From: a virus
Lineage: Duplodnaviria > Heunggongvirae > Uroviricota > Caudoviricetes
IMG/VR virus record: IMGVR_UViG_2667527789_000013
Span: 1-31,026 of that record
Reading direction: 5' to 3' (one strand)
Length of the DNA stretch: 31,026 bases
Shown: piece by piece, positions 1-31,026 of the stretch
Layout of the letters: every line of letters starts with the position of its first letter
Position numbering within the stretch: the first letter of the stretch is position 1
The notes under the pieces: generated by a model
Told to the model about the DNA's origin: nothing
Databases searched by the model: none
Seen by the model: the letters and a program-made list of their open reading frames with translations, nothing else
Made by a program: the position numbers and the translations under genes

Positions 1-516
1 ATGAAATTTAAAAAATGTCTTCTGCCTGTGGCAATGTTAGCGTCATTCACTCTGGCAGGATGCCAGTCAAATGCTGACGATCATGCCGCCGATGTTTATC
101 AAACCGATCAACTGAATACCAAACAAGAAACTAAAACCGTTAATATTATTTCCATTCTTCCCGCAAAAGTTGCCGTAGACAACTCCCAAAATAAACGGAA
201 CGCACAAGCCTTCGGCGCGCTTATTGGCGCAGTCGCTGGCGGTGTTATCGGCCACAACGTCGGTTCTGGCAGCAATTCCGGAACGACGGCAGGGGCAGTT
301 GGCGGCGGAGCTGTAGGCGCGGCAGTGGGTTCTATGGTGAATGATAAAACCTTAGTGGAAGGTGTTTCTTTAACATATAAGGAAGGCACCAAAGTGTATA
401 CCTCTACCCAGGTGGGTAAAGAGTGCCAGTTTACGACAGGTTTAGCCGTTGTTATTACCACAACGTATAACGAAACGCGTATTCAGCCAAATACTAAATG
501 TCCTGAAAAGAGCTAA
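1..516 (+). CDS. Lipoprotein with glycine-zipper region (YcfJ/SlyB-like), probable host flank
   Basis: ATG at position 1; hydrophobic N-terminus with lipobox LAGC; Gly/Ala-rich stretch AGGVIGHNVGSGSNSGTTAGAVGGGAVGAAVGS typical of glycine-zipper envelope lipoproteins. Family assignment from memory. Confidence 0.6.
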   Translation: MKFKKCLLPVAMLASFTLAGCQSNADDHAADVYQTDQLNTKQETKTVNIISILPAKVAVDNSQNKRNAQAFGALIGAVAGGVIGHNVGSGSNSGTTAGAVGGGAVGAAVGSMVNDKTLVEGVSLTYKEGTKVYTSTQVGKECQFTTGLAVVITTTYNETRIQPNTKCPEKS

Positions 517-531
517 TAATCAGGAGGAGTC

Positions 532-1071
532 ATGAAGAAAGTTTTTCTTTGCGCCATCTTGGCCTCCTTAAGCTATCCGGCTATCGCCTCATCATTGCAG
601 GATCAACTCTCTGCTGTAGCAGAAGCTGAACAGCAAGGTAAAAATGAAGAGCAAAGGCAGCATGACGAATGGGTCGCGGAGCGCAACAGGGAAATCCAGC
701 AAGAGAAGCAACGTCGCGCAAATGCCCAGGCCGCCGCTAACAAAAGAGCGGCAACGGCAGCGGCAAATAAGAAAGCTCGTCAGGATAAACTGGACGCCGA
801 AGCCTCTGCGGACAAAAAACGCGATCAAAGTTATGAAGATGAGCTACGCAGCTTAGAGATTCAGAAACAAAAACTGGCGCTGGCAAAAGAAGAAGCCCGC
901 GTTAAGCGAGAAAACGAATTTATCGATCAGGAACTGAAGCACAAAGCTGCGCAAACCGATGTGGTGCAATCTGAAGCTGACGCCAACAGAAATATGACTG
1001 AAGGCGGTCGCGATCTGATGAAAAGCGTGGGCAAAGCAGAAGAGAACAAATCGGACAGCTGGTTTAATTAA
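532..1071 (+). CDS. Secreted low-complexity charged protein (hypothetical)
   Basis: AGGAGG Shine-Dalgarno a few nt upstream of ATG; signal-peptide-like N-terminus MKKVFLCAILASLSYPAIASS; K/E/A/Q/R-rich coiled-coil-like body. Confidence 0.5.
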   Translation: MKKVFLCAILASLSYPAIASSLQDQLSAVAEAEQQGKNEEQRQHDEWVAERNREIQQEKQRRANAQAAANKRAATAAANKKARQDKLDAEASADKKRDQSYEDELRSLEIQKQKLALAKEEARVKRENEFIDQELKHKAAQTDVVQSEADANRNMTEGGRDLMKSVGKAEENKSDSWFN

Positions 1072-1110
1072 TCGATGTTAGTAACTTCAAGCCTATGATT
1101 CTTGAAGATA

Positions 1111-1142
1111 AAAAACCCTCTGTAGTAACAGAGGGTTTTGTT
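1111..1142. terminator. Rho-independent terminator, bidirectional architecture
   Basis: A-run, stem CCCTCTGT (1116-1123) / ACAGAGGG (1128-1135) with 4-nt loop, then TTTTGTT; lies between convergent genes 532..1071(+) and the Rz-like gene(-). Confidence 0.55.
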
Positions 1143-1276
1143 CATTCATAGTGCAGGGATTAAAATCATTCCCACTCAATTATTTACGGATACCATAACC
1201 AATTGAGTGATAACATTTTTCCTAAACTTCATTTTGATCATACCGTTTTATATACCGTCACCGAAAATCAGTACCC

Positions 1277-1765
1277 CTATTTTTGCTTCTTCAATGAGTC
1301 GTATTGCTGCTCGCAGAATTCCCCTGCGATACGATACTTTTCAGCCTCAACTGCTGTTGCGTTGTAAACTCGGTTGCTTTCTTCAAGCATGTCGGCGAGC
1401 ACACTGATGACCTTGCTGGCTGACGTGCCAGAGGGGAAAGATCCGGTATAGTGTTCGGCGAGTCGCTTGGTTTTGTCAAGCTCGGCGCGCATGCTGTCAG
1501 CAACGGTATTAGCATACTCAGCATCAGCACGCGCCGCATCGATACGGGATTGTGCTTCACGTTCAATTTGTGTTTTCTCCTGCTCACGCTGTGACCTGAA
1601 CTTATCATCAGCCTGTTTCTGATCTGCCTGTGCCTTCGCATAACCAGCGTCGAACTGACGGCTGCCGTGTACATTCCAGGCAACAACTCCTGATATGACC
1701 AGAACAACAAGCACCACAATGATAATCAACTGTTTCCAGTATGCTTTTAGGAATACCCAGATCAT
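1277..1765 (-). CDS. Rz-like inner-membrane spanin (i-spanin)
   Basis: N-terminal TM helix followed by charged coiled-coil region (lambda Rz-like architecture); last gene of lysis cassette, overlaps endolysin stop by 4 nt. Confidence 0.7.
1291..1539 (-). CDS. Rz1-like outer-membrane lipoprotein spanin (o-spanin), embedded in the Rz-like gene in another frame
   Basis: Alternate-frame ORF wholly inside 1277..1765; internal ATG codons at 1539, 1524, 1515 give [17 protein letters not shown] with lipobox LTAC followed by Pro/Ser-rich mature region. No clear SD, so start choice is uncertain. Confidence 0.45.
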   Translation of the reverse strand: MRRVLMLSMLIPLLTACAPSLTKPSDSPNTIPDLSPLARQPARSSVCSPTCLKKATEFTTQQQLRLKSIVSQGNSASSNTTH

Positions 1766-2391
1766 ACCATCAGCGCCTTACTGGCAGTGATGTACCGCGC
1801 GCTCCGGTCGTCGATGCCGTTCCTGCCACCATTGATAATCAGAGTTACACGTGCTATATCGCCGGTATACTTCATGCAGCCTTTGCTGGAGAAGAACCAC
1901 GCCGCGCTACGAGCCGCATATTCATCCTGCGCCAGCAGTTCAGGCTGCTTAACTAGATCCACCTTTAATCCGTTGCCACAGTCACGATAGTTATTCAGAC
2001 CGGTAATCTGGATAAGTCCGCGCCCACGATAATTCCAGCCATCGCCGGGAGCATTGTTCCCCATGCGTTTGCTGTACACCAGATTGGCGATCGCTCTCTG
2101 CCGCTCAAGTGGCAATGGTGGTTCACCAGCACGGCGACCCAGTGCATTAGCCTGCCACTGAGTGAGACGACCAGCCCGAACAAAGTTAGCCAGTCCGGTG
2201 ACGCTGTAGTTGAAATTCTCCTGCAACCTGGTGAAGCCCCCAGACTCATGCCCGACCTGAGCAATAAACATTGCCTGATCTTCGGGTTTGCTGATTCCAA
2301 ACTCTTTCATCGCAGAAGTTATATGCGAGAACCAGCGTACGGCCAGAGCCTCGCTGATACCAGTTGCGCGCCGGAATTGTTTAATCTCCAT
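1762..2391 (-). CDS. Endolysin, glycoside hydrolase family 19 (chitinase-like) type
   Basis: 209 aa; motifs [25 protein letters not shown] characteristic of GH19 phage endolysins; no N-terminal TM/SAR segment; sits between holin-like genes and Rz. Confidence 0.75.
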
Positions 2392-2689
2392 CTTTAGACC
2401 TCGTTATTTTGAAAATCTGAACGACGTTACCGCGAGTTTTAAAAACCGCAGCAAACATGACGGCGTTGATAATGAGCTCTGATAAATCCACAACCATTGG
2501 TATGTGATACCAGATTGCATATACTGCGCGGACAGGGATGCTGGCTGACGCCACAATAAGGAAGTAGGCTAGCCACCCACCCCACCTCCGGTGTTGAGAT
2601 CCATTACGCTGGAAGGTTACGATGCGTATTGCTATTGCAGAACAGATAAGCGCATTAGCAATGAGTAAAAGCAGCTCATGAGTTGTCAT
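2381..2689 (-). CDS. Small membrane protein of lysis cassette (holin/antiholin-like)
   Basis: ATG at 2689 (MTTHELL...) preceded by GGGGAG SD; 2-3 predicted TM helices; overlaps holin stop by 14 nt and endolysin start by 11 nt. Track ORF 2381..2785 has a longer N-terminus I consider less likely. Confidence 0.45.
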
Positions 2690-3080
2690 CGTCTTTTCTC
2701 CCCGGTATAAAATCGCGTGGATTGTCTGAACGATGATAGAGCCAGATACCAATACGTACTGCGACAATTGCCGACACGAACGCACCAGCAGAGAAGACGA
2801 CCCCTTTCTCGAATGAATCCTGCGTGATAGTTGGGATCAGGCTGGCTATGCCGATAAGAATTGATGCAGTTGGTTTGTAAAAGAGAAGGCCGCAGAGGAA
2901 GCTGAGCATCGACAGCAGAACCCGTCGATGAACAGGATATTCTATGGCCGAGGTAACAAAAATTACCGCCCCAGCCAAAGCCCCCAAAGCCACCTCAGGA
3001 GGAACTCCAGCAATGACTGCTACAAGAGATCCCATACTAAGCCACTGATTTAAAGAACCACTTGTTGGATGAGTTAACAT
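2676..3080 (-). CDS. Holin-like membrane protein
   Basis: 134 aa with about three hydrophobic TM segments and a charged C-terminus ([18 protein letters not shown]); first gene of lysis cassette just downstream of tailspike; second in-frame Met at residue 16 suggests a possible dual-start motif. Confidence 0.55.
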   Translation of the reverse strand: MLTHPTSGSLNQWLSMGSLVAVIAGVPPEVALGALAGAVIFVTSAIEYPVHRRVLLSMLSFLCGLLFYKPTASILIGIASLIPTITQDSFEKGVVFSAGAFVSAIVAVRIGIWLYHRSDNPRDFIPGRKDDDNS

Positions 3081-3105
3081 ACATAAACCATATATAAATA
3101 AAAAT

Positions 3106-3128
3106 AACTTCTATTTTCAAAAGAAGTT
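3106..3128 (-). terminator. Weak AT-rich hairpin overlapping tailspike stop (possible partial terminator)
   Basis: Inverted repeat AACTTCT / AGAAGTT with 9-nt loop; on the minus strand followed by a T-rich tract; stem is AT-rich so probably leaky. Confidence 0.25.
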
Positions 3129-5259
3129 AAGTGCGATTTACGCGAGAAATCTCATTCCAGAATCCTCCAGCGTAGATTAATTCGATAGTGTCAAAAGCAC
3201 CTAACATAAAATCACCATTGATACGCAGATTTCCTGTCTGATTCTTCAACGTTATGTTATCAGTTGATGTATTACGTATGAGAATGACCCTCATGCCTTC
3301 ATTACCACCATTGATAGTCGATAACTCCTGTGTACCACCAGATAATTTATGAAAGTTTCTGGTAACTGTAATTTCGCCACCAGATACAGTGACCACAGTA
3401 TAAGATGAGTTAGCGATAATACCTTTATCATCAACTGATAATTTAATGTCATTATCTTTCATTACATGGAAATTTCCTGTATTGTCCCGACGAAGAATAA
3501 TACCACTAGTGGTAATTTTTGGATTATCTGTTAGCTGAATATTGGTTTGATTTTTACTTCCAGTAAAGCGTCCACCAACTTTTCCTTTCCAAAACTCCAA
3601 TCCATAGCCAGCATTACTACCAGAGACAATCACGGTTGATTCTGTAGCAGTTTCCAGTAAAGCACCTGAAATACGAATCTGGTCTGAATTAAATCTGCAT
3701 CCAAAGAAACCTATATCACCTGTATTACTGGTTCCAATTTGTTTTTTAATACCCCCAGCTTGTTGGCTACCTGCTTGTGTTGCATTCTCAAACACCACAC
3801 CAAAATACTGAACGGCTCCACATCTGTCATATTTTACAGGAACATCCAGCTTAGTCGCTAACCAGGTTCCGTGAAAAGAAATACCGTTTCTGGATCCTTT
3901 TCCTGAAGCTGAAGGAATATCAATAAAAAGGGCATGCTCCCCCCATTGTTCAACACCTTTTTCGGTATTACGACTATGATGATCATTGCCAAAAATAGCG
4001 CCTCCGTGCATATTGAATGCACTGTTAGTTCCTGTTTGATCACCAATAATAGCCAGGCCAATATTACCCATTGTACGTGTATTGATAATTGTACAACCAT
4101 CGGGATCCTGCCCCATGTGTACAATTCCAGATTTTTTAAAGTAGCCACCTACAGTAACATTCACCGGCCCTGACAAATCAGTATTGTCAAGTATCAACCC
4201 AACATCATAATCAGCAGAATTATCATTATTAGGTTGAGTTATATTCCCATGTTGATCTTTAAAGTCAAAATCACAAACGACAGAAAAATCCCCACCAAAT
4301 GCAGTAAGCCCTTTATCTTTTCGACCTACATTACGGATGCAGTAACGCATCGATGAGAATTTATCGCTTCTACCTGTAGTAAATACCTTGCTACCAGTAC
4401 CTTTGAATAAAAGGCAAGTTCCAGGCAATTTGTGCTTATTTCCTGGAACCATATAAACTTTATCATCGTTTAGTGGAAATACACCTATTTTTGCCGCACC
4501 AACACCAGTCCACTCGCACGTTTTATCAATCCCATCAGTACAAACGTAAACACCTCTTGGGAAATGTAATGTGGCACCAATTGATGTGGCTGTATCATTT
4601 GCCAGCTGAATATATGGGGTATCATCACTAAAACCATCCCCCTTCGCCCCAAAATCGCGAACACTGACGGTATCCCGCATCTTATCCTGGAACGTTCGGT
4701 ATACTGCCCCAGAACCATACTGAATAAACCAGCCAAAACCACCAACAACCCCGGCGATTGCAGCATCGACATAATTACGCATTGAGCGATTATTTACAGC
4801 GTCCTGCTCAAGTGATGGCTCTGCAAGGTTAGATATTCTGTTTTGCTTTGCATCGTAATACCTGGCAAGCAACGAAGGTTTTATGAGCGCTCGCCTGAAC
4901 CATCCGATACATTGCTGAATAAGCATGGTCAGATAGTCAAGTGCATCCTCGTGGACCTCTGGAAAAAACTTCCCCTGATTACGAAGGTCTGTCTCCTGCA
5001 CTACATCAAGTACACGGTTTATAGTGATTCTCCAGCCATCAGCAAGCGGAGATGGCAGAACCACAGAACCGCCACTATAACTACCTGCACCAGTTACCGT
5101 ATAACCAGTATCCAGTACCAGAATTGTTACATTCCCGTTTATGTCCGATACCTGAACCACAAGGTCTGAATTTCTGAAAATTCGAAACCTGTACGGGAAT
5201 GATGTCGTAACCCCGTTACCAGTGTATTCATTGTGGTCAACTTCGGTTGAGACTGTCAT
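3127..5259 (-). CDS. Tailspike protein (T7-gp17-like N-terminal adaptor + beta-helix receptor-binding/depolymerase body)
   Basis: 710 aa; N-terminus NEYTGNGVTTSFPYRFRIF matches the conserved tail-fibre/tailspike N-terminal adaptor motif of T7-supergroup podoviruses; remainder is Gly/Asn/Thr-rich repeat-like with DFGAKGDG, typical of pectate-lyase-fold tailspikes; GGAG SD before ATG at 5259. Confidence 0.8.
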   Translation of the reverse strand: MTVSTEVDHNEYTGNGVTTSFPYRFRIFRNSDLVVQVSDINGNVTILVLDTGYTVTGAGSYSGGSVVLPSPLADGWRITINRVLDVVQETDLRNQGKFFPEVHEDALDYLTMLIQQCIGWFRRALIKPSLLARYYDAKQNRISNLAEPSLEQDAVNNRSMRNYVDAAIAGVVGGFGWFIQYGSGAVYRTFQDKMRDTVSVRDFGAKGDGFSDDTPYIQLANDTATSIGATLHFPRGVYVCTDGIDKTCEWTGVGAAKIGVFPLNDDKVYMVPGNKHKLPGTCLLFKGTGSKVFTTGRSDKFSSMRYCIRNVGRKDKGLTAFGGDFSVVCDFDFKDQHGNITQPNNDNSADYDVGLILDNTDLSGPVNVTVGGYFKKSGIVHMGQDPDGCTIINTRTMGNIGLAIIGDQTGTNSAFNMHGGAIFGNDHHSRNTEKGVEQWGEHALFIDIPSASGKGSRNGISFHGTWLATKLDVPVKYDRCGAVQYFGVVFENATQAGSQQAGGIKKQIGTSNTGDIGFFGCRFNSDQIRISGALLETATESTVIVSGSNAGYGLEFWKGKVGGRFTGSKNQTNIQLTDNPKITTSGIILRRDNTGNFHVMKDNDIKLSVDDKGIIANSSYTVVTVSGGEITVTRNFHKLSGGTQELSTINGGNEGMRVILIRNTSTDNITLKNQTGNLRINGDFMLGAFDTIELIYAGGFWNEISRVNRT

Positions 5260-5362
5260 GTTAAATCTCCAGATAGTCGCAGCACCTGTTGCGCCGCATA
5301 TCTGGTTATAGTATTACCATAAAAACCATATATGAATAAAAATAATATAAAAACAAAAATCT

Positions 5363-5379
5363 ATTACCTTTTGGGTAAT
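5363..5379. promoter_or_regulatory. Operator-like palindrome ATTACC-TTTTG-GGTAAT (site A)
   Basis: Perfect 6-bp inverted half-sites separated by 5 nt; one of six similar intergenic sites; in the divergent region between tailspike and the 5455 gene. Confidence 0.4.
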
Positions 5380-5415
5380 TTTAAAAACCTAGTAGATAGA
5401 AAAAACATAATTTGT

Positions 5416-5435
5416 TACTGTATAAATACACAGCT
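5416..5435 (+). promoter_or_regulatory. LexA (SOS) box candidate overlapping a -10-like element
   Basis: TACTGTATAAATACACAGCT fits CTGT-N8-ACAG (consensus TACTGTATATATATACAGTA); contains TATAAA; 20 nt upstream of ATG 5455 and its GGAGAAG SD. Confidence 0.5.
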
Positions 5436-5454
5436 ATCACATGGAGAAGATAAG

Positions 5455-5712
5455 ATGCAGCAGTATCACTATCCACTGAAAGACGGATTTACGGAAAGAA
5501 TTCATACTCCGGAAGGCGTCAGATCACTGGTGGAGGGATCGCACCTGATGGCATTACTCCGGGAGCTTGATAAAGATGGTTTTAATGTCGATGGCCCACT
5601 TGCCGAACTGACTGCACTGATTAACTACGTCACCAGCTCACAGATGTCTATGCAGGATCTGCAAACACATCTCGACTATTGTACCGAACAATTACGAAAA
5701 CAAACTACATAA
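5455..5712 (+). CDS. Small protein homologous to the C-terminal domain of the Bro-N antirepressor-like protein at 6860..7570 (putative SOS-inducible antirepressor-type factor)
   Basis: 85 aa from ATG 5455 (track ORF 5332..5712 extends upstream through the AT-rich promoter region); by-eye alignment to the last ~80 aa of 6860..7570 shares PLK, G, IH.P.GV, S.LM.LL, DG, AELT, QTH, Y (roughly one third identical). Confidence 0.55.
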   Translation: MQQYHYPLKDGFTERIHTPEGVRSLVEGSHLMALLRELDKDGFNVDGPLAELTALINYVTSSQMSMQDLQTHLDYCTEQLRKQTT

Positions 5713-5734
5713 AGAAAAGGCCGCAAGAGCGGCC
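5705..5734. terminator. Bidirectional rho-independent terminator between convergent genes
   Basis: Stem GGCCGC / GCGGCC with AAGA loop (5719-5734); T-run on the minus strand side (TTTTCTTT) and weaker T-rich tract on the plus side; overlaps stop of the minus-strand gene. Confidence 0.5.
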
Positions 5735-6462
5735 TATCGTTTCGCTTTGTGATCGTCCCAGCACGTTTTGCACCATGCCATTAAACCATCCGCATTTTGA
5801 TTATTAGGATAAAAGCTGGTTCGTTTTCTGCGGACATTACAAATTGGGCACCACTTCATATGACGTGTATTCTTTGGGCCATCAAGACACCTTGCACACC
5901 ACTTAGTCAATCCATCTGGATTTTTTGACGATTTCCGGAATTTTTCATATGGAAGGTTTATTCTGCATCGCAAACACTGCTTGCGGCCACTTGAAACTCT
6001 GTTAGCTGATTCTTCTTTTGACGGCGATACAGAAGGTATTCTTGCTGGCTCTGATACTGCCTGAGGTGCTTTTTTAGGTGACTGAGACGATATGTCATCA
6101 CCAGGAAATCTTCCATGATATGCCGGACGTGTTGACACTCCAGGTGGAAGCTCTGCTGCAAATGGCTTTGGCTGAATCAGTTGCCTCTCTTTTGCTAACT
6201 CCTGCTGTTTATAATATGTCTGGATTACCGCACTATCATAAGCAGGAGGTACGGAAATATTAGGCGCATTACCTCCCGTTTTTTGAAACTGAGTAGAGGT
6301 GTGTTCTATCACCTGTGTACGATTAATCGTTATCTCCCCATCTTCGGTCTTTATCGTTTTGTTATGATTAACGACCGTACGATCAGAGATCTTAGTCTTG
6401 TTCTGGTGAAGGACATAAATAATCACCGCAACCACACCAACAACTATCCAGAAAACTTCCAT
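5734..6462 (-). CDS. Membrane-anchored protein with tandem C-terminal zinc-ribbon-like repeats
   Basis: 242 aa; N-terminal TM helix (FWIVVGVVAVIIYVL) then KTK; long Pro/Ser/Gln-rich linker; two repeats of C-x2-C-x(20-25)-DGL-x2-WC-x2-C (CLRC...WCARC and CPIC...WCKTC); GAGGA SD upstream of ATG 6462. Confidence 0.6.
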   Translation of the reverse strand: MEVFWIVVGVVAVIIYVLHQNKTKISDRTVVNHNKTIKTEDGEITINRTQVIEHTSTQFQKTGGNAPNISVPPAYDSAVIQTYYKQQELAKERQLIQPKPFAAELPPGVSTRPAYHGRFPGDDISSQSPKKAPQAVSEPARIPSVSPSKEESANRVSSGRKQCLRCRINLPYEKFRKSSKNPDGLTKWCARCLDGPKNTRHMKWCPICNVRRKRTSFYPNNQNADGLMAWCKTCWDDHKAKR

Positions 6463-6481
6463 TGCTTTTCCTCACAATAAC

Positions 6482-6498
6482 ATTACCTTAAAGGTAAT
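6482..6498. promoter_or_regulatory. Operator-like palindrome ATTACC-TTAAA-GGTAAT (site B) overlapping putative promoter of the 5734..6462 gene
   Basis: Perfect half-sites; read on the minus strand this gives TTGATC-N16/17-TACCTT, with the -10-like element inside the palindrome, about 20-36 nt upstream of the ATG at 6462. Confidence 0.4.
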
Positions 6499-6574
6499 AT
6501 CTTGCTTTCAGGTGATCAAGCGTTAAACGTAACAAACCAAATGCGGTTGATTTTGATATCTCTCCGCGTTTATC

Positions 6575-6591
6575 ATTACCTTTGCGGTAAA
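6575..6591. promoter_or_regulatory. Operator-like palindrome ATTACC-TTTGC-GGTAAA (site C)
   Basis: Same half-site motif with one mismatch in the right half; lies just upstream of the structured RNA element and about 270 nt upstream of the Bro-N gene. Confidence 0.35.
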
Positions 6592-6625
6592 TTTACATCG
6601 CACTCCTCTTGTGCCATAGTAATCG

Positions 6626-6703
6626 GGCACTGGCAAAATCCAGTGCCGGGATTGGCGTCCCGAGTTACTAAGTGGCGCATACCACGCCAGACGTGGTTTT
6701 TTT
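6626..6703 (+). ncRNA. Candidate small structured RNA or transcription attenuator ending in an intrinsic terminator
   Basis: Perfect 8-bp stem GGCACTGG / CCAGTGCC with 6-nt loop (6626-6647), then terminator stem CCACG / CGTGG followed by seven T (6682-6703); no ORF with SD in this stretch; promoter not identified. Confidence 0.3.
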
Positions 6704-6859
6704 ATGCGTTAAGCACAGCTATATCCGAATTATGGTGGGCTGGGCAGGGGTCCGAAAGGACGCCGGTACCACTTAGGCCGGTACGCCAACCTTGTCCAGT
6801 TCACCACCAGTAATTGGCGTTGCGGTGGTGATTAAAATCACTAAGTGGAGATAACCACC

Positions 6860-7570
6860 ATGGCTAATGCTCAAACTGCCATCTTCAAATTTGAATCTGT
6901 TAACCCTATCCGTTCCATCATTATCGATGGCCAACCATGGTTTGTAGCCCAAGACGTTTGTAGTGCGCTGCGTATCCAAAACGTCACCCAATCACTTGAA
7001 AAACTGGATGATGATGAAAGGTCTATGTTCAACATAGGGCATGAACATCGTGCAATTTTTGACAGCCGAGTAAAAGAGATCAACATCATCTCCGAGTCAG
7101 GCCTCTACACACTGATCCTCCGCTGCCGCGACGCAGTGACACCAGGCACTATACCCTACCGCTTTCGTAAATGGGTTACAGGTGAGGTTCTTCCTCAGAT
7201 CCGCCGCACAGGAAGTTACATTAAAAACTCGCTCCCGCAGAAAGAACGCATAAAGATGGTTGCCGACCAGGTAGCCAACGCCACGGCGTCAGCAGTAATG
7301 CAGGCGATGAAGATAGAGAACAAAACCTACAGTGCCCCACTGAAGCCCGGCTACCGCAGCCTGATTCACTCGCCGTCTGGTGTTCTCGGCCTGACGGAAA
7401 ACTCACTGCTGATGAATCTGCTTAACCAGTTGCAGGACGACGGGCACGACGTATCGGGCGCGGCGGCGGAGCTGACCACCATGTTCTGCTACATCGTCGG
7501 TGTGAGCAAGTGCCTGCGTGATATCCAGACGCACGCGGAGTACATCAACGACAAGGCAGGGTTCTTCTGA
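6860..7570 (+). CDS. Bro-N domain antirepressor-like protein (Ant/KilA-type)
   Basis: ATG 6860 with GGAG SD 9 nt upstream (track ORF starts at GTG 6845); N-terminus ...FESVNPIRSIIIDGQPWFVAQDVCSALRIQNV...LDDDE matches the Bro-N motif; C-terminal ~80 aa paralogous to the 5455..5712 product. Confidence 0.7.
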   Translation: MANAQTAIFKFESVNPIRSIIIDGQPWFVAQDVCSALRIQNVTQSLEKLDDDERSMFNIGHEHRAIFDSRVKEINIISESGLYTLILRCRDAVTPGTIPYRFRKWVTGEVLPQIRRTGSYIKNSLPQKERIKMVADQVANATASAVMQAMKIENKTYSAPLKPGYRSLIHSPSGVLGLTENSLLMNLLNQLQDDGHDVSGAAAELTTMFCYIVGVSKCLRDIQTHAEYINDKAGFF

Positions 7571-7613
7571 CGGCGGCGGCACAGGGATGTGCCTTTAAAT
7601 AATTCTGTACAGA

Positions 7614-7642
7614 TTGCAGACTGTGGGTGAATAGCGTACTAT
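7614..7642 (+). promoter_or_regulatory. Sigma70-like promoter TTGCAG-N17-TACTAT for the two-gene cassette
   Basis: -35 TTGCAG (7614-7619), 17-nt spacer, -10 TACTAT (7637-7642); about 75 nt upstream of the small ORF SD. Confidence 0.4.
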
Positions 7643-7657
7643 TACCTCAAGGGTAAA
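7641..7657. promoter_or_regulatory. Operator-like palindrome ATTACC-TCAAG-GGTAAA (site F) abutting the -10 element
   Basis: Half-site motif begins within the last 2 nt of TACTAT; followed by a second inverted repeat ACGGATT ... AATCCGT (7657-7685) in the leader. Confidence 0.4.
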
Positions 7658-7716
7658 CGGATTGGTTTCATTTTTATTAATCCGTGTAATGAACTTATGA
7701 GATATGAGGTAATGTC

Positions 7717-7896
7717 ATGCGAAACGAAAAATTGCAGATGCGTAGAGCGCAAGCTGCCGCAAGACGTTCTTTCAATGGAAGCGTAGAGTACGTAAAAGTT
7801 ACTATGACAAAAGATCACGCAAGTCGCGTATCCCGCGCTTTCTTTGATTCTCGTAACAATAAGGAAAATTATGAGTTCGTCTGCGTCGCAGAATGA
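7717..7896 (+). CDS. Small basic ORF (59 aa), candidate antitoxin/regulator of the downstream gene
   Basis: ATG 7717 with GAGG SD 7 nt upstream; product MRNEKLQMRRAQAAARRSFNGSVEYVKVTMTKDHASRVSRAFFDSRNNKENYEFVCVAE; its 3' end overlaps the downstream ATG by 26 nt; below the size cut-off of the supplied ORF track. Confidence 0.35.
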   Translation: MRNEKLQMRRAQAAARRSFNGSVEYVKVTMTKDHASRVSRAFFDSRNNKENYEFVCVAE

Positions 7897-8416
7897 TAAA
7901 AATCAAATTATCAGATATAAGGGTCGAGTGTTGCATACGCAAAATTTCTCGGCCCTTTGTGCATCTGATCTTGAGCTGAAGAAAGTATCTGATGCCTTTG
8001 CCCAGTATTGGAAAACGGGATACCATCCATCTCTTGGTAAAGATGCTGCATTTGCTCGTCCGACAGAAATGCTTAAACTAAATGTCAGGCATACTCATGT
8101 CGATAACCAAGACTATATTCCAGAAGATAGTGATAAAAAACACACTGGTAAAAAATCATCTTGGGATGCATGGAAAAATATAGCGTCTGTACAAGTAAAA
8201 TGCATACCAACAAGTGATTGCTTTTTAGTTTATTCGGTAAATCACAATCGTGATGCGCTGGTTATGTTTTTTGTTGACGCAGATGCTCACAACATAACTG
8301 AGCAAGAAGAGTTTAAAGAGGCAGCAATCACAATCAGTTATCAATTCTTTGAGAAAACAAAAACAGAACCAATGCCTTTAGAAGAAGATCTTTTTTCTGA
8401 TAAATGGAAGGAATAG
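7871..8416 (+). CDS. Hypothetical 181-aa protein, possible YafO-like toxin
   Basis: ATG 7871 with AAGGA SD (track start 7844 is TTG); soluble; segments YWKTGYHPSLGKDAAFARP...LKLNVRHTHV and CFLVYSVNHNRDALVMFFV resemble, as I recall them, the conserved pattern of YafO-family ribosome-dependent mRNA interferases; visibly AT-rich coding sequence. Confidence 0.6.
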   Translation: MSSSASQNDKNQIIRYKGRVLHTQNFSALCASDLELKKVSDAFAQYWKTGYHPSLGKDAAFARPTEMLKLNVRHTHVDNQDYIPEDSDKKHTGKKSSWDAWKNIASVQVKCIPTSDCFLVYSVNHNRDALVMFFVDADAHNITEQEEFKEAAITISYQFFEKTKTEPMPLEEDLFSDKWKE

Positions 8417-8438
8417 CCCGCAGCGCGGGCTTTTTTGT
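8416..8438 (+). terminator. Rho-independent terminator after the two-gene cassette
   Basis: Stem GCCCGC / GCGGGC followed by TTTTTT, immediately after stop codon 8414-8416. Confidence 0.6.
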
Positions 8439-8470
8439 GTCTGCGGATTCCCGCCCAGGTGGCGGTGGCA

Positions 8471-8500
8471 TTCGTTAAAAACAAGGCCGCGAAAGCGGCC
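8471..8500 (-). terminator. Rho-independent terminator ending the ejection-protein operon (after the secreted-protein gene)
   Basis: Stem GGCCGC / GCGGCC with GAAA loop; on the minus strand followed by TTGTTTTTAA; 8 nt downstream of the minus-strand stop at 8508. Confidence 0.5.
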
Positions 8501-8507
8501 TGTTTGA

Positions 8508-9359
8508 TCACTGTGCAGTTTTCGCTGATCGATTTTCAGCTCTAAATTCAAGAACCGTTTCAATATTTCTTTCCTTCAGCATATCAATAACATTTTTATT
8601 CATTTGACTATCACTGGTTAATAACTGGTAAACGTTGCTTCTCTCTTTATCAGAGTTTTCTTTAACAGCTGCTTTGCATGCCAAATGCTTATTGAAATTT
8701 TCTACATCGCTAGTACAGGAATTTACGGCTGCTGATGAAATATCAGACGCTGAAGAAACACCATCATCCAAACGTTTTATAGCATTTTCTATACATGAGT
8801 TAAGGGAATAAACGACAACTGAGCGATACCCTTCAGACGCACACCATTCTAAATTTCTTGAAGGATCGAGTGGTTTTACTTCGCTGGATTGAATTAACTT
8901 GTCAAAAACTGACTTATATTCAATCTGTTTTTTATCTATAGCCCATACTTCAGTAGCTGATTTATAATTCCCCGTATGCCTATTAACATCAAATCCATGT
9001 TTTATAAGCAAATCTGCCCATGAAAGATTTATTGATTCATTGTTATGAGGCCATTTTCCTGTCAGAACCGCCCCCATAGACCCCATATGTCCGCCATATG
9101 ATGGTATAGCACCATGGCTCAGTAACTTCTCAGCAACCACAGGGCAATTAATTACATAAGAGGCGTAAAGCCCATTCCATAAAGCCCCTCTATAGTAATC
9201 GCCACGATTAGGTTCTTTTAAGTCGATAGCCTTTGATAATTGTTCACACGTTTTGCATGCATCAAAGTTATCCTTATTGCATTGCAATGAACTGGCAGCT
9301 GTAGGATTTACAGAGACTATTGAAAGCACTATGCCAAAAAACAAATTTATTTTTTTCAT
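8508..9359 (-). CDS. Secreted/periplasmic Cys-containing protein of unknown function (cargo; candidate lysogenic-conversion or exclusion factor)
   Basis: 283 aa; signal peptide MKKINLFFGIVLSIVSVNPTAAS; several Cys; visibly AT-rich relative to flanking structural genes; ATG 9359 lies 1 nt after the stop of the upstream ejection-protein gene. Confidence 0.6.
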   Translation of the reverse strand: MKKINLFFGIVLSIVSVNPTAASSLQCNKDNFDACKTCEQLSKAIDLKEPNRGDYYRGALWNGLYASYVINCPVVAEKLLSHGAIPSYGGHMGSMGAVLTGKWPHNNESINLSWADLLIKHGFDVNRHTGNYKSATEVWAIDKKQIEYKSVFDKLIQSSEVKPLDPSRNLEWCASEGYRSVVVYSLNSCIENAIKRLDDGVSSASDISSAAVNSCTSDVENFNKHLACKAAVKENSDKERSNVYQLLTSDSQMNKNVIDMLKERNIETVLEFRAENRSAKTAQ

Positions 9360-9360
9360 C

Positions 9361-12300
9361 CTATTTCATCTGCTCTTCAACTTTATTTAGTAATGGTGAT
9401 ATCGCCCACAGATTCTGAAAAGGTAGCATTTTACGGACAGCGTGGGTTTGCTGGCTGTCAAATTCTCCGTTAAGTACACCATTTGCAACCGTCGCGGCAT
9501 CACCGCCAAGATCAAAGGTAGGACCAAGTAAAGCACCAATAGCATTACGACTCTGAAACCTTGATACCGGAGGCGCACCAAACATCGCGCCAAGACCAAA
9601 CCTACCGCCGCTTATGTTCTCAACGGTATTCAGCGGCTCAGAGAGCCAGCCAAGCATTCCGCCCCGGTCGATCCCCTCTTTCACAAGGTTATTCCAGCTG
9701 TAATCGATATCGCGACCGCTTAACTTCTGTTTCATCATATAGACCATTGAGCCAAGCGCAATCGTGCCAAGCGCACCAAGATAGAATGCAGCATCGCCCT
9801 GCTGGATACCAGATACCAGCACCCTGTTATGCTGTGCGAAGATAAACGTTTTAAACTGCGTGATCATCTTCCAGCCTTCTTTACTAAAAAACAGCGGGGT
9901 ATCACCTACGCCAGGCGTTACAATCACTGAGTCTACATCTTTCAGCACTGCAGACTGGAAAATCTCTCTAGCGAAACGGTCATCCCACAGATGACTATGC
10001 CCGGTTAACAGCCCGTCCATATCCTCTCCGTGCTTCCCGAATTGCTCCCCGATTCGGCGCAGAACATCTTCATTGATGCCGACCTGTGCCATCTTCCGCA
10101 TTTCACTTTTGGAGAGCGTGCCACCAGCAGAAACTTGGCGAGCCGCGTCAAGTATCCTCGACTGCACTATCATCCCGGACCATGATTTAAGTGCGCTGTT
10201 CCACTGATTCATCAGCGTCCAGTTACCGAATTTCTGCGTCATCCAGTTCAGGCCTCGCTCAGCGGCGCTTCTCCGGCTATAGGGGTCAGTAAGATCCGCT
10301 ATAGCCTTTGTACGCGTAGACAGGACATAATCAAGCCCAACGGCCATTTCTCGCAAATCCCTGGTTGCAATCTTCACTGAGTACATATTTTTAAGCATGC
10401 TTACCATTGGTCCGAGAGATTTTCTCAGGCCATGCTGCATCATCGGTCGCATCAGATCAGTTGCAGCGGAGACGGTCATTCCACCAAGCAAACGGAGGAA
10501 GTTAATATTCCTAGCAACTCGCCCGGCACGAACAAAGAAACTGCGTGGATCTTGAGGTGCACCGTAAGTACCAAGCAGTCGATCACGCATAGCCGTAATA
10601 TCCCTAATATCAGCCTCCCGTTGCTTCTCAAGAACTGCACGTCGTTTAGGTGTTTTAGCCTCTTTTATTAGCCGGGTATATTCCTCACTAACCTGACGGA
10701 TTTGCTCCCCCATATCTTTACGGCCAAACTGCGCAGTCAGCTCAATTTCTGGTGCCACCTGCCGGAGATAACTTTCCATGATGTAGTTAACATCTGATTC
10801 AAGAAAATCTTCTATACGCTCATCAGGAATAAGCAGCGTTCTGCTTTTAGTGAAACCAGCCCGACCAACGAGTCTCTCTGGGATAATATCGGCTGGTACA
10901 AGCCCGGAAGGTGCGCCTATTATTTTATTCACGATCTCGTCAGCAGCGTCCTCTGCTTCCTCTCGGGATAGAGGCTCCATCTGCTTCAGTGCTCGTTCGC
11001 GGCTTGCATTCAGCCTTGTGGTTGAATTTGCCCGTTTTTGCAGTCGGCGAAGCTCAGAACGATATTTCCGTGGATTATCCAACAACTCCATATGGCGCTG
11101 ATAGACAGGAAGCTCACTCTTTGCCTGCGCTATATCATCAAGGCGTGTTTTAAGGTCAGAGCTTTCTTTCATCATTCTTGCCTGAAGTTTTTCTGATGAA
11201 GTCTCGGCCAACTCTTTTTCTATTCTTGTAAGACGCGCCTGTGTGTCAGTCTCCTGAGATATAAGCTTATTTCGTTTATCCAGTTCTTCCATGAGTAGAA
11301 TTTTTTTACCAGACCATTTCTCCGCTTCAGCGATTTCACTAGCGAGAGCATCAGCGCGCGGTGCCGATTCCTCTGCAGTTTTTAGCAATGAATTTATCCT
11401 TTCAATTCGCTGACCTGCTTTGTCAGCACCTTTGGCACTAATCCCTTGTATCCAGTTGGCAATTCGCCCTCTGAATTCAGTGCGGTCGGAAAGTATCTTA
11501 TCGAACTTATAAATGCGGGGAAGATAACTTTTCGCCGTCACGACATCGATATCCTTAGGAAGGATCCCCAGTTCCTGCATACGGGCTTTTGTGCTCTCGA
11601 AAATGGGGCGGATTCTGGCGGCTGCTTGTGAAACCTCAGGAATATCACTCTGATCACCACGGCGCATAGCCATGCCAACAGCTTCATTGAAATCAATAAA
11701 GTTCATCCTCTTCACGCCGCGGGCGCTAACAGATTTGCTGTACTGCTGGTAAGCATCACGAGTGGCTTCCATCTGCTTATAAAGCATGGCGTCGTATTGC
11801 TTAATCTTAGTCTCGACTGCCGTAAACGTAGCCAACCCCTCATCATTTTTGGCGAAGAAATAGTTATTTTCGGCAAGCTGCTGGTTAATCTGACGGGAGA
11901 CAAGAGATGGTGATTGCGCCAAGCGGCCAGCAGGAGTGACACTCAACGTTTTGTTAGCCAGTCCAAGTCCAGCGAGCTGTTCCTGATCGAGTGTGGTATT
12001 GAAAACCTGAGCTGCACCAATGCTTTGAGGAGAATCCATACCTCGCAAATGATTACCTACTGAGTTAACCACTGCCTCGCGCGCGCCAGGTCCAGCAAGT
12101 AGCTGTGCACCAGCACCAAGGATCCCACCAACGAGAGCATCAACAACAACATTCGATACGCTCTCCATCGGTGAGCGAGCTTCCTGAGTGGCCTGTAATG
12201 CGGCCTCTGAAGCAACACTGCCAGCAGCATTCGCCAGGGCAAAACGCCCGGCTGTTTCTGCAATACGACCGCCACGAACGACAGCGCCGAACGGAATAAA

Positions 12301-12750
12301 CATAGAAATCGCATTGAATGGATCTGCTAATCTCATTGCTACAGAAGAGACTGTACCAGCAAATCCCAAGCCTGAATTGTATTCCATGTCAGCTCTCTGC
12401 TGATCGATTCGATGTTTAATTGCCATTGTTTCTTCAGGCGAACCGGAGTTGATAAACGAATCTGCAAAATCTTCATAGCCTTTAATATCTGCTGCATCGT
12501 TATCAAATGGGTTATATCCTTCAACCCTGTCAAACTGACTGAAAGGAGCACTGGCAATAAAGCTACCCAGCGTGTTATCTATACGAAATGCTGCTTGTCT
12601 AGACCTTTGAACGCGTTGATCACTGGTAAATGGGTTCACAGCAGAAAGCAAAGAAGGTGTTTCCATATAGAAATTACTGTCATCAGGTGCTGCTATTTGC
12701 TGAATATCCTCGCCAAGCAACTCTTTAGGATCCTGTTCATATATCGGCAT
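9361..12750 (-). CDS. Internal virion/ejection protein (T7 gp16-like position), 1129 aa
   Basis: Large protein at the last position of the internal-core gene set; coiled-coil-rich middle; start overlaps stop of upstream gene; GGGGG SD. Confidence 0.6.
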   Translation of the reverse strand: MPIYEQDPKELLGEDIQQIAAPDDSNFYMETPSLLSAVNPFTSDQRVQRSRQAAFRIDNTLGSFIASAPFSQFDRVEGYNPFDNDAADIKGYEDFADSFINSGSPEETMAIKHRIDQQRADMEYNSGLGFAGTVSSVAMRLADPFNAISMFIPFGAVVRGGRIAETAGRFALANAAGSVASEAALQATQEARSPMESVSNVVVDALVGGILGAGAQLLAGPGAREAVVNSVGNHLRGMDSPQSIGAAQVFNTTLDQEQLAGLGLANKTLSVTPAGRLAQSPSLVSRQINQQLAENNYFFAKNDEGLATFTAVETKIKQYDAMLYKQMEATRDAYQQYSKSVSARGVKRMNFIDFNEAVGMAMRRGDQSDIPEVSQAAARIRPIFESTKARMQELGILPKDIDVVTAKSYLPRIYKFDKILSDRTEFRGRIANWIQGISAKGADKAGQRIERINSLLKTAEESAPRADALASEIAEAEKWSGKKILLMEELDKRNKLISQETDTQARLTRIEKELAETSSEKLQARMMKESSDLKTRLDDIAQAKSELPVYQRHMELLDNPRKYRSELRRLQKRANSTTRLNASRERALKQMEPLSREEAEDAADEIVNKIIGAPSGLVPADIIPERLVGRAGFTKSRTLLIPDERIEDFLESDVNYIMESYLRQVAPEIELTAQFGRKDMGEQIRQVSEEYTRLIKEAKTPKRRAVLEKQREADIRDITAMRDRLLGTYGAPQDPRSFFVRAGRVARNINFLRLLGGMTVSAATDLMRPMMQHGLRKSLGPMVSMLKNMYSVKIATRDLREMAVGLDYVLSTRTKAIADLTDPYSRRSAAERGLNWMTQKFGNWTLMNQWNSALKSWSGMIVQSRILDAARQVSAGGTLSKSEMRKMAQVGINEDVLRRIGEQFGKHGEDMDGLLTGHSHLWDDRFAREIFQSAVLKDVDSVIVTPGVGDTPLFFSKEGWKMITQFKTFIFAQHNRVLVSGIQQGDAAFYLGALGTIALGSMVYMMKQKLSGRDIDYSWNNLVKEGIDRGGMLGWLSEPLNTVENISGGRFGLGAMFGAPPVSRFQSRNAIGALLGPTFDLGGDAATVANGVLNGEFDSQQTHAVRKMLPFQNLWAISPLLNKVEEQMK

Positions 12751-15497
12751 TATTTGCCCCCTGCGTATATATTGCTCGGAAGGTAATTGGCTGAACCATA
12801 ACCGAATGGTTTGGTCAGATCTGGAGGAGTATATCCATCTTTATTGCTGAACTGCGGCAGCGGATTGCCTTCTCTCCGCACTCTAGCCTCATCAACACGC
12901 TGTTGCTGGAACTGAATGGTTTGCCTGTACATTGGAGATGTCAGCTGATCCGGCTTGAAACGAACAGGGAGACCATTTTCTCCAATATAATTTCTCGGTT
13001 CTATCGCTCTGTTTGCGTCAGGCTGTAAAACCATAACAGCATAACTCCTATCCCTTGCCGTAAGGCCATCAGAAACAAGTATTAAGTCCGTATCACTGCG
13101 AGGACCGCCAAAGGATTTTGATTTAAGCTCGCGTTTTTCCTGCTCCCACTGCCCCTGTATCCAGTTACCAGCACCATTATTTACTCCGTACAATGCCTCA
13201 GGTGCATACTTCATAACCTCTGCTTTGCCATTAACCGTAGAAACTCCCCAGGTGGTTCTGATCATGGCATTGGTCATTTTCTCAGCCTGTTCTGCATCGC
13301 CACCTGTCTGTACAAAGTTAGCATCGTAAATTGTCTGGTAATCTCGCTGATAGGCCGCATTTGATTTTCCTGGATCGGTAATATCCGGAGACCACGAACC
13401 AAAGGAAGTCAGACTGCTGGCGTTATTTTGTGCAGCAGTTGCCCTCGCCGCGACATATTTTTTGTCTCGCATGGCAGTGGAAAGCATCTGTTTCATTCGG
13501 TCATCCTGTTGGAACACCTGGCTGTAAGCCATATCAACAGCCTTATCCTCCGGCACGCCAGCGCGGGAATAATCGTAAACCTTGCCGTAAAATGCCATCG
13601 TACTTTTATCAAGTGTTGCCGCTGCCGCCGGATTATTATCGAATAACTGACCGTAGAATTTTGCCATCGGGACAACCAGCGCAGGATCTCTTGATGTTGC
13701 TCCACTGTTAAGCATTGTTTTAACCTGAGTTGGTATCATGCCGCTTTTAGTTGTGACGGTGACCAGTGTATTGATGCTCTGCGGATCAGATATGGAAAAC
13801 GAAGGCGCGATATCCTGCGCGAAATAACGGTCTACCGCTGCCTGATTGTTTTTGTCGTTCGGGTCCAGCGGGAAGTTATTTTGCATTGAAGACACGAACC
13901 TGTTTCTTCCCTGCTGAATCTCCCACTCCCTATTCATCTCTTTAAATTTGGCCTGCATTTTCTCCCAGCGTTGCTGGTTAGCTGCAAATCCAGGAGCGTT
14001 TGGATCCTGTGGACGTAAACGTTCAAGAATGTCTTGTCGTCCTTCTGGAGTGAGGTCTTTAGCGGCGCCAATGACACCTCCATATTGTATCTGCGCCTGC
14101 ATATCCTTCCACTTCATAGCGCCAATGCGCGGACCATTGGCCCGGATAAAATCGTCCTCAGAAGGTAACTTCTCAGGTTTCAATCCTTCATCAAGGGCTG
14201 AATATGCATCTTTAACTACGGTGCTAAGCTGGTCCGCATACTGCTGGCGGTACTGATTTCTCAGCTCATTAGCCTGCCTCAATGCCTGTATTTGCATTTG
14301 AGGGCTCATAGCATCAAATGCCGCATTGCCCGTATAACGCTTAGGTGAATCAAGGTTAGTTAGACCAAGGGCTGCCGAGATACCAGTTTCAAGCTGTTCG
14401 GTGCTATAAGGCATACTGCCATTTTCGTGTTTAATAATCCCAGCACATAAAGCAGCTAGTGTCTTTGGGTTAGAGATATCAAGCTGATCATTCTCCCCAA
14501 CACCAAGCTCACCACACAATGCCCTAATATAAGCATCAGTATTATTACCATCACTAGCCGGAGCATAGCGATTAACAATCTCGCTAACGGTGTCATAGCC
14601 TTGACGCTGGTAAGACAACATATTTTTACCCAACGCGCGGATTCCATGCTCAGGGGTAGCAAACGTTGCAAAACGTCCATCGCTACCGATCTGACCTTCC
14701 CACGGGTTAGATTTGCTCGCTTCAATATTACCAGGGTTATTATTACGTAAACCACGAGCATCCAATGAATTACCATGTGATATTGCACGACTCACACCAT
14801 CAAGATCCCCTGGCTCTCCATTAACCTGAAGAAACTCGTTGTATTTTTGAGCGATATTTCCTATCCATGCTTGCTGCCCCATTTGTTCCTTGAGCTGAGT
14901 TTTCTGCTGAACACGCCACTCATCAGGAAGCCCATGCGCATCAGCGTATTGATCAATAGATTCAAATCGCTGCTTGGCTAAATCGACAAATGCTTGGTTA
15001 TCGCTATATAGCCCCGCAGACTGAGTGACAGCCAATGCATTTCCTGACAAATACGTTTGATCTTGAAATTGCTGAAACTGCCCAACTTCATATCGACGTG
15101 CCTGATTGTAATAAGACTGCATAGACTGCTGGAGTTGAAAGGATAATTTATTCCTTTCCTCACTTTCAGGAATTGAGTCTAATAATGCCTGAGCCCTTTC
15201 CTGCATATTTTTCATAACAGCGTCACTCTGACCAAGAGCGTTTTTACCCTGTTTAGAAATCAGCCCATTTTCAGGGTTGTTAATCTGGTCATCTGCAAAT
15301 TGGTTAAATTGCAGTAACGCCTCCTCGGCCATAGCAACATTCGCTTTCTGCCTGGCTTCACCATATGCCACCGCATACTGATCTGCGACATTCGCCAGCA
15401 CCTGACCTGCTTGAGGAACATCGAAGGTCTGAAAACCACCGGTTTGCACACCACGACTTTGCACCTGGCGTCCGGATGTAGTAGGAACAACAGGCAT
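12750..15497 (-). CDS. Internal virion/ejection protein (T7 gp15-like position), 915 aa, with a possible peptidoglycan-hydrolase-like segment
   Basis: AGGAGG SD; position and size fit gp15-like; residues about 245-365 contain LRNNNPGNIEA...W.G...F.TF.TPEHGIRA...YAP, which I associate with virion-associated muralytic domains (unverified). Confidence 0.6.
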   Translation of the reverse strand: MPVVPTTSGRQVQSRGVQTGGFQTFDVPQAGQVLANVADQYAVAYGEARQKANVAMAEEALLQFNQFADDQINNPENGLISKQGKNALGQSDAVMKNMQERAQALLDSIPESEERNKLSFQLQQSMQSYYNQARRYEVGQFQQFQDQTYLSGNALAVTQSAGLYSDNQAFVDLAKQRFESIDQYADAHGLPDEWRVQQKTQLKEQMGQQAWIGNIAQKYNEFLQVNGEPGDLDGVSRAISHGNSLDARGLRNNNPGNIEASKSNPWEGQIGSDGRFATFATPEHGIRALGKNMLSYQRQGYDTVSEIVNRYAPASDGNNTDAYIRALCGELGVGENDQLDISNPKTLAALCAGIIKHENGSMPYSTEQLETGISAALGLTNLDSPKRYTGNAAFDAMSPQMQIQALRQANELRNQYRQQYADQLSTVVKDAYSALDEGLKPEKLPSEDDFIRANGPRIGAMKWKDMQAQIQYGGVIGAAKDLTPEGRQDILERLRPQDPNAPGFAANQQRWEKMQAKFKEMNREWEIQQGRNRFVSSMQNNFPLDPNDKNNQAAVDRYFAQDIAPSFSISDPQSINTLVTVTTKSGMIPTQVKTMLNSGATSRDPALVVPMAKFYGQLFDNNPAAAATLDKSTMAFYGKVYDYSRAGVPEDKAVDMAYSQVFQQDDRMKQMLSTAMRDKKYVAARATAAQNNASSLTSFGSWSPDITDPGKSNAAYQRDYQTIYDANFVQTGGDAEQAEKMTNAMIRTTWGVSTVNGKAEVMKYAPEALYGVNNGAGNWIQGQWEQEKRELKSKSFGGPRSDTDLILVSDGLTARDRSYAVMVLQPDANRAIEPRNYIGENGLPVRFKPDQLTSPMYRQTIQFQQQRVDEARVRREGNPLPQFSNKDGYTPPDLTKPFGYGSANYLPSNIYAGGK

Positions 15498-16075
15498 CAG
15501 TAACCTCCTATTTTGAATCGGGAGTCAGAATTCATAAAACCTGAGTTAGATAACATTGGCGTCCCACCACTAGATGTACTTCCTTTAGAGAACGGACTCC
15601 ACGTCCCACCAAACATCTGGTATGCACCGTACGCTTTTAGTGGTGCCGTTAACAAAGTGCTGGTCATCGATGATTTAGCAGCCGACTGAGCAGCAGCCCT
15701 CTGTGCCTGAGCATTCATTCCCTGAACCTGATATCCATATGCCTCACGCTGAGCATTATTCACTGTCGTTAACGCATCAAGAGTGCCGAACTGAGCATTA
15801 TCCGCAAAAACGTCAAGAGCTGTTCCGCTACTTAATTCCGCACCGGTAGCCCCCATAGTAGCCGCCGCAGTGCCTGAGCGTTGACGCATTTCACGACGAC
15901 GCTGATCTGCTTCAATATTCCCACGATTGATTGAATCCTGTGCCTGAGCTTCAGCAATTTCAGCATTCCGATCAGCTATGGCTGACTGGTATTTTGCCTG
16001 CTTGCTCTGGCTGTACATTGACGCGGCTGTGGATGCCACTGTGACGGCAACCAAAGCGATGGCTGGGTTACACAT
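15497..16075 (-). CDS. Internal virion protein (T7 gp14-like position), 192 aa
   Basis: Ala/Gln-rich with hydrophobic N-terminus; size and position between gp13-like and gp15-like; stop-start overlaps on both sides. Confidence 0.5.
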   Translation of the reverse strand: MCNPAIALVAVTVASTAASMYSQSKQAKYQSAIADRNAEIAEAQAQDSINRGNIEADQRRREMRQRSGTAAATMGATGAELSSGTALDVFADNAQFGTLDALTTVNNAQREAYGYQVQGMNAQAQRAAAQSAAKSSMTSTLLTAPLKAYGAYQMFGGTWSPFSKGSTSSGGTPMLSNSGFMNSDSRFKIGGY

Positions 16076-16539
16076 TATTTTCTCTCCATGTGAAATCTGT
16101 GGAAATTAATACCAAGAGCACCATAAGGCGCGGCTTCTTCAAGCCTGAATCCAAGCCAGTGCAGCCATGCTTTGGCAACATGGTTTCGCTCGTCGACGTA
16201 GTTTTCCAGGCGCGGATAAACTGCCAGCATCTGCTGCAATACAGGGCGGCAGTGGCGCAGAAATGTCTTCTGATATTTTTCAATACGGCTGGTTCCGACC
16301 AGCCAGGGTGTACCATTGCCACCGATCATTGACGCCGGAGATACACCAAACATGGTTACCAGTTCTCCGTTCGCAAATCCTGACCAGGCCATAGTCGCAG
16401 TACGCAGACCAACACGCAGCGCATCTTCGGTAGTCATCAGTGATACCGCATACAGTTCGTCAATATCAGCCTGACGAACATCCGGCAAAATCATCTGAAG
16501 ATGCTCTTCGGTAGCGGGAATAATTTGAACATCGATCAT
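16075..16539 (-). CDS. Virion-associated protein (T7 gp13-like position), 154 aa
   Basis: Position immediately after the large tail-tube gene and size comparable to gp13; no recognisable catalytic motif. Confidence 0.45.
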   Translation of the reverse strand: MIDVQIIPATEEHLQMILPDVRQADIDELYAVSLMTTEDALRVGLRTATMAWSGFANGELVTMFGVSPASMIGGNGTPWLVGTSRIEKYQKTFLRHCRPVLQQMLAVYPRLENYVDERNHVAKAWLHWLGFRLEEAAPYGALGINFHRFHMERK

Positions 16540-19010
16540 CAGAATCCCCCAACAGTAAGGCGAGGAATAACGGCAAGAACAGACAGCGGCAACGGGTCAA
16601 GCTGACGGATTTTTACACGTCCGTTTTTGCCCCAGTTACTGTCCAGTTTCACTTCTACTTTTCCGGTAGCATCATCAACAGGATCATCGTAGAACTCGAA
16701 TTCACGCTGTGGATATTCGTACCATTTACCGCCTGGCGTAGTCGCCCAGATGCCGCGACTGGCATTCACAACCAGAGTAACGGACGGGATCACCTGTTTT
16801 TTGTCCAGCAGCGTTTCCTGTCCGTTAATGTTGATATCCAGTGTTTCGAATTCAGCAGTTATTGGCAGGCCGATGTGCACAACAGCCCCCGGTGATTCCA
16901 GCGTGACGGCACCTCCGGAAACTACTTTCTGTGGTTCCACGTTCGCATCAGAGAGGATGTTTACGGTCTGACCTTCAAGATGAGACAAGCCGCCAAATGT
17001 CCGGCGCGCCATCTGCCAGTTCGTGGTGGCCACATTCCTGAGGGATGGCGGGACGTTCCTGTTAGCACGAACCACTACAGCGGTATTGCTGGTTACAGAA
17101 ATAATGTCGCAACGTAATTCTTTTGACACTTCATCGCCAATATCAGGATCAGTTCCGGTATAAGGGAACTGTAGTTGCGCGCCGACATCACTACTGGTGA
17201 AGTACGCACCACCAGAAACACTGATTGTATATTCCGCGCGGTAATCCCATTCACCAGAACCACCAGTGATGATCATCGTTCTGTCAGACGTATTTCTTCC
17301 ATCATAGCTAAGGCCAGAATCAACAAAGAAAGCATCTTCATCGCTGGTAAATAAACGGCTGGACAGTCTCTCTATGTATCTCACTGTTTGCCCGTTAACG
17401 GTTCGGTTAACGACGAAATACACCGCATCTTCATTGCCTTCGCTGATACTGCATGTGCTTTCATATTTTCCGGTACTGGATTGTGGTGCCCATGCAAAAA
17501 CCTGCTGATCACGCAAATAGGTCATCACCAGTAATTTACCGTCATCACGAATGCAGAAGGCGCTGGAGTAAGGGACAATAGAGAAGCACCAGTCAACAAT
17601 GCTGTGCTTCTGAAAAAGATGATTGGCAAGGATAGTAAGGTCGTTCCCCTGATATCCGTCAACATCGAATGAGTAGGCCAGATCACGTACAACACTGCCT
17701 TTCTCCTGGACGAACAGAGCAATATTCGCCACGGCAATTGGTGGGACATTGCTCGAGCCATTTGATCCCTGAGAGCTGAATGCAAATGATGATGGGGTTA
17801 ATACTTTGTTCTGGTCGCCGGTGATGACGTACTCACCTCCGGAAGTCAGCGCCACCAGCGAACCAACATCAATCAGGTGGCGGATCTCATTAACCTGACG
17901 CCCGGCATAGGTGTAGATAATTCTGTCGTCATCCTGCGTAGGATTGCTTTTGCCAAAATCCTTATAATCCCCGGTACGGCTGGCCCAGATAGTCTGAGGG
18001 AACGCAGTCGATGCGGCGAAGTAAAGACGTTGTTGATAATAAACAACAGTGCCAGGATAACCGTTAACACTGTTCCAGGCATATTTAGCCCATTTATAGC
18101 TGGCATTATCCTCGCCAACTACCTGCGAAGGGATATAGGAAATCACCTGGGCAGTTGCAGTAGTGCCATTTGCAACAGTGATACGGGCAATGCCAAAACC
18201 ACTGTGCAGATATTCCCACTCAATGCCAGTATAATCATCTCCGGATCCGCCCCAGCCATCCCATGATGTGCCTTCTGTATGCGAAGGGCGCAAAGTACCT
18301 GTTTTGCCTGCTGTAACGGCGCGATAGTAGTTACTGTCTGCACGGCGAATATCGCCAATCGACGTACTCTTACTGGTTTCCCATACCGGCACTGAATCCA
18401 CTGCAGGCTGTTCCAGATAGAACAATTTGCCTACCTGCTCCGCGCCAAAAATAGAGGCGCTTGCCGTTAACGTAATTGTCCCGGTGCTGGCGCTGGCATA
18501 AACCGTCACTAACTCGTCAATATTGATATCTTCAAATGGCCCGTTCTTCGTTACCACATCAACCAGTTGCCAGTTGTCATGCGCATAGCGGCGCAACTCT
18601 TTCGGCGGGTATGCCGGGTGAACCAGCGTAAGCACGTCTGCGCTTTGCGTGAATTTAATTCGGAACAGATCGGCTTCAGTATATGGCGTGGCAATTTCAT
18701 AAATAACATTGCTGCTGTTCAGCACCAACGCACCATCTTTGATAACGCGCATGTACTGGTGCCCGAACTCCAGAGCATAGGTCTGAACCGTCGAGAACTG
18801 GAACGGGATCAGGCGGCATTTCCGATTTGGGTATTTGGCGGCACCGACAAAACGCGTACCAGGTCGATTCTCAACGCCGCCATACTGCCGCACGATAAAG
18901 TTATCGCACTTGCGCAATGCCACCTGGTACTTCGCCATGTCGATACGCCCGTACAACGACGGTCCAATCTCACCACCAGCAAAGCTTGGCTGGATCCAAC
19001 TGATAGCCAT
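16539..19010 (-). CDS. Tail tubular protein B / nozzle (T7 gp12-like), 823 aa
   Basis: Size (T7 gp12 about 794 aa) and position after the gp11-like gene; beta-rich, Gly/Thr/Ser-rich composition typical of tail-tube proteins. Confidence 0.6.
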   Translation of the reverse strand: MAISWIQPSFAGGEIGPSLYGRIDMAKYQVALRKCDNFIVRQYGGVENRPGTRFVGAAKYPNRKCRLIPFQFSTVQTYALEFGHQYMRVIKDGALVLNSSNVIYEIATPYTEADLFRIKFTQSADVLTLVHPAYPPKELRRYAHDNWQLVDVVTKNGPFEDINIDELVTVYASASTGTITLTASASIFGAEQVGKLFYLEQPAVDSVPVWETSKSTSIGDIRRADSNYYRAVTAGKTGTLRPSHTEGTSWDGWGGSGDDYTGIEWEYLHSGFGIARITVANGTTATAQVISYIPSQVVGEDNASYKWAKYAWNSVNGYPGTVVYYQQRLYFAASTAFPQTIWASRTGDYKDFGKSNPTQDDDRIIYTYAGRQVNEIRHLIDVGSLVALTSGGEYVITGDQNKVLTPSSFAFSSQGSNGSSNVPPIAVANIALFVQEKGSVVRDLAYSFDVDGYQGNDLTILANHLFQKHSIVDWCFSIVPYSSAFCIRDDGKLLVMTYLRDQQVFAWAPQSSTGKYESTCSISEGNEDAVYFVVNRTVNGQTVRYIERLSSRLFTSDEDAFFVDSGLSYDGRNTSDRTMIITGGSGEWDYRAEYTISVSGGAYFTSSDVGAQLQFPYTGTDPDIGDEVSKELRCDIISVTSNTAVVVRANRNVPPSLRNVATTNWQMARRTFGGLSHLEGQTVNILSDANVEPQKVVSGGAVTLESPGAVVHIGLPITAEFETLDININGQETLLDKKQVIPSVTLVVNASRGIWATTPGGKWYEYPQREFEFYDDPVDDATGKVEVKLDSNWGKNGRVKIRQLDPLPLSVLAVIPRLTVGGF

Positions 19011-19618
19011 CAGGACAACCTCGCAATGGTAAACTCGTCAACCGGAGGCTGTGGTTCCTGTGATTCATTCTGGCTATGCGAGCCAGCACTAATAATCACG
19101 CGATTGTACATATTGAGGGCAAACGTACCGAGGTCTGCATTCCCAGTCAGCGCCATGTTAATAGCTGCCGCAAGACGCCAGGCCAACGCCTCCATAAAAA
19201 TGGCATCAAACATGTTCACATCTGAAACGCGAGAGACATACTTGAGCCATGCCTGCGGCTGGTCTGTGTAGATCAACTTTCCTGTTCCGTTGGTGTCTGC
19301 ACCAACTTCGTACTGAACGCGCATTGCTGCTGTTGGATTGCGTACACCAGGAAGCATAATTTCAGTAATGCGTAGACAATCGGACGGGTACTGGTACGCA
19401 TATTCCCAGTCAGGCGGTGGATTGCTCGTATCTGCAAGCGCCACGCGTTTGGTAGCAAAGTTCCAGTCAAAATCAGAAAGCACAGCATCACGGCAGGCCT
19501 CAAAATGCAGCGAACACTCCCCCGCTTCCTTGCTGGCTTCCGTCAGGCTGTTAATGCTGCGGCTGTTGCCAATATTGGACAGCGCACGATTACAGATCTC
19601 TACTACAGAGGCCATCAC
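19010..19618 (-). CDS. Tail tubular protein A / adaptor (T7 gp11-like), 202 aa
   Basis: Size (T7 gp11 about 196 aa) and position directly upstream of the gp12-like gene; stop-start overlap. Confidence 0.55.
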   Translation of the reverse strand: MMASVVEICNRALSNIGNSRSINSLTEASKEAGECSLHFEACRDAVLSDFDWNFATKRVALADTSNPPPDWEYAYQYPSDCLRITEIMLPGVRNPTAAMRVQYEVGADTNGTGKLIYTDQPQAWLKYVSRVSDVNMFDAIFMEALAWRLAAAINMALTGNADLGTFALNMYNRVIISAGSHSQNESQEPQPPVDEFTIARLS

Positions 19619-19938
19619 TCCCCCCCGTTACCGTAGATGGTTTCAGCTGCTGATTTTTCTACATCACCGGAAACAGGAGCGATTGCCATATCAGTGATCT
19701 GCAGATCAGCGCTGCGATTAACACCATCGTCAGTTTCTCTGGCAGACAGGCCTCGAATAACAGCCTTTGCAGTTATCATCACTTCTGTTCCGACGCCCTG
19801 AGGTTGCGCCTTCAGCTTATTCAATATGTCGTTATTCAGCGTGATGCACAGCCCCCACGGGTATTCATCGCGAGTTCTGGTTTCTCCGCTCTCATCCTGG
19901 TAGCTGTCAGTGCCGGTTTTGAGGTTTACGAGTTCCAT
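19615..19938 (-). CDS. Hypothetical virion/assembly protein (107 aa)
   Basis: ATG 19938 (MELVNLK...) with GGAG SD (track start 19944 is GTG); first gene after the terminator that follows the capsid cluster. Confidence 0.45.
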   Translation of the reverse strand: MELVNLKTGTDSYQDESGETRTRDEYPWGLCITLNNDILNKLKAQPQGVGTEVMITAKAVIRGLSARETDDGVNRSADLQITDMAIAPVSGDVEKSAAETIYGNGGE

Positions 19939-19950
19939 ATACACTCCTGC

Positions 19951-19970
19951 AATAAAGGGGCCGAAGCCCC
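19951..19970 (-). terminator. Strong rho-independent terminator/attenuator after the capsid gene cluster
   Basis: On the minus strand: GGGGC-UUCG-GCCCC (GC stem with UUCG tetraloop) followed by TTTATT; downstream genes are still needed, so read-through is expected. Confidence 0.55.
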
Positions 19971-19988
19971 TTGTCTGATCCGCGAGGC

Positions 19989-20333
19989 TTACACGCCCAG
20001 TTCTTTACGCTTATCTGCGATCTTCTCGCGGAGCGTTTCGGCTTTGGCGTTATGGTGTGGCTTCTCGTTAAAGAGCAATTCGTACTCTTCACGGAGCTTA
20101 TCCAGTTCACCATCATCTGACACATCGTTGATGATTTTGGTGCTGGTTGCTGCCATTGACACCTTTCCTGCAACTTTTGCTTTTGCCTGTCTGGCTGCAT
20201 CGTTAACAGGTTCCAGTGCGCTACCAGGCTCACCTTCGTATTCGATTTCTGCCCCCTCCGGCCACAGAGTGTTATGGATATGAGAGAGGCGCAGAACGCG
20301 GTATCTTGGTTTCTCACCTGACATCGATATCAC
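19989..20333 (-). CDS. Hypothetical head-associated protein (114 aa)
   Basis: Compact ORF in the capsid cluster; charged, helical C-terminus; function unknown. Confidence 0.45.
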   Translation of the reverse strand: MISMSGEKPRYRVLRLSHIHNTLWPEGAEIEYEGEPGSALEPVNDAARQAKAKVAGKVSMAATSTKIINDVSDDGELDKLREEYELLFNEKPHHNAKAETLREKIADKRKELGV

Positions 20334-20334
20334 C

Positions 20335-20772
20335 TTAACCAGTTACTTTTGAGCGGATCGGATACGGCGTATTGGCATCAACATCAAGACTGATACCCGC
20401 AGTGAATTCGCCAGCCGTTAGTGGGCCAGTTGCGACGGAATAGTTAACACGCAGATATCGCTGAACACCGGCAGGCACCTTTGCAGAAACAACTCGTTTA
20501 CCTGCTGTCAGGGCGGTCTTTGCCAGTGCGCCACTATCATAAATAGTGGTCCATGAGCTGTTATTCTCACTCGTCTGCAACTGGATGTTTACAGTTGCAT
20601 CACCGCTTGCCGCGGCGGCTGTGTTAACCAGCGCCCAAAACTCAAGCGGGTAACCCACGCCGATATCACGACGTTTTCCGTCAATTGGACCGAGATCGAT
20701 TACGTCAGTAGAAGCCGCGGTATTCGTAACCGCCTGAGCTTCGGAGAACATCAACAGTTTGTCGGTGATCAT
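20335..20772 (-). CDS. Putative capsid decoration/cement protein (145 aa)
   Basis: Immediately downstream of the major capsid gene; beta-rich Thr/Ala/Val composition; position typical of decoration proteins. Confidence 0.45.
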   Translation of the reverse strand: MITDKLLMFSEAQAVTNTAASTDVIDLGPIDGKRRDIGVGYPLEFWALVNTAAAASGDATVNIQLQTSENNSSWTTIYDSGALAKTALTAGKRVVSAKVPAGVQRYLRVNYSVATGPLTAGEFTAGISLDVDANTPYPIRSKVTG

Positions 20773-20823
20773 CTTCTTTCTCCATTAGTGGGTCTGTTAC
20801 GACCCACAGGTTAATAACAGGCG

Positions 20824-21816
20824 TTACACCACGCGGGCTTCTGTTTCCAGAAGCGCATCAGTTTCACGGATTGGTACACCACGGAATGAAGTCCACCACT
20901 CGCCTTCTGTCTCTTTTACGCTGATCGCCAGAGATGTTTTCTCCAGAGATTGCAGATCGAGAGCCTGACCTACAGTGCGGTTCATATAGAACACCGGGCG
21001 CCCAATGCCACGGTTTGGAATGCGATGTAGTGCTTTAACCATCAACTTCGCAATATTTGCGGCAGAGGAAGGTTCTGAAAGATTGCTGACATCAATGTTC
21101 GCAACGCGAACAACATAACGCCAGTCACGCAGAGTAAGTCCATTGTCCCATTTGTAATGAGTACGGTAGCCTTCGTACTTGCCGCCACTAGCATCTTCCA
21201 GTGTCACCTGGCCTTTATCTTCCATCTGGATGCCAGCCTTCTGCCCTTTCGGGAAGATGCCATGCACAGTGTTTTCCCCCCACACTATTAACCAGATTGA
21301 GGTGTTGTCTGTACCCGTGCCACCAGCATCAATAATGTTCTGAGCATTACCCGCAGACAGACTGGAATAGCGGGAAGACAGCCCCATAAACTGCTGAGGG
21401 TTAACGCTGGAATCACCGTAAAACAGCGTCTGCGCCATCGCCTGATTCATCGCTTCAATAAATGCTCGGTCTTCAGACAGGCGGAATTCAGCGGTATTAC
21501 CGTTCAGATCAGCCAGTGACTTATCGACTTCAGCATAGGTTTCCAGCATGCCAACGGTATCGGTGATCTGCACAGTGGTTGATTTGCTCGGTTGTACGCC
21601 ATAGTTCAGCAAACGCCAGGTAGCTGAAGGTAAACCAGAACGAATGGTGGTTCGATGTCCGGTAGGAAGGTTCCCTTCGACAAAAGGCATATCCTGAAGG
21701 ATCGGGTTAGTTTGACCGAGAAGCTCGATAATCTTATCGACTTTCCCGTTTGGATCGACGCGCTTACCCCAGTCAGCCAGCGTTAGCGCAGTTAAGCCTT
21801 TAACAGCCATTGTCAT
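20824..21816 (-). CDS. Major capsid protein
   Basis: 330 aa, follows the scaffold gene; size and composition consistent with an HK97-fold coat protein of podoviruses. Confidence 0.75.
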   Translation of the reverse strand: MTMAVKGLTALTLADWGKRVDPNGKVDKIIELLGQTNPILQDMPFVEGNLPTGHRTTIRSGLPSATWRLLNYGVQPSKSTTVQITDTVGMLETYAEVDKSLADLNGNTAEFRLSEDRAFIEAMNQAMAQTLFYGDSSVNPQQFMGLSSRYSSLSAGNAQNIIDAGGTGTDNTSIWLIVWGENTVHGIFPKGQKAGIQMEDKGQVTLEDASGGKYEGYRTHYKWDNGLTLRDWRYVVRVANIDVSNLSEPSSAANIAKLMVKALHRIPNRGIGRPVFYMNRTVGQALDLQSLEKTSLAISVKETEGEWWTSFRGVPIRETDALLETEARVV

Positions 21817-21824
21817 TTCCTCTC

Positions 21825-22520
21825 TTATTTGCCATAGAGCACTTCGGCCGCACTACGCTGGCCTTCATTACCACCGGTGACCATGCCATCTTCAGACATC
21901 GCCTTTCCGATTTTCACGAACGTTTTGACCAGATCAGGGTGATTACCCAGCCCGGTGGTGTTCAGATATTCTTTGAGTTCAGGTGTCCCGAACTGGTCAA
22001 GCGCACGCTGTGCGGCGCTAAGGTTAGAAATCAACTTGTCGCCACCGATTTCTTTGTCAGCTTTTACATCCGCAGCCCACTGCTCGGTTGTTTTCTGCCA
22101 GGCTTCTGCCTGGCGCTGCTGAACACCTGCCAGAATCTTCGGATAAGCATCAACCAGCTTTTGCGCTTGCTCGTTGGTCAGGTTAAGTTCTCGCGCCACC
22201 GGCTCGAATTCCTTCAACGCTTCTGTATCCAGCTCTACGCCTTCGGCAGCCTGAAACTCGTACTTCTCCGGCGCACCCTCTGGTTTATCGCCGTCCTTTT
22301 TTTCATCCTGCTTATCGTTTTCAGGCTTTTTGTCATCAGCAGGTTTATCGCCATCAGCAACAGGTTGTGGCTTATCACCTTCCTGTTGTGATGGATCACC
22401 AACTGGAGCAGGGTTATCACCTGCAGGCGCTGACGGTTCTGACGCAGCCGGAGCTGCTCCACCATCGACTGGCTGCTCATTGCAAAGACGGTAGTTAATT
22501 AAAGAATCAAATAAACTCAC
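21825..22520 (-). CDS. Scaffolding protein
   Basis: 231 aa, highly acidic, Pro/Asp/Lys-rich N-terminal low-complexity region and helical C-terminus; between portal and capsid as in T7 gene 9. Confidence 0.6.
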   Translation of the reverse strand: MSLFDSLINYRLCNEQPVDGGAAPAASEPSAPAGDNPAPVGDPSQQEGDKPQPVADGDKPADDKKPENDKQDEKKDGDKPEGAPEKYEFQAAEGVELDTEALKEFEPVARELNLTNEQAQKLVDAYPKILAGVQQRQAEAWQKTTEQWAADVKADKEIGGDKLISNLSAAQRALDQFGTPELKEYLNTTGLGNHPDLVKTFVKIGKAMSEDGMVTGGNEGQRSAAEVLYGK

Positions 22521-22531
22521 GATCTTTCCCC

Positions 22532-22801
22532 TTAAGCCATAATCCCGGCTGCCTTTAACTTGGCCAGCAGAGAATTAAAATCAGCGACGACTCCACTAAC
22601 ATCACTCGCGACAGAATTAGCTTGTGTTGCAGCTTTCTTGACGCCACCTATAACTGATTCAGTTGCCGCAGGCGGCGTAAATGTTTCAGGCTTTTCCTGA
22701 ATATCACTCCAGGAAACAGGAGCATCATCACCAATGACATTTACTTCAGCGATGGTGCTGTCTCCATCAAGCCTGATCGGTCTAATTTTATTTAAAGACA
22801 T
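22532..22801 (-). CDS. Hypothetical small protein (89 aa)
   Basis: ATG 22801 (MSLNKIRP...) preceded by AGAGG SD; track ORF 22532..22819 begins at a GTG further upstream. Confidence 0.45.
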   Translation of the reverse strand: MSLNKIRPIRLDGDSTIAEVNVIGDDAPVSWSDIQEKPETFTPPAATESVIGGVKKAATQANSVASDVSGVVADFNSLLAKLKAAGIMA

Positions 22802-22805
22802 TTGC

Positions 22806-23102
22806 CTACCTCTGTTCACTGGCCTCTTTGGCCATCTTCAAATACTGTTCAGGGCAATGCGCCATAACGCGCTGAAACAGTTCCAGCGCCAGATTGCGTT
22901 GCCCCTCATTAAATGCCATTGCCATAGCGTCCATCGGTGAGATAGCGGAAAACACCCGGCCTTTCTCCAGCACCGACCAGACAACGCGACGCCCCTGTTC
23001 ACTGCTCATGACAAAGCGAATGTCATCAATTTCACGCTGTGCCATGTCACGTTGCTTACGGGCGTTTTCTTCTTTCAGTTGATCGTCTTCGTAATCTGTC
23101 AT
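22806..23102 (-). CDS. Hypothetical small protein (98 aa) downstream of portal
   Basis: ATGA-type overlap with the portal stop; charged helical protein of unknown function. Confidence 0.5.
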   Translation of the reverse strand: MTDYEDDQLKEENARKQRDMAQREIDDIRFVMSSEQGRRVVWSVLEKGRVFSAISPMDAMAMAFNEGQRNLALELFQRVMAHCPEQYLKMAKEASEQR

Positions 23103-24778
23103 TGTGATTTCCCACCCTGACCACTAACTGCATTCGCCATAGCTGACAAAACACTCGGATCCGAAGTTTTAGCTTCGCTTAGCGTCTTGGCACCCTGTGC
23201 CGCCGCCATCCCCATCGCCATCATTTGTTGCTGCTGTTGTTGCTGTGCCCGTTGCTGGCGAGCCTGCTCAACCTGTTCCTGCGGAACAATGACGGTTGGA
23301 GACACTCCGGACATATCAGCGAATGCATCGATCGCCTGATCAACGTTGAGTTTGTCGAGAGCTTCTGGTTTCGCTTGTGCAAGTTGACCAATGAAGTTGA
23401 CCGTGGATGCCAGACTGGACAGGCCGATAGACTTCTGCGCCTGAGCCATGACGGAAATGTATTCGACCTTCAGGGGCATACCTTCCATCGCGTCAGGCGG
23501 TGGCGGCAGCATGTTTTTACGCACCATCATCGAGAAAGCGCGGTCAATGAGAGGATTAAGACATTCGTCGTTCAGACGCTCAAGTACCGGCCCCAACATC
23601 AGAAGTTTTTCTTCTTTCATTTCGATCACCGCTTCAACAGGCATCGAGCGGGTATTGATGTTCTGCAACATCATGAACAGATCGACAAAGTAGGCGCTGT
23701 TAATGATTTGACGAGTGTCCTGAATGTCTGCCACCAAATCTGCTGTACTGGGGTTAACCAGATAAGCAGGCCTGAAGCCATCCTGACCAGTAATCTGATC
23801 GATATACGTGATGTCGCCAGGAAGAAGGGAGGCGCGCTGATTCTTGAGGGAAGTCGGAGCAACCATCGGCGGATTGGTGGCTTTATCAATCAACTGCGAC
23901 TTGCGCTTCTGGAGAAGCTGCAATGCCTTAACAGGTCCAAGCGCCAGCATACCCGGGCATGATGATCCATAAACATCTTCGCCGTTAACTTCCCAGCGCG
24001 GAGCCATAATTGGAAACTCATCAAATCCGGACTCACGCAACAACTTGTCGTTATCGCCACCAACCTCGTAATAAACCGATTTGAATGGCTTGTTCTTGCT
24101 ATCCAGCTTCGATGTATCGCGGTCAATGTTCGGGTAAACCGAATGCATCACTTCAATCCACTTCTCGTAGGTGCCGCTTTCCCACATGCTTTTTACGGAT
24201 TCGCTGACGTTATTTAGCCCGAACTCCTGAACAAGCTGACGAACAGTCATAGAGAACTTGCGAAAACAGGTGTCCACACTGCCACGAGGTGAGTTAGCCA
24301 GGTAGTAACTGCCTATCGGGAATGGCATTGTGCGAATGATGTCCTCGTCATCCTCCAGTACTGCCATTGCACCAGTGCTGTATGTGCCGAGGCTTCCGTA
24401 TAACTGCGGCAGCGACTGATAGAGATTCGACTTATTGAACATATCGTTCATGCGGTTCTGCACCGCCTCAAGCCACAACTTAACAGGACCATAATCCATC
24501 ATTTCAGGATCAGGCGTAGCCAGGCGAAACCACGGACGCGCGGGGCTTGTGATGCCAGACATCATGCCGCTGGCGAGAGTGCGCGCCGCCATAGTCCCGG
24601 TCGAATCAATAATGCGTGTATTGCGTCGATCGTTACTGTTGACCTCAGAAGTAAGAAAGCGGGAACCACGCGGGTTGATGTAATCACTCAACTCGCGCCA
24701 GTGCGGCTCGAACGACTGACGCTCGCTTTCAAGTTGTGCGAACTGTTTGTTCAATCGCTCTTTAGTTGTTTCCGCCAT
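23099..24778 (-). CDS. Portal (head-to-tail connector) protein
   Basis: 559 aa; position after terminase, size and Gln/Ala-rich C-terminal tail (QARQQRAQQQQQQQMMAMGMAAAQG) typical of T7-type portal proteins; GGAG SD. Confidence 0.75.
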   Translation of the reverse strand: MAETTKERLNKQFAQLESERQSFEPHWRELSDYINPRGSRFLTSEVNSNDRRNTRIIDSTGTMAARTLASGMMSGITSPARPWFRLATPDPEMMDYGPVKLWLEAVQNRMNDMFNKSNLYQSLPQLYGSLGTYSTGAMAVLEDDEDIIRTMPFPIGSYYLANSPRGSVDTCFRKFSMTVRQLVQEFGLNNVSESVKSMWESGTYEKWIEVMHSVYPNIDRDTSKLDSKNKPFKSVYYEVGGDNDKLLRESGFDEFPIMAPRWEVNGEDVYGSSCPGMLALGPVKALQLLQKRKSQLIDKATNPPMVAPTSLKNQRASLLPGDITYIDQITGQDGFRPAYLVNPSTADLVADIQDTRQIINSAYFVDLFMMLQNINTRSMPVEAVIEMKEEKLLMLGPVLERLNDECLNPLIDRAFSMMVRKNMLPPPPDAMEGMPLKVEYISVMAQAQKSIGLSSLASTVNFIGQLAQAKPEALDKLNVDQAIDAFADMSGVSPTVIVPQEQVEQARQQRAQQQQQQQMMAMGMAAAQGAKTLSEAKTSDPSVLSAMANAVSGQGGKSQ

Positions 24779-24792
24779 TTCAATGACTCCGG

Positions 24793-24999
24793 TTACTGAC
24801 CAAGCAGCGTTTTACCGCTGGTATTAGCGGTTGATGTGTCGCCCTGAGAACCGGTAAGCAGCGTAGAACTACGACCAGCAGCAGCGCGACGGCGACGTGT
24901 TTCTTCGTCGCGGGCATCAACAACGGCAGCATCCTGCTCCTGTGGTGCTGCCTGAACTTCTGGTGTTGCAGGCACTGATGGTGAGCTACCCATGCACAT
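24793..24999 (-). CDS. Small ORF (68 aa) immediately upstream of portal, uncertain
   Basis: ATG 24999 preceded by CGGAGTCATTGA, the same 12-nt translation-initiation context that precedes the portal ATG; low-complexity Ala/Arg/Thr-rich product. Confidence 0.3.
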   Translation of the reverse strand: MCMGSSPSVPATPEVQAAPQEQDAAVVDARDEETRRRRAAAGRSSTLLTGSQGDTSTANTSGKTLLGQ

Positions 25000-25067
25000 A
25001 TCAATGACTCCGTACGCAATTAAATTATTACCAATTTAACCACATATGATTTATTTATCGTAGATAG

Positions 25068-25096
25068 TTGACATTTAACGCACGAATTATTACCTT
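25068..25096 (+). promoter_or_regulatory. Sigma70-like promoter TTGACA-N17-TACCTT for the plus-strand tRNA/Gp49-like unit
   Basis: Perfect -35 TTGACA (25068-25073), 17-nt spacer, weak -10 TACCTT (25091-25096) lying inside operator site D. Confidence 0.35.
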
Positions 25097-25105
25097 TTAG
25101 GTAAG
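25089..25105. promoter_or_regulatory. Operator-like palindrome ATTACC-TTTTA-GGTAAG (site D)
   Basis: Same half-site motif as sites A-C, E, F; overlaps the -10-like element of the putative promoter. Confidence 0.4.
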
Positions 25106-25426
25106 CAAATGGTTCATTCCAGTTATTAACCTGACTGGCTTGTCGTTAAATTGAACAGGTGGAGTGAGCTTTTATTTTGAGCAGTACGGCGTATGGCACA
25201 TGCGCCGATAGCGGTCTGGATACGTTTAAGGGGCACCCTCCCTTGCTCGGGCAAACGAACCAGGTAGCCGGAATGTGCAAGTCGAGCGGTTTTATTCCGC
25301 GCACGGGGATTCACCATCCCGGCGATTCGGTGTGACGCCTCGGAAGAGACGAGGGTACAACGATGAGAGCATTTATGGAGCCGCGACAAAGTGTGGCGCC
25401 TTAACAGGCTAAGTGCTCTCAGCGTT

Positions 25427-25503
25427 GTGGCATTAGCTCAGCTGGACAGAGCAACCGCCTTCTAAGCGGTTGGTCGCAGGTTCGAATCCTGCATGCCACG
25501 CCA
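25427..25503 (+). tRNA. tRNA-Arg (anticodon TCT; reads AGA)
   Basis: 77 nt cloverleaf by hand: acceptor GTGGCAT/ATGCCAC, D-arm GCTC-AGCTGGACA-GAGC, anticodon stem ACCGC/GCGGT with loop CTTCTAA, variable TGGTC, T-arm GCAGG-TTCGAAT-CCTGC, discriminator G, encoded CCA. Differs from E. coli argU as I recall it in the acceptor and anticodon stems. Confidence 0.85.
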
Positions 25504-25546
25504 GAATCACGCCTAAGAACCGTGATGCCAGAAGTTCCAGTGGCTT

Positions 25547-25589
25547 GGCGGTGATGGTTTCCCTTGAAGGACTATCACCGCCCTTTTTA
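25547..25589 (+). terminator. Hairpin plus T-run downstream of the tRNA
   Basis: Stem GGCGGTGAT / ATCACCGCC (9 bp, 18-nt loop) followed by CTTTTTA. Confidence 0.4.
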
Positions 25590-25666
25590 CAGCAGGACGC
25601 CATTGCGATGACTTCATGCTGTAAACCCGTACAGCCACGGAAGGCATAACTCATTGCTTCCAGTTC

Positions 25667-25690
25667 GCCCGGTTCGCCGGGCATTTTTTT
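25667..25690 (+). terminator. Intrinsic terminator/attenuator immediately upstream of the Gp49-like SD
   Basis: Stem GCCCGG / CCGGGC with TTCG loop followed by seven T; the T-run ends 1 nt before the AAGGTGA SD of the ATG at 25702. Confidence 0.45.
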
Positions 25691-25701
25691 AAGGTGAGAT
25701 T

Positions 25702-26073
25702 ATGAACGACCAGCAAATCGAAAAAGAAATCGTTGAGAAAGGCAAAACGGCACCGCGCGTTACGCCAGACCATATCGAAGGCATTATTGCTCAGGAGGCA
25801 TATTTCACAGCAGAAGATGGTGCCTTTGGCAAAGCCATAAAAGCGAAACATACTGGCGGAGAGGTAAACTACCAGCCGCACGAATCACTTTCTCTGCTGA
25901 CGTTCTGCGTCCTGGTGCTGCGCAACGGCTTCACCGTCACCGGAGAGAGCGCCTGTGCAAGCCCGGAAAACTTTGATGCAGAAATTGGTCGGAAGATTGC
26001 CCGGCAGAATGCTGTAAACAAAATCTGGATGCTCGAAGGTTACTTGCTGAAGCAGAAGCTAAGCGAGCAATAA
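25702..26073 (+). CDS. Gp49-like phage protein (N4 gp49 / Sf6 gp66 family), cargo gene
   Basis: 123 aa; motifs TAPRVT, NGFTVTGESACASPENFDAEIGRKIARQNAVNKIWMLEGYLL match my recollection of this widespread prophage family; plus strand, opposite to the structural operon. Confidence 0.55.
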   Translation: MNDQQIEKEIVEKGKTAPRVTPDHIEGIIAQEAYFTAEDGAFGKAIKAKHTGGEVNYQPHESLSLLTFCVLVLRNGFTVTGESACASPENFDAEIGRKIARQNAVNKIWMLEGYLLKQKLSEQ

Positions 26074-26093
26074 CACCGTGACATGTCACAAAC

Positions 26094-26120
26094 AGCCAGC
26101 CGATGAGCTGGCTTTGTTTT
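26094..26120 (+). terminator. Rho-independent terminator after the Gp49-like gene
   Basis: Stem AGCCAGC / GCTGGCT with 6-nt loop followed by TTTGTTTT. Confidence 0.55.
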
Positions 26121-26163
26121 ATCCTCATCAGAGGATATCAACGACATTATCCCCACCAGCGGA

Positions 26164-27639
26164 TTAAGCATACGGGTCATAATCTGTGATGGCCTTGCCT
26201 TGCTGGTTCTGCTGCCCAGGAATTCGCAGACGCTTCGACACAGGGAACGCAAACGTCAGCAGTAGCGCATCGCCTTTACCCGGCGAACGCCCAAGACGCT
26301 CTTTGATATCTTCCTTCGGTTCGATAACGATTTTACCGTCCACACGAACTTTGTACTCTGCCGCCGACAGGTCGTCTGCTGTTTCCTGGTCATCCAGTAT
26401 GCCGCCCAGCCTCAGCCATGTCTTGCATGAATTGAACATCTCCCCACGCTTGTTGAGCATCTGCGGGTCAGTAGACGCGCCACCGAACGGAACAAGTTGC
26501 CATGTACGACCCCATCCGTCACCGATTGACTTCAGACCGGTTCCGTAACCGAAGTCGATGAACACCGCGTCAGCCTGGTACTGGTCTTCAAAGTCAGCGA
26601 TACGCTTCGCCATAATCAGATCGTCTGTGGTCTTGTTACCAGTCCATAGCACCTTACTGTGCAGCCCCTGCCGCAGGTATATCACCGCGTCATCAACGCC
26701 TGAGTATGCCGGGTCAACGCCGATTATCACCGGAGCATGTGCAACCTGCGCAGCGGTTACCACCCGTTTCATTGCCTCATCAGTAAGACCGGTAGGGATA
26801 AACTGCAATTCAGATGCATCAGGGAATATGCCGCGCACACGGATTTTAACGAAGTCGCTGTCTTCCCCGTAGTCATCAACCCATTTCTGCAACTGCTGTT
26901 TGTTAGTGCCTTCCACCGTCCGGCTGTCAATCTGCGCACACTTCCAGCGGTGTTTGTACTTGCGGAAACATTCACGGAAACGCCCGGTGTTACGCGTCGG
27001 GTTCCCGAACGCCACCCAGATGATTTCGGTGTCTTCGTCCGTCAGCGCACCCTCTGCTACCTCCCACACCAGATCGGCAATGTTCGACGCTTCATCGAAT
27101 ACCACGATGATGCGTTTGCGCTCGTTGTGTAGTCCGGCGAATGCCTCAGTGTTGTGCTCAGACCAGGGGATTGCGTCAGCTCGCCACCGCTTGTCGTGCC
27201 CAGGATCATTGCTGTACATCGCGGTAGCGGTACAGGTAAACCAGTCTTTCGTGATAGCAAGGTTCGACCACTTGATAATTTCCGGCCAGGTCTTCGTTCG
27301 TAGCTGGTTGTCGGTGTTGGCGGTCACCACGACCTTACAATCCTCGCAAGTGGACATGCCCCAGTTGATCAGCATTGAGATGAATGCGGATTTACCAATA
27401 CCGTGACCAGAAGCGCGTGCCAGCATAAGCGGCTGATAGCGCGTCTCTGGATTCTGCAGGTGATCACGTATCTCTCGGAACGCATCAGCCTGCCACTGAC
27501 GTGGACCGGTGGCATGTGCCAGTTCAGTCCCCTCTTCCCCCCACGGGAACGCATAGAGGGCATAACCAAGCGGATCGTGAGTGAACCCTGCAATATCCTC
27601 GATTAACTGCTCTTCAGGAGATAACGCTGTATCTGTCAC
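26164..27639 (-). CDS. Terminase large subunit
   Basis: 491 aa; Walker A-like ASGHGIGKS near the N-terminus, acidic nuclease-type C-terminal half; directly follows the small-subunit gene with ATGA overlap. Confidence 0.8.
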   Translation of the reverse strand: MTDTALSPEEQLIEDIAGFTHDPLGYALYAFPWGEEGTELAHATGPRQWQADAFREIRDHLQNPETRYQPLMLARASGHGIGKSAFISMLINWGMSTCEDCKVVVTANTDNQLRTKTWPEIIKWSNLAITKDWFTCTATAMYSNDPGHDKRWRADAIPWSEHNTEAFAGLHNERKRIIVVFDEASNIADLVWEVAEGALTDEDTEIIWVAFGNPTRNTGRFRECFRKYKHRWKCAQIDSRTVEGTNKQQLQKWVDDYGEDSDFVKIRVRGIFPDASELQFIPTGLTDEAMKRVVTAAQVAHAPVIIGVDPAYSGVDDAVIYLRQGLHSKVLWTGNKTTDDLIMAKRIADFEDQYQADAVFIDFGYGTGLKSIGDGWGRTWQLVPFGGASTDPQMLNKRGEMFNSCKTWLRLGGILDDQETADDLSAAEYKVRVDGKIVIEPKEDIKERLGRSPGKGDALLLTFAFPVSKRLRIPGQQNQQGKAITDYDPYA

Positions 27640-28232
27640 TGATTACCATCCTGACGTTCTTTGAGTCGCTTCCTGGCTGCTGCTATGCGATCAGCAATTG
27701 TCACATTCACATTAACATCCAGATGTTCTTTGAACGCGTTGACATCAACATGCTTACCAATCAGCTCAAGGTTCTTCACCTTGTCAGGCCATTTAATTTT
27801 TTTGAGGATTGTCTCTATCGAATCCTCGTTCATGTTCATGATGGTCGATGACAGATCAAAGCCACTAAGCGTAGTGCGCCAGATTTTCGGCCACTCACGG
27901 ATTGGTTTAAGGCTCCCATCGTCGTTGAGGATGTCGATCACGTCCATCTGATCGATCTCCACCAGGCGCATGAGAACGTAATCAACACTGACGCGCATTC
28001 GTTTGTTGCGCTCCTCCATCAACTCGGCAATCCGTTTTTGAATACGTTCATCGCGCATCATTACACTGGCTTTAACTGCCGCTGTATTTGGGGAGAATCC
28101 TGCGTTAATCGCTGCCTGAGTCTGGTTTTCAGGCGTTTGGATGTATGACTGGCAATAAGCCTCCTGCATTGCTGTTAGTGGCTTAAATTGCGTTGATTTG
28201 CGTTTATAGGTTTTAGGTTCAGCAGGCATCAT
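27636..28232 (-). CDS. Terminase small subunit
   Basis: About 198 aa from ATG 28232 (MMPAEPKTYKRK...) with GGTGG SD; track ORF 27636..28310 starts at TTG and runs through an upstream terminator hairpin; basic N-terminal region and position upstream of TerL. Confidence 0.55.
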   Translation of the reverse strand: MMPAEPKTYKRKSTQFKPLTAMQEAYCQSYIQTPENQTQAAINAGFSPNTAAVKASVMMRDERIQKRIAELMEERNKRMRVSVDYVLMRLVEIDQMDVIDILNDDGSLKPIREWPKIWRTTLSGFDLSSTIMNMNEDSIETILKKIKWPDKVKNLELIGKHVDVNAFKEHLDVNVNVTIADRIAAARKRLKERQDGNQ

Positions 28233-28249
28233 AACCACCGTGGTAATTG

Positions 28250-28265
28250 TTACCGTTTTGGTAAT
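28250..28265. promoter_or_regulatory. Operator-like palindrome (G)TTACC-GTTTT-GGTAAT (site E) with an extra GGTAAT half-site at 28242-28247
   Basis: On the minus strand reads TACTAT-TACC-AAAAC-GGTAAC-A-ATTACC just before the TerS SD; the same TACTATTACC-N5-GGTAA arrangement occurs at site F. Confidence 0.4.
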
Positions 28266-28274
28266 AGTACCATG

Positions 28275-28301
28275 CAAAATAAAGCCGCCATAGTTGGCGG
28301 C
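28275..28301 (-). terminator. Rho-independent terminator upstream of the terminase genes
   Basis: Stem GCCGCC / GGCGGC with 6-nt loop; on the minus strand followed by TTTATTTTG; lies between the 28307 gene stop and the TerS start. Confidence 0.5.
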
Positions 28302-28306
28302 AGTAT

Positions 28307-28519
28307 TCAAAGTCCATCAAATTCATCGTAAAAACTCTCGTCAAGATACCCTTCCCATTTACCGCGAATAAAAATTACATCCTCACCGCAAGGGTGCTGA
28401 CTGTCGATAACTATATCCCTCCTGTCGCAACCATACTTATTCATAAGAAATTTAACCTCTTTCTGAAAATTTGCTGAGTTATCTCTCATATCTTCAAGGT
28501 CGTAGCGTATTTTTGGCAT
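28307..28519 (-). CDS. Hypothetical small protein (70 aa)
   Basis: ATG 28519 (MPKIRYDLEDMRDNS...) with AAGGTG SD; track ORF 28307..28540 starts at GTG. Confidence 0.45.
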   Translation of the reverse strand: MPKIRYDLEDMRDNSANFQKEVKFLMNKYGCDRRDIVIDSQHPCGEDVIFIRGKWEGYLDESFYDEFDGL

Positions 28520-28536
28520 AACACCTTCGTGACATG

Positions 28537-28875
28537 TCACACTATTAATTTCGTTTCATGCCAGCCTTTAGTCACCCAGCATTGCGAGTCACCATTACAC
28601 GGGCATGAATTAACTGGAACTCTCTCGCCGCACTTACCGCAACGTTTTCTGCTGATCGATTTTATACGCCCGCGCACGCGTGCATCATCCTGGCGGATCA
28701 GTAACGCTATATACTCACCAAATTCGTAAGGCGCACGCCCGGGGCGACGCGTGGCACAGTTACGCTCCAGCATTTCAATTTCCTGAGCATCAAGCACAAT
28801 CTCCAGCTTACGCACACCAGATGCAGCTTGTCTGGCTCTCTGAGCGGCTTTGCGCTCTGCTGCTGATTTAGCCAT
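28537..28875 (-). CDS. Hypothetical protein with basic N-terminus and C-terminal Cys cluster (zinc-ribbon-like)
   Basis: ATG 28875 (MAKSAAERKAAQRARQ...); C-terminal RCGKCGERVPVNSCPCNGDSQCW; track ORF starts one codon upstream at TTG. Confidence 0.5.
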   Translation of the reverse strand: MAKSAAERKAAQRARQAASGVRKLEIVLDAQEIEMLERNCATRRPGRAPYEFGEYIALLIRQDDARVRGRIKSISRKRCGKCGERVPVNSCPCNGDSQCWVTKGWHETKLIV

Positions 28876-29149
28876 CAATATTTACCTTTATCGCGTACAC
28901 CTTTACCGGTTTATCGCCGAAGTGGGGATGTGTGATTGTTTTCACTTCATATCCTCCATACGGAACATCAATTCTGCGGCTGGAGTCGTCGCGCTTCGGA
29001 TATCCCTTTGTGATAATCAGGCGGTCATACTTACGGTTAACGAGGCGCTTATTCCAGTAGTCATTACACAGGCGATACTCTTCCGTTTTCTCCCCGCGAA
29101 TCATGGCATCGAAGTATTCACCTTTAACGGCAAGTTGCAGGTTAGCCAT
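28868..29149 (-). CDS. ASCH-domain-like protein
   Basis: MANLQLAVKGEYFDAMIRGEKTEEYR fits the ASCH/PUA-like N-terminal pattern (K.eyFdai..GeKt.E.R); ATG 29149 has strong GGAGGTGA SD and TAATG overlap with the upstream stop (alternative ATG at 29170). Confidence 0.5.
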   Translation of the reverse strand: MANLQLAVKGEYFDAMIRGEKTEEYRLCNDYWNKRLVNRKYDRLIITKGYPKRDDSSRRIDVPYGGYEVKTITHPHFGDKPVKVYAIKVNIDG

Positions 29150-29409
29150 TACCTCACCTCCAGTCTCCATACCGCCTGACCAATCCAGCTGGCATGGGTA
29201 TCTTTGGATACTGTTCCGTCTTTAGCCAGCTCCATAAGAATTTTGCGCAAATCTGCCGAACGCCATTCTTCATCAGGAAATTCCTTCTCCATTGCCAACC
29301 GCAGATTCCAGGTTGCCATCCTGAATGGATATTCCCCGCCGAGAGCTTTATCTTGCAGGGCAGCCCGGGAACGCATCACCTGCAAAACCTTCTCTTTTAC
29401 ATCCATCAT
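29149..29409 (-). CDS. Hypothetical protein (86 aa)
   Basis: ATG 29409 (MMDVKEK...) with AGGAGG SD and ATGA overlap with the upstream stop; track ORF 29149..29553 begins at TTG and would overlap the upstream gene by about 150 nt. Confidence 0.45.
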   Translation of the reverse strand: MMDVKEKVLQVMRSRAALQDKALGGEYPFRMATWNLRLAMEKEFPDEEWRSADLRKILMELAKDGTVSKDTHASWIGQAVWRLEVR

Positions 29410-30020
29410 TTCGCCTCCTGCGGCGGTTCTGGTAGCGGCATCCAGAACAAGGCGTTCCCTAACCACGATAAAGTGCCGTCGCTCAACTCCACGTATTCCC
29501 CTTGTACCTGTCCTGCCATATACTCGCCATGCTTTGAATAAATTAAAATCCAATCATCTTGAGGGGGCATTCGCTCACTACAGCTTATCCAACCATCCGG
29601 AGTTACCGGAGAGTTGCCATCCAGCGCGTTCAACTTGTAAGCCTGGCTTACAGGTTCGGCACTATGAAGCATGGCTGCGCGGCAGGCGTTCCAGCCTGTA
29701 GCGTATGCAGCCGCTTTGCTGCTGCCTTCAACTGGCGCATCCTGCCAATACATTTCTTCCGGCACAACCGGCGCAGGTGAGTCAGCATAAACAGGAATAA
29801 CGTCCGGTTGCTCTTTATTGCTTTCATCCGTTAAAGCCCAGAATAATTTCCCGGCCGGATGTTTGAAAATATAAGCAACTGGTTCTGCTTCCAGCGATGC
29901 CAGAGCAATTCGTGCCAGTTCTTCCGCTTCTTCTGCTGGCAGTACAACGTTGCTACCCGGTCCGTATGTTTCGCGCCACTGCTTGATTGTCAGCAGTCGC
30001 TCTTTGGTAATAGTGGTCAT
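29406..30020 (-). CDS. DUF551-like phage protein
   Basis: 204 aa; C-terminus ...ALFWMPLPEPPQEAK matches the characteristic WMPLPEPP ending of DUF551 proteins; ATGA overlap with the upstream gene. Confidence 0.5.
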   Translation of the reverse strand: MTTITKERLLTIKQWRETYGPGSNVVLPAEEAEELARIALASLEAEPVAYIFKHPAGKLFWALTDESNKEQPDVIPVYADSPAPVVPEEMYWQDAPVEGSSKAAAYATGWNACRAAMLHSAEPVSQAYKLNALDGNSPVTPDGWISCSERMPPQDDWILIYSKHGEYMAGQVQGEYVELSDGTLSWLGNALFWMPLPEPPQEAK

Positions 30021-30532
30021 GCCGCGTTTCCTTCTTTCTTATTAACAATTACACCGTCATATATTTCATTAAGGTGCCCTCTCAACTCCATGCGCCTTAA
30101 TGCAGATAACATGTAATCGCATTCAACCTGCTTATTCCCAATAAAAGGTTTATCTTCAGGGTTACCCCAACAGCAATTCCCCTTGGGCCAACCATGTACT
30201 TTCCGTACTCTTCCGTTAACAACGTGAAGTAATCCCCAGCCAGGTGGTAAATCCTCAATTGAAATAATTCCCGGCTCACTAATAAAGAATCGCCAGTCGC
30301 CCATTCCAAGAGACGGATTTTTACGAAAACGCTTTTTTCTATCTGCCAACAAGTCAGCACGAGAACACTTCGCCTCTATCAGGCATGATGCTGAATTTCT
30401 GAATCCCATAGCATCTGGCTGTTCTCCGGTACTGGTTACAGCTATAAAGCGGTCATGAAAACAAACCTTGAACCCGTTGCGCTTAAGGAACTTGTACGCA
30501 ATCTGACAGAGTTCGCGGTGTGTTAACGCCAT
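30017..30532 (-). CDS. Hypothetical protein with PD-(D/E)xK-like motif (possible nuclease)
   Basis: ATG 30532 (MALTHRELCQ...) with AAGGAG SD (track start 30583 is GTG); segment PDAMGF...CLIEAKCSRADL resembles a D...E.K nuclease core; unverified. Confidence 0.45.
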   Translation of the reverse strand: MALTHRELCQIAYKFLKRNGFKVCFHDRFIAVTSTGEQPDAMGFRNSASCLIEAKCSRADLLADRKKRFRKNPSLGMGDWRFFISEPGIISIEDLPPGWGLLHVVNGRVRKVHGWPKGNCCWGNPEDKPFIGNKQVECDYMLSALRRMELRGHLNEIYDGVIVNKKEGNAA

Positions 30533-30718
30533 ATCACTCTCCTTTAGTGCGCAAGTGGTTTTTCCTGCGGTTTTGCGCTGCACTGGGCTTTTTGCAACAA
30601 CTGTGACCCATCACCCCTAAAAACCCCGTCAACCTCAACCGTCTGTTACTAATCCTCACCCATCGCCAGACCCCAACACCGTTTCTGCGAGCTAACAGAA
30701 TTTTTGCTTTACGGTTTT

Positions 30719-30895
30719 TCATCGCTTTGCTCTCCTGCGTCTCTTTGCTGCTCGTCGTGCCGCTGCAATACCGGTATGGCGGCGCTTTGGTGCCGGGATG
30801 ATGTTGTCAGCCATCAGGACATGTGGCTTTGCAATTAGCGCAGAAGCCCAAAAACGAGTCGGGTACGGTAACAAGCCGATACATGCCACACGCAT
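30719..30895 (-). CDS. Small basic ORF (58 aa), uncertain
   Basis: ATG 30895 preceded by AAAGGAGGTGAGTA and overlapping the upstream stop as TAATG; product ends in an Arg/Lys-rich tail; below the track size cut-off. Confidence 0.3.
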   Translation of the reverse strand: MRVACIGLLPYPTRFWASALIAKPHVLMADNIIPAPKRRHTGIAAARRAAKRRRRAKR

Positions 30896-31026
30896 TACTC
30901 ACCTCCTTTGATGCGAATGCCAGCAACACGTAGTGCATGTTCTAAGTCAGCCAGATAAAGCCAGCAGCCATTTTCTTTAGGTATCATGACGTGGCGCTCA
31001 TCATCATTTATCGGATGTCCATATCG
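30895..31026 (-). CDS. 3' end of a gene continuing beyond the window (partial, 43 codons visible)
   Basis: Open frame from the window edge ending at TAA 30895-30897 (...HALRVAGIRIKGGE), translationally coupled to the next ORF. Confidence 0.3.
   Translation of the reverse strand, partial: RYGHPINDDERHVMIPKENGCWLYLADLEHALRVAGIRIKGGE

Follow-up and report, generated by a model that had tools for sequence, protein, structure and literature searches.

If the 4.1 kb at positions 5260-9360, flanked by the ejection-protein genes on one side and the tailspike gene on the other, were a cargo or moron island, as an earlier note on this DNA proposed, its genes would be independently acquired accessories, transcribed from promoters of their own in the lysogen and serving immunity, exclusion or defense. 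The question that this locus raises is whether its contents are such cargo or parts of the prophage's own regulatory apparatus. The evidence consists of homologies, matches to RNA families, complementarity and co-variation, conservation and prevalence, and the placement of operator-like sites. On this evidence, the stretch is probably the switch region of an epsilon15/phiV10-like (Uetakevirus) prophage of E. coli, an immI-type region controlling anti-immunity and induction; and a conserved regulatory core combined with exchangeable cassettes is its likely construction. The core is made up of two anti-repressor units, each of a kind already known: LexA holds one of them off, and a small antisense RNA the other. 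Around it are three poorly understood accessory genes (TM-Zn, a 59-aa and YafO-like pair, and a signal-peptide protein). The window (the whole 31,026-nt stretch of DNA analyzed) has a Uetakevirus-type backbone and contains no repressor gene, and three other public assemblies carry the identical island (0 mismatches in 4101 nt). Its features are:

5364-5378, no strand: palindrome O1, TTACC-TTTTG-GGTAA, between the tailspike start (5259) and small ant; conserved in 9 relatives
5418-5433, plus: LexA box CTGTATAAATACACAG, 22 nt 5' of the small-ant ATG
5455-5712, plus: small anti-repressor Ant, 85 aa, orthologue of SPC32H Ant (phrog_450)
5718-5735, no strand: GC-rich hairpin where small ant and TM-Zn converge, terminating the minus-strand gene and, less strongly, the plus-strand gene
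5734-6462, minus: membrane-anchored double zinc-ribbon protein (TM-Zn), 242 aa (phrog_6762)
6483-6497, no strand: palindrome O2, TTACC-TTAAA-GGTAA, 21 nt 5' of the TM-Zn ATG; in every TM-Zn-carrying locus
6576-6590, no strand: palindrome O3, TTACC-TTTGC-GGTAA, directly adjoining the -35 element of the promoter for isrK/C4; in all aligned relatives
6592-6620, plus: promoter-like TTTACA-17-CATAGT with TG, predicted start at about 6627, the isrK 5' end
6627-6703, plus: IsrK/c4-a1b1 RNA, two hairpins, including b1 (6652-6658) and a1 (6668-6675) and ending in an intrinsic terminator (6681-6703)
6728-6811, plus: C4 antisense RNA
6814-6848, plus: downstream C4 targets b2 (6814-6820) and a2 (6841-6848)
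6860-7570, plus: large anti-repressor, 236 aa, N-terminal Bro-N and C-terminal SPC32H-Ant-like domain (residues ~155-232)
7642-7656, no strand: palindrome O4, TTACC-TCAAG-GGTAA, directly following a -10-like TACTAT, with the ATG of the 59-aa gene 60 nt further on
7717-7896, plus: 59-aa basic protein, putative antitoxin or regulator (phrog_6685), overlapping the next gene by 26 nt
7871-8416, plus: YafO-like protein, 181 aa, putative toxin (phrog_1651)
8415-8501: two back-to-back intrinsic terminators (plus, 8415-8431; minus, 8501-8484)
8508-9359, minus: exported all-alpha protein, 283 aa, carrying 8 invariant cysteines and a signal peptide; its gene closes the ejection-protein operon

Base composition and patchy occurrence are what would make these genes resemble classical morons, and both are found in one part of the region. 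The GC content of the island is 0.428, against 0.498 in the backbone, and only three genes are clearly AT-rich (the YafO-like gene, 0.375; the secreted-protein gene, 0.369; TM-Zn, 0.431), GC3 being 0.28-0.36 in the AT-rich accessory genes versus 0.42-0.61. The AT-richness that the earlier note attributed to several units belongs to these genes and not to the core, whose GC is backbone-like (0.516 for the large anti-repressor). Occurrence follows the same division: in the 534 backbone-carrying genomes among 5426 E. coli genomes, the small Ant is present in 529 and the C4-RNA/Ant unit in 472, while TM-Zn is present in 129, the YafO-like cassette in 61-174 and the secreted-protein gene in 106, so that the core is found in 88-99% of related E. 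coli prophages and the accessory genes in 20-33%. Differing cassettes fill the equivalent slots of relatives, and the units are flanked by strong terminators, terminator-like hairpins numbering 11 against 3.8 +/- 2.1 in shuffles. Moreover, a TM-Zn homologue is situated in the CI operon of Aeromonas phage phiARM81mr, directly 3' of the CI repressor gene, a classical spot for lysogen-expressed exclusion genes, which points to lysogenic expression, at least in that phage.

Despite these features, we regard an island of lysogen-expressed cargo as an unlikely description of the region. Half of its units (small Ant, isrK/C4 and large Ant) belong to the conserved core, have the GC content of the backbone and recur in relatives in the same order, and they are regulators of induction rather than cargo. 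A repressor-operator-like site accompanies the likely promoter of every cassette, either on it or close by, the secreted-protein gene does not form a unit of its own, and PADLOC detected no known defense family. Nor is the cargo random, because the same families occupy the same island in other genera: homologues of TM-Zn, the YafO-like pair and the secreted-protein gene, at 43-67% identity, occur in the equivalent island of Serratia, Cedecea or Morganella prophages, that of TM-Zn being in the Serratia island.

The first unit of the core is built around the small anti-repressor, for which the ATG at 5455 is the real start; a 126-aa mechanical ORF was rejected. This protein matches chain E of PDB 5D50 ('Anti-repressor protein') at a phmmer E-value of 3.7e-46, with 72 of 84 residues identical (86%). 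The CTGT and ACAG of its LexA box are unchanging in 9 of 9 aligned relatives, epsilon15 included; in Serratia and Morganella, no LexA box was found 5' of the gene for the small-Ant homologue. The Ant of SPC32H is LexA-controlled according to Kim & Ryu 2013 as cited in PMC7380047, and the mechanism reported for that phage is disassembly of Rep. By homology with the 5D50 complex, LexA would repress small ant until DNA damage led to LexA cleavage, and the Ant then made would dismantle the Rep repressor tetramer, resulting in prophage induction. Resemblance to SPC32H Rep-Ant (PDB 5D50; Kim & Ryu 2013; Kim et al. 2016) includes, besides the 86% identical Ant, the epsilon15-like phage group, the LexA box 5' of the gene and the adjoining tailspike gene (as for gp19 in epsilon15-like relatives), and the annotation of the epsilon15 repressor itself notes similarity to 5D50 chain A. 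Unlike SPC32H, the present prophage has a second, larger anti-repressor, RNA-controlled and with a paralogous C-terminal domain (~42% identical); epsilon15 is without this second anti-repressor.

In the second core unit, the structured RNA and the Bro-N gene, which had been listed as separate elements, are a single immI unit of the P1/P7 type. The isrK sequence scores 67.2 bits against Rfam RF01394 (gathering score 50) and C4 scores 66 bits against RF01695 (gathering score 45); the c4-a1b1 match (6614-6666, RF03163) reaches 44.3 bits, just under its gathering score of 46.7. In the predicted C4 fold (-43.6 kcal/mol), a' (CCACUUAG, 6769-6776), inside a 9-nt hairpin loop, and b' (ACGCCAA, 6783-6789), single-stranded, are both exposed, and they are matched exactly by a1/b1 and a2/b2, with a2 overlapping the Shine-Dalgarno sequence of the large ant gene (GGAG, 6847-6850). 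Across 10 loci, loops and targets co-vary: five a-specificities and two b-specificities are seen in six combinations, and each C4 fits its own four targets over 7-9 nt (except for two shorter a1 matches), whereas cross pairs are weaker. In Serratia, as in 7 of 7 E. coli relatives, the isrK and C4 elements lie ahead of the anti-repressor gene.

The direction of regulation that we infer for this unit begins at a promoter lying against a Rep-operator-like site; from this promoter IsrK, carrying a1/b1 decoys of the C4 target, would be transcribed to its own terminator. Read-through would yield the C4 antisense RNA together with the mRNA of the larger anti-repressor, and C4 would block translation by pairing with b2/a2 across the ribosome-binding site, such that the threshold would be set by the IsrK:C4 balance and immunity specificities would be defined by the a and b sequences. 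In Gifsy-1, translation of the downstream anti-repressor is activated by IsrK (PMC4825925), and in P1/P7, translation of ant is blocked by c4, which determines heteroimmunity (PMC12197685). With P1/P7 immI (c4-icd-ant), the unit shares the C4 Rfam family, targets both upstream and downstream, a downstream copy covering the ribosome-binding site 5' of the anti-repressor gene, and allelic a/b sequences that co-vary, as in P1/P7 heteroimmunity (PMC12197685). It differs in having no icd-like upstream ORF, with a2 directly on the ant Shine-Dalgarno; in encoding a fusion of Bro-N and SPC32H-Ant domains, not P1 Ant1/2; and in residing in a podovirus prophage alongside a second anti-repressor under LexA. 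Gifsy-1 isrK-orf45-anrP of Salmonella likewise has a self-terminated IsrK RNA 5' of an anti-repressor gene whose mRNA arises by read-through, and a short RNA bearing sequences repeated downstream, but the present unit has no orf45 with a stop overlapping the anti-repressor start, and no counterpart of AntQ antitermination and growth arrest was identified here.

The large anti-repressor has a Bro-N domain (Pfam E-value 3.5e-19) followed by a domain that matches both 5D50 chain E (E-value 2.2e-13) and the small Ant (41% identity, E-value 2e-16), of which this domain is a paralogue, and the protein would accordingly join Bro-N to a Rep-binding-type domain. Among E. coli alleles, the C-terminal domain is 95-100% identical, and at the N-terminus Bro-N variants and AntA replace one another. 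Because the two Ant domains are only ~42% identical, they may bind different repressors. In phage ZX5, overexpression of a Bro-N anti-repressor from the equivalent locus lowers lysogeny (PMC9782041).

What would connect the cassettes to this core is the sequence TTACC-N5-GGTAA, of which there are six exact occurrences in the window against a mean of 0.03 in window shuffles. Four of the six are in the island, each intergenic and 5' of one non-late unit, although O1 could serve the divergent tailspike promoter and not ant. Every alternative cassette in relatives is preceded by such a site, and O4 travels with the YafO-like cassette into other contexts (loci L014 and L015). That it is a Rep operator is read from a database annotation, the RefSeq record of epsilon15 labeling the motif as bound by the 'repressor', and from where the sites stand in phiV10 and epsilon15, flanking the repressor gene at OL/OR-like positions. 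If Rep does bind these palindromes, their positions suggest that the prophage repressor governs the cargo, which would argue against its free expression in the lysogen.

It could be argued that the island palindromes do not work as repressor operators of the cargo but are perhaps remnants of recombination joints or sites of another regulator, in which case the 59-aa and YafO-like pair would be a type II toxin-antitoxin addiction module of the ordinary kind, regulating itself. The identity of the palindromes is annotated or predicted, their extended consensus TATTACC is itself -10-like, sequence conservation is to be expected where modules join, and the 59-aa protein is small, basic and encoded by a gene overlapping that of the toxin, like typical antitoxins. 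We consider this improbable, given the excess over shuffles and the OL/OR-like sites of phiV10 and epsilon15, and given that the arms are exact while the spacers vary before three unrelated cassette types. Exact arms also precede the YafO-like cassette, at the position equivalent to O4, in Serratia rubidaea and Cedecea, amid intergenic DNA that is otherwise unrelated.

The products of the cassettes have only putative functions. TM-Zn has an N-terminal TM helix (residues 1-22), a disordered Pro-rich linker and two CxxC-x22-CxxC ribbons (four CxxC motifs). The 59-aa protein, whose amino-acid sequence is kept in Serratia and Cedecea, is always encoded beside the 181-aa protein, which PGAP names 'YafO family toxin' and whose membership in that family is marginal (25.7 bits with Pfam PF13957, for which the cut-off is 25). 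As in yafN-yafO of E. coli, the two genes form an overlapping operon with the small gene first. However, the larger protein has 181 aa rather than 132 and no BLASTP similarity to K-12 YafO, its partner is an unrelated protein for which no similarity to YafN was found, and the promoter is associated with a prophage-repressor-operator-like site, not a dinB/LexA context.

The secreted-protein gene differs from the cassettes in that its ATG is 1 nt past the stop of the 1129-aa ejection gene; this spacing and its co-inheritance with that gene (106 E. coli genomes, versus 120 with the 1129-aa variant) identify it as the operon tail. It would be a translationally adjacent, co-inherited partner of this ejection-protein variant, and its adjacency implies late-operon expression. 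We think it doubtful that the protein is instead an immunity-like, lysogen-expressed superinfection-exclusion or receptor-side factor recognizing the incoming 1129-aa protein in the periplasm: its cleavable signal peptide, invariant cysteines, AT-richness (unlike the ejection gene), tight linkage to one variant, same adjacency in Morganella (43% identity, equivalent position) and Serratia rubidaea, and weak, non-significant ankyrin-like (protein-binding repeat) signals would suit such a role, but there is no promoter-like or operator-like site upstream, and neither structure (model pLDDT 77.9) nor sequence revealed a relative of known function.

The earlier note's inventory thus proves accurate, all six of its elements being present and three units lying on the plus strand, yet these are not six independent units. 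Terminators for the individual units are borne out by the hairpin counts; promoters are not, since sigma-70 consensus hits in our scan were not enriched (4 against 9.6 expected) and allow no confident placement. The location is indeed that of P22 immI/sieA (order 7-20-16-sieA-mnt-arc-sar-ant-9), and the logic of an anti-repressor restrained by antisense RNA is also that of P22; a relative, TL-2011b, has a true P22-type arc-sar-ant module in the equivalent island. The window has no homologue of Mnt, Arc, sar RNA or SieA, and it is LexA, C4/IsrK and probably Rep that would exert control instead. The gene content, which had been judged different from immI and largely uncharacterized, is immI in its core, and "uncharacterized" fits the variable AT-rich accessory genes alone.

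If the region is a switch, its cassettes would be subject to the same decision as its anti-repressors. TM-Zn and the YafO-like toxin-type pair would have been inserted around the core units, each behind a Rep-operator-like site of its own, and would most likely be silent in the lysogen, to be released together with the anti-repressors upon removal of Rep.

By similarity, the window is a phiV10/TL-2011b/epsilon15-like (Uetakevirus-type) E. coli prophage: its structural genes match those of these phages at 94-96%, and a backbone gene at 16539-19010 occurs in 534 of 5426 complete E. coli genomes. The 4101-nt island between tailspike and ejection-protein genes had been read, in the earlier note, as cargo made up of independent units, and every element named in that reading is present: a LexA box, a membrane zinc-ribbon gene, a structured RNA, a Bro-N gene, a two-gene pair and a secreted protein. 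Three other public assemblies contain the same 4101 nt with 0 mismatches, so an assembly artefact can be excluded.

Features of the island and its borders. Small Ant and large Ant are the two anti-repressors, Rep the prophage repressor, TM-Zn a membrane-anchored double zinc-ribbon protein; a1 and b1 are upstream, a2 and b2 downstream targets of the C4 RNA.
3127-5259, minus strand: tailspike gene, one border of the island
5364-5378, no strand: operator-like site 5' of small ant, divergent from tailspike
5418-5433, plus strand: LexA box CTGTATAAATACACAG, consensus CTGT-N8-ACAG, 22 nt 5' of the small ant ATG
5455-5712, plus strand: small ant gene, 85 aa, annotated likewise in phiV10 (p24) and epsilon15 (gp19)
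5734-6462, minus strand: TM-Zn gene, 242 aa, N-terminal anchor and four CxxC motifs
6483-6497, no strand: operator-like site 21 nt 5' of the TM-Zn ATG
6576-6590, no strand: operator-like site abutting the -35 of a promoter-like site predicted to start transcription at the IsrK 5' end
6614-6666, plus strand: c4-a1b1, Rfam, 44.3 bits (just under gathering, 46.7)
6627-6703, plus strand: isrK RNA, Rfam RF01394, 67.2 bits (gathering 50)
6652-6658 (b1) and 6668-6675 (a1), plus strand: C4 targets inside IsrK, exact complements
6681-6697 and T run, plus strand: isrK intrinsic terminator, 5' of the anti-repressor gene
6728-6811, plus strand: C4 RNA, Rfam RF01695, full length, 66 bits (gathering 45)
6814-6820 (b2) and 6841-6848 (a2), plus strand: downstream C4 targets, exact complements
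6860-7570, plus strand: large ant gene, Bro-N protein
7642-7656, no strand: operator-like site directly 3' of a -10-like hexamer and 60 nt 5' of orf59
7717-8416, plus strand: orf59 and YafO-like pair, 59 aa and 181 aa, 26-nt overlap
8508-9359, minus strand: secreted-protein gene, 283 aa, signal peptide
9361-12750, minus strand: internal-virion/ejection gene, 1129 aa, other border of the island

The division into independent units holds in part. Terminator-like hairpins are in excess (11 versus 3.8 +/- 2.1), and a sigma-70 consensus scan, which proved uninformative, returned no excess of promoter matches (4 versus 9.6 expected) and no confident placement of the TM-Zn and small ant promoters. 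The RNA and the Bro-N gene make up a single unit, and the secreted-protein gene has none of its own, since it starts 1 nt past the ejection-gene stop. The GC content of the island is 0.428 versus 0.498 in the backbone, a drop due to three genes (YafO-like, 0.375; secreted, 0.369; TM-Zn, 0.431); that of the large ant gene is 0.516. The notion of exchangeable, AT-rich cargo is borne out within E. coli for three of the six items and fails for the conserved core. The tailspike gene beside the island shows the usual module swap: its receptor-binding part (3127-4761) is AT-rich (GC 0.40, GC3 0.28), whereas the part for the 166 N-terminal, head-binding aa (4762-5259) is backbone-like and has matches in many tail-protein families. 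A tRNA-Arg gene (anticodon TCT) occupies 25427-25503 on the plus strand, within the otherwise minus-strand structural region.

The small Ant is, from its alignment, a known anti-repressor of the SPC32H type. Its residues 2-85 align with residues 3-86 of PDB 5D50 chain E (E 3.7e-46), the 'Anti-repressor protein' of Salmonella phage SPC32H, with 72 of 84 residues (86%) identical between the two proteins; a mechanical 126-aa ORF at 5332 was dropped in favor of the 85-aa gene at 5455. In SPC32H, according to the summary of Kim & Ryu 2013 in PMC7380047, Ant production follows LexA self-cleavage. An Ant tetramer, on binding two Rep dimers, breaks up the tetrameric Rep (PMC9638917). The island shares with SPC32H both full-length Ant homology and a LexA operator in the promoter region, and Rep binding and disassembly are putative functions of the small Ant. 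Because the LexA-box pattern by itself is no rarer than chance in the window, its assignment rests on conservation and position: nine relatives, epsilon15 among them, share the box unchanged in an intergenic region whose other positions vary. The small-ant region is present in 529 E. coli genomes, or about 99% of backbone carriers. In SPC32H-type systems the cognate repressor is a non-cleavable HTH protein, whose gene here falls outside the window. HTH repressors are encoded by both phiV10 and epsilon15, that of epsilon15 being annotated as similar to 5D50_A. Small-Ant homologues in Serratia and Morganella are without an exact LexA box.

The second part of the core, the isrK/C4 leader with the Bro-N gene, is by all similarity one unit, an immI of the P1 type, with putative C4 processing from the leader by RNase P and putative translational repression. 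In the predicted C4 fold, CCACUUAG occupies the 9-nt loop of a hairpin and ACGCCAA is left single-stranded; exact complements of 8 nt (at 6668 and 6841) and 7 nt (at 6652 and 6814) flank the RNA, and a2 overlaps the GGAG of the large ant ATG at 6860. This ATG was preferred over a GTG at 6845 by its Shine-Dalgarno position and by the annotations of relatives. The island thus shares with P1/P7 immI the C4 RNA and both upstream and downstream targets, the latter covering the ribosome-binding site; in contrast to P1, where an icd-like leader ORF is coupled to ant, the island contains no such leader. It shares with Gifsy-1 an IsrK with an intrinsic terminator 5' of an anti-repressor gene, but the coupling in Gifsy-1, where the orf45 stop overlaps the anti-repressor start (AUGA; PMC4825925), has no counterpart. 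The ORF map shows no ORF ending at or overlapping ATG 6860, neither an icd-like leader nor an orf45, and the direct target of C4 control seems to be the large ant ribosome-binding site.

The RNA was compared at 10 loci, drawn from E. coli phages and prophages and two Serratia prophages, among which five a and two b specificities were observed in six combinations. At each locus C4 fits its own a1, a2, b1 and b2 over 7-9 nt (two a1 matches are shorter), and cross pairs between loci are weaker than own pairs. Such three-way co-variation is strong comparative evidence that C4 pairing with its targets is functional, and it mirrors the c4-based heteroimmunity of P1 and P7 (PMC12197685). In Gifsy-1, IsrK stops at its own terminator, the anti-repressor mRNA arises by read-through, and IsrK in trans increases anti-repressor translation about 140-fold (PMC4825925); by analogy with this behavior, we infer that IsrK could act as a decoy for C4. 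The leader occurs in 472 E. coli genomes, and across genera it is better conserved than any other part of the island, extending to Klebsiella and Enterobacter phages. The C4 target ACTAAGTGG, of which 0.11 copies are expected per window, recurs a third time on the minus strand at 5899-5907, within the TM-Zn coding sequence. This copy was rejected as a trans target of C4, as it encodes a conserved LTKWC and is unchanged in TL-2011b despite the different a' loop of that phage, and it is probably a coincidence.

The two anti-repressors are themselves related. The large Ant contains, at residues from about 155 to 232, a C-terminal domain paralogous to the small Ant (41% identity, E 2e-16), which also matches 5D50_E at E 2.2e-13. 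Across the E. coli alleles, identity is 95-100% over the last 85 aa, and the N-terminal domain varies, being either Bro-N in differing versions (56-69% identical) or AntA, which is unrelated; the constant part is the presumed Rep-binding domain. In phage ZX5, over-expression of a Bro-N anti-repressor from the same locus lowered lysogeny (PMC9782041). The corresponding 'anti-immunity' gene of phiV10 (4766-5445; p23, 194 aa) stops early, and the next ORF, the 29-aa p22, is the remainder of the Ant C-terminal domain (MFCYIVGVSKCLRDIQTHAEYINDKAGFF); therefore, the phiV10 large anti-repressor looks frameshifted. In Serratia, the islands encode pRha- or Bro-N-type large anti-repressors 3' of isrK and C4, and have an extra KilA-N/ANT-type anti-repressor gene on the opposite strand (about 3876-4706).

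A feature common to the core and the cassettes is a palindrome resembling the repressor operator. In the epsilon15 RefSeq record, palindromes of the form ATTACC-N5-GGTAAT are labelled as binding sites of the repressor; among them are three that adjoin its gene and one located between the tailspike gene and gp19. The exact form TTACC-N5-GGTAA occurs six times in the window, against 0.03 expected, the island accounting for four of these sites. Unrelated cassettes occupying the same slot in relatives (55+146 aa; 108 aa plus DUF2335) have one operator-like site each, and upstream of the YafO-like cassette of Serratia rubidaea and Cedecea, where the intergenic DNA is unrelated to that of the window, an operator-like site overlaps or just follows a good sigma-70-like promoter. 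From the epsilon15 annotation and the placement of these sites, we infer that the cassettes may be wired to Rep and released upon de-repression. Outside the island, exact or near-exact sites at 25090-25104 and 28232-28264 lie 5' of the late genes on the portal side and where the small-terminase gene starts, in the same positions as in phiV10/epsilon15, which suggests direct repressor control of late genes.

Among the cargo, orf59 and the 181-aa gene always occur together, in five contexts and in Serratia and Cedecea as well (60-67% identity), and the conservation of the 59-aa protein is seen in its amino-acid sequence. The 181-aa protein scores 25.7 bits against Pfam YafO_toxin (cut-off 25), and the precomputed match is flagged 'faint' in the contig index; a PDB sequence search with it returned nothing significant, and NCBIfam gave zero matches among the island proteins, this one included. 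The pair is not filed here as a member of yafNO: K-12 yafNO likewise has a small, overlapping upstream partner, but both genes are dissimilar in sequence (BLASTP E = 2 for YafO and no alignment for YafN). The pair resembles a type II toxin-antitoxin cassette, with putative toxicity through ribosome-dependent mRNA cleavage and putative neutralization by the partner. In phage EC.W1-9 (1977-2892), a second YafO-like gene (phrog_1651, 31% identical) takes the place of TM-Zn on the minus strand, preceded by an unrelated 139-aa gene and with an operator-like site (1 mismatch) upstream; the YafO-like toxins of these islands seem to pair with differing partners.

The TM-Zn protein has a transmembrane helix at residues 3-22, a disordered linker and two CxxC-x22-CxxC ribbons, its AlphaFold model being confident only for the helix and the C-terminal double ribbon. 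Foldseek found no match in the PDB, a PDB sequence search gave nothing significant, and PHROG matches to endonuclease VII and Lar-like proteins were set aside as indicators of function, as they covered the zinc ribbons alone. The gene is present in 129 E. coli genomes, and the family is confined to Enterobacterales and a few phages. A Serratia homologue is in the same island in a different slot and orientation, and one in Aeromonas phage phiARM81mr (3447-4151; 30% identity, same architecture) starts 18 nt 3' of a CI repressor gene in the same orientation. The position just after a CI repressor gene is the classical site for lysogen-expressed exclusion genes. Because TM-Zn is linked repeatedly to immunity regions, an exclusion- or immunity-related role is the best guess, though one of low probability.

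The secreted protein has a conserved signal peptide, eight invariant cysteines and an all-alpha model (pLDDT 77.9), for which a structural search found no significant relative; the only trace in a PDB sequence search, itself not significant, was a DARPin at E about 0.8. Its gene is found in 106 genomes, compared with 120 having the same ejection-gene variant, and in Morganella a homologue (43% identity) again follows a homologous 1131-aa gene. The distribution marks it as a co-inherited partner of the 1129-aa-type ejection protein.

Comparison with related prophages shows a conserved core and cargo families that remain in the same island across genera. Because they do so at 43-67% identity, these families are, on this comparison, long-term residents shuffled by recombination. 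The position had been likened to that of P22 immI/sieA, and the P22 record, set against the ORF map of the window, agrees, with immI/sieA likewise between the ejection-protein genes and the tailspike gene. TL-2011b even carries arc-sar-ant in this island (7472-8656), a P22-type immI consisting of an Arc-like repressor, sar RNA (8418-8485; Rfam 44.8 bits vs 43) and a 314-aa Ant, which brings the anti-repressor systems at that locus to three: P22-type, LexA-Ant and C4/Bro-N-Ant. In the window, sar RNA had no match even at E <= 1, and family searches found no Arc, Mnt or SieA among the island proteins. The content had also been called different from immI; this was mistaken, in that the conserved core is immI of the SPC32H and P1 kinds. 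Nor was a known defence function recovered, as the six island proteins have no defence-system match in PADLOC-DB at E <= 0.01.

The core of the island is thus already known biology, LexA-Ant and C4/IsrK-Ant. What appears to be new is that two paralogous Ant domains are combined, one controlled by LexA and the other by RNA, that epsilon15-like phages have a set of C4 specificities that co-vary, and that every swappable cassette bears an operator-like site. A tentative reading, possible rather than probable, is that the island constitutes a 'plug-and-play de-repression regulon' of Rep-silenced cassettes, a toxin device, a two-input Ant switch and C4 immunity groups. Because each exchangeable cassette would carry its own copy of the prophage repressor operator, it would be silent under Rep; the toxin-type pair, TM-Zn and the second anti-repressor would then fire jointly upon Rep removal, brought about either by SOS and the small Ant or by superinfection with a relative whose anti-repressor is not kept in check by the resident C4 RNA. 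Under such a scheme, the YafO-like toxin could be a repressor-guarded device for commitment, host shut-off or abortive infection, the paralogous Ant domains, answering to LexA and to RNA, could form a two-input switch with positive feedback, and the six C4 combinations might define immunity groups among epsilon15-like phages.

This prophage type is present in about one-tenth of complete E. coli genomes (534/5426), including STEC and ExPEC strains, and the way in which it is induced matters for the spread of phages and for lysis triggered by antibiotics or SOS. The island unites two textbook anti-repression designs at one locus, an Ant controlled by LexA and the c4 antisense RNA of P1, and offers natural compensatory variation for tests of RNA-based immunity specificity. 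TM-Zn, the 59-aa/YafO-like pair and the exported Cys-rich protein are candidates for roles in exclusion or host takeover. If the cassettes are truly repressor-controlled, the accessory genes of this hot spot would be lytic-phase or de-repression functions and not lysogenic-conversion genes, and 'moron' islands of this type would need to be read differently.

Follow-up and report, generated by a model that had tools for sequence, protein, structure and literature searches.

Binding sites for gp38, the repressor of Salmonella phage epsilon15 (Kropinski et al. 2007), are annotated in GenBank, and the lysis-lysogeny switch of Salmonella phage SPC32H reportedly operates through a repressor, Rep, and an antirepressor, Ant (Kim and Ryu 2013; Kim et al. 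2016). In the epsilon15 record (AY150271.2), seven features are labelled 'protein_bind, repressor, lysogeny', and all of them are 17-mers of the form ATTACC-N5-GGTAAT. SPC32H Rep was described as a tetramer on palindromic DNA sites, which is split by an Ant tetramer (Kim et al. 2016, summarised in PMC9638917); according to the same summary, each palindrome is contacted by a pair of N-terminal domains. The experimental status of the operator sequence is based on the epsilon15 GenBank annotation and on this secondary summary.

The DNA analysed here (31,026 nt in its entirety, hereafter the window) represents a prophage of the genus Uetakevirus (epsilon15/phiV10-like), integrated next to guaA. 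It is very probable that its seven 17-bp palindromes are operators of the main repressor Rep, a homologue of epsilon15 gp38 and SPC32H Rep encoded just outside the window. The palindrome is the already annotated main-repressor site of epsilon15/phiV10-type prophages; the regulon reading given in an earlier note on this DNA is correct, not new, and reveals no new mechanism. Minor additions are the operators guarding accessory modules (isrK-C4-Bro-N antirepressor, YafO-like toxin and tRNA-Arg).

A repeated intergenic palindrome

The palindrome ATTACC-N5-GGTAAT was found, with at most one mismatch, in seven copies in the window. These comprise the six sites of the earlier note, all recovered at their coordinates by a pattern search and by reading of the sequence, and a seventh at 28231-28247; moreover, the full 17-mer of the site named E (28249-28265) is one base longer than previously given. 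Chance expectation at this threshold is about 0.04 sites per window (dinucleotide shuffles) and 0.0065 sites when the non-coding DNA is shuffled alone, while a pattern tool returned 14 strand-matches versus 0.35 expected, a count reached in 0 of 100 shuffles. The palindrome truly recurs, at a frequency well above that expected by chance. The fixed 5-nt spacer and the intergenic location, both claimed before, were confirmed: N5 was the sole enriched spacer (seven sites, with 0–1 for the other spacers of 2–8 nt), and all seven sites lie wholly within the 1,993 non-coding bases that make up 6.4% of the window (P = 4.5e-9, uniform placement assumed). The one-mismatch search proposed in that note thus revealed intergenic enrichment and no site in coding DNA, site E being intergenic only if terS starts with the ATG at 28229.

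The half-sites TTACC/GGTAA are spaced 11 bp centre to centre, i.e. one helical turn. They alone are conserved, and the spacer varies without compensatory logic, which argues against the repeats being RNA or DNA hairpins (terminators, processing sites). This reading, and the related one of methylase or restriction targets, could draw on the ability of every site to form a hairpin of 4–10 bp and on the adenine methylase encoded by the phage family. The site hairpins are, however, weak (-2.2 to -8.2 kcal/mol), AT-rich and devoid of a T tract, in contrast to the GC-rich and distinct real terminators nearby, and confinement to the non-coding fraction would not be expected if the motif served methylation or restriction; the probability left for such non-operator explanations is practically negligible. 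Identity with Rho-independent terminators in particular was rejected, as the stems are AT-rich without a T run and a terminator scan placed the true (predicted) terminators elsewhere (5718-5735, 6681-6697 and 28284-28301).

In each of five complete Uetakevirus genomes (phiV10, epsilon15, SPC32H, Tyrion and BUCT711, phages of E. coli, Salmonella, Enterobacter and Klebsiella), the 17-mer occurs, at no more than one mismatch, in 8–12 copies versus 0.01–0.06 expected, always between genes. Recurrent orthologous positions are the pair at terS (18 bp apart), the region upstream of gp3 and the ant/tailspike region. In addition, two or three 17-mers are present on either side of rep (OL and OR), and a pair of sites precedes the gene that follows the replication genes (which encodes a DUF1064 protein in some phages and a RuvC-like resolvase in others). 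In all five genomes, the members of the OL pair and those of the pair at this junction are 62–63 bp apart. When sites A and D (phiV10, epsilon15, Tyrion, SPC32H and BUCT711) and site E (phiV10, Tyrion and the STEC1585 prophage) were aligned, the operator was conserved while its flanks diverged. The homologous promoters of relatives, the absence of the motif from which had been named as grounds for doubt, thus carry it at orthologous positions. Sites A, D and E1 of the window are orthologues of annotated epsilon15 repressor sites; no such sites are annotated in the phiV10 and TL-2011b records.

Operators, predicted promoters and guarded genes

Operator A (ATTACCTTTTGGGTAAT, 5363-5379, no mismatch to the 17-mer), the orthologue of epsilon15 19895-19911 (labelled 'repressor' in that record), sits between the divergent tailspike gene (3127-5259, minus strand) and the small antirepressor gene ant (5455-5712, plus strand), whose 85-aa product is 86% identical to the annotated SPC32H antirepressor. 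Its distance upstream of the predicted start is approximately 57 bp for ant and 69 bp for the tailspike gene; it overlaps none of the predicted core promoter elements and adjoins a conserved CATATRTGGTT box. The predicted -10 of ant is overlapped by a LexA box, CTGTATAAATACACAG (5418-5433), that is conserved in the genus.

Operator B (ATTACCTTAAAGGTAAT, 6482-6498, no mismatch) precedes the ATG of a minus-strand gene (5734-6462) by 19 nt and contains the -10 hexamer of a predicted minus-strand promoter, TTGATC-17-TACCTT (6519 to 6491). Operator C (ATTACCTTTGCGGTAAA, 6575-6591, one mismatch) overlaps the -10 of a predicted plus-strand promoter, TTGATT-18-TATCAT (6547-6576), and directly adjoins an extended -10 promoter, TTTACA-17-TGcCATAGT (6592-6620), the predicted start of which is the 5' end of an isrK-like sRNA at 6627. 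This sRNA (6627-6703, plus strand) and a C4-type antisense RNA (6728-6811, plus strand), both downstream of operator C, constitute the leader (6627-6811) of a Bro-N antirepressor gene at 6845-7570. Relative to the isrK promoter, the centre of operator C falls near -44 in the window and at about -41 in phiV10, and the arrangement from operator to isrK is kept in TL-2011b, phiV10 and Tyrion (four phages together with the window).

Operator F (ATTACCTCAAGGGTAAA, 7641-7657, one mismatch), found in TL-2011b too, overlaps the -10 of a predicted plus-strand promoter, TTGCAG-17-TACTAT (7614-7642), upstream of a small ORF (7717-7896) and a YafO-like toxin gene (7844-8416). Operator D (ATTACCTTTTAGGTAAG, 25089-25105, one mismatch), orthologous to the epsilon15 site 2931-2947 annotated 'repressor', encloses the -10 TACCTT of a predicted plus-strand promoter, TTGACA-17-TACCTT (25068-25096), which has a -35 hexamer invariant in six genomes and faces tRNA-Arg (25427-25503) and a gp49-family gene (25702-26073).

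Two operators guard terS (Terminase_2; 27636-28229, minus strand), the first gene of the late operon. Operator E1 (28249-28265, minus-strand reading ATTACCAAAACGGTAAC, one mismatch), whose epsilon15 orthologue (12-27) is annotated 'repressor', takes in the final 2 nt of the extended -10 TGgTACTAT (28272 to 28264, minus strand) of the late terS promoter (TACTATTACC on that strand), located immediately after the early-operon terminator 28301-28284. Operator E2 (28231-28247; ATAACCACCGTGGTAAT, minus-strand reading ATTACCACGGTGGTTAT; one mismatch), the site missing from the earlier note, is 18 bp from E1, covers a Shine-Dalgarno-like GGTGG and ends 1–2 nt before the terS start codon. The whole terS promoter is invariant in relatives. 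The epsilon15, SPC32H and Tyrion records all place the terS start at the ATG equivalent to that at 28229, and the start assigned by PGAP (TTG at 28310) would take in the terminator and both operators; this pipeline annotation is corrected here.

Altogether, a sigma-70-like promoter with its -10 or start beneath the operator was predicted at five of the seven sites, most of these promoters being weak consensus matches, of which a stock consensus scan reports only that at C. The promoter arrangements noted before at B (minus strand), D (plus), F (plus) and E (minus) are present as written. Control of cargo promoters and of the terminase promoter had also been proposed; in correction of this, A, D and E are at core phage promoters conserved genus-wide and not at cargo.

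Sites are located ahead of terS, of the gp3/portal genes and of the tailspike gene, which might mark the palindrome as the target of a late-gene activator turning on terminase and structural promoters, and we know of no late activator in this genus. However, about half of the sites in the complete genomes belong to the immunity or early regions, among them those on both sides of rep and those upstream of int. At terS, moreover, the -10 hexamer, the start and the ribosome-binding site all lie under the site, a repressing and not an activating position. Furthermore, the CATATRTGGTT box is a better candidate for a late-promoter-specific element than the 17-mer. A late activator is therefore extremely unlikely, and of the two options left by the earlier note (repressor or late activator) the former is favoured by the 17-mers flanking rep and by the epsilon15 'repressor' label.

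Rep and its predicted action

No Rep homologue was found within the window, in agreement with the observation that the regulator gene is not evident there. In the STEC1585 prophage, which shares 99.8% identity with the window over 14.3 kb, the rep gene is situated approximately 4 kb past the right end of the window; as rep is absent from the window, we infer its presence in this prophage from relatives. The motif flanks rep (OL, OR) in phiV10, in the STEC1585 prophage and in 80 IMG/VR loci with an identical Rep, and the window stops about 4 kb short of this region. These flanking 17-mers, together with the epsilon15 annotation, support the proposed single-regulator regulon encoded outside the window.

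Rep (194 aa, WP_000836290) carries HTH_3 and YdaS-like helix-turn-helix domains, and that of the STEC1585 prophage matches SPC32H Rep (PDB 5D50/5D4Z) with E = 4e-42. The Rep proteins are 43–44% identical overall, with an invariant NLVNRW segment in the N-terminal domain. This segment, taken to be the recognition helix, parallels an operator unchanged over four host genera. The cI protein of the Pseudomonas siphovirus PseuP_224 has an N-terminal domain 39% identical to that of Rep and a different C-terminal part, and its genome contains ATTACC-N4-GGTAAT three times, always flanking the cI gene, which suggests an independent link between the Rep N-terminal domain and the half-site.

These observations bear on the possibility that the 17-mers are bound mainly by another regulator, either a Cro-like protein divergent from rep or AlpA- or PerC-family proteins of the early left operon. 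The OR sites do lie between rep and a divergent 76-aa gene (the protein gave no Pfam match), and in lambdoid phages Cro and CI use common operators. Yet the epsilon15 record credits the sites to the repressor, the half-site recurs alongside the N-terminal domain of Rep in an unrelated Pseudomonas phage, and the invariant NLVNRW parallels the invariant operator. This alternative is very unlikely; a Cro-like protein encoded beside rep may share the same sites, and would then supplement the Rep model rather than displace it.

We infer that Rep binds in this phage, which precise promoters are concerned and, site by site, that repression is by occlusion. In a lysogen, the N-terminal helix-turn-helix pair of Rep would contact both half-sites of each operator, and the active form, judging by the studied homologue, would be a tetramer with two such pairs. 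The regulator had been called dimeric; SPC32H Rep, with one pair of N-terminal domains per palindrome, acts as a tetramer and is not a simple dimer (PMC9638917). A tetramer with two pairs could bridge neighbouring operators such as E1 and E2 (18 bp) and perhaps B and C (93 bp). Where an operator lies over a -10 hexamer or a transcription start, bound Rep would block RNA polymerase, and the promoters affected would be the late terS promoter, the promoter toward tRNA-Arg, the promoters of operators B and F and, of the two at operator C, the upstream one. Rep on these operators would thus allow one protein to silence early, late and accessory promoters genome-wide. Upon DNA damage, LexA would leave the box at 5418-5433 over the small ant promoter, Ant (5455-5712) would be made and the Rep tetramer broken up, and all Rep-held promoters would open together.

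Simple occlusion explains neither site A, far from predicted starts, nor site C, near -44. It is conceivable, albeit improbable, that Rep is more than a steric repressor and serves as an activator or architectural protein at operators off the core promoters, with the clearest case at site C, adjoining the -35 position of the extended -10 isrK promoter. Bound at this position, Rep could activate production of the isrK-C4 antisense RNAs in the lysogen, so that the second antirepressor, of Bro-N type, would stay untranslated; PRM is stimulated by lambda CI from a comparable location. A comparable non-occlusion action may apply to site A.

Neither the operator nor the putative recognition helix varies among phages of E. 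coli, Salmonella, Enterobacter and Klebsiella, and immunity specificity in the genus may therefore reside elsewhere, possibly in the pairing of the antirepressor with the Rep C-terminal part rather than in operator recognition. The Rep model would explain the silence of a common E. coli/Salmonella prophage family by one repressor on promoters genome-wide, including the late terminase promoter, with a single LexA-controlled antirepressor freeing all of them at once. It also provides an annotation rule for the whole genus, as a scan for aTTACC-nnWnn-GGTAAt should point to Rep-controlled promoters. The accessory genes (YafO-like toxin module, tRNA-Arg and isrK-C4-antirepressor module) would come under this common switch and are probably not expressed in lysogens, which bears on claims about the role of such cargo for the host.

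Comparison with known repressor systems

Epsilon15 shares with the window the identical 17-bp palindrome and its dispersal upstream of terS, gp3 and the resolvase gene, in the ant/tailspike gap and at OL. It differs in host, which is E. coli for the window, and in repressor, since Rep of the window's relatives is only 43% identical to gp38; it also lacks the sites B and C (isrK-C4-Bro-N ant module) and F (YafO-like module). In SPC32H, a homologous Rep, an ant gene divergent from the tailspike gene and a LexA box over the ant promoter are present, and the genome contains 12 copies of the same operator; unlike the E. coli lineage, it has no second, Bro-N-type antirepressor behind isrK and C4 RNAs.

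Among more distant systems, phage P1 has C1 operators scattered genome-wide, including Op51 at the immI (c4-icd-ant) operon. As here, one repressor acts on many dispersed promoters, and one operator is found at the promoter of an operon with a C4 antisense RNA and an antirepressor. P1 has an asymmetric 17-mer as its operator, and the C1 protein is unrelated to Rep, whereas the palindrome described here would be read by a Cro/C1-type helix-turn-helix domain. A P1 C1-type regulon was rejected, given the symmetric sites and the HTH_3 and YdaS-like domains of Rep. The gp71 stoperators of mycobacteriophage L5 similarly represent many copies of one repressor site across a prophage, with whole-genome silencing; they are asymmetric and orientation-dependent, lie within transcribed regions and stop elongation. 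The window sites, in contrast, are symmetric, strictly intergenic and mostly on or beside promoters, and L5-type stoperators were rejected since all seven are palindromic and intergenic and five overlap predicted core promoter elements.

The operators of lambda CI also have half-sites one helical turn apart, and several of them flank the repressor gene; the occurrence of sites in pairs with constant spacing points to cooperative binding or looping, as in lambda. An arrangement limited to OL/OR, as in lambda, was rejected because all seven window sites and six of the nine phiV10 sites (at no more than one mismatch) lie outside the immunity region. PseuP_224, with its N4 spacer, shows such a local, lambda-like operator layout, and most Uetakevirus sites, unlike those of lambda, are dispersed beyond the immunity region.

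A recurrent palindrome in the non-coding DNA

By megablast, the window was placed in the epsilon15/phiV10 group (genus Uetakevirus). Phage phiV10 is 96.6% identical to its terminase-portal region, TL-2011b is 94% identical to its accessory region, and a prophage of E. coli STEC1585, integrated beside guaA, is 99.8% identical to positions 15582-29910. On the minus strand, the late genes extend from terS (27636-28229) to 8508, and the tailspike and lysis genes (5259-1277) come after them. The left end (1-1276) carries two plus-strand genes, encoding a glycine-zipper lipoprotein-like protein and a DUF5384 protein; neither gave phage-family hits, which makes a host origin probable. The end of the prophage, attR, is expected in the gap 1072-1276, adjoining the Rz-like gene.

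An earlier note on this DNA had described six palindromes, read as the regulon of one phage regulator. A pattern search of the window with ATTACCNNNNNGGTAA (at most one mismatch) gave 14 strand-matches at seven places, against 0.35 expected, and none of 100 dinucleotide-preserving shuffles reached this number. All six palindromes were recovered and a seventh was added. When all of the 17-mer ATTACC-N5-GGTAAT is scored and one mismatch allowed, sites A (5363-5379) and B (6482-6498) are perfect, sites C (6575-6591), F (7641-7657), D (25089-25105) and E1 (28249-28265) have one mismatch each, and the additional site, E2 (28231-28247), lies 18 bp from E1. The chance level of such 17-mers is 0.04 per window in a second set of shuffles, and 0.0065 sites are expected when the non-coding DNA alone is shuffled. 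Spacers of 2-8 nt other than 5 gave only 0-1 sites each in the window.

The palindrome is a real and strongly supported feature, and the earlier note interpreted it correctly. On a gene map built from ORFs, Pfam matches and close relatives' annotation, non-coding DNA makes up 1,993 bases or 6.4% of the window; all seven sites fall entirely inside it (P = 4.5e-9), and the coding DNA is without the motif. A chance origin was rejected, as was a methylase or restriction target, which would not be confined to non-coding DNA. A hairpin or terminator function was also rejected, the stems being AT-rich (-2.2 to -8.2 kcal/mol) and lacking a T tract.

Conservation in related phages and the candidate binding protein

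The motif is also present at the homologous promoters of relatives; given its absence from coding DNA as well, neither of the findings that the earlier note had named as refuting its reading was obtained. Between 8 and 12 sites (at most one mismatch; 0.01-0.06 expected) were found in each of five complete genomes from four host genera (phiV10, epsilon15, SPC32H, Tyrion and BUCT711), with the same layout in all five. In phiV10, where every copy is intergenic, pairs of the palindrome stand ahead of terS (18 bp apart), on the downstream side of the repressor gene (62 bp apart), between this gene and its divergent cro-like neighbour, and upstream of the DUF1064 gene (62 bp apart). Further copies are located upstream of gp3/p06, of isrK and of int, after the cro-like terminator, and in the gaps that separate the small ant gene from the tail fibre gene and oac from the holin cluster. 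The consensus of 56 distinct pooled sites is aTTACC-nnWnn-GGTAAt, the five inner bases of each half-site being nearly invariant, and in alignments of orthologous regions the operator is kept while sequence on one side diverges freely. Each of the complete genomes examined retains a two-mismatch variant, ATTACCYTAAAGGTATA, in its attP/int-upstream region (phiV10, L001, 26869; epsilon15, L003, 26881; L004 28567; L005 12619; L006 26959); in a prophage it would fall at the int end, beyond this window.

In all five genomes, the sites of two pairs, one downstream of the repressor gene rep (OL) and one upstream of the gene that follows the replication genes, are 62-63 bp apart (L001 31952/32014 and 35069/35131; L003 32554/32616 and 35906/35968; L004 34194/34256 and 37264/37326; L005 4209/4271 and 7123/7186; L006 33603/33665 and 35971/36033). 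This spacing, about six helical turns, suggests looping or bridging by a tetramer of the repressor, Rep. Within the window, 93 bp separate B from C, and 18 bp separate E1 from E2.

Four lines of evidence point to Rep as the protein that binds the palindromes, in line with the single-regulator reading of the earlier note. Firstly, the epsilon15 record (AY150271.2) contains seven "protein_bind: repressor, lysogeny" features whose extracted sequences are exactly this 17-mer, and E1, D and A of the window are positional orthologues of sites annotated there. Secondly, in the window's lineage the repressor aligns over its full length with SPC32H Rep (PDB 5D50, 5D4Z; E = 4e-42). According to a secondary summary of the SPC32H work (PMC9638917, 2022), that protein is a tetramer on palindromic DNA sites, its paired DNA-binding domains belong to different dimers, and the tetramer is broken when an Ant (antirepressor) tetramer binds two Rep dimers. 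Thirdly, Rep proteins of the four host groups share only 43-44% identity with the E. coli allele, so that differing palindromes would be expected, and the motif is instead the same genus-wide. This is explained by an invariant segment of their N-terminal domains, NLVNRW, which is taken to be the recognition helix and fits an operator unchanged across the genus. Co-variation of motif and repressor is for the same reason not usable within the genus; a search of related loci for diverse Rep relatives yielded only 80 with identical Rep, and a word-indexed protein search with the Rep N-terminal domain matched only fragments. Fourthly, tblastn identified an outgroup, the Pseudomonas siphovirus PseuP_224 (L089), with a lambda-like backbone and a Q antiterminator, whose cI combines a different C-terminal part with an N-terminal domain that shares 39% identity with the Rep one. 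Its 43-kb genome contains ATTACC-N4-GGTAAT three times (10905, 10931 and 11806), always flanking cI, and no sites with spacers other than 4; the half-site thus travels with this DNA-binding domain.

No Rep homologue was found across the window, as the earlier note had stated of the regulator gene; in the STEC1585 prophage, a gene for a 194-aa helix-turn-helix repressor lies about 4 kb past the point where the window ends. Binding by a late activator is unlikely, since early and immunity regions hold about half of the sites in complete genomes and the position of the site at terS is one for repression. It is possible that a Cro-like protein shares the sites, which would be an addition to the Rep model and not a replacement of it.

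Predicted promoters and the genes behind the operators

The stock promoter scan found a promoter at site C only; the others are predictions from a relaxed scan and conservation. The analysis establishes the sites, where they lie and how they are conserved; steric repression as their mode of action is, like the promoters, our inference. The -35/-10-like arrangements that the earlier note gave for B, D, F and E were all recovered unchanged, both in the sequence and in the relaxed scan. At E1, the early-operon terminator (28301-28284, minus) is followed at once by a predicted extended -10, TGgTACTAT, whose last two bases are the start of the operator, while E2 covers the ribosome-binding site GGTGG and ends at the ATG of terS. 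The aligned relatives from E. coli and Enterobacter, namely phiV10, Tyrion and the STEC1585 prophage, show no variation anywhere in this stretch. Rep bound to E1 and E2 would block initiation of the whole late operon. In a PGAP-style annotation (L002, 12637-13311), terS starts at a TTG (window 28310, minus) and the ORF would traverse the rho-independent terminator and both operators; a start at the ATG at 28229 is likelier, and the epsilon15, SPC32H and Tyrion records use the matching one.

At D, the -10 of a predicted plus-strand promoter (TTGACA-17-TACCTT) lies inside the operator, and its -35 hexamer is invariant in six genomes. This promoter is directed at a tRNA-Arg(UCU) gene and a gp49-family gene, transcribed opposite to the late genes. 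Located downstream of the Rep-overlapped promoter, the tRNA gene (25427-25503, plus) lies between terL and the portal gene, and its anticodon reads the rare AGA codon. A phiV10p04-like ORF (25433-25684) that overlaps it on the opposite strand is probably spurious.

At B, a predicted minus-strand promoter (TTGATC-17-TACCTT) again has its -10 in the operator, which lies 19 nt before the ATG of gene 5734-6462. The promoter predicted at F (TTGCAG-17-TACTAT) overlaps the operator by two bases and precedes a 59-aa ORF (7717-7896, plus), which overlaps a 190-aa YafO_toxin-family gene (7844-8416, plus; Pfam E = 1.2e-5). The two may be a toxin-antitoxin pair, for which the placement behind operator F makes silence in the lysogen and expression on induction probable. 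Operator C overlaps the -10 of a predicted TTGATT-18-TATCAT promoter and also adjoins an extended -10 promoter whose predicted start falls exactly where an isrK-like sRNA begins; TL-2011b, phiV10 and Tyrion preserve the spacing from operator to isrK.

Rfam searches of the plus strand identified this isrK-like Hfq-binding sRNA (6627-6703, 67 bits) and, downstream, a C4-type antisense RNA (6728-6811, 66 bits), both directly upstream of a Bro-N antirepressor gene (6845-7570, plus). The module, also found in phiV10 and Tyrion, gives this lineage a second antirepressor besides the small, LexA-controlled Ant. The latter, the cognate antirepressor (85 aa, gene 5455-5712), is 86% identical to SPC32H Ant and its gene is, as in SPC32H, divergent from the tailspike gene. 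A LexA box, CTGTATAAATACACAG (5418-5433, plus), conserved in five other genus members, lies over the predicted ant -10, TACTGT (5416-5421), which agrees with the induction mechanism reported for SPC32H. A second exact CTGT-N8-ACAG match, CTGTAAACCCGTACAG (25619-25634, plus), precedes the gp49-family gene (25702-26073) by about 70 nt; with its GC-rich centre it would make a poor LexA box.

Site A lies between the predicted ant and tailspike promoters and touches neither. Occlusion does not account for its role. A positive or architectural action of Rep at C and A, or an immunity specificity that in this genus resides in antirepressor pairing, would be new but seems improbable.

The sequence CATATRTGGTT is a second conserved box. 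N5-GGTAAT often follows it, in places giving the perfect palindrome AACCATATATGGTT, and copies occur at 5324-5334 and 25038-25048 (minus) in the window, at 3308, 20921 and 24739 in phiV10 (L001) and at 2988 and 24751 in epsilon15 (L003). In most genomes examined, it is set off by 42-54 bp, towards the late genes, from the Rep operators that precede gp3/portal, the tailspike gene and the holin cluster, and it coincides with a predicted -35/spacer (tailspike: TTCATA-17-TACTAT). As a degenerate Rep site it matches only in the right half and was left as a separate element, which may mark a late-promoter class or be the site of a second regulator.

Relation to known phage switches

The feature is already known: it is the Uetakevirus Rep operator set, annotated in the record of the type phage epsilon15 and part of the Rep/Ant switch characterised in SPC32H, as far as the epsilon15 GenBank features and one secondary summary (PMC9638917) describe it. 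A full-text literature search with motif strings and epsilon15 operator descriptions returned nothing relevant. The sites are not annotated in the phiV10 and TL-2011b records, and what is new in this analysis is confined to details. Operators B, C and F wire accessory modules of the E. coli lineage into the same Rep regulon. The isrK-C4-Bro-N module resembles P1 immI (c4-icd-ant), and the operators are similar in logic to the L5 stoperators and to the scattered C1 operators of P1, one of which is at the C4-RNA/antirepressor operon. The set belongs to neither family, its sites being palindromes between genes that a Cro/C1-type helix-turn-helix domain reads. PseuP_224 has the ATTACC/GGTAAT half-sites with a 4-nt spacer and only at the flanks of cI, which shares with Rep only the N-terminal domain. 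The Uetakevirus arrangement also differs from lambda-type control, since most of its sites are located outside the immunity region.

Follow-up and report, generated by a model that had tools for sequence, protein, structure and literature searches.

The closest described counterpart of the locus reported here is the Ant–Rep–LexA switch of the Salmonella phage SPC32H, which was reportedly worked out by Kim & Ryu (2013, J Virol 87:11775) and Kim et al. (2016, PNAS 113:E2480) and is represented by the structures PDB 5D50 and 5D4Z. A second precedent is found in coliphage 186, where a LexA box lies over the promoter (p95) of Tum, a small antirepressor of a non-cleavable repressor. For SPC32H, one account has the antirepressor made after LexA self-cleavage and inhibiting the lysogenic repressor by protein–protein contact (Kim & Ryu 2013, cited in PMC7380047), and another describes an Ant tetramer that contacts two Rep dimers at their C-terminal domains and disassembles the DNA-binding Rep tetramer (work of 2016, cited in PMC9638917). 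Small LexA-repressed antirepressors directed against non-cleavable prophage repressors are likewise described for Gifsy-1 and Gifsy-3 (GfoA and GfhA; Lemire et al. 2011, PMC3121763).

Antirepressor genes of another kind, in P1/P7 immI (c4-icd-ant), N15 (antA/antB with CA RNA) and Gifsy-1 (isrK-orf45-anrP; PMC4825925), resemble the second antirepressor gene of our locus. The features of this immI type are an a1/b1 leader, a C4 antisense RNA, and a2/b2 sequences at the antirepressor ribosome-binding site. N15 combines such a C4-type module with a separate LexA-controlled antirepressor (AntC). Finally, the E. coli Uetakevirus ZX5, which is integrated at guaA, encodes an ‘anti-repressor’ (ORF4) whose overexpression lowers the lysogen count ∼1000-fold; the paper on ZX5 makes no mention of the small Ant protein (‘hypothetical’ in ZX5), of SPC32H, of a LexA box or of a C4/isrK leader (PMC9782041).

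Here we describe a stretch of viral DNA of 31,026 nt, referred to in full as the window, which carries both kinds of antirepressor gene. The gene at 5455–5712 (plus strand) is best read as ant of an epsilon15/phiV10-like (Uetakevirus) prophage, an ortholog of SPC32H Ant that would be silenced by LexA and act on the repressor Rep, with a Bro-N protein encoded downstream as a second antirepressor. We assign this reading a probability of about 0.9.

Prophage setting and the small antirepressor gene

Bases 1–1071 of the window encode the host genes yfgH and yfgI, going by how E. coli 2013C-3033, the nearest complete genome, is annotated. They are followed at 1164–1180 by the att core ATTGAGTGGGAATGATT, a 17-bp sequence known from phiV10, epsilon15 and ZX5 (PMC9782041), and the yfgI–guaA site is where the prophage of the close relative is located. 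Over most of its length, the window shows 96% identity to Escherichia phages EC.W1-9 and TL-2011b, and the best relative among complete E. coli genomes is 98% identical across the ant locus. Judged by its sequence, the window from the att core to its end is an epsilon15/phiV10-like (Uetakevirus) prophage of E. coli. A search of complete E. coli genomes with the 2.6-kb ant/Bro-N region gave a match in 535 of 5426, spanning most of the region in 105.

The gene order begins with the lysis cassette (1277–3080, minus strand) and the tailspike gene (3127–5259, minus strand), which is divergent from ant with the same synteny as in SPC32H and epsilon15. After the tailspike gene come ant on the plus strand, a set of cargo genes, the virion, portal and terminase genes on the minus strand, and the first early genes. 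In SPC32H and epsilon15, the ant ortholog also stands between the tailspike and gp17/gp18-like virion genes, on the opposite strand and with a hairpin terminator after it. Relative to SPC32H, whose host is Salmonella rather than E. coli, the window has additional genes, occupying ∼3.6 kb, that separate ant from the virion genes; one of them encodes the Bro-N-fused Ant-domain protein, which SPC32H lacks.

Several other genes of this region may be noted in passing. The cargo genes at 5734–6462 (minus), 7844–8416 (plus) and 8508–9359 (minus) are absent in SPC32H and epsilon15, and include a membrane-anchored protein in which CxxC zinc-ribbon motifs are repeated (phrog_6762), a YafO-toxin-like protein (Pfam 25.7 bits, barely over the cutoff) whose gene is preceded by an operator-like palindrome at 7641, and a 283-aa protein of phrog_6118, a family that assigns no function. 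A tRNA-Arg (TCT) gene at 25427–25503 lies between the terminase and head genes, likewise in SPC32H. Close to it, at 25617–25636, a weak CTGT-N8-ACAG match (10 bits) precedes a gene of the Phage_gp49_66 family (25702–26073).

The ant gene encodes 85 aa and is preceded by a Shine-Dalgarno sequence, GGAG (5443–5446), 8 nt before the ATG, which is retained in every aligned related locus. It is followed at 5718–5735 by a GC-rich hairpin (reported on the minus strand) common to ant and the convergent gene at 5734–6462; this hairpin is probably a bidirectional terminator, and its equivalent is annotated as a rho-independent terminator in the epsilon15 record. The only solved structure matched by the small protein is PDB 5D50 chain E (‘Anti-repressor protein’; E=3.7e-46, residues 2–85 against 3–86), which is the Ant of SPC32H. 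In a tblastn search, the SPC32H ant product matched positions 5458–5709 with 85.7% identity and gave a second, weaker match at 7322–7555, inside the Bro-N gene. The protein also falls into PHROG 450 (phrog_450, ‘unknown function’; E=6.5e-47). A Pfam search assigned it to no family, and a sub-threshold match to DUF724 was treated as noise. At the level of selection, dN/dS of ant is 0.05–0.06 against the Salmonella and Enterobacter orthologs, with synonymous sites saturated, and the gene is under strong purifying selection. An in-frame ATG upstream, at 5332, opens a 126-aa ORF (5332–5712) that is given by several gene callers; this longer form crosses the operator and the LexA box, is not the form found in the crystal structure, and is probably an annotation artefact.

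A word-indexed search returned 134 close relatives of the small protein, nearly all of 85–86 aa and mostly unnamed, from E. coli, Salmonella, Citrobacter, Klebsiella and other enterobacteria. The Ant domain was found in only 62 clusters by an exhaustive profile search of 1.84 billion representatives, either free-standing (∼80–130 aa) or at the extreme C-terminus of proteins of 150–319 aa, with Bro-N (this window) and P22_AR_N (TL-2011b) as N-terminal partners. Among 50,697 phage records searched by tblastn, 35 contain the domain, all of them phages of E. coli, Salmonella, Enterobacter or Klebsiella, and those examined are epsilon15-like. The small gene itself is named ‘hypothetical protein’ by RefSeq in the genomes listed, and by most phage records.

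LexA box and the divergent ant–tailspike spacer

The sequence-only reading had placed a near-consensus LexA box, overlapping a –10-like element, in front of the 85-aa gene, and both features are borne out. The putative LexA (SOS) box TACTGTATAAATACACAGCT occupies 5416–5435, with the core CTGT-N8-ACAG at 5418–5433, and ends 19 nt upstream of the ant ATG. A weight matrix was compiled from 20 E. coli SOS boxes described in the literature rather than taken from a curated file; by this matrix the box scores 23.7–24 bits, which ranks it within the top quarter of the boxes used for training. The second-best 20-mer across the 31-kb window reaches 10.2 bits, leaving TACTGTATAAATACACAGCT as the sole strong site. 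Further CTGT-N8-ACAG matches at 3824, 20794 and 25619 were rejected as SOS boxes, as they score at most 10 bits or fall outside the ten best matrix sites.

The 200-nt segments that precede ant align well across eleven loci in phages and prophages of E. coli, Salmonella, Enterobacter and Klebsiella. Ten of the eleven (E. coli, Salmonella and Enterobacter) share an unvarying CTGT and ACAG at a constant distance from the ATG, with differing N8 spacers in between (ATAAATAC, ATATTTAT, ATAAACAT, GTATTTAT, ATGTTTAT, ATAAGCAT and ACATATAT). The box of the window is in the same register as those of SPC32H and epsilon15. A comparison of the deposited genomes of SPC32H and SPC32N showed two differences in the 600 bp compared, one of which changes ACAG to AAAG in the right half-site of the box; the matrix gives 25.5 bits for the SPC32H box, 19.2 for the SPC32N mutant box and 24.0 for TACTGTATAAATACACAGCT. 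Kim & Ryu reportedly found in 2013 that a single change in the LexA site led to constitutive Ant and a lytic phenotype, a result with which the SPC32N difference agrees.

A distant Ant lineage, found in Klebsiella-type phages and metagenomic contigs with homologs of 63–70% identity, has ATGT-N8-ACAG at this place, for example ATATGTATATATATACAGTA. These boxes score 13–19 bits, not above the derepressed SPC32N box, and the variant could reflect weaker LexA control or another regulator.

The conservation of box and gene bears on a rival account, in which the small ORF would be a decaying, functionless copy of the C-terminal part of the Bro-N gene, and the LexA-like palindrome in front of it a coincidental match in AT-rich DNA. 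Such an origin would account for one domain being common to two proteins on one element, and for the name ‘hypothetical protein’ that the small gene bears in RefSeq and most phage records. It is at odds with the low dN/dS of 0.05–0.06 and with phages that lack the Bro-N gene (SPC32H, epsilon15, BUCT554 and PAT1), in which an ORF of 85–86 aa is nonetheless kept together with its own Shine-Dalgarno sequence. The box, moreover, is conserved though its spacer varies, and a crystal structure and functional work exist for the ortholog. On the conservation data we consider the decaying-fragment account effectively refuted.

Which promoter the box would cover was approached by consensus scans. A strict scan reported no promoter at ant, and a looser one gave several candidates with 8–9 of 12 matches. 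Two of these are TAGAAA (5397–5402)-18-TATAAA (5421–5426), which has 9/12 matches and is the best pairing that uses the TATAAA within the box, and TTGTTA-17-TATCAC (5412–5440). In the coliphage 186 record, the –10 element of the SOS promoter p95 is given as TACTGT, which forms the left half of the LexA box there; by analogy, TAGATA (5393–5398)-17-TACTGT (5416–5421) is a third candidate. A –35 block, CTGGATAG in relatives, lies 17 nt upstream of the box and is the most conserved stretch upstream of it. Based on the scan, the conservation and the 186 analogy, we place the candidate promoter elements of ant at 5393–5426 on the plus strand, under the box. The exact hexamers are putative, and under every candidate the LexA box would overlap the ant core promoter.

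The spacer between ant and the tailspike gene is 195 bp long and also contains an operator-like palindrome, ATTACCTTTTGGGTAAT (5363–5379), which is conserved in the alignment and is a putative Rep operator. On the minus strand, a promoter-like element, TTCATA-17-TACTAT (5308–5336; 8/12 matches, in a block conserved in relatives), is directed toward the tailspike and lysis genes. That the divergent region would be shared with a tailspike/lysis promoter, as had been suggested, is plausible in view of these two elements, since the palindrome adjoins the conserved minus-strand element and so supports a shared divergent control region. The same arrangement, with the box inside a divergent spacer that also has a promoter-like element toward the tailspike gene, would fit a model in which the box chiefly controls the tailspike/lysis unit, or both units, rather than ant alone, such that SOS acts directly on late genes. 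We regard this as very unlikely. The distance from the box is 19 nt to the ant ATG and ∼157 nt to the tailspike ATG, the box lies ∼80 nt upstream of the candidate minus-strand –35 element, and what adjoins the minus-strand promoter is the operator-like palindrome, not the box. Furthermore, the SPC32N box mutation, the sequence difference of which we confirmed, is reported by Kim & Ryu in 2013 to give constitutive Ant synthesis.

Coliphage 186 Tum and the Gifsy antirepressors had been named as precedents for a LexA-controlled module of this kind. The functional logic of that comparison stands; the correct reference is the Ant/Rep pair of SPC32H and other epsilon15-like phages, and there is no homology to Tum. 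The 186 p95 box TACTGTATGTTTATACAGTA (9045–9064) matches the epsilon15 ant box (∼6105–6124) at each of its 20 bases. In a BLASTP comparison of Ant with 186 Tum, however, no homology was detected (best 17.3 bits, E=0.038 for the single pair), so that membership in the Tum family is rejected and the resemblance is functional only. Tum further differs in that the 186 record gives its C-terminal part the label DinI (RecA filament binding protein), and 186 is a P2-like myovirus with the gene in another genomic location. The Gifsy prophages are lambdoid siphoviruses, and no relation of their antirepressors to Ant was detected in the profile search, which gave only 62 clusters, or in the tblastn search of phage records, where the matches examined are epsilon15-like.

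Rep, its putative operators and the proposed induction route

A tblastn search found no Rep homolog in the 31,026-nt window, which stops short of the expected rep position; by synteny with SPC32H, EC.W1-9 and E. coli 2013C-3033, rep is expected a few kb past base 31026. In E. coli 2013C-3033, where Ant is 98.8% identical, a Rep homolog of 194 aa matches 5D50 chain A (‘Repressor’; E=4e-42). Its Pfam matches above cutoff are to a helix-turn-helix only (HTH_3), without an S24 peptidase domain. EC.W1-9 likewise encodes a Rep homolog. Between the Rep of the E. coli lineage and that of SPC32H, identity is only 42%, and Ant–Rep binding in this lineage is for that reason an extrapolation.

The likeness to SPC32H extends to the putative operators. 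Allowing one mismatch, the window has seven copies of the 17-bp palindrome ATTACC-N5-GGTAAT where 0.06 would be expected, at 5363, 6482, 6575, 7641, 25089, 28231 and 28249, mostly in intergenic or promoter regions. The same palindrome is present at 12 sites in SPC32H, among them two adjacent ones in the rep–cro spacer and some before terminase, head, tailspike and lysis genes, and the copy adjoining ant is labelled ‘repressor; lysogeny’ in the epsilon15 record. These palindromes are probably a Rep operator set controlling many transcription units. As a side observation, comparison of the E. coli and Salmonella phages gives 86% identity for Ant and only 42% for Rep, with the operator consensus unchanged; cross-induction among phages of the group could be possible with an Ant so much better conserved than Rep.

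The same disparity between Ant (86%) and Rep (42%) could be taken to mean that the small Ant of the E. coli lineage does not act on Rep at all, and instead modulates the Bro-N antirepressor, for instance in mixed oligomers, or targets the repressor of a co-resident prophage. SPC32H Ant is described as a tetramer (PMC9638917), the C-terminal domain of the Bro-N protein is homologous to it, and antirepressors acting in trans are known in Salmonella (PMC3121763). We nevertheless think such a target improbable to a high degree. Phages with Ant but without the Bro-N protein exist, so that Ant must have its own function, and Rep homologs accompany Ant in the complete relatives examined.

With Rep as the preferred target, induction of this prophage would follow the SPC32H route. 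In the lysogen, host LexA would sit on the box at 5416–5435, overlapping the ant core promoter, and keep ant silent. Upon DNA damage, activated RecA would promote LexA self-cleavage and Ant would be made. Ant would then bind the prophage repressor Rep, a helix-turn-helix protein without an autocleavage domain, and take it off its operators, and the lytic genes would be derepressed once Rep is removed. The support gathered here consists of homology, synteny, box strength, box conservation and purifying selection, while LexA binding, SOS inducibility and Rep binding in this prophage are predicted by orthology. The proposal that a small LexA-controlled antirepressor couples induction to DNA damage is supported by an Ant ortholog of 86% identity, a box position conserved across the genus and a statistically firm match between the two Ant domains. 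The 86% identity to SPC32H Ant over the full length is accompanied by the same gene position, orientation and box–ATG distance, the same family of operator-like palindromes, and a Rep homolog in close relatives of the window. Since the small protein is an ortholog of the already characterised SPC32H Ant, an SOS-controlled antirepressor is not in itself new, and ant with its LexA box appears as an instance of the known SPC32H-type system in an E. coli relative.

The Bro-N paralog and its isrK/C4 leader

The second gene, at 6860–7570 (plus strand), encodes a protein of 236 aa with a Bro-N domain at about residues 17–112 (PF02498, 69.7 bits, E=3.5e-19, above the gathering score of 25.6) and an Ant-like C-terminal domain at residues 155–232 (DNA 7322–7555). 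It matches both phrog_130 and phrog_450. Its likely start is the ATG at 6860, with GGAG at 6847–6850 ahead of it, in agreement with the RefSeq call in the closest relative. The sequence-only reading held that the small protein aligns with the last ∼80 residues of this protein and that its domain recurs in a two-domain Ant-like protein on the same element. Pairwise BLASTP bears out the alignment, with 32 identities in 78 ungapped positions (41%, E=2e-16) between residues 2–79 of the small protein and 155–232 of the Bro-N protein. The Bro-N protein alone also matches 5D50 chain E, through residues 155–231 (E=2.2e-13). Its counterpart in ZX5, the ‘anti-repressor’ ORF4, is 80% identical overall and nearly identical in the C-terminal 150 residues.

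The Bro-N gene is preceded by two structured RNAs on the plus strand, both scoring above the Rfam gathering thresholds. An isrK-like leader (6627–6703; RF01394, 67.2 bits) ends in a terminator (6681–6697 and a U run) and contains a1 at 6668–6675 and b1 at 6652–6658; the corresponding a1/b1 target family, RF03163, scores 44.3 bits, just below its gathering score of 46.7. A C4-type antisense RNA (6728–6811; RF01695, 66 bits) follows. Its loop CCACUUAG (6769–6776) is exactly complementary to a1 and to a2 (6841–6848), which overlaps the Shine-Dalgarno sequence of the Bro-N gene, and its ACGCCAA (6783–6789) is exactly complementary to b1 and to b2 (6814–6820). Upstream of the whole unit, at 6482–6591, are two of the operator-like palindromes, one perfect (6482–6498) and one with a single mismatch (6575–6591), which flank or overlap promoter-like sites at 6547–6620. 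The isrK and C4 pair is likewise present ahead of the Bro-N gene at four other loci, those of ZX5, Tyrion, a Klebsiella phage and a metagenomic contig.

The Bro-N paralog is thus predicted to be a second, separately regulated antirepressor, controlled by operator-like palindromes and by an isrK/C4 antisense RNA that would mask its ribosome-binding site. Unlike the immI-type units, it has no icd/orf45-type ORF between the C4 RNA and the antirepressor gene, a2 lying directly on the Bro-N Shine-Dalgarno sequence, and it has the SPC32H-Ant domain as its effector. It therefore seems that copies of one C-terminal domain are connected to two distinct inputs on the same element.

Two observations on relatives may be added. 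TL-2011b has a third Ant-domain protein, fused to P22_AR_N (9471–10415, minus strand), and a frameshift within the Ant-like domain splits the Bro-N copy of phiV10 (7212–7429).

A broader reading, which we offer tentatively and hold to be somewhat short of probable, is that the Ant domain is a portable Rep-binding effector wired to several independent inputs on one genome. The free-standing copy behind the LexA box may serve as the DNA-damage input, the Bro-N fusion behind palindromes and isrK/C4 may serve as an immI-like anti-immunity input or a positive-feedback latch, and the P22_AR_N fusion of TL-2011b may be a third wiring. If all copies target one Rep, or co-assemble through the shared oligomerising domain, the outcome would be an induction circuit of ‘one effector domain, several sensors’, for which we found no description in the searchable literature. 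The sharing of the domain and the C4/isrK control of the fused copy may be the only part that goes beyond that literature.

The value of these findings lies mainly in annotation, as the locus gives a function to a gene still called ‘hypothetical protein’. For the common guaA-integrated prophages, induction is predicted to proceed through LexA cleavage and an antirepressor rather than through repressor autocleavage. What is modestly fresh is that the Bro-N ‘anti-repressor’ of E. coli Uetakeviruses, for which experimental tests exist, contains the Ant domain defined by the SPC32H crystal structure, and that it lies behind a C4/isrK riboregulator. This link between Bro-N and the Ant domain provides a concrete hypothesis for how the Bro-N protein may act and for how two induction inputs may converge.

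Follow-up and report, generated by a model that had tools for sequence, protein, structure and literature searches.

How is the antirepressor-like gene ant of an Escherichia coli prophage kept in check, and what occupies the roughly 290 nt without a gene that precede it? The gene lies on the plus strand of a 31,026-nt stretch of Caudoviricetes DNA (IMG/VR record IMGVR_UViG_2667527789_000013; hereafter the window, meaning the whole stretch analysed), with its ATG at 6860. An earlier note on this DNA had proposed that the stretch in front of ant encodes either a small RNA or an attenuator controlling its expression, by analogy with P22. Our analysis points to a P1 immI-type RNA control cassette for the antirepressor gene, in a prophage of the phiV10/epsilon15 type, a reading to which we assign a probability of about 85%. 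The cassette, with a palindrome and a promoter at its upstream end, is on the plus strand (Table 1) and accounts for the gene-free stretch.

Table 1. Positions of the features of the ant locus in the window, with the copies of the palindromic motif.
Feature	Position	Strand	Description
Copies of motif ATTACCnnnnnGGTAAT	5363–5379, 6482–6498, 6575–6591, 7641–7657, 12771–12787, 25089–25105, 28231–28247, 28249–28265
Operator-like palindrome ATTACCTTTGCGGTAAA	6575–6591	.	Abuts the −35 hexamer; candidate regulator-binding site, from its sequence
Cassette promoter	6592–6620	+	Sigma-70 type; promoter scan
IsrK-type leader sRNA	6627–6703	+	Rfam RF01394, full model length
a1 (UUGGCGU)	6652–6658	+	In the loop of IsrK hairpin 2; a-target copy 5' of C4
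b1 (CUAAGUGG)	6668–6675	+	b-target copy 5' of C4; complement of the b' loop
Extended stem	6675–6709	+	GCGCAU (6675–6680)/AUGCGU (6704–6709); MFE −13.9, z = −3.25
C4-type antisense RNA	6728–6811	+	Rfam RF01695, model positions 1–87 of 87
b' (CCACUUAG)	6769–6776	+	Loop of the second C4 hairpin
a' (ACGCCAA)	6783–6789	+	Single-stranded C4 junction
a2 hairpin (third hairpin of the earlier note)	6801–6831	+	Perfect 8-bp stem TCACCACC/GGTGGTGA plus inner stem
a2 (UUGGCGU)	6814–6820	+	Within the third hairpin
b2 (CUAAGUGG)	6841–6848	+	Overlaps the ant Shine-Dalgarno GGAG (6847–6850)
ant	6860–7570	+	236-aa antirepressor-like protein with Bro-N domain (Pfam PF02498, E = 3e-19)

Promoter, leader RNA and terminator

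We found no convincing ORF in the region, as the earlier note had remarked: the one mechanical ORF (103 aa, 6502–6813) extends over promoter and terminator and through two structured RNAs. The folding that the note had called for showed the region as a whole (6600–6875) to be better structured than its shuffled versions (z = −4.4). In the promoter scan, TTTACA (6592–6597) and CATAGT (6615–6620) form the −35 and −10 hexamers, with nine of 12 positions matching, and are separated by a spacer of 17 nt whose last three bases, TGC, place a TG before the −10 hexamer. A promoter occurs at the same distance in all of the related loci described below, and we infer that transcription starts near 6627, where the Rfam isrK model also begins.

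The palindrome next to this promoter is one of eight copies in the window of ATTACCnnnnnGGTAAT (up to two mismatches allowed), against 0.97 expected. Most of these copies lie just 5' of transcription units, among them the cassette itself and a terminase-small-subunit-like ORF, and by their sequence they may be scattered operators to which a prophage regulator binds. Among the related loci compared, this motif was seen 5' of the isrK-type promoter in phiV10-like loci only.

The first 77 nt of the predicted transcript match the Rfam isrK family with 67.2 bits (gathering score 50). Overlapping the 5' half of this match is another (6614–6666), to RF03163 (c4-a1b1), which at 44.3 bits falls just below the cut-off of 46.7; this family is described as 'a1, b1 targets of C4 antisense RNA' and shares an Rfam clan with C4. 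The features expected of an IsrK RNA are present in order: hairpin 1 (6627–6646) and hairpin 2 (6647–6662), the latter displaying a1, then a single-stranded stretch, b1, a Rho-independent terminator and, right after it, C4. The fold is more stable than shuffled sequences (z = −2.9), and the minimum free energy (MFE) and centroid structures both retain the terminator. Two elements singled out in the earlier note find their place here: because the RF01394 match covers 6627–6703, the perfect 8-bp hairpin at 6626–6647 (GGCACTGG/CCAGTGCC; MFE −13.6 kcal/mol, z = −4.8 against dinucleotide shuffles) and the intrinsic terminator are the first and last stems of the IsrK-type RNA. Both were borne out, the terminator scan returning an ACCACG/CGTGGT stem at 6681–6697 followed by seven T up to 6703. 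The first hairpin is also conserved in relatives, as had been asked of it, with 88% of cells paired and six compensatory pairs in an alignment of 54 sequences.

A further stem encloses the terminator hairpin together with its U tract and can thus form in read-through RNA only. Its arms co-vary across loci (GCGCAU/AUGCGU, CGAUAU/AUAUCG, CGACA/UGUCG and GCGUAC/GUACGC), and the stem could mark a site of processing or stabilise the RNA.

C4-type RNA and its complementary sites

Between the terminator and the third hairpin lies a structured RNA that had escaped the earlier note, a C4-type antisense RNA matching RF01695 with 66.0 bits (cut-off 45). In its MFE fold (−43.5 kcal/mol, z = −4.6) a 17-bp basal stem encloses a GAAA hairpin, a hairpin with b' in its loop, and a 7-nt junction made up of a'. 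All cells of the basal stem are paired in the 54 sequences, with six compensatory pairs. The ends of c4 in the P1 record align with G6734 and C6808, and the conserved end motifs are found here as UUAU|GGUGGG on the 5' side and ACCACC(A) on the 3' side; going by the annotated P1 ends, the mature RNA is predicted to span 6734–6808. By analogy with P1, C4 would be cut from a longer precursor, with RNase P making its 5' end; processing of P1 C4 by RNase P, like its size of 77 nt, is taken from the cited literature and the P1 record.

Each of the two C4 recognition sequences has two perfect complements in the cassette, one on either side of the C4 RNA itself. The duplex of a' with either a1 or a2 has a predicted energy of −10.3 kcal/mol, and that of b' with either b1 or b2 of −12.6 kcal/mol. 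A feature defining C4 RNAs is present, namely complementarity of a' and b' to an a2 and a b2 at the ribosome-binding site (RBS) of the gene that follows in the same RNA. The b-target octamer CUAAGUGG occurs twice on the plus strand in 31 kb, both times inside the cassette, and the 31-kb window holds no second bipartite a+b target elsewhere. Lone sites considered as other C4 targets, CCACTTAG at 5899 and a-type 7-mers at 980, 15556 and 20044, were at chance level and were discarded.

The third hairpin, which ends 28 nt 5' of the ant ATG as had been noted before, likewise held up (MFE −16.0, z = −3.7). Its 5' arm, UCACCACC, is also the strand that completes the C4 basal stem on the 3' side, and pairs here with GGUGGUGA; an inner stem flanks a2, which lies in the loop region. 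The hairpin therefore presents the target and, as long as the transcript is uncut, competes with the C4 fold for the same bases. It is found in about 46 of 48 unique loci, and pairing at its outer positions ranges from 78 to 100%, which agrees with the conservation in relatives that the earlier note had looked for.

Downstream, the Bro-N assignment made earlier for the ant product was upheld by Pfam, and RefSeq E. coli records name the protein 'phage antirepressor Ant' or 'BRO-N domain-containing protein'. By analogy with the systems discussed below, ant is most likely the gene controlled by the cassette.

Comparison of related loci

A pattern scan of viral contigs yielded 120 stretches, which together with phiV10, TL-2011b, Gifsy-1 and P1 gave 68 unique loci with a C4 fold. 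Loop lengths differ among these loci, and a/b pairing was therefore scored locus by locus, as self against non-self, and not as alignment columns. In a similar way, the 54-sequence MAFFT alignment misregisters the terminator and the two small C4 hairpins (38–52% paired), and these elements were instead counted by per-sequence folding and with a terminator detector.

The 68 loci carry 15 types of a' and 33 of b' in at least 44 combinations, and sites complementary to a locus's own a' and b' recur at fixed offsets: a1 at −78, b1 at −62, a2 at +5 to +9 and b2 at +32 to +41. The a1 site is at −78 in 99% of the loci and co-varies with a', as b1 does with b'. Median match lengths to a1, b1, a2 and b2 were 7, 7, 7 and 8 nt for the locus's own a' and b', compared to 3, 4, 3 and 4 nt for those taken from loci of other types. 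This swapping of a and b specificities across loci is strong evidence that the pairings are functional, and specificity swapping is the cited basis of P1/P7 heteroimmunity. The b1 match is often the shorter of the two b matches (mean 6.9 nt, versus 8.2 nt for b2). In nearly all loci b2 ends 9–12 nt, typically about 10, 5' of the start codon.

The order of the two RNAs is conserved as well. An isrK match lies directly 5' of C4 in 11 of 12 diverse loci, and of 54 unique leaders 46 have a terminator in the interval from b1 to C4, compared to only 1.8% of shuffles; the other leaders are mostly of the P1 type, where a hairpin with a longer loop precedes a run of U. The survey describes one small cassette with swappable 7- and 8-nt codes that would control many unrelated antirepressor genes in enterobacterial prophages.

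Two observations were made in passing. Stretch L065 (9650–11210), and likewise L011, L037 and L038, contain two or three complete IsrK-C4 cassettes in tandem, 656 bp apart, each cassette having a different a/b code and being followed by a Rha-like ORF of about 120 aa. In another viral contig (L015), a match to DicF RNA (RF00039) at 4747–4798 lies about 250 nt 5' of an IsrK-C4 cassette.

Proposed mechanism and alternatives

To the family matches, geometry, complementarity and co-variation observed here we add, by analogy with P1 and Gifsy-1, the processing, translational block and decoy role that would make the cassette work. A constitutive-looking promoter (around 6592–6620) would start an RNA near 6627, and most transcripts would end at the intrinsic terminator, giving a 77-nt IsrK-type RNA with a1 and b1. 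Transcripts that read through would contain C4, to be excised as in P1, with RNase P cutting at G6734. C4 would then pair through a' with a2 and through b' with b2 on the ant mRNA; as b2 overlaps the Shine-Dalgarno sequence, translation of ant would be switched off and the prophage repressor protected. The IsrK-type RNA in turn could titrate C4 or compete for it: having both sites, it would relieve the block when abundant, and its shorter b1 matches would make it a weaker competitor than the true target. In Gifsy-1, mutations of a1 in cis raise basal expression (PMC4825925), which a simple decoy model does not predict, and the role of a1b1 is hence only partly understood.

Several other ways of controlling ant from this stretch can be weighed against C4-mediated repression. 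The RBS could be hidden without any antisense RNA if, once C4 had folded or left, GGUGGU (6824–6829) paired with ACCACC (6854–6859). That helix is present in the MFE structure of 6810–6875 (z = −3.5), the bases leading into the start codon read CAYYAUG in most loci and can pair with GUGGUG, and in 37 of 47 loci the RBS was less accessible than when the sequence 5' of it was shuffled; however, the effect is small (mean unpaired probability 0.35 versus 0.43; z about −1.4 for the window), and GGUGGUG is invariant, so co-variation offers no test of the helix. The suggestion in the earlier note that the third hairpin might re-pair to cover the Shine-Dalgarno sequence belongs here, in that folding models hint weakly at a possible re-pairing of its 3' arm (GGUGGUGA) near the ant start codon. 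We consider intrinsic masking unlikely as the sole explanation, and it could operate alongside C4 and not in its place.

Transcription attenuation was the second proposal of the earlier note, according to which an antiterminator stem, GTGGCG (6672–6677) with CGCCAG (6685–6690), competes with the terminator and so decides whether ant is transcribed. The terminator does sit between the promoter and ant, and both C4 and the ant mRNA require read-through; moreover, the authors of the Gifsy-1 study speculate, from P4 CI RNA, that a C4-like RNA might affect the terminator (PMC4825925). The stem itself, however, did not survive scrutiny, for it has five pairs only (TGGCG/CGCCA), and just 26% of its cells are paired in the 54 sequences, fewer than in all 500 shuffles and in most slid controls. 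The terminator-retaining folds of the IsrK-type RNA also speak against it, as does the finding that constitutive STnc1160 left the IsrK effect in Gifsy-1 unreduced (PMC4825925). Attenuation is hence very unlikely, and of the two mechanisms originally offered for ant, the small RNA stands, in the form of a terminator-ended sRNA of a known Rfam family, while the attenuator, with its unconserved stem, does not.

The model published for the homologous Gifsy-1 locus (PMC4825925) suggests yet another possibility, translational coupling, in which ant would be translated only when ribosomes read a small upstream ORF, the equivalent of orf45, with its RBS opened by IsrK. The conserved AUG of UUAUGGUGGG, which is the orf45 start and lies inside C4, is found here at 6732, but the frame that it opens stops after 14 codons at a TAG (6774–6776) in the b' loop; in addition, the orf45 frame runs inside a structured RNA in which nucleotides are conserved and amino acids are not. 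As the frame from 6732 ends 84 nt 5' of the ant ATG, coupling of this kind should not be possible in the window, and we give it very little credence.

The sar antisense RNA of P22 is made from the strand opposite to ant. A cis-antisense RNA of this type across the ant start is extremely improbable here, for although the position beside the tailspike gene presumably resembles that of P22 immI, the minus strand has no promoter-like site between 6240 and 8000 and no Rfam matches, the conserved structure is all on the plus strand, and membership of the P22 immI type (mnt-arc-ant with sar) was rejected because a minus-strand promoter-like site is absent near ant and the neighbouring ORFs lack an Arc or Mnt Pfam match. 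The analogy with P22 is accordingly replaced by the precedents of P1/P7 c4-icd-ant and Gifsy-1 isrK-anrP.

Likeness to known systems

C4-mediated repression as proposed for the window follows the immI region of P1 and P7 (c4-icd-ant1/ant2), with which it shares the order and spacing of parts. The P1 GenBank record starts this region with two promoters and a C1 operator, followed by a1 (7 nt), b1 (8 nt), c4 (77 nt), a2, b2 and icd, the last beginning 11 nt after b2. In P1 as in the window, a terminator-like hairpin is present, a' is in the junction and b' in the loop of C4, a2 lies just past C4, and b2 covers the Shine-Dalgarno sequence with the start codon about 10 nt further on; the ends UUAU|GGUGGG and CCACC are common to both. 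P1 c4 is known to repress synthesis of Ant. The two differ in that b2 of P1 is followed by the small icd and then ant, whereas in the window it lies directly on the Shine-Dalgarno sequence of the Bro-N ant gene. Unlike P1, the window has an IsrK-type leader whose terminator has a short loop, and the a and b sequences (UUGACAG and GUUAGUG(A) in P1) are UUGGCGU and CUAAGUGG here; where P1 has a promoter with a C1 operator, the window has a different palindrome.

Gifsy-1 provides the other close parallel. In its isrK-orf45 (STnc1160)-anrP locus both Rfam families match, with the same order and spacing as in the window; the a code is identical (UUGGCGU/ACGCCAA) and the b code different (UCACCG/CGGUGA). 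Both loci have b2 on the Shine-Dalgarno sequence of an antirepressor-like gene and a terminated IsrK leader with read-through. They differ in the domain of the downstream protein (ORF6N in Gifsy-1, Bro-N in the window), in the 45-codon ORF that in Gifsy-1 extends across C4 and terminates on the start codon of anrP, while the corresponding frame of the window stops after 14 codons, and in genome context, which is the lambdoid nin/Q region in Gifsy-1 and a phiV10-like tail-fibre region in the window.

IsrK and STnc1160 are highly transcribed in lysogens. When IsrK is provided in trans in Gifsy-1, translation of anrP rises more than 100-fold (Hershko-Shalev et al., 2016; PMC4825925). Binding to Hfq and trans-activation are known for the IsrK of Gifsy-1 only. 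The compensatory mutants reported in that study, G28A/C162U and G31A/C159U, fall in the homologues of a1 and a' in our alignment. Its authors account for activation by way of the upstream orf45 and alternative folds, and not by relief from a C4 block, and compare the locus with P4 CI/seqA, with no mention of P1 c4 (PMC4825925); a re-reading of the IsrK data in the light of P1 c4 is suggested. The P4 CI RNA with seqA and seqC, the structural analogue named by these authors (PMC4825925), is likewise a processed leader RNA with one complementary site on each side, but its outcome is premature termination of transcription and not occlusion of an RBS, and the likeness is one of description only. 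In APSE phages of Hamiltonella defensa, a c4-family and an isrK-family RNA are reported beside a gene with a BRO N-terminal domain, with matches to a' and b' 5' of the BRO gene; this association is the authors' report, and both host and phage group differ from those of the window.

As both RNAs are members of curated families arranged as in P1 and Gifsy-1, the element is already known, the c4 and c4-a1b1 motifs having been listed in 2010, and we describe no new kind of system. Its sole distinctive point is that ant would be controlled directly, without a leader ORF. More generally, and only tentatively, it is conceivable that IsrK-type sRNAs correspond to the a1b1 leaders of C4 cassettes, ended at the terminator, and serve as internal decoys for C4 (anti-antisense RNAs), that orf45 of Gifsy-1 is C4 itself, and that the 7-nt a and 8-nt b sequences make up a combinatorial RNA immunity code on a portable promoter-to-start-codon cassette placed, sometimes in tandem, before antirepressors of unrelated types (Bro-N, ORF6N, Rha or icd-like). 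In the literature that could be searched, IsrK and c4 are treated separately, joined only by the overlapping c4-a1b1 model of Rfam and by the APSE paper; an explicit statement that IsrK equals the a1b1 leader, and orf45 equals C4, was not found there, although it is implicit in Rfam.

Prophage context

Such a cassette is probably how the prophage keeps its antirepressor silent, and thus bears on induction and superinfection immunity. Phage HEMP4 is 99% identical over the 79% of a 421-nt query that it covers; phiV10, TL-2011b and phiv142-3 are 79–88% identical to the region. In the phiV10 record, 'terminator' is the only RNA-related feature annotated over the cassette stretch. Matches to the 4.5 kb around the cassette were obtained in 552 of 5426 complete E. 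coli genomes. For most other phages, homology sets in near 6570, with the operator and promoter, and ends at 6851–6862, at or just before the start of ant, and the genes downstream in other loci encode Bro-N, ORF6N (with P22_AR_C), Rha or icd-like proteins of 73–77 aa. Given these limits and the variety of downstream genes, the cassette looks like a portable unit of mosaic exchange.

Some neighbouring features of the prophage are recorded here. A tRNA-Arg gene (anticodon TCT) lies inside it at 25427–25503, and Gifsy-1 likewise has a tRNA-Arg. Divergent from the cassette, on the minus strand at 5734–6462, a 242-aa ORF encodes a protein with an N-terminal hydrophobic segment, a Cys-rich C-terminus and a sub-threshold match to Stc1; one of the ATTACCnnnnnGGTAAT palindromes is just 5' of its start. 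Directly 3' of ant, a 59-aa ORF precedes and overlaps a YafO-family toxin-like ORF that scores just over the cut-off for PF13957 (7717–7896 and 7844–8416). Judged by sequence, the two ORFs may form a toxin-antitoxin pair, and the homologue of the YafO-like protein is annotated in RefSeq E. coli records as a YafO family toxin.

Follow-up and report, generated by a model that had tools for sequence, protein, structure and literature searches.

YafO is the least understood of the RelE-like toxins of Escherichia coli, and toxin families are well known to exchange antitoxin partners. Its family (PF_YafO) is one of 13 BECR-fold toxin families within the RelE/ParE superfamily and has the antitoxin-toxin gene order (PMC11980606). 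K-12 YafO cuts mRNA, the ribosome dependence of this activity being disputed (PMC8546651), and "orphan" YafO toxins have been reported without a partner in prophages and tailocin clusters (PMC10449497, PMC4684702).

The YafN-YafO pair of K-12 (dinB-yafNOP; PF13957) is the described system that most resembles the locus analyzed here. Both consist of a small gene followed by a toxin gene, with frames overlapping or adjacent, the two larger proteins belong to the same toxin family and have F-G-(K/R)-D, H-x-H, LVY and a C-terminal His in common, and mRNA cleavage, as by K-12 YafO, would be expected of the 181-aa protein too (PMC8546651, PMC11980606). The putative toxin of our locus is 181 aa long, against 132 aa for K-12 YafO, with an extra 18-aa N-terminal extension, a ~30-aa insertion (residues 79-116; W98, W101) and, at the C-terminus, a conserved tail (MPLEEDLFSDKW) absent from K-12 YafO. 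Its partner is an unnamed 59-aa protein dissimilar to the 97-aa YafN, and the pair resides in a prophage cargo slot, whereas YafN-YafO belongs to the SOS-regulated dinB operon.

Other relatives are more remote. The gene order of higBA is reversed and HigA is an HTH protein, while ParE2 targets gyrase, not RNA. HigB2 of Vibrio cholerae (PDB 5mje) and the other HigB, RelE, YoeB and YafQ ribosome-dependent RNases have 3-15% sequence identity to the 181-aa protein and are without its long insertion and C-terminal tail. PaaA2-ParE2 (paaR2-paaA2-parE2, from an E. coli O157:H7 prophage; PDB 5czf) has no sequence similarity to our pair, which also lacks a third gene. Prophage morons and cargo hot spots, for example those of P2/P4 that carry defence genes, resemble the locus in their conserved flanks and alternative, unrelated inserts. 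Unlike hot spots of the P2/P4 type, the slot described here itself provides a promoter, a phage-wide palindrome and a terminator, and no alternative cargo protein that we examined matches a known defence family or a PADLOC entry.

We conclude that the locus is ordinary type II toxin-antitoxin (TA)-like prophage cargo with a non-canonical partner. The toxin annotation was already known, since the NCBI pipeline annotates the large gene as "type II toxin-antitoxin system YafO family toxin". What is new is the family of small, conserved partners, the subfamily of long YafO proteins beside it and the expression slot with its phage-wide palindrome; a literature search found no report on this pair.

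The expression slot

The window, by which we mean the whole 31,026-nt stretch of DNA analyzed, represents a phiV10/epsilon15-like (Uetakevirus-like) prophage of E. coli. TL-2011b is its nearest phage record, at 98.9% identity; among E. coli chromosomes, dozens match it at 98-99%. Phage phiV10 is without an 877-bp segment (window ~7581-8457) that has the microhomology GGCGGCGGC / GGTGGCGGTGGC at its edges and is neighboured by the Bro-N antirepressor gene (6845-7570) on one side and by convergent virion genes on the other. The full cassette was recovered from 61 of 5426 complete E. coli genomes in a search restricted to the cassette. Searches of the region against Rfam, NCBIfam and PADLOC gave no match. 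The features of the region are as follows.

7578..7593, + strand: hairpin in the sequence, GGCACA-GGGA-TGTGCC, just 3' of the Bro-N antirepressor stop codon (7568-7570)
7614..7642, + strand: sigma70-type slot promoter, with -35 TTGCAG (7614-7619), a 17-nt spacer and -10 TACTAT (7637-7642)
7642..7656, no strand assigned: palindrome TTACC-TCAAG-GGTAA, which adjoins the -10, straddles -10/+1 and forms the left boundary of the variable cargo
7654..7688, + strand: leader inverted repeat TAAACGGATT / AATCCGTGTA (arms 7654-7663 / 7679-7688), specific to the window
7717..7896, + strand: small ORF of 59 aa, probable antitoxin, with Shine-Dalgarno sequence (SD) GAGG at 7706-7709
7861..7865, + strand: SD AAGGA of the large gene, inside the 3' end of the small ORF and in a predicted local hairpin; ATAAGG here is almost invariant across loci
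7871..8416, + strand: large ORF of 181 aa, long-form YafO-family putative endoribonuclease toxin of the RelE/ParE superfamily
8415..8437, + strand: intrinsic terminator AGCCCGC-AGC-GCGGGCT plus T-run (hairpin 8415-8431), the right slot boundary

An earlier sequence-only reading of this DNA had described the promoter, the palindrome, a second inverted repeat, both ORFs with their 26-nt overlap and the terminator within 7614-8438, and all of these are present. The sigma70-like promoter that it proposed is weak, agreeing with 7 of 12 consensus positions and lying under the threshold of a consensus scan, yet it is conserved in position: 10 diverged loci, in which the flanks cannot otherwise be aligned, all have TTG(-35)-N17-TAnnAT(-10) in register. 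In the leaders of these loci the promoter, ATTACC-N5-GGTAA and the SD are conserved, the palindrome at 7642-7656 being invariant, and the rest is variable. That variable part includes the second inverted repeat (arms 7654-7663 / 7679-7688), to which the same reading had drawn attention; the repeat is present and folds, but no better than shuffled sequences (z -0.66), and it is not conserved, other loci having deletions, indels or different sequence there.

Comparison with prophages carrying other genes showed where the slot ends and the cargo begins. Across the 5426 complete E. coli genomes searched, ~180 others match the first 60-67 nt only, namely the promoter and palindrome, and the promoter is 95-98% identical in prophages with other cargo. 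At the two of these loci that were examined (L064 and L065) identity stops exactly after GGGTAA, and different cargo lies beyond, a 210-aa protein in one and a pair of 55-aa and 146-aa proteins in the other, closed in both by the same terminator (GCCCGCAGCGCGGGC-T6). This terminator is strong, with a 7-bp stem containing 6 GC pairs and then T5, and in related loci the stem is kept and the loop is variable. The alternative inserts of the slot are mostly two-gene. Because promoter, palindrome and terminator bracket unrelated cargo, the locus is a fixed expression slot whose mobile unit spans ~7658-8416. Promoter, palindrome and terminator belong to the phage slot and not to the TA module, and the earlier view of them as parts of the cassette is not supported.

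The palindrome is found well beyond the slot. Perfect copies of TTACC-N5-GGTAA number 6 in the 31-kb window, against 0.55 expected, with sites at 5364, 6483, 6576, 7642, 25090 and 28232/28250. The site at 5364 lies upstream of the tailspike/holin operon (- strand), and those at 28232/28250 lie near the terS start; in all, the antirepressor gene, like the tailspike/lysis operon and the small terminase gene, is preceded by such sites. Several copies adjoin a -10-like hexamer, the copy at 6576 occurring in the context TTGATT-N18-TATCAT followed directly by TACC. The motif is also present in phiV10, in phage EC.W1-9 and in a Serratia prophage, and a literature search found no description of it. 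We considered whether it could be an autoregulatory operator of the antitoxin and rejected this, since the same promoter and palindrome precede unrelated cargo and there are five other sites in the prophage; it is improbable that a motif which is phage-wide and also fronts unrelated genes serves the antitoxin as an operator of its own.

The 181-aa protein and its upstream partner

The 181-aa protein had been linked to YafO toxins by its sequence patterns, and a search against toxin-family HMMs, as had been proposed, agreed. Pfam PF13957 (YafO_toxin) matches residues 46-148 (profile positions 3-88 of 101) at the gathering threshold, with a marginal pass (25.9 bits, cutoff 25; E 1.1e-5); a precomputed Pfam YafO match exists on only some close homologues. 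The protein also matches phrog_1651 (1.4e-50), and its close homologues (45-98% identity) occur only in Enterobacterales. A family profile built from 20 homologues reached 72 proteins at E<=1e-3 among 1.84 billion representatives (hmmsearch); 40 of the 62 that were aligned are Pfam YafO_toxin proteins (best 1e-39), including proteins of canonical length (131-144 aa).

The conserved residues of the putative toxin are G56, K57, D58, R63, P64, H74, H76, S115, Y121 and H140. G56 and H76 do not vary in the family alignment, and conservation is at least 90% at F43, D58, P64, S115, Y121 and H140. K-12 YafO (locus L010) aligns through FGRD, HIH, LVY and PH, and an hhalign comparison of the family with the single K-12 YafO sequence was weak (E 0.0066 over 50 columns). 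Single-chain structure prediction with AF2, a further check that had been suggested, gave the 181-aa protein a RelE/HigB (RelE-like alpha/beta, BECR) fold in a moderate model (pLDDT 63; residues 79-116 disordered). A PDB sequence search with the toxin profile returned chance matches only and no YafO-family structure, and NCBIfam and PADLOC (PADLOC-DB 2.0, E<=1) had no model matching either the 181-aa or the 59-aa protein. Given the Pfam score, a family profile that reaches canonical YafO-type proteins and the shared motifs, the protein is, as judged from its sequence, a long-form member of the YafO family.

The small ORF is a real gene. It is labelled "hypothetical" in TL-2011b, uncalled in several chromosomes and often left out by PGAP, and its family is tiny, comprising 25 clusters whose members are all named "hypothetical". 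Among 49 loci (43 from viral contigs, the rest from other locus sets), every one has an ORF of 55-67 aa directly upstream of the toxin gene and overlapping its start by 8-26 nt; the set includes a siphovirus-type tail module in which a DUF6246 gene and the tape-measure gene flank the pair. The same arrangement extends to 5 distant relatives (Arsenophonus, Providencia, metagenomes), where toxins at 28-35% identity have a 52-84-aa ORF directly upstream. These distant upstream ORFs align as one architecture, consisting of a basic N-terminus, a "V.VTMTKEHA..VS..FYD" segment and a "NYEFV"-type tail, with the motif surviving at 20-30% identity. Distances among the partners co-vary with those among the toxins (Mantel r 0.82, 1 in 5000 permutations). 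Outside the overlap, dN/dS of the small ORF is 0.15-0.5, mostly 0.2-0.3, and that of the toxin gene is 0.04-0.13. The pair is conserved and under purifying selection, and the two genes share a single promoter and a single terminator and are presumably co-transcribed.

The partner motif also appears in other protein contexts. A 71-aa protein of L053 has it as its C-terminal half, behind a different N-terminus (hhalign E 2.7e-4). Phage EC.W1-9 encodes a 139-aa protein in which the motif is weakly present at the C-terminus (E 0.017), and next to follow is a clear homologue of the toxin (E 2e-22). At one locus the toxin gene is frameshifted and the small ORF is intact. Such modular reuse, together with the frameshifted-toxin locus, is expected of the toxin-binding module of an antitoxin, and the motif may well bind the toxin. 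Small ORFs upstream of more distant YafO members (P0097 and P0087) did not match the partner profile significantly (E 0.29-0.44), so we do not claim that all YafO partners are homologous. A separate search of genome contigs for related loci, made with alignment A5, recovered none. Extra ORFs in L053 and L055 had an RHH-like look, a sequence-pattern impression to which Pfam gives no support.

The sequence-only reading had also judged the partner to be unlike the canonical YafN, and this held: BLASTP of the 59-aa protein against YafN gave no alignment at E<=100, and the partner profile had no similarity to YafN by hhalign (E 0.2). The protein matches phrog_6685 and carries a net charge of about +5, with a basic N-terminal half and an acidic tail. 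AF2 predicted two helices (pLDDT 75), a basic helix at 4-20 and a second at 32-45, followed by a loose C-terminal NYEFV tail. Neither the protein nor its family has a Pfam domain, the PDB sequence search with the partner profile returned chance matches only, and Foldseek found no match to the model; in particular, none of the Pfam, PDB sequence and fold searches revealed a DNA-binding domain. Classical autoregulation by the antitoxin is therefore unsupported, and the basic helix 4-20 of the model might at most leave room for some binding of nucleic acid. The 59-aa protein is probably a new antitoxin family, judging from sequence comparison. What stands of the original proposal of a type II TA pair is a conserved, overlapping pair under purifying selection with a non-canonical partner.

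Possible function and alternative explanations

The explanation that we favour, and hold to be fairly probable, is a type II TA-like pair in which a YafO-family RNase is neutralised by a minimal new partner under a phage-supplied promoter. Positions ~7658-8416 would form a two-gene type II TA-like module, carried as cargo in a fixed slot that follows the Bro-N antirepressor gene. The 181-aa protein, if it acts as E. coli YafO does, would be a toxic RNase that arrests translation by cutting mRNA. The 59-aa product, translated first from the shared mRNA, would be its cognate neutraliser, and the central helix and C-terminal tail of the small protein (VTMTKEHA..VS..FYD...NYEFV) may be the parts that bind the toxin. 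Transcription would be set by the slot's own promoter, with TTACC-N5-GGTAA acting as a phage-wide regulon site and not as a site of the antitoxin. Neutralisation by the small protein, the timing of the promoter and a benefit to the prophage, through addiction or through exclusion of other phages, are likewise what we infer for such a module.

A possible though less probable explanation keeps the same TA logic and assigns the selected function to defence of the lysogen, by abortive infection or superinfection exclusion. The toxin might, and this we rate no higher, be freed when an incoming phage stops host transcription or degrades a labile small protein. The pair does sit in a cargo slot with alternative, mostly two-gene inserts, one distant member adjoins a restriction-modification-type gene (N6_Mtase/Methylase_S), and other TA modules of the RelE/ParE superfamily act in defence (PMC11980606); against this, PADLOC matched neither the two proteins nor the alternative cargo, and the argument from context rests on a handful of loci. 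The palindrome suggests another explanation, which we regard as unlikely, namely that the pair is not a TA "moron" but a lytic-cycle module for host shutoff or takeover, with the RNase degrading host mRNA and the small protein serving as a timer or for self-protection. The slot promoter shares its -10-abutting palindrome with the terS, tailspike/lysis and antirepressor promoters, so the pair may be switched on together with the lytic genes; should the palindrome turn out to be an operator of lytic genes, the lysogen may not express the module, a poor fit to a TA "moron". In the related phage vB_EcoP_ZX5, overexpression of the repressor lowers holin and endolysin mRNA by >99.9% (PMC9782041), which implies that lytic promoters of this phage group are under one repressor; on the palindrome the paper gives no description, reporting solely the shut-off of lysis-gene transcription by the repressor. 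The palindrome is, however, invariant across prophages of several genera that would be expected to differ in immunity, which argues against an immunity-repressor operator. Moreover, the same pair occurs outside this phage type under other promoters (L004/L005, L057-L060), and lytic growth is unlikely to require cargo that is optional and missing in phiV10.

More doubtful still is a role of the 59-aa ORF other than that of an antitoxin: it could be a co-factor, a small regulator or a leader peptide required solely for translational coupling, and the large protein would then be non-toxic or otherwise controlled. The small protein is without homology to any antitoxin family, and the nucleotide sequence itself may be constrained: dS of the small ORF is 2-5 times below that of the toxin ORF. 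RNAalifold predicted helices that occlude both ribosome-binding sites, in which case translation of the small ORF would itself be important, and not its product alone. One of these helices pairs the start region of the small ORF with GCCGCAAGACGT, where synonymous sites are conserved. The predicted structure, derived from the same alignment, pairs 88% of cells and contains 7 pairs with two-sided changes, against 3.3±1.3 in shuffles; the helices could perhaps account for the low dS of the small ORF. The dN/dS of the small ORF nevertheless shows selection on the amino-acid sequence itself, the motif persists at low identity and reappears fused to other N-termini, and the locus with a frameshifted toxin gene has kept its small ORF intact.

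If the TA-like pair is real, recognizing the small upstream ORF as a conserved partner would complete "orphan" YafO annotations and give YafO a second, much smaller neutraliser to study, and the fixed promoter-palindrome-terminator slot offers a handle for finding further prophage accessory modules. Current ideas on TA systems are not overturned. A bolder version, which we consider rather unlikely, is that the small protein founds a minimal antitoxin family (a toxin-binding helix and tail, without a DNA-binding domain) serving much of the YafO superfamily, in a module whose phage slot is wired through TTACC-N5-GGTAA to the regulatory state of the prophage. Were it true, toxin release would be coupled to induction or superinfection and not to classical autoregulation by the antitoxin.

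Two minor features were also noted. A third inverted repeat (7641-7649 / 7705-7713), perfect over 9 nt, has a right arm that covers the SD of the small ORF; pairing of the two arms as an anti-SD structure in the RNA was considered and dropped, because the left arm would be situated at the likely transcription start (predicted at ~7649) or before it. The hairpin at 7578..7593 lies at the left edge of the DNA missing in phiV10, and in other loci it reads GGCGCA..TGCGCC, with both sides of the stem changed.

An expression slot downstream of the antirepressor gene

Comparison of the window with related loci showed that the promoter and palindrome in front of the YafO module (window 7595-7657) and the terminator behind it (8415-8439) are common to two loci, L064 and L065, carrying non-homologous cargo.

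Slot units with unrelated cargo
L064, 2501-3290: strain SCU-204, cargo is a 210-aa protein
L065, 2501-3240: strain rl0044, cargo is a pair of 55 aa and 146 aa

The slot promoter was found without the YafO module in approximately 180 complete E. coli genomes. These results indicated that the region 3' of the Bro-N gene is a plug-in expression slot. Alignment of the 146-aa protein from the alternative pair (L065 2575-3203) with the YafO profile was weak and colinear, including G-K, H-x-H and S-N-x-x-I-H-Y (hhalign E 0.04). This pair may thus comprise a further RelE-like toxin, only very distantly related, and its small partner.

Immediately 3' of the Bro-N gene stop lies a hairpin, GGCACA-GGGA-TGTGCC (window 7578-7593), which reads GGCGCA..TGCGCC in other loci, with both sides of the stem changed. 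This hairpin is probably the terminator of the antirepressor gene, despite which it falls within the DNA absent from phiV10. At the other end, most relatives carry a 192-bp segment (L002, a related locus, 5041-5232) that is missing from the window at 8439/8440; directly 3' of the slot terminator, it encodes the 53-aa protein WP_000708858.1, annotated in phage TL-2011b as a putative transmembrane-anchored protein.

A repeated palindrome with several copies next to -10-like hexamers

The 15-bp palindrome of the slot, TTACC-N5-GGTAA, occurs in the window as six perfect copies and one copy with a single mismatch, against an expectation of 0.55.

TTACC-N5-GGTAA sites in the window
5364-5378: perfect
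6483-6497: perfect
6576-6590: perfect
7642-7656: perfect
25090-25104: perfect
28232-28246: one mismatch
28250-28264: perfect

The tailspike/lysis operon has a site upstream of it, as do the antirepressor gene, the cargo slot and terS. Several copies adjoin a -10-like hexamer whose final T is the initial T of the palindrome (TATCAT|TACC, TACTAT|TACC and TAAAAT|TACC). The palindrome is present too in phiV10, phage EC.W1-9 and a Serratia prophage, and we found no published description of it. A variant, TTACC-CTAGA-GGTAg, precedes a second YafO-like pair at a different locus of EC.W1-9, a related phage (L066 2559-3474). The partner in that pair has 139 aa; the toxin, of 168 aa, is 31% identical to that of the window (hhalign E 2e-22).

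In the leader of the siphovirus-borne version of the module, a different conserved palindrome, TGACG-N4-CGTCA, follows the promoter region and precedes the SD (L004 3760-3800; L005 3695-3735); the terminator of this version differs too (ACCCACC...GGTGGGT-T6).

Three-gene versions and other relatives

Among the distant relatives of the module, an additional 62-71-aa ORF was found upstream in three loci.

Three-gene module versions
L053: 1630-2594
L055/L056: 1642-2603

In this ORF the motif RKT(I/V)RMTDEHKQLLEKGSRILA has an RHH-like appearance on visual inspection, a reading that Pfam did not support. The L053 protein joins this motif to an additional copy of the partner motif, and the Providencia partner is acidic and has no basic N-terminus. 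The additional ORF may encode a separate regulator, an arrangement known from paaR2-paaA2-parE2.

An OspG-type kinase gene neighbours another distant member in an Arsenophonus prophage (L054 3585-4181), and the downstream gene in the distant members L057/L058 encodes an 822-aa N6_Mtase/Methylase_S protein. On one viral contig (L052 3001-3535), the small ORF is intact and the toxin gene is frameshifted near codon 100.

Low synonymous divergence in the small ORF

Synonymous divergence measured in the same locus pairs was 2-5 times lower in the small ORF (over window 7717-7870) than in the toxin ORF (over 7897-8416), for example 0.39 versus 2.0. Within the small ORF, synonymous sites are kept in GCCGCAAGACGT (window 7755-7766), which is predicted to pair with the start region of that ORF, and a predicted hairpin covers the SD and AUG of the toxin.

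Follow-up and report, generated by a model that had tools for sequence, protein, structure and literature searches.

What role could a gene for a secreted protein play at the end of an operon that encodes the ejection proteins of a phage? This question is raised by an open reading frame (ORF) at positions 8508-9359 (minus strand) of a 31,026-nt stretch of DNA, referred to here as the window. The window represents a temperate podophage of the epsilon15/phiV10-like type that is integrated in E. coli next to yfgH and yfgI. The nearest chromosome found is that of E. coli strain 2013C-3033, and the nearest isolated phage is EC.W1-9. The late operon runs on the minus strand through genes for proteins of 823, 154, 192, 915 and 1129 amino acids (aa), in this order, and then into the ORF, whose product has 283 aa. 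The ejection set begins with the 192-aa protein (15497..16075), a T7 gp14-family internal virion protein (Pfam PF24072, E=1.9e-8), and continues with two internal virion/ejection proteins, the 915-aa protein in a gp15-like position (12750..15497) and the 1129-aa protein in a T7 gp16-like position (9361..12750), the gene for the latter lying directly upstream of the 283-aa gene in all contexts.

The first step is to define how the gene is embedded in the operon. The TAG of the 1129-aa gene (9361-9363) and the ATG of the 283-aa gene (9357-9359) are separated by a single base (9360), and the resulting TAG-G-ATG junction (9357..9363, minus strand) is identical in all E. coli and Klebsiella copies. 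As the junction has no good Shine-Dalgarno sequence, termination-reinitiation coupling is implied; in relatives from other genera, the two genes are 11-36 nt apart and a Shine-Dalgarno sequence lies in the spacer. At the opposite end, an intrinsic terminator (8474..8501, minus strand) begins 6 nt past the stop codon (8508-8510) and consists of the hairpin AGGCCGC-TTTC-GCGGCCT (8501..8484) followed by TGTTTTT, which ends the late/ejection operon. The GC content of the gene is 36.9% (GC3 0.28) as compared with 46.7-49.9% (GC3 0.42-0.51) in the five upstream structural genes. The sequence-only reading had claimed a start 1 nt after the upstream stop, an end at the operon terminator and AT-richness relative to the structural genes, and all of this is confirmed by the coordinates and the composition. 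Low GC is also found in the homologues, at 32-40% against 47-55% in their phages or neighbours (L005, L009, L011, L042 and L112 included), and it persists in all lineages despite co-divergence with the neighbours. On the other side of the terminator, an ORF on the plus strand (7844-8416) that converges on this region resembles a YafO-family toxin (Pfam PF13957, E=1.2e-5; phrog_1651); the stretch that contains it is 120 nt longer than in strain 2013C-3033, and no antitoxin partner was identified.

As for expression signals, a consensus scan of 8200-10200 revealed no sigma-70-like promoter upstream of the 283-aa gene, and a laxer scan returned weak 8-9/12 matches only, with nothing convincing within 840 nt upstream, a result that does not by itself disprove the existence of a promoter. 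As judged from its junctions, the gene is coupled to the late structural operon, either by stop/start coupling of the kind described or by a Shine-Dalgarno sequence in a short spacer. Since no promoter was found and such coupling is present, late expression looks likely.

The product corresponds to the full-length model of PHROG 6118, whose function is unannotated. Scans of the 283-aa protein and of its stand-alone domain relatives against Pfam, NCBIfam and PADLOC retrieved no family and no described immunity family. The initial view that the protein belongs to no recognisable family is thus correct for these three resources and gives way where PHROG 6118 and an ankyrin-like fold are concerned. 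Homologues with 39-89% identity occur in Klebsiella, Serratia, Morganella, Providencia and metagenomes. The pairwise dN/dS of the gene is 0.15-0.20, with tighter values (0.04-0.07) for the adjacent 1129-aa gene, and the AlphaFold model, built on a 51-sequence alignment, has a mean pLDDT of 91.4. Because of these dN/dS values and of the confident fold, the ORF is a real gene under purifying selection and not a chance ORF.

Two domains can be distinguished in the protein. The N-terminal domain (aa ~25-165; 8865..9287, minus strand) is ankyrin-repeat-like and bears a C-x7-C-x2-C...C pattern (C27, C35, C38, C72), while the C-terminal domain (aa ~170-283; 8511..8852, minus strand) is a helical bundle with the motif C-x9-DDG-[VI]-S-x-ASDI-x7-C (C189/C215), and it also has the family-specific cysteine pair C173/C228. 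In exhaustive profile searches, each domain was also found alone: the N-terminal one as secreted proteins of ~160 aa that keep C27, C35, C38 and C72, and the C-terminal one as secreted proteins of 110-160 aa that keep C189, C215 and the DDG-x-S-x-ASDI motif. The fold matches of the modelled N-terminal domain are almost exclusively ankyrin repeats, and the model shows the stacked helix-turn-helix repeats and beta-hairpin fingers of that fold. At the sequence level, the protein has no Pfam match at E<=0.1, ankyrin models included, and the comparison of the N-terminal domain profile with PDB sequences gives marginal matches only (best 1n11_A, E=0.0099); a fused relative, P0054, matches Ank at E=0.013 and falls short of the cut-off. 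Domains of the N-terminal type are elsewhere fused to CpoB/YbgF-type TPR, MORN repeats and classical ankyrin repeats, and thus the ankyrin-like domain behaves as a periplasmic binding module. For the C-terminal helical domain, neither a family nor an informative fold match was retrieved, and its stand-alone relatives lie on contigs shorter than 3.5 kb. For the N-terminal domain, the stand-alone protein that matches most closely in the protein collection searched is P0086, whose 2.2-kb contig shows no informative neighbouring gene.

The next question is where the protein acts. Codons 1-24 (9288..9359, minus strand) encode a Sec-type signal peptide, MKKINLFFGIVLSIVSVNPTAASS, read by eye, with likely cleavage after A22-S24. 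The N-terminus, MKKINLFFGIVLSIVSVNPTAAS followed by S, has by the same reading an n-region of charge +2, a 13-residue hydrophobic core and small residues at -3/-1. Signal-peptide-like N-termini are present in all 13 homologues and in the stand-alone domain relatives. The signal peptide is the sole hydrophobic segment, and the remainder is modelled as a soluble helical protein. In E. coli, a Sec signal peptide alone delivers a protein to the periplasm only. The eight cysteines (C27, C35, C38, C72, C173, C189, C215 and C228) divide evenly between the two domains and are all invariant in 14 homologues, at identities down to 39%. A lipoprotein was considered and rejected, as Gln occupies position -1 of Cys27 and there is hence no lipobox. 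The signal peptide, the even number of invariant cysteines and the occurrence of both domains as stand-alone secreted proteins outside phages together make it almost certain that the protein leaves the cytoplasm and is no part of the virion, export itself being a prediction. The same evidence upholds what had been read from the sequence at the outset, namely a signal peptide (here with an n-h-c layout), several cysteines and a periplasmic rather than a virion location.

The genomic position of the gene is fixed. It directly follows an ejection gene of 937-1157 codons in every context examined, with a gap of 1-36 nt, and these contexts include E. coli, Klebsiella, Serratia, Morganella and Providencia-type phages as well as metagenome contigs. 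The identity between E. coli and Serratia is 61% for the 283-aa gene and 79% for its neighbour, and between E. coli and Morganella 41% and 55%, respectively. A recent random insertion was therefore rejected, as the gene keeps its place across five genera and diverges roughly in step with its neighbour. The tailspike gene is found on the other side, which places the 283-aa gene between the ejection genes and the tailspike. The tailspike gene itself (3127-5259, minus strand) encodes a protein with a beta-helix of the pectate-lyase type and, at its N-terminus, a conserved head-binding part (aa 1-220), and its receptor-binding parts are wholly different in the relatives L003, L005 and L008. A variable region between the tailspike and anti-repressor genes contains a gene (5734-6462, minus strand) for a 242-aa protein (phrog_6762) with C-terminal matches to endonuclease VII, HNH and Lar-like zinc-finger families.

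The presence of the gene is variable. It was found in 106 of 5,426 complete E. coli genomes (~2%), an identical 3' end of the 1129-aa gene being present in 120, and about 14 of these 120 prophages, in which the 1129-aa gene is 98.8% identical, carry a different cassette in exactly that slot. Among 59 phage records with a homologue of the 1129-aa protein, a single one has the 283-aa gene, which is absent from phiV10, TL-2011b and the Klebsiella and Vibrio phages compared. The gene is accessory, not core. A core structural or ejection gene was accordingly rejected, since the gene is not kept wherever the ejection module is kept, and the conservation within a core structural module that the sequence-only reading had named as an argument against itself is not seen.

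Indeed, the slot from the stop of the 1129-aa gene to the terminator (8502-9360) is a cassette-exchange site with fixed flanks, the terminator being its distal edge. In near-identical E. coli prophages (L014 1908-2810), a two-gene cassette stands in place of the DNA from the 1129-aa stop to the terminator hairpin; it is made of a 146-aa secreted cysteine-rich ORF on the opposite strand (phrog_8772) and a 149-aa ORF (phrog_9944). Klebsiella phages with a 92%-identical ejection protein have an unrelated 204-aa ORF in the slot (phrog_3383; L013 5380-5994), and phiV10 has a 46-aa ORF with two transmembrane segments (L004 9055-9195). At short range, the synonymous divergence of the 283-aa gene does not match that of its neighbour: dS is 0.40 as against 1.05 for the neighbour when E. 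coli is compared with Klebsiella, and 0.115 as against 0.042 when two E. coli alleles are compared, which also indicates cassette exchange. The deviant composition (37% as compared with 47-50% GC) and the swapping of cassettes among close relatives are those of a moron; of the associated signals, the terminator is present, no promoter was found by scan and the start lies 1 nt after the upstream stop.

A candidate target is encoded in the same operon. [quoted passage not shown] The PHA02564 family to which it is assigned has measured muralytic activity and a lysozyme-like fold (PMC8943055). The muralytic domain is present in the ejection proteins of all relatives, including those that lack the 283-aa gene, and thus the gene is not needed for the phage's own ejection. 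In Morganella- and Providencia-type carriers, an Enc34/PHA02564-type endolysin is also found in the lysis cassette (L005 12247-12723; L048 12244-12720; L049 15190-15666); its domain is of the same type as that in their ejection protein, and the E. coli phage uses a GH19 enzyme for lysis.

The stand-alone relatives of the ankyrin-like domain, collected from genomes and metagenomes, allow the two domains to be followed outside the podophage operon. These relatives match PHROG 6118 at E=1e-29 to 1e-35, and their flanks were searched with the muralytic-domain profile; the narrower alignment A3 was used for the locus scans, alignment A2 being too diverse. Among the seven stand-alone loci with at least 2 kb on both sides, a muralytic neighbour is present in three (L083, L051 and L050) and was not found in four. 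In L083, a gene for a secreted 157-aa ankyrin-like protein is followed after 8 nt by one for a PHA02564 protein of 182 aa that lacks a signal peptide (E=1.6e-35), and the pair lies 1.3 kb from tssH (1274 bits, cut-off 885) and hcp (PF05638, E=1.7e-30). The layout of a type VI effector-immunity pair, with an enzyme lacking a signal peptide, a secreted partner and type VI secretion system (T6SS) core genes nearby, is seen in L083 only. The 182-aa enzyme of this locus (L083 1313-6967) has a histidine-rich tail, and the two genes may be regarded as a candidate effector-immunity pair; no description of such an effector was found in the literature search. In L051, a Bacteriovoracia metagenome-assembled genome (MAG), the ankyrin-like gene shares 4 nt with a gene for a 219-aa PHA02564+DUF3892 protein. 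In L050, a long-tailed prophage, this muralytic domain forms the end of the tape-measure protein (phrog_873, E=2e-40); the last gene of the tail cluster, behind those for the hub, the spike and tail completion, is the ankyrin-like one. The podophage operon and these three loci are four independent settings that unite the ankyrin-like and muralytic domains, and in two of the four the enzyme is a protein delivered into the periplasm by the virion.

A different partner is seen in a more distant subgroup from Alphaproteobacteria (L016, L017, L018, L019 and L020; gene at 6001-6500), where the stand-alone ankyrin-like gene always comes after a small c-type cytochrome gene with a gap of 5-39 nt. This pairing suggests that the fold is a general periplasmic binder and that specificity may differ between subgroups. 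The same gene adjoins a divergent EF-hand/ferric-reductase (NOX-like) gene, forming a conserved three-gene neighbourhood.

On these grounds, the 283-aa protein may be an accessory periplasmic inhibitor of the immunity type, directed against the injected muralytic domain in a manner similar to T4 Spackle, a proposal to which we give somewhat less than an even chance. Sec export and cleavage of the signal peptide would place the protein in the periplasm, where four disulfides would stabilise the ankyrin-repeat-like binding domain and the helical domain. The muralytic enzyme is expected to enter the periplasm solely during ejection of the internal virion proteins, and for this reason the 283-aa protein would act on incoming phages of the same ejection type. 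There, the ankyrin-like domain would bind and neutralise the PHA02564-type domain of the ejected gp15-like protein (aa 247-405 of the 915-aa protein), such that peptidoglycan cutting is stopped or assembly of the trans-periplasmic conduit is blocked. The outcome could be superinfection exclusion, or the sparing of the infected cell from damage by sibling virions (lysis from without).

In favour of the inhibitor are the candidate target encoded in the same operon and the recurrence of the association in L083, L051 and L050. The character of the protein as a predicted exported binding module, the fixed place of its gene directly after the last ejection gene and the precedents of T4 Spackle, Bdellovibrio Bd3460 and P22 SieA point the same way. 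Exclusion genes are typically accessory and swappable, as the 283-aa gene is, and the protein is plausibly an exclusion factor. The sequence-only reading had proposed superinfection exclusion or lysogenic conversion. The former gains a candidate target in the PHA02564 domain of the 915-aa protein; the latter is unsupported, because it implies expression in the lysogen, while the scans yielded no sigma-70-like promoter and the start of the gene is tied to the late operon. The same point weighs against the inhibitor itself, as classical prophage exclusion genes are expected to be expressed in lysogens and the expression of the 283-aa gene looks late. The four of seven well-flanked stand-alone loci in which no muralytic neighbour was found, and the cytochrome c pairing in Alphaproteobacteria, also speak against it. 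In addition, a broad inhibitor would hinder the PHA02564 endolysin of the Morganella- and Providencia-type carriers. Virion-borne muralytic activity is often dispensable under good growth conditions, as for T7 gp16, and thus inhibition of the enzyme might not suffice for exclusion. Nor would an inhibitor account for the C-terminal domain or for the GC content, which stays low throughout.

In broader terms, PHROG 6118 and its stand-alone relatives could belong to a hitherto unrecognised family, whose members would be ankyrin-type periplasmic immunity proteins stapled by cysteines, with specificity for the lysozyme-fold muralytic domain of the Enc34/PHA02564 type, and would be common to podophages, long-tailed phages and type VI loci. 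This generalisation is tentative, and we would sooner expect it to fail than to hold. If true, the targets would be ejected gp15-like proteins in podophages, tape-measure lysins in long-tailed phages and effectors in type VI loci.

Other explanations have to be weighed against the proposed inhibitor. The protein could be expressed late and assist the phage's own lytic cycle from the periplasm, by binding a component of the host envelope or a lysis protein, rather than ejected proteins; it might tune the timing of lysis or condition the envelope or debris so that progeny are not wasted. Coupling to the late operon with no promoter of its own found would fit such a role, as would the varied periplasmic partners of the ankyrin-like domain, which include CpoB/YbgF-type TPR and MORN fusions and the cytochrome c pairing; moreover, the PHA02564 endolysin of the Morganella-type relatives could be its regulatory target. 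However, the endolysins of the carriers vary (GH19, T4-type lysozyme, M15 peptidase and PHA02564) while the gp15 muralytic domain is constant, and the gene is dispensable in close relatives with the same lysis and structural genes. A helper of this kind is thus unlikely, though it deserves to be kept in view.

A second alternative is that the gene is orphan immunity cargo that protects the lysogen not from phages but from the type VI-delivered PHA02564 effectors of competitors, which would be lysogenic conversion in the strict sense. The ankyrin-like/muralytic pair of L083, 1.3 kb from hcp and tssH, argues for it, as the enzyme is without and its partner with a signal peptide, similar to effector-immunity pairs that act in the periplasm, and the AT-rich, swappable phage gene is itself cargo-like. 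Against it, the gene occupies a fixed position in five genera beside ejection genes that themselves carry the domain; the scans found no promoter for expression in the lysogen, the T6SS-linked example is a single one, and the literature search found no PHA02564 T6SS effector for Enterobacteriaceae. We therefore regard orphan immunity as doubtful.

A third possibility, that the protein is a fourth member of the ejection or virion proteins and that its hydrophobic N-terminus serves for membrane insertion, takes up the conserved position of the gene as the translationally coupled last member of the ejection operon. It is very improbable in view of the canonical n-h-c signal peptide and the eight invariant cysteines, of the secretion of both domains in non-phage chromosomal contexts, and of the absence of the gene from 58 of 59 records with homologous ejection proteins and its swapping in near-identical prophages. 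Finally, a secreted ankyrin protein aimed at the animal host hardly merits consideration even though the carriers are gut and clinical Enterobacterales and ANKp-type phage proteins exist, as a Sec signal peptide alone stops at the periplasm in E. coli, no match was obtained to the Pfam ankyrin models that defined ANKp-type phages, and the stand-alone relatives occur in soil, marine and predatory bacteria and beside muralytic genes. The precedent is the sponge-phage ANKp, which dampens phagocyte responses, phage ankyrin proteins with signal peptides being modulators of macrophages (bioRxiv 10.1101/608950).

Should the 283-aa protein be an inhibitor of the ejected muralytic domain, several consequences would follow. 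To our knowledge, only a small number of the mechanisms that exclude superinfecting phages at DNA entry are understood, and P22 SieA is the sole one studied in short-tailed phages. A soluble periplasmic inhibitor of the ejected muralytic domain would be a second and mechanistically simple route of entry exclusion, and no Spackle-like mechanism would have been described before it in the temperate podophages of Enterobacterales. It would also explain the variable slot after the ejection genes in epsilon15-like prophages, and link phage exclusion to type VI effector-immunity pairs via one shared enzyme-inhibitor pair. Enc34-type lysins are under development as antibacterials, and the protein would represent a natural inhibitor for them. 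The PHROG 6118 family is uncharacterised, and an ankyrin-type inhibitor of an ejected Enc34-type lysin would be new.

The proposal can be placed among systems that are already known. In terms of gene position, the closest is P22 sieA, which is encoded between gene 16 and the tailspike gene and whose product acts on the ejection-protein conduit, with SieA escape mutations that map to the ejection proteins (PMC10461980). The 283-aa gene is likewise an accessory gene between the last ejection gene and the tailspike, present in some relatives only. The two proteins are not homologous: SieA spans the inner membrane several times, and its gene has a dedicated promoter and is expressed from the prophage, whereas the 283-aa protein is predicted to be soluble and periplasmic, and its gene has no recognisable promoter and is coupled to an ejection gene. 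Periplasmic immunity proteins of type VI systems are similar in that an enzyme without a signal peptide lies beside a small secreted partner, as in L083 near hcp and tssH; unlike their genes, the phage gene is without a free-standing effector neighbour, and its presumed partner domain is inside the 915-aa virion protein.

As regards the fold, the relevant system is Bd3460 of Bdellovibrio bacteriovorus, an ankyrin protein that inhibits peptidoglycan endopeptidases for self-protection and is encoded beside its target (PMC4686830). The 283-aa protein shares the ankyrin fold at the level of the model, and a relative of its N-terminal domain in the Bacteriovoracia MAG overlaps a muralytic gene (L051). 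No sequence similarity to solved ankyrin inhibitors was detectable, the PDB profile matches being marginal and to generic ankyrins; Bd3460 targets DD-endopeptidases whereas the proposed target here is a lysozyme-fold glycosidase, and only the family of the 283-aa protein has the cysteine-stapled pattern and the C-terminal domain. As regards function, the model is T4 Spackle (gp61.3), a periplasmic inhibitor of the gp5 tail lysozyme (PMC7677548, PMC7650644). Spackle is absent among the sequence and fold matches of the 283-aa protein to solved structures, so that the likeness is not one of homology. Both are phage-encoded helical proteins with a signal peptide and a periplasmic location, predicted in the case of the 283-aa protein, and the neutralisation of the muralytic domain of an incoming virion, established for Spackle, is what we propose for the 283-aa protein.

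Follow-up and report, generated by a model that had tools for sequence, protein, structure and literature searches.

A candidate new family of structured phage RNA in the repressor-controlled early region of epsilon15/phiV10-like prophages

Between the portal and terminase genes of an epsilon15/phiV10-like prophage lies a strongly conserved structured RNA of ~165 nt, here called the core. It is carried by 1840 of the 5426 complete E. coli genomes (about a third) and annotated in none of them. The tract is an early transcription unit of the prophage and was analysed within a window (the whole stretch of DNA studied, Caudoviricetes) of 31,026 nt. We regard the core as a new RNA family, and we lean towards reading the locus as a processed, repressor-controlled early RNA operon with one anti-defence cargo gene at its end.

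Results and discussion

Organization of the locus

The plus-strand unit is flanked by minus-strand genes on both sides (Table 1). The promoter with its operator, the tRNA, two hairpin/T-run elements, the Gp49-like gene and the terminator, which had all been listed in an earlier note on this DNA, were found again with coordinates agreeing within 1–2 nt. The note described the unit as inserted between normally adjacent structural genes. This does not hold for any recent event, as the same layout (portal and gp3 leftward, RNA and optional cargo gene rightward, terL leftward) is kept in 16 diverged epsilon15-like loci. The actual insert is the tRNA, placed within a pre-existing RNA gene. In two related loci (L127 and L029) the RNA occurs without cargo, with a promoter and a terminator of its own. 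The folding of the segment 25100-25700 is far stronger than that of shuffled sequence (z = -5.4, 0/20 shuffles).

The early promoter has the perfect -35 hexamer noted earlier, and its -10 element is overlapped by the operator. A standard promoter scan missed it, because the -10 hexamer matches in just 3 of 6 positions; in 12 representative relatives the RNA is preceded by an identical TTGACA-17-TACCTT promoter. Transcription is predicted to start at ~25103. The operator is one of seven matches to TTACCN5GGTAA in the window (0.55 expected by chance), and the homologous site is annotated in the epsilon15 GenBank record as "repressor, lysogeny" (a repressor binding site). A minus-strand promoter beneath the operator was considered and rejected: there is just a weak 8/12 match at 25074-25046, with no operator overlap. 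At the other end, the terminator expected after the Gp49-like gene is a bidirectional hairpin, and a terminator at the same position is annotated in the phiV10 record.

Table 1. Features of the locus, in window coordinates
Feature	Position	Strand	Details
Portal gene	23099-24778	-	PF12236, E 4e-187
gp3 homologue	24793-24999	-	68 aa
Early promoter	25068..25096	+	-35 TTGACA 25068-25073, 17-nt spacer, -10 TACCTT 25091-25096
Repressor operator	25090..25104	.	TTACCTTTTAGGTAA; overlaps -10 of early promoter
P0, long hairpin	25111..25172	+	GGUUCAUUCC pairs with GGAGUGAGCU; includes GUCGUUAAAU; computed fold
Core structured RNA	25183..25361	+	~165 nt; five helices, two pseudoknots
Core helices	P1 25187-25207; P2 ~25212-25275; P3; P4 25306-25320; P5 25338-25354	+	
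Nearly invariant 19-mer	25263-25281	+	GGUAGCCGGAAUGUGCAAG; inside core RNA
Core pseudoknots			P1 loop GCAC with GUGC; P4 loop CACC with GGUG
P6, long hairpin with variable tip	25358..25427	+	CAACGAUGAGAGCAUU ... AGUGCUCUCAGCGUUG; computed fold
tRNA-Arg(UCU)	25427..25503	+	encoded CCA; ARAGORN (Arg tct); Rfam tRNA
Hairpin Ha	25505..25527	+	AAUCACG...CGUGAU; conserved after domain slot
DicF-like small-RNA module	25534..25588	+	single-stranded GUUCCAGUGGCUUGGCGG, T1 hairpin 25547-25582, then CUUUUU (CTTTTT in DNA); terminator scan
Hairpin H3	25586-25625	+	UUUACAGCAG...CUGCUGUAAA; pairs part of T1 U-tract
Hairpin H4	25639-25661	+	
T2 intrinsic terminator	25667..25690	+	GCCCGG-UUCG-CCGGGC (25667-25682), then A + seven U (ATTTTTTT in DNA)
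Shine-Dalgarno	25691..25698	+	AAGGUGAG; begins AAGGTGAG at 25691, directly after T2 end 25690
Cargo gene	25702..26073	+	123 aa; Acb4 family (PF13876 Phage_gp49_66), predicted cyclic-dinucleotide sponge; Pfam
Bidirectional terminator, common to acb4 (+) and terL (-)	26090..26119	.	hairpin 26094-26113; terminator scan
terL	26164-27639	-	

Fold and conservation of the core

The window core matches the covariance model of the family (R1) with 146.6 bits (E 1e-42). Covariation was assessed on 36 representatives, no two of which reach 93% identity. In this set 97.7% of the cells are paired, in comparison with 28–39% when the partners are slid, and compensatory changes occur in 11 pairs (76 cells; 0/500 shuffles as high), which strongly backs the fold. 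G-U pairs are frequent, therefore the plus strand is the RNA strand. The gaps between the invariant blocks show no preference for any residue mod 3, which marks the region as non-coding.

Thus, the ~330-nt GC-rich leader of the earlier note is a conserved structured RNA and neither a leader nor a spacer. Scanning with the models of known families gave no Rfam 15 match to the core; the tRNA is the sole match in the region, both at the gathering score and at E<=10. In six related loci and in phage P1 the Rfam scan likewise returned the tRNA alone, with sub-threshold noise (RyhB, 18 bits). Full-text literature searches, which covered prophage sRNAs (AgvB/AsxR, Pas sRNAs), structured phage RNAs and the phiV10 tRNA, yielded no description of the core RNA.

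Distribution and genomic contexts

The exact 19-mer is found in 24 species genomes, 22 of which are genuine Enterobacterales matches, and in at least 120 IMG/VR contigs. The context of the core is always a repressor-controlled early operon, of epsilon15-like phages, of the OL/PL leader of lambdoid phages devoid of N, or of the ban operon of P1, and its orientation follows the local direction of transcription in every case. In lambdoid prophages the order is cI, terminator, OL/PL, RNA and yfdPQR, so that the RNA sits in the PL leader, upstream of every early-left gene and followed by a terminator-like hairpin. In phages P1 and P7 the core is located within the C1-controlled ban operon, 14 nt past trnI. 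The RNA modules are shuffled in phage P1, a sign that they are independent RNA units. In epsilon15 most of the core and the entire tRNA slot are deleted; neither is thus essential for this phage.

Flanking hairpins and the tRNA

The core is enclosed by two long hairpins, P0 and P6. P0 aligns with the hairpin of Qin dicBF that holds a mapped RNase III cut, and the P0-equivalent site is independently labelled "RNaseIII" in the epsilon15 record (Kropinski); by this analogy P0 is probably an RNase III processing site. P6 is a module of the P0 type, its arms covary (23 distinct variants), and it overlaps the tRNA by a single base, its last and the tRNA's first.

The tRNA-Arg(UCU) reported earlier was called by ARAGORN at the same place and scores 71.7 bits with the Rfam tRNA model (gathering score 29). 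It is co-oriented with the early promoter and fills a domain slot closed by GUGG...CCAC, in which relatives carry a non-tRNA domain. The AGA codon amounts to ~2 per 1000 codons in E. coli K-12 and to 6.9 per 1000 in the window genes. All 65 AGA codons lie outside the capsid, portal, terminase and acb4 genes, mainly in genes of low GC content; AGA-rich genes lie at 3127-6462 and 8508-15497. These counts are in line with the suggestion of codon-usage compensation, and the tRNA would supply AGA decoding for the AGA-rich low-GC phage genes. Rare-codon tRNAs are known from other temperate phages (the argU-like tRNA-Arg UCU, P1 trnA/T/I, and ileZ-argN-argO of Stx phages), as are accessory genes rich in the codon read by the carried tRNA. 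The difference here is that the tRNA lies inside a conserved RNA array, in place of a non-tRNA domain with the same GUGG/CCAC closing helix. Adjacency to a tRNA was rejected as a rule of the family, as just two types have a tRNA beside the core: tRNA-Arg lies downstream of it in the phiV10 type, and tRNA-Ile upstream of it in the P1 type.

Tail modules and comparison with Qin dicBF

Downstream of the tRNA, the two tandem hairpin/T-run elements described before are both present, the second, a strong terminator, abutting the Shine-Dalgarno sequence. Both belong to conserved small-RNA-like modules. The T1 module aligns with K-12 DicF, and the T1 stem covaries; by this alignment T1 is homologous, in position as well as in sequence, to the terminator of DicF. 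The Rfam DicF model (RF00039) gave no match at E<=10 in 24950-26200 or in 25500-25700, so the name "DicF-like" refers to alignment and position; the related locus L127 reaches 24.5 bits with the same model (threshold 48). In RNAduplex comparisons of the tail modules with the ftsZ ribosome-binding region, DicF itself reached only p = 0.08.

A GC-rich hairpin, a U-run and a covarying stem are found at T1, T2 (with GG/CC, AC/GU and GC/GC variants) and the hairpin 26094-26113. T1 is nevertheless ambiguous as a terminator, because half of its U-run pairs into H3, and it may be a structural helix instead. The Shine-Dalgarno sequence, and its abutment on the terminator, are conserved together with the RNA tail before different cargo genes, so expression by read-through of T2 may be fairly inferred. 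As for the conditional read-through that was postulated, no regulator or alternative pairing was found, and a search for an antiterminator pairing against T1 was also negative.

Three modules can be aligned with Qin dicBF: the P0/P6-type hairpin, domain 3 and the DicF terminator. Both systems have a repressor-controlled promoter of the early-left type and a polycistronic transcript (predicted in the window), a long hairpin with GUCGUUAAAU...GUGCGCUU (cleaved by RNase III in Qin) followed by a "GUGG" domain, and an sRNA ending in UUGGCGG...CCGCCCUUUUU, ahead of a protein gene that is read in Qin, and would be read here, through the terminator. In Qin, the 190-nt DicF species has a 5' end made by RNase III, which falls in the P0/P6-type hairpin. 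The operator and promoter, the hairpin alignment and the terminator alignment place the locus with early RNA operons of the dicBF type, processing being known just from Qin. In contrast to the window, Qin has neither core RNA nor tRNA, its cargo is DicB in place of a member of an anti-CBASS sponge family, and the T1 module of the window fails the Rfam DicF model.

The cargo gene

The label "Gp49-like" was correct (PF13876, E 8.6e-35; 119.5 bits, gathering score 27) but incomplete, since the function of this family has been described. PF13876 is the Acb4 anti-CBASS sponge family, of which 8/8 assayed homologues bound 3'3'-cGAMP. The crystal structure of SPO1 Acb4 (9e4w) was matched over 41 residues, with E 0.006 for the single sequence and 1.8e-4 for a profile of relatives. 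The cargo protein differs by a 65-residue N-terminal extension relative to the matched stretch, and is predicted to be a cyclic-dinucleotide sponge. The slot after T2 varies among relatives and holds Acb4, Tad2-like (PF11195) or other genes, the genes of Tad2-type sponges thus filling the same place as acb4.

Proposed mechanism

In the operon that we favor, the prophage repressor would keep the RNA genes off, and derepression or infection would start transcription from the predicted site. The transcript would carry, in this order, P0, the core, P6, tRNA-Arg(UCU), the DicF-like module to T1 and a second small-RNA-like module to T2. Processing by RNases III, P and E is presumed. As in Qin dicBF, RNase III would cut P0 and P6 and excise the core as a discrete RNA, while RNase P and 3' trimming would free the tRNA. 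T1 and T2 would form the 3' ends of small RNAs, at which most transcripts would stop. If both are leaky, the fraction reading through T2 would be translated from the conserved Shine-Dalgarno sequence, and the Acb4-type sponge would sequester CBASS cyclic dinucleotides.

The core may well be a stable trans-acting RNA that binds a conserved host component, though we would put this at slightly less than an even chance; a cis-acting modifier of RNA polymerase (put-like antitermination) is less likely, and a ligand sensor unlikely. More tentatively, it could belong to a previously undescribed functional class among the early RNAs of phages, one that interacts with a conserved host machine, either RNA polymerase or an immunity component.

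Alternative readings

Rather unlikely, and still the strongest of the alternatives, is that the core acts in cis as a processive antiterminator, a larger analogue or relative of the HK022/HK639 put RNA. The nascent core would then bind RNA polymerase and cause read-through of T1, T2 and the downstream terminators. In this way it would drive the cargo gene of this locus and, in lambdoid phages lacking N, the entire early-left operon. Like put, the core is a cis-encoded structured RNA found just after an early promoter in such phages. In 29 of the 52 representatives a strong operator-controlled promoter lies 6–114 nt from the start of the RNA, and in mEp460-type prophages the RNA follows the PL start by ~35 nt. 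Both settings, epsilon15-like and lambdoid, have terminator-like hairpins downstream of it. N is absent from the yfdPQR-type lambdoid phages, for which a put-like mechanism was suggested earlier; their first PL gene (yfdP-like) has no arginine-rich motif that would indicate an N-like protein, and no Pfam match. For the placement in the PL leader, with a hairpin behind, a cis-regulatory role is no worse an explanation than action in trans, and perhaps a better one. Core helix P1 and put stem I share ACGGCG...CAUGCGUCG, the same 5-bp stem and a U equivalent to the essential U28, and an invariant 19-mer is what a conserved protein partner would lead one to expect.

On the other hand, blastn-short was negative for put homology, and the sequence in common is limited to one 9-mer (expected ~0.04 times by chance) and one 6-mer; gapped local alignment was no better than with shuffles (z ~1). 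Model R1 has no match in the HK022 PL/PR region or the HK639 genome, and there is no covariance-model similarity. The put RNA has ~70–126 nt and two stems and occurs as putL plus putR, whereas the core has ~165 nt, five helices and pseudoknots, is present in a single copy per phage with none found in the right (PR) operon, and extends to phage P1 and podoviruses. In phage P1 the promoter is 2.3 kb away, in L127 the RNA stops at T2 with nothing behind it but the convergent terL, and the RNase III-type hairpins on both sides of the core suggest excision.

It is improbable that the core is a sensor, whether an aptamer of the riboswitch kind or a small-molecule sponge (e.g. for an immune cyclic nucleotide). 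Such a core would tune the expression of the early operon or sequester a signal, complementing the protein sponges encoded nearby. Its size, pseudoknots and invariant junction nucleotides are typical of aptamers, its neighbors are often nucleotide-sponge genes (Acb4, Tad2-like), and terminators lie downstream; yet no riboswitch family is matched, 200–300 nt and a tRNA separate the core from the nearest terminator, terminator and antiterminator pairings that exclude each other were not seen, and the gene context is not metabolic.

Equally improbable is a tRNA-plus-moron cassette between terL and portal with an incidental GC-rich spacer and conditional read-through. Its components (tRNA, gene and terminators) are real, as is the enrichment in AGA, and acb4 alone also occurs in lambdoid phages, with homology beginning at the start codon, as for a mobile cassette. 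Nonetheless, diverged epsilon15-like phages keep both the slot and the RNA, whether or not they carry a tRNA and cargo. Strong structural selection acts on the "spacer", which P1 and lambdoid phages have in common with them, and neither a regulator nor an alternative pairing was found by which read-through could be conditional. Core covariation, the E. coli distribution and the 16 conserved loci largely refute this model.

A DNA-level site (for recombination, packaging or replication) or a small-protein gene is very improbable: ORFs are annotated over the core in several records (phiV10p04, mEp460_037, Ayreon 0037) and the minus strand has a stop-free frame in 26/36 cores, but the annotated ORFs disagree in strand and frame while the core tracks local transcription, the compensatory changes and strand-specific G-U pairs fit RNA, and the mod-3 spacing excludes a conserved frame, so that coding was rejected despite the frequent stop-free frames.

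Among large phage RNAs, GOLLD and ROOL are similar in being multi-pseudoknotted, carried by phages or prophages and found beside tRNAs. GOLLD at times holds a tRNA in a linker, which resembles the position of tRNA-Arg between the 5' and 3' parts of the window array. They differ in that neither gives an Rfam match here, that the window array consists of separately shuffled modules, and that the hosts are Enterobacterales.

Significance

A strongly constrained RNA, absent from Rfam 15, has thus remained unannotated although roughly one complete E. coli genome in three contains it, as do P1, lambdoid and epsilon15-like phages, with spurious ORFs placed over it by gene callers. DicF turns out to be a single member of a far larger family of RNA modules that are shuffled among phages. 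At the locus, which is a hot spot, anti-defence sponge genes (Acb4, Tad2-like) are swapped behind a conserved terminator-plus-Shine-Dalgarno junction, and this junction can be used as a landmark to find new counter-defence genes. How early terminators are bypassed in lambdoid phages devoid of N has been openly left unexplained in the literature; the core occupies the 5' end of their early-left transcript and is a concrete candidate. If the host component is RNA polymerase, the core would provide the N-independent antiterminator that is still missing for lambdoid prophages of the very common yfdPQR type. The hot spot also raises the possibility of RNA-based counter-defence, and if the host component belongs to immunity, the core would be such a factor, acting beside the protein sponges.

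Organization of the locus

At 24780-26170 the sequence shares 99.9% identity with a prophage of E. coli STEC1585 and 96% with phage phiV10 (Uetakevirus, epsilon15-like). The arrangement of leftward portal and gp3 genes, rightward RNA with or without a cargo gene, and leftward terL is kept in 16 diverged epsilon15-like loci. The promoter and the hairpin/T-run elements described in the earlier note were all located on the plus strand, the -10 box lying within the operator palindrome. Palindromes of this type have 7 matches in the window (0.55 expected), and the epsilon15 GenBank record annotates a repressor binding site at the homologous one; it also marks an IHF site, an 'RNaseIII' site, and a terminator directly before the Gp49-like gene. 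The folding of the 600-nt transcript region is far stronger than that of shuffles (z = -5.4).

Features of the RNA-cargo locus and its neighbours
Feature	Position	Strand	Remark
portal	23099-24778	-	
gp3 homologue	24793-24999	-	
promoter TTGACA-17-TACCTT	25068-25096	+	-10 inside palindrome TTACCTTTTAGGTAA
P0, long hairpin 5' of the core	25111-25172	+	
core RNA	25183-25361	+	single match of covariance model R1, 146.6 bits
invariant 19-mer	25263-25281	+	GGTAGCCGGAATGTGCAAG
P6, long hairpin 3' of the core	25358-25427	+	final base is also a base of the tRNA
tRNA-Arg(UCU)	25427-25503	+	Rfam 71.7 bits vs 29
T1 hairpin + T-run	25547-25582	+	
T2 hairpin	25667-25682	+	U-run to 25690, SD AAGGTGAG from 25691
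Gp49-like (acb4) ORF, 123 aa	25702-26073	+	PF13876, E 8.6e-35
hairpin/T-run element	26094-26113	+	
terL	26164-27639	-	

Two operator matches (28232-28264) stand directly 5' of terS, whose TTG start, listed at 28310, is probably too far upstream. In epsilon15 a repressor site precedes terS too, so the prophage repressor may act directly on the promoter of the packaging/structural operon. Elsewhere, operators at 6483 and 6576 are followed downstream by an isrK-like RNA (6627-6703, 67 bits) and then a C4 antisense RNA (6728-6811, 66 bits), a pair that mEp460 shares (L004 206-394); window 6483-6811 is a P1/P7 immI-type antirepressor control within an epsilon15-like prophage.

The core RNA family

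The stretch called a leader in the earlier note is a conserved structured RNA with covarying helices. Positions 25186-25430 are ~83% identical to unannotated DNA of lambdoid phages (cdtI, mEp460, Ayreon, 2H10, Stx2c phages) and, over 165 nt, ~80% identical to P1, P7, and other P1-like phages. A search of one-genome-per-species contigs with the invariant 19-mer gave 24 loci, of which one is a chance match and one probably lies on a mis-binned contig, and at least 120 IMG/VR contigs carry it. The species-contig loci are from Escherichia, Citrobacter, Klebsiella, Enterobacter, Kosakonia, Phytobacter, Kluyvera, Buttiauxella, 'Ca. Erwinia dacicola', and others. A second search keyed on another conserved block recovered the same loci, and the sole additions were five in which the 19-mer differs by one substitution (in one case a U-G pair becomes U-A); the invariance is therefore not an artefact of locus collection. 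The 19-mer loci were collapsed to 51 representatives, each less than 93% identical to the rest.

The hand-drawn helices P1, P2, P4, and P5 and two pseudoknots (P1 loop GCAC with GUGC and P4 loop CACC with GGUG) were tested on a MAFFT alignment of 36 representatives. In this alignment 97.7% of the cells are paired, against 28-39% when the partners are slid by 1-3 columns, and compensatory double changes occur in 11 pairs (76 cells); 0 of 500 shuffles attain the observed pairing and covariation values. G-U pairs are frequent, and therefore the RNA was assigned to the plus strand. Covariation extends to P6, with 23 distinct arm pairs.

A conserved reading frame across the core is excluded by the spacing of the invariant blocks, which is even over the residues modulo 3 (12/12/12 and 15/12/9). 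The ORFs drawn over the RNA region in public records are mutually inconsistent in strand and frame; phiV10p04 (window 25433-25684, minus strand, antisense to the tRNA and the tail), mEp460_037/036, and Ayreon 0037 are probably spurious (in relatives, L004 2443-2996 and L006 2561-2680).

The covariance-model scan of the leader suggested earlier gave no match to any Rfam 15 family in the core region of the window, of six related loci, or of phage P1, and a full-text search of the searchable literature on the core sequence and related topics found no description. As far as these two sources show, the core RNA is an undescribed family.

A CU-rich motif, UCC(C)UUG, occurs in both the P2 apical loop (25225-25235) and the T1 loop (25558-25570; family alignments A2 and A5), with ACUCC at the equivalent position of DicF, and the P4 loop GAUUCACCAUCC is similar to the 16S rRNA 3' end. 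These loops may be anti-Shine-Dalgarno-like seeds.

Genomic settings

By blastn, the core is present in 1840 of 5426 complete E. coli genomes, under an annotated feature in none. Its commonest setting is the SfV/mEp460-type lambdoid prophage, lacking N, with the order cI, terminator, OL/PL-like promoter bearing TTGC-N7-GCAA operators, RNA (beginning ~35 nt after the predicted start), terminator-like hairpin, and yfdP-yfdQ-yfdR. In phages P1 and P7 the core is part of the C1-controlled ban operon, directly before ban and 14 nt after trnI. A strong promoter-like site, often the same TTGACA-17-TACCTT with operator, is found 6-114 nt 5' of helix P1 in 29 of 52 representatives. Given these promoters and operators, the RNA is a regular component of repressor-controlled early transcripts.

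The tRNA slot and the tail

All full-length members have, 3' of P6, a domain that GUUGUGG...CCACAAC closes. In the window the tRNA takes up precisely this slot (GUUGUGGCAU...AUGCCACGCCA), and software bore out the earlier tRNA assignment. Just two types have a tRNA next to the core, in the same orientation as the core every time: the phiV10 type, with Arg-UCU downstream of it, and the P1 type, with Ile-CAU upstream. The RNA gene is therefore the older, and the tRNA was inserted into it. In E. coli K-12, AGA is used ~2 times per 1000 codons. It makes up 65 of the 9368 codons here (6.9 per 1000), concentrated in low-GC genes (3127-6462, 8508-15497, 28537-28878, 30017-30583), with none in the capsid, portal, terminase, and acb4 genes. 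This fits a codon supply; a role against tRNA-targeting defences is conceivable.

The conserved tail 3' of the slot consists of a hairpin AAUCACG...CGUGAU, T1, two further hairpins (H3 and H4), T2, and the SD. The T1 and T2 stems covary, and H3, pairing UUUACAGCAG with CUGCUGUAAA, takes in half of the T1 U-run. The H4/T2 module holds CAUUGCUUCCAGU (25649-25661), a 13-nt identity to the RyhB seed region kept in most tails; the site scores 18.1 bits against 55 with the Rfam RyhB model, and the module may be a RyhB-mimicking phage sRNA or the identity a coincidence.

Shuffled modules in Qin, P1, and epsilon15

The dicBF operon of the Qin cryptic prophage of E. coli K-12 holds, between ydfC and dicB, the same kinds of module as the transcript described here: a hairpin of the P0/P6 type with GUCGUUAAAU...GUGCGCUUCC-GGUUGUGG, followed by a lambdoid-type domain and by DicF, to whose single-stranded 5' part and terminator window 25534-25588 aligns. 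The core is absent from Qin. DicF is excised there from a polycistronic transcript; a 190-nt form owes its 5' terminus to RNase III, and the 53-nt form is produced by RNase E. The position 190 nt upstream of the DicF 3' terminus falls in the 3' strand of the Qin hairpin, and the epsilon15 'RNaseIII' annotation on the equivalent hairpin independently agrees with this. Because of this analogy, P0 and P6, bracketing the core, would most simply be read as RNase III processing sites.

In phage P1 the order differs, with domain 3 and H4/T2 in the Pban leader, the P6 3' strand and GGCUGA hairpin after trnT, and the core before ban. In epsilon15, R1 finds only a 77-nt deletion remnant. Modules are thus lost, gained, and permuted independently, which speaks for discrete RNA units set in an array and against a single giant fold.

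In the epsilon15 remnant (L002 3525-3601), helix P1 with the 5' half of P2 runs into the 3' half of T1 by way of the common loop motif TTCCCTTGATGCT; the tRNA slot and most of the core have been deleted. The 'dicF-like region' of the P1 Pban leader (L007 195-360) corresponds to the domain-3 and H4/T2 module of this family, and the P6-3'/GGCUGA module (plus strand, L007 ~1280-1330) lies over plp and upl, which are annotated as ORFs on the minus strand and may be miscalled. The GGCUGA hairpin itself has an invariant loop and a covarying 5-bp stem (GCGCA/UGCGC, GCCCA/UGGGC, GGCGG/CCGCC) and comes after GUUGUGGUGAAU in many members and after DicF in Qin (L004 2745-2765; L014, L017, L025, L026, L029, L039, L048, L081; L167 2458-2485); HK639 putL contains GGGGCUGACGG.

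The cargo slot

The Gp49-like gene of the earlier note was recovered as a member of PF13876 ('Phage_gp49_66'), the founder of which, SPO1 Acb4, is a cyclic-dinucleotide sponge blocking CBASS; 3'3'-cGAMP was bound by 8 of the 8 homologues tested in the Acb4 study. The match of the window protein to the Acb4 crystal structure 9e4w is weak but specific (E 0.006; profile E 1.8e-4). Lambdoid phages have acb4 alone, with homology from the start codon onward. After T2, a Tad2-like gene (PF11195) is found in a Klebsiella phage and in a P1-like element, and other loci carry an HNH protein, membrane proteins, or a family beginning MKTVDML; in L127 and L029 the RNA stands between promoter and T2 with no cargo. 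The T2 + AAGGUGA junction is kept ahead of several different cargo genes, and the terminator abutting the SD is thus a conserved cargo slot, from which the cargo would naturally be expressed by read-through of T2. The MKTVDML family (L015, L036, L085, L098; N-terminus MKTVDMLAKYL..., C-terminus ...NATNIAEAINAGFDAI) has no Pfam match and is a candidate new anti-defence gene.

Possible modes of action

We somewhat favour reading the locus as an early RNA operon that is processed and carries an anti-defence cargo gene. Within it the core may act in trans as a stable RNA: RNase III-type hairpins or a tRNA bracket it, and it stands alone with promoter and terminator in L127, lies mid-operon in phage P1, and belongs to modules that are shuffled separately. 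The core may instead be a cis antiterminator like put of HK022/HK639, in line with its place at the 5' end of early transcripts in phages lacking N and with the terminator-like hairpins 3' of it. It has ACGGCG...CAUGCGUCG in common with put stem I, and among the shared bases is the U that corresponds to the essential U28; the chance expectation for this string is ~0.04. Neither the covariance model nor the alignment statistics support homology, and the likeness is taken as a lead only.

GOLLD also bears tRNAs in a linker and resembles the array in architecture, but without sequence or model similarity to it. Taken whole, the unit is an early operon of the known dicBF-like sort, bearing a phage tRNA and a member of an established sponge family.

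Follow-up and report, generated by a model that had tools for sequence, protein, structure and literature searches.

The Rep operators of epsilon15 and SPC32H (ATTACC-N5-GGTAAT) are palindromic and multi-copy, dispersed over the phage genome, with one of them just upstream of the gene for the small terminase subunit (TerS). Among better-known regulators, P22 Arc, Mnt and the MetJ-type repressors are small proteins that dimerise and have a beta-alpha-alpha core preceded by a basic arm at the N-terminus, and their short symmetric operators lie next to the regulator gene, overlapping promoters upstream of the regulated genes. On the host side, matS is the 13-bp site that organises the terminus region (Ter) of the E. 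coli chromosome, and MatP, as Dupaigne reportedly described in 2012 (structure entries 4D8J and 3VEA), reads matS as a ribbon-helix-helix dimer. The palindrome described here is likewise multi-copy and dispersed over the same genomes as the Rep operators; however, it differs from them in sequence and positions, and it constitutes a second, independent site family.

The window, meaning the whole 31,026-nt stretch of DNA that was analysed, is an epsilon15/phiV10-like (Uetakevirus) prophage of E. coli. It contains two exact copies of the 12-mer GTGACATGTCAC and no others (Table 1), and the identity around both extends to 14 nt (CGTGACATGTCACA, at 26077-26090 and 28528-28541). Dinucleotide shuffles of the window gave a mean of 0.01 matches and two or more copies in 0 of 100 cases, which, together with the recurrence of the palindrome in relatives and in phage ZF40, rejects a chance origin. 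A first-pass annotation had described the two copies as identical, placing one beyond the 3' end of the large terminase subunit gene (TerL), between the stop of a Gp49-like gene and its terminator, and the other at a gene junction about 300 bp upstream of TerS. These positions are correct, the latter distance being 219 nt to the annotated TerS start at 28310 or ~295 nt to the ATG that matches the epsilon15 TerS start. The possibility raised there that the 12-mer is a common host repeat is not borne out by the 108.5 kb of E. coli sequence scanned (two 50-kb slices of the K-12 chromosome and 8.5 kb of host flank), which contain no copy.

Table 1. Coordinates of the palindrome copies, genes and transcription signals in the 31,026-nt window
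Feature	Position	Strand	Remarks
Structural-operon end terminator ('site C' position)	8484..8501	-	Matches phiV10 terminator; palindrome missing here
One-mismatch copy GTGCCATGTCAC	23039..23050		Within gp5-like gene; also in phiV10 and an identical locus (L001), not in epsilon15
Accessory ('moron') gene, Phage_gp49_66 (Gp49/Sf6-gp66) family	25702..26073	+	TAA stop 4 nt from copy 1
Palindrome copy 1 ('site B'), GTGACATGTCAC	26078..26089		4 nt past accessory-gene stop, 4 nt before its terminator hairpin
Terminator hairpin and T-run for accessory gene	26094..26121 (hairpin 26094-26113)	+	Parts accessory gene from convergent TerL
Terminase large subunit (TerL)	26164..27639	-	
Terminase small subunit (TerS, Terminase_2)	27636..28310	-	
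Two Rep-operator-like sites, ATTACC-N5-GGTAAT type	28231..28265		Just upstream of TerS; distinct from palindrome
Intrinsic terminator, GCCGCC AACTAT GGCGGC + TTTATTTT	28274..28301	-	Closes early-right transcription unit; homologous to epsilon15 39646-39672
70-aa gene, phrog_1541, no assigned function	28307..28519	-	Inserted between site A and terminator
Palindrome copy 2 ('site A'), GTGACATGTCAC	28529..28540		Positions 2-4 on - strand are the TGA stop of the regulator-like gene
112-aa regulator-like gene (epsilon15 gp49 / phiV10 p55 / N15 gp46 family, phrog_536)	28537..28875	-	TGA stop inside copy 2

The palindrome is real and strongly conserved. The search of related prophages for exact matches proposed in the first-pass annotation recovered the 12-mer at both corresponding positions in relatives spanning more than 12 bacterial genera, with flanks that had diverged or been replaced. 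Sites A and B were both exact in Erwinia, Scandinavium, Klebsiella, Pseudocitrobacter, Buttiauxella, Rahnella, Citrobacter, Pantoea, Samsonia and others, and site A, at the stop codon of the regulator-like gene, was conserved in most of 15 genome loci. Most complete relatives, including epsilon15, SPN1S, PAT1, Tyrion and phiV10, have a third copy ~17 kb away (site C), where the structural operon ends. Three exact copies are present in epsilon15 and in SPN1S, as well as in Tyrion when the circular junction is counted, while phiV10 and PAT1 have two exact copies and one with a single mismatch each. Site C is missing from the window because its upstream gene was replaced, and its loss shows that not every site is essential. 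The phrog_1541 gene, which lies beside site A in the window, survives in phiV10 as a remnant of 8 codons, and epsilon15 lacks it.

Across these and other phages, the motif co-varies with the regulator-like gene (hereafter the regulator), not with the terminase. Among 30 loci picked by TerL similarity alone, 15 have the regulator and the motif, 15 have neither and none has only one of them, a table that is phylogenetically structured, since the loci lacking the regulator are the more distant relatives. Neither the motif nor the regulator gene was found in lambda, P22 and 10 regulator-less prophage loci. All loci retrieved with the ZF40-type regulator (46/46) have at least one palindrome copy within 10 kb, and in ~33 of the 46 a copy lies 0-10 nt from the regulator stop codon. 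Two to three copies of GTGAC-NN-GTCAC also occur in phages whose regulator is homologous but whose virion and terminase modules are unrelated. These phages include the myovirus ZF40 (regulator 67% identical), with three exact copies, including one 2 nt past the gp22 stop; N15 (35% identical), with GTGACTGGTCAC three times, once at the gene 46 stop; Vibrio phage K233 (31% identical), with GTGAC(GC/AC)GTCAC three times; and a P2-like Yersinia phage that has the regulator gene and two copies 33 bp apart. The motif and the regulator were also found together in a Pseudomonas lundensis contig and an Advenella MAG. Exact copies with no detectable regulator homolog were found in Klebsiella phage ST16-OXA48phi5.3 (one copy) and in BUCT709 (two copies), and among the matches listed, the regulator gene was present in 20 of the 80 IMG/VR stretches matching the 14-mer, these stretches being partial. 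The conservation, copy number and positions of the sites, and their co-occurrence with the gene, are direct observations.

The 112-aa protein is basic at its N-terminus, Cys-rich at its C-terminus and shows a beta-alpha-alpha pattern. Its predicted secondary structure consists of helices at residues 5-18, 30-40 and 52-66 and a short strand near residue 25, an order (strand, two helices) that fits a ribbon-helix-helix fold, and cysteines 79, 82, 91 and 93 are invariant. Sequence and profile searches gave no Pfam, NCBIfam or PDB match. The AlphaFold model is of low confidence (mean pLDDT 55), and the tentative ribbon-helix-helix assignment is thus taken from the secondary-structure pattern. The family comprises 726 database clusters, every one of them unnamed, and is distributed over Uetakeviruses, ZF40-like, N15-like and P2-like phages and phages of Vibrio and Aeromonas. 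Nothing relevant on the motif or on gp49/gp46 was found in the literature, and the epsilon15 genome paper (Kropinski 2007) may contain an earlier mention.

Because the palindrome follows the regulator gene rather than the packaging genes, it is most likely the DNA-binding site of the regulator. It is proposed here, with a probability of roughly 0.55, that the palindromes are copies of a multi-copy operator, Y-GTGAC-NN-GTCAC-R, and that the candidate binder is the 112-aa product of the gene ending in copy 2. The first-pass annotation had suggested sites for a packaging or regulatory protein flanking the terminase operon; the regulatory role and the flanking arrangement fit the comparisons, whereas packaging, or binding by TerS, is unsupported. 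Over 262 distinct contexts, the GTGAC half-sites are invariant and the central dinucleotide is AT in 231 and different in 31, the pattern expected of a dimer reading two half-sites.

Binding, fold, oligomeric state and regulatory outcome are inferred as follows. The protein would combine a basic N-terminal arm, a core of one strand and two helices that could adopt a ribbon-helix-helix fold, and a Cys-rich tail that probably binds zinc. It may bind as a symmetric dimer, with one invariant GTGAC half-site per subunit and the central two bases unread. In epsilon15-type phages, each site directly precedes an intrinsic terminator, at the 3' end of a transcription unit. Site A falls on the stop codon of the regulator gene itself, and the terminator behind it parts the early genes from the terminase operon, which is under repressor control; site B follows the accessory gene converging on TerL, and site C closes the structural operon. 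Boundary control of transcription would be the most likely effect, the bound protein acting as a roadblock or repressor that reinforces operon ends; the regulator would also control both its own message and the read-through that enters the terminase genes, and bridging of sites 2-3 kb apart would also be possible. Across phages, site A lies anywhere between ~70 and 300 nt from the TerS promoter, which argues against an activator acting at a fixed position. Additionally, some copies in ZF40 and BUCT709 lie inside coding regions, and since site positions differ in this way between phage types, a single regulatory outcome is not evident.

Similarly to P22 Arc, Mnt and the MetJ-type repressors, the phage protein is predicted to be a small dimer with a basic N-terminal arm and a beta-alpha-alpha core, the fold being tentative, and its short symmetric site lies next to its gene. 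Unlike those proteins, it has an extra Cys-rich domain, and in contrast to their promoter-overlapping operators, the best-conserved copy of the palindrome overlaps the regulator's stop codon and the other copies are at the 3' ends of operons.

It is unlikely that a host protein, most obviously MatP, is instead what binds the motif, and that the phage uses or mimics matS, for example by influencing MatP/MukBEF on phage or prophage DNA. The palindrome shares its GTGAC/GTCAC half-sites exactly with matS, the regulator gene is missing from two phages that have the motif, and the host range of the regulator (Enterobacterales, Vibrio and Aeromonas) resembles that of MatP. However, the co-occurrence of the motif with a phage gene is perfect in the TerL-selected set, lambda and P22 have no motif, and the motif and gene also occur in Pseudomonas lundensis and Advenella, hosts that are not known to have MatP. 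The confinement to Ter that characterises matS was not observed either, as the identical locus L001 is integrated next to guaA, a location outside Ter. The spacing also differs. The matS consensus is the 13-bp GTGAC[AG]N[TC]GTCAC, with a 3-nt spacer (PMC3603311), and a laboratory matS, GTGACAGTGTCAC, is the phage motif plus one central base (PMC7394560). The scan used for the phage motif recovered 13-bp matS sites in the K-12 Ter slice, whereas the spacer is 2 nt in every copy from the window and the Uetakeviruses, and a 1-bp change turns the half-sites by ~36 degrees relative to each other. Furthermore, 500 Escherichia and Salmonella prophages show avoidance of canonical matS (PMC3603311). 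The regulator itself was rejected as a MatP homolog, with no sequence similarity detected between the two (hhalign probability 0.14).

The phage system nevertheless shares with MatP/matS the identical inverted half-sites, the degenerate centre, the few dispersed copies per replicon and, in the protein, a strand-helix-helix pattern compatible with ribbon-helix-helix; unlike MatP, the phage protein has a Cys-rich tail in place of the four-helix bundle and coiled coil, and unlike matS, its sites are in prophages outside Ter, beside terminators. A speculative and very improbable extension is that the gp49/gp46 family is a functional phage counterpart of MatP, a ribbon-helix-helix protein reading matS-type half-sites at a spacing unused by the host. 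In temperate phages of bacteria that have MatP, such private 'mat-like' sites might serve to organise, bridge or insulate phage DNA, or to interfere with MatP/MukBEF action on it, while sparing the host Ter macrodomain.

The association with terminators could also mean that the palindrome acts in RNA, as a small hairpin at transcript 3' ends, before the terminator, affecting termination, 3' stability or translation of the next cistron. A terminator-like hairpin was found within 30 nt in 38 of 74 distinct palindrome contexts, compared with 22 of 3000 random positions, and the sites are also associated with stop codons and with a downstream Shine-Dalgarno/ATG. The minimum-free-energy fold of copy 1 includes a 4-bp hairpin beside the terminator, and the natural variants GTGACATGTTAC and GTGACATGTCAT would retain a G-U pair. 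Even so, an RNA role is quite unlikely: the hairpin alone folds at -1.2 kcal/mol, no better than shuffled sequences, and is absent from the fold in two of three native contexts, so that the 12-mer alone is not an intrinsic terminator, only an adjoining one being real. In the 262 contexts, the 'stem' shows no co-variation while the 'loop' centre varies, the opposite of a structural RNA; the asymmetric variant in N15 occurs in both orientations relative to local transcription, and several sites are inside genes, on either strand. A duplicated terminator cassette was likewise rejected, because the three terminators differ in sequence and the 12-mer alone is common to them. Read in the TerL direction, the hairpin beside copy 1 has no T-run.

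Another reading, also rather improbable, takes the motif as a recombination or mosaic-boundary joint, or as a nuclease or recombinase target for the exchange of accessory cassettes, with no regulatory role. The sequence beyond the palindrome is mosaic, and both window copies lie exactly at mosaic junctions. The position of site B recurs in at least 80 IMG/VR loci, where, among the matches listed, at least seven different and unrelated accessory genes abut its far side, each with its stop 4 nt away; three different fillings are found downstream of site A, and the junction at the window's site C falls between palindrome and terminator. Twelve bases, however, do not suffice for homologous exchange, co-variation of the motif with a recombinase or nuclease was not seen, and gene-end junctions are expected for any intergenic element. 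The copies inside conserved coding regions of ZF40 and BUCT709 and the tandem pair of the Yersinia phage are unlike cassette joints.

That the motif is a packaging signal (a pac or cos accessory site) recognised by TerS is exceedingly unlikely, for although two copies bracket TerS-TerL in all Uetakeviruses and one copy in K233 is 19 nt before the TerS start, the genomes have two to three dispersed copies rather than one site tracking the terminase type, the third being far from the terminase genes; the copies track the regulator gene across the unrelated packaging systems of ZF40, the P2-like Yersinia phage and K233, and into the cos phage N15, whose lambda-like cos ends lie elsewhere; the motif is absent at loci with 47-51% identical TerL (three Pseudomonas, one Hyphomonas), all without the regulator; and in Tyrion the 'TerL-side' copy keeps company with the accessory gene, another gene separating it from TerL. 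The starts of the deposited records differ between phages and look arbitrary.

Other site identities were also considered. A prophage repressor operator was rejected on the differing sequence of the Rep operator. A sigma-70 promoter overlapping the palindrome was rejected as well: GTGACA resembles a -35 element, yet the promoter scan gave no hit at either copy and no -10 at proper spacing from GTGACA was seen by eye, the distance to the TerS promoter also being variable. Sites of CRP, FNR, LacI-type proteins, SlmA (GTGAGTACTCAC) and Ogr-type proteins (TGT-N12-ACA) were set aside, as their spacing or central bases presumably differ.

If the pairing of the regulator with the palindromic operator is confirmed, a DNA target would be assigned to a widespread family of 'hypothetical' phage proteins, and epsilon15-type phages would have a second family of regulatory sites beside the repressor operators, with Y-GTGAC-NN-GTCAC-R serving as a simple annotation marker of the regulator-site system. 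That its half-sites are identical with those of matS offers an inexpensive, specific lead towards a possible connection of phage regulation with the proteins that organise the host chromosome. The sites lie at operon ends, by terminators and at the borders of exchangeable genes, and if the proposal is true, insulation of the terminase operon and of lysogenic-conversion genes would be directly testable.

The palindrome GTGACATGTCAC was found in two exact copies in the whole 31-kb window, at 26078-26089 (site B) and 28529-28540 (site A), with one further single-mismatch copy at 23039-23050. The first-pass annotation had both coordinates and the local description right, and the pair is far from chance, the mean number of matches expected being 0.01 and none of 100 dinucleotide-preserving shuffles having two. 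The stretch shared by both copies is 14 nt long (CGTGACATGTCACA). The stop codon of an accessory gene lies 4 nt before site B and the terminator hairpin of this gene 4 nt after it, and site A includes the TGA stop codon of the gene for an uncharacterised 112-aa protein, here called the regulator. The region is 100% identical to the prophage adjoining guaA in E. coli STEC1585 and has 78-96% identity to phiV10, epsilon15 and other Uetakeviruses. The tRNA-Arg belongs to the accessory region that separates the terminase from the portal genes, the late genes being on the other strand.

Features of the window around the palindrome copies and the repressor-operator-like sites
Feature	Position	Strand	Remark
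Regulator-like gene, 112 aa	28537-28875	-	phrog_536; epsilon15 gp49 / phiV10 p55
70-aa gene	28307-28519	-	
Intrinsic terminator	28284-28301	-	
Two repressor-operator-like sites	28231-28265		
TerS	27636-28310	-	
TerL	26164-27639	-	
Accessory gene's own terminator	26094-26113		
Accessory gene, Phage_gp49_66 family	25702-26073	+	converges on TerL
tRNA-Arg, anticodon TCT	25427-25503	+	converges on TerL
Repressor-operator-like palindromes	5363-5379, 6482-6498, 6575-6591, 7641-7657, 25089-25105, 28231-28247, 28249-28265		

The best explanation of the palindrome is a multi-copy putative operator for the adjacent regulator of the epsilon15 gp49 / N15 gp46 family, as the motif tracks this small gene. 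Among 30 loci chosen by TerL similarity alone, the regulator and GTGAC-N2-GTCAC are both present in 15 and both absent from the other 15; neither was found alone. Each of the 46 IMG/VR loci found via the homologue of the myovirus ZF40 (51-100% identity) has the motif one or more times within its 10-kb flanks, and about 33 of them have it 0-10 nt from the regulator stop codon. ZF40 itself (regulator 67% identical) has TGTGACATGTCACA three times, exact, one 2 nt past the gp22 stop and two on either side of the cI-cro-cII region, a pair found again 2.0-3.2 kb apart in six ZF40-like contigs; in a P2-like Yersinia phage the motif occurs twice, 33 bp apart. The linkage thus outlasts exchange of the whole virion module, and it persists over deep divergence, N15 (35% identity) having three GTGACTGGTCAC, one at the gene 46 stop codon, and Vibrio phage K233 (31% identity) one GTGACGCGTCAC and two GTGACACGTCAC. 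From these variants, the general motif is GTGAC-NN-GTCAC, preferentially Y/R-flanked; the 2-nt spacing is the only one occurring in Uetakeviruses. Both motif and gene are absent from lambda, P22 and ten prophage loci without the regulator, and no copies were found in two 50-kb slices of E. coli K-12 or in 8.5 kb of host flank. Exact copies with no regulator homologue detected occur in Klebsiella ST16-OXA48phi5.3 (one, at the cro stop) and BUCT709 (two, within genes); one sequence context of these exceptions is also present in regulator-carrying contigs, making carry-over through mosaic recombination plausible, if unproven. BUCT709, a Stenotrophomonas phage, has DNA 90% identical to enterobacterial-type prophage contigs, and its host assignment may deserve a check. 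In some IMG/VR contigs (L163 3600-3655, L179 7540-7610), full sites and extra GTGAC/GTCAC half-sites cluster within 40-70 nt and look like compound operators.

The motif does not track the terminase, and the packaging side of the earlier proposal (binding sites for a packaging or regulatory protein) is unsupported: no copy occurs in the relatives whose TerL is 47-51% identical, three loci of Pseudomonas and one of Hyphomonas, and site B of Tyrion is kept beside the accessory gene, parted from TerL. A description of the motif was not found in the literature searched, a set without the original epsilon15 genome paper.

Epsilon15 has three exact copies: at the gp49 stop, with a terminator 22 nt further on; with the TerL hairpin on one side and accessory gene gp50 on the other; and at the gp18 stop, the end of the structural operon (site C), with a terminator 2 nt further on. 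SPN1S has the same three positions, as does Tyrion counting its circular junction, and in PAT1 and phiV10 two copies are exact and the one at the third position has 1 mismatch. The deposited phiV10 record is linearised within site A (...GTGTGA / CATGTTAC...), so its ends look like an annotation choice and not physical ends; once joined, the site has one mismatch (GTGACATGTTAC). A degenerate fourth copy is at the Rz spanin stop codon, the end of the lysis operon, in SPN1S (26722, GTGACATGTCAT) and epsilon15 (26618, GTGACATGGCAT). The PAT1 TerL (23824-26274) is annotated with 816 aa versus about 491 aa, which suggests that this large terminase gene is a fusion or has an insertion (e.g., an intein or a homing element). 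The window lacks site C, the terminator at 8484-8501 being kept and the palindrome segment replaced with a different upstream gene, which indicates a recombination joint between palindrome and terminator; the terminator (8484-8560 region) is the same as that of phiV10, and the replacing gene encodes 283 aa (8508-9359).

The two window positions have 139 exact copies in 80 IMG/VR contigs with nearly identical TerL, the DNA outside the palindrome being mosaic. Site B borders at least seven unrelated opposite-strand accessory genes, every stop codon exactly 4 nt away, which points to exchange of accessory cassettes with a fixed joint; this joint reads TAA/TAG/TGA + NNCC + GTGAC... (window 26066-26090; equivalent in loci L004-L083). 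Site A is followed in these contigs by the 70-aa gene, its 8-codon remnant or nothing. The remnant, MHDEFDGF*, is found in phiV10 (1-45) and many IMG/VR contigs, retaining the ribosome-binding site, ATG and last codons; epsilon15 lacks the gene. With one genome per species, the 12-mer is exact at both sites in Erwinia, Scandinavium, Klebsiella, Pseudocitrobacter, Buttiauxella, Rahnella, Citrobacter, Superficieibacter, Pantoea, Pseudescherichia and Samsonia, and the few variants differ in the two central bases only.

The regulator has 726 database relatives, all without a name, and no match in Pfam, NCBIfam or PDB. In its alignment the N-terminus is basic, and a core and cysteines 79, 82, 91 and 93 are invariant. 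The AlphaFold model is of low confidence (mean pLDDT 55); in its predicted secondary structure a short strand precedes helices 30-40 and 52-66, which would be compatible with a ribbon-helix-helix fold. The motif pattern fits a dimeric DNA-binding protein reading two half-sites. A structural RNA does not fit the fixed 'stem', variable centre and weak fold: the 12-mer by itself folds at -1.2 kcal/mol, shuffled sequence doing as well, two of three native contexts lack its hairpin, and the 'stem' never co-varies in 262 distinct contexts.

The phage motif has exactly the half-sites of matS, the 13-bp MatP site GTGAC-RNY-GTCAC (PMC3603311; PMC7394560), and is shorter by one base; the same scan of a K-12 Ter slice gave canonical matS three times and the 12-bp form zero times. 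Membership in matS is rejected on this length difference and because prophages avoid canonical matS (PMC3603311), no similarity between regulator and MatP is detectable, and gene and site are also found together in contigs of Pseudomonas lundensis and Advenella. A possible functional resemblance to MatP, or interplay with it, is a lead. Single canonical 13-bp matS-type sequences are present in K233 (19491, GTGACACCGTCAC) and a Pseudomonas prophage (L097, 16087, GTGACATCGTCAC).

The palindrome is not the prophage repressor operator, whose sequence is ATTACC-N5-GGTAAT. Palindromes like the latter are over-represented in the window (8 matches versus 0.97 expected) and lie upstream of units that include the TerS and portal operons, which suggests that the repressor directly controls several operons, as annotated in epsilon15.

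Of 74 distinct Uetakevirus-type contexts, 38 have a terminator-like hairpin and T-run beginning no more than 30 nt from the site, versus 22 of 3000 random positions. Site B usually has a gap of 4 nt, site C one of 0-1 nt and site A one of about 22 nt. The distance from site A to the TerS promoter is variable (about 70-300 nt), which argues against a fixed-position activator. As the sites lie beside terminators, here it is tentatively proposed that the bound regulator acts at transcription-unit boundaries, where, as a roadblock or repressor, it would strengthen the ends of these units and may limit read-through by early-operon transcription into the terminase operon; because one site is at its own stop codon, it may also regulate itself.
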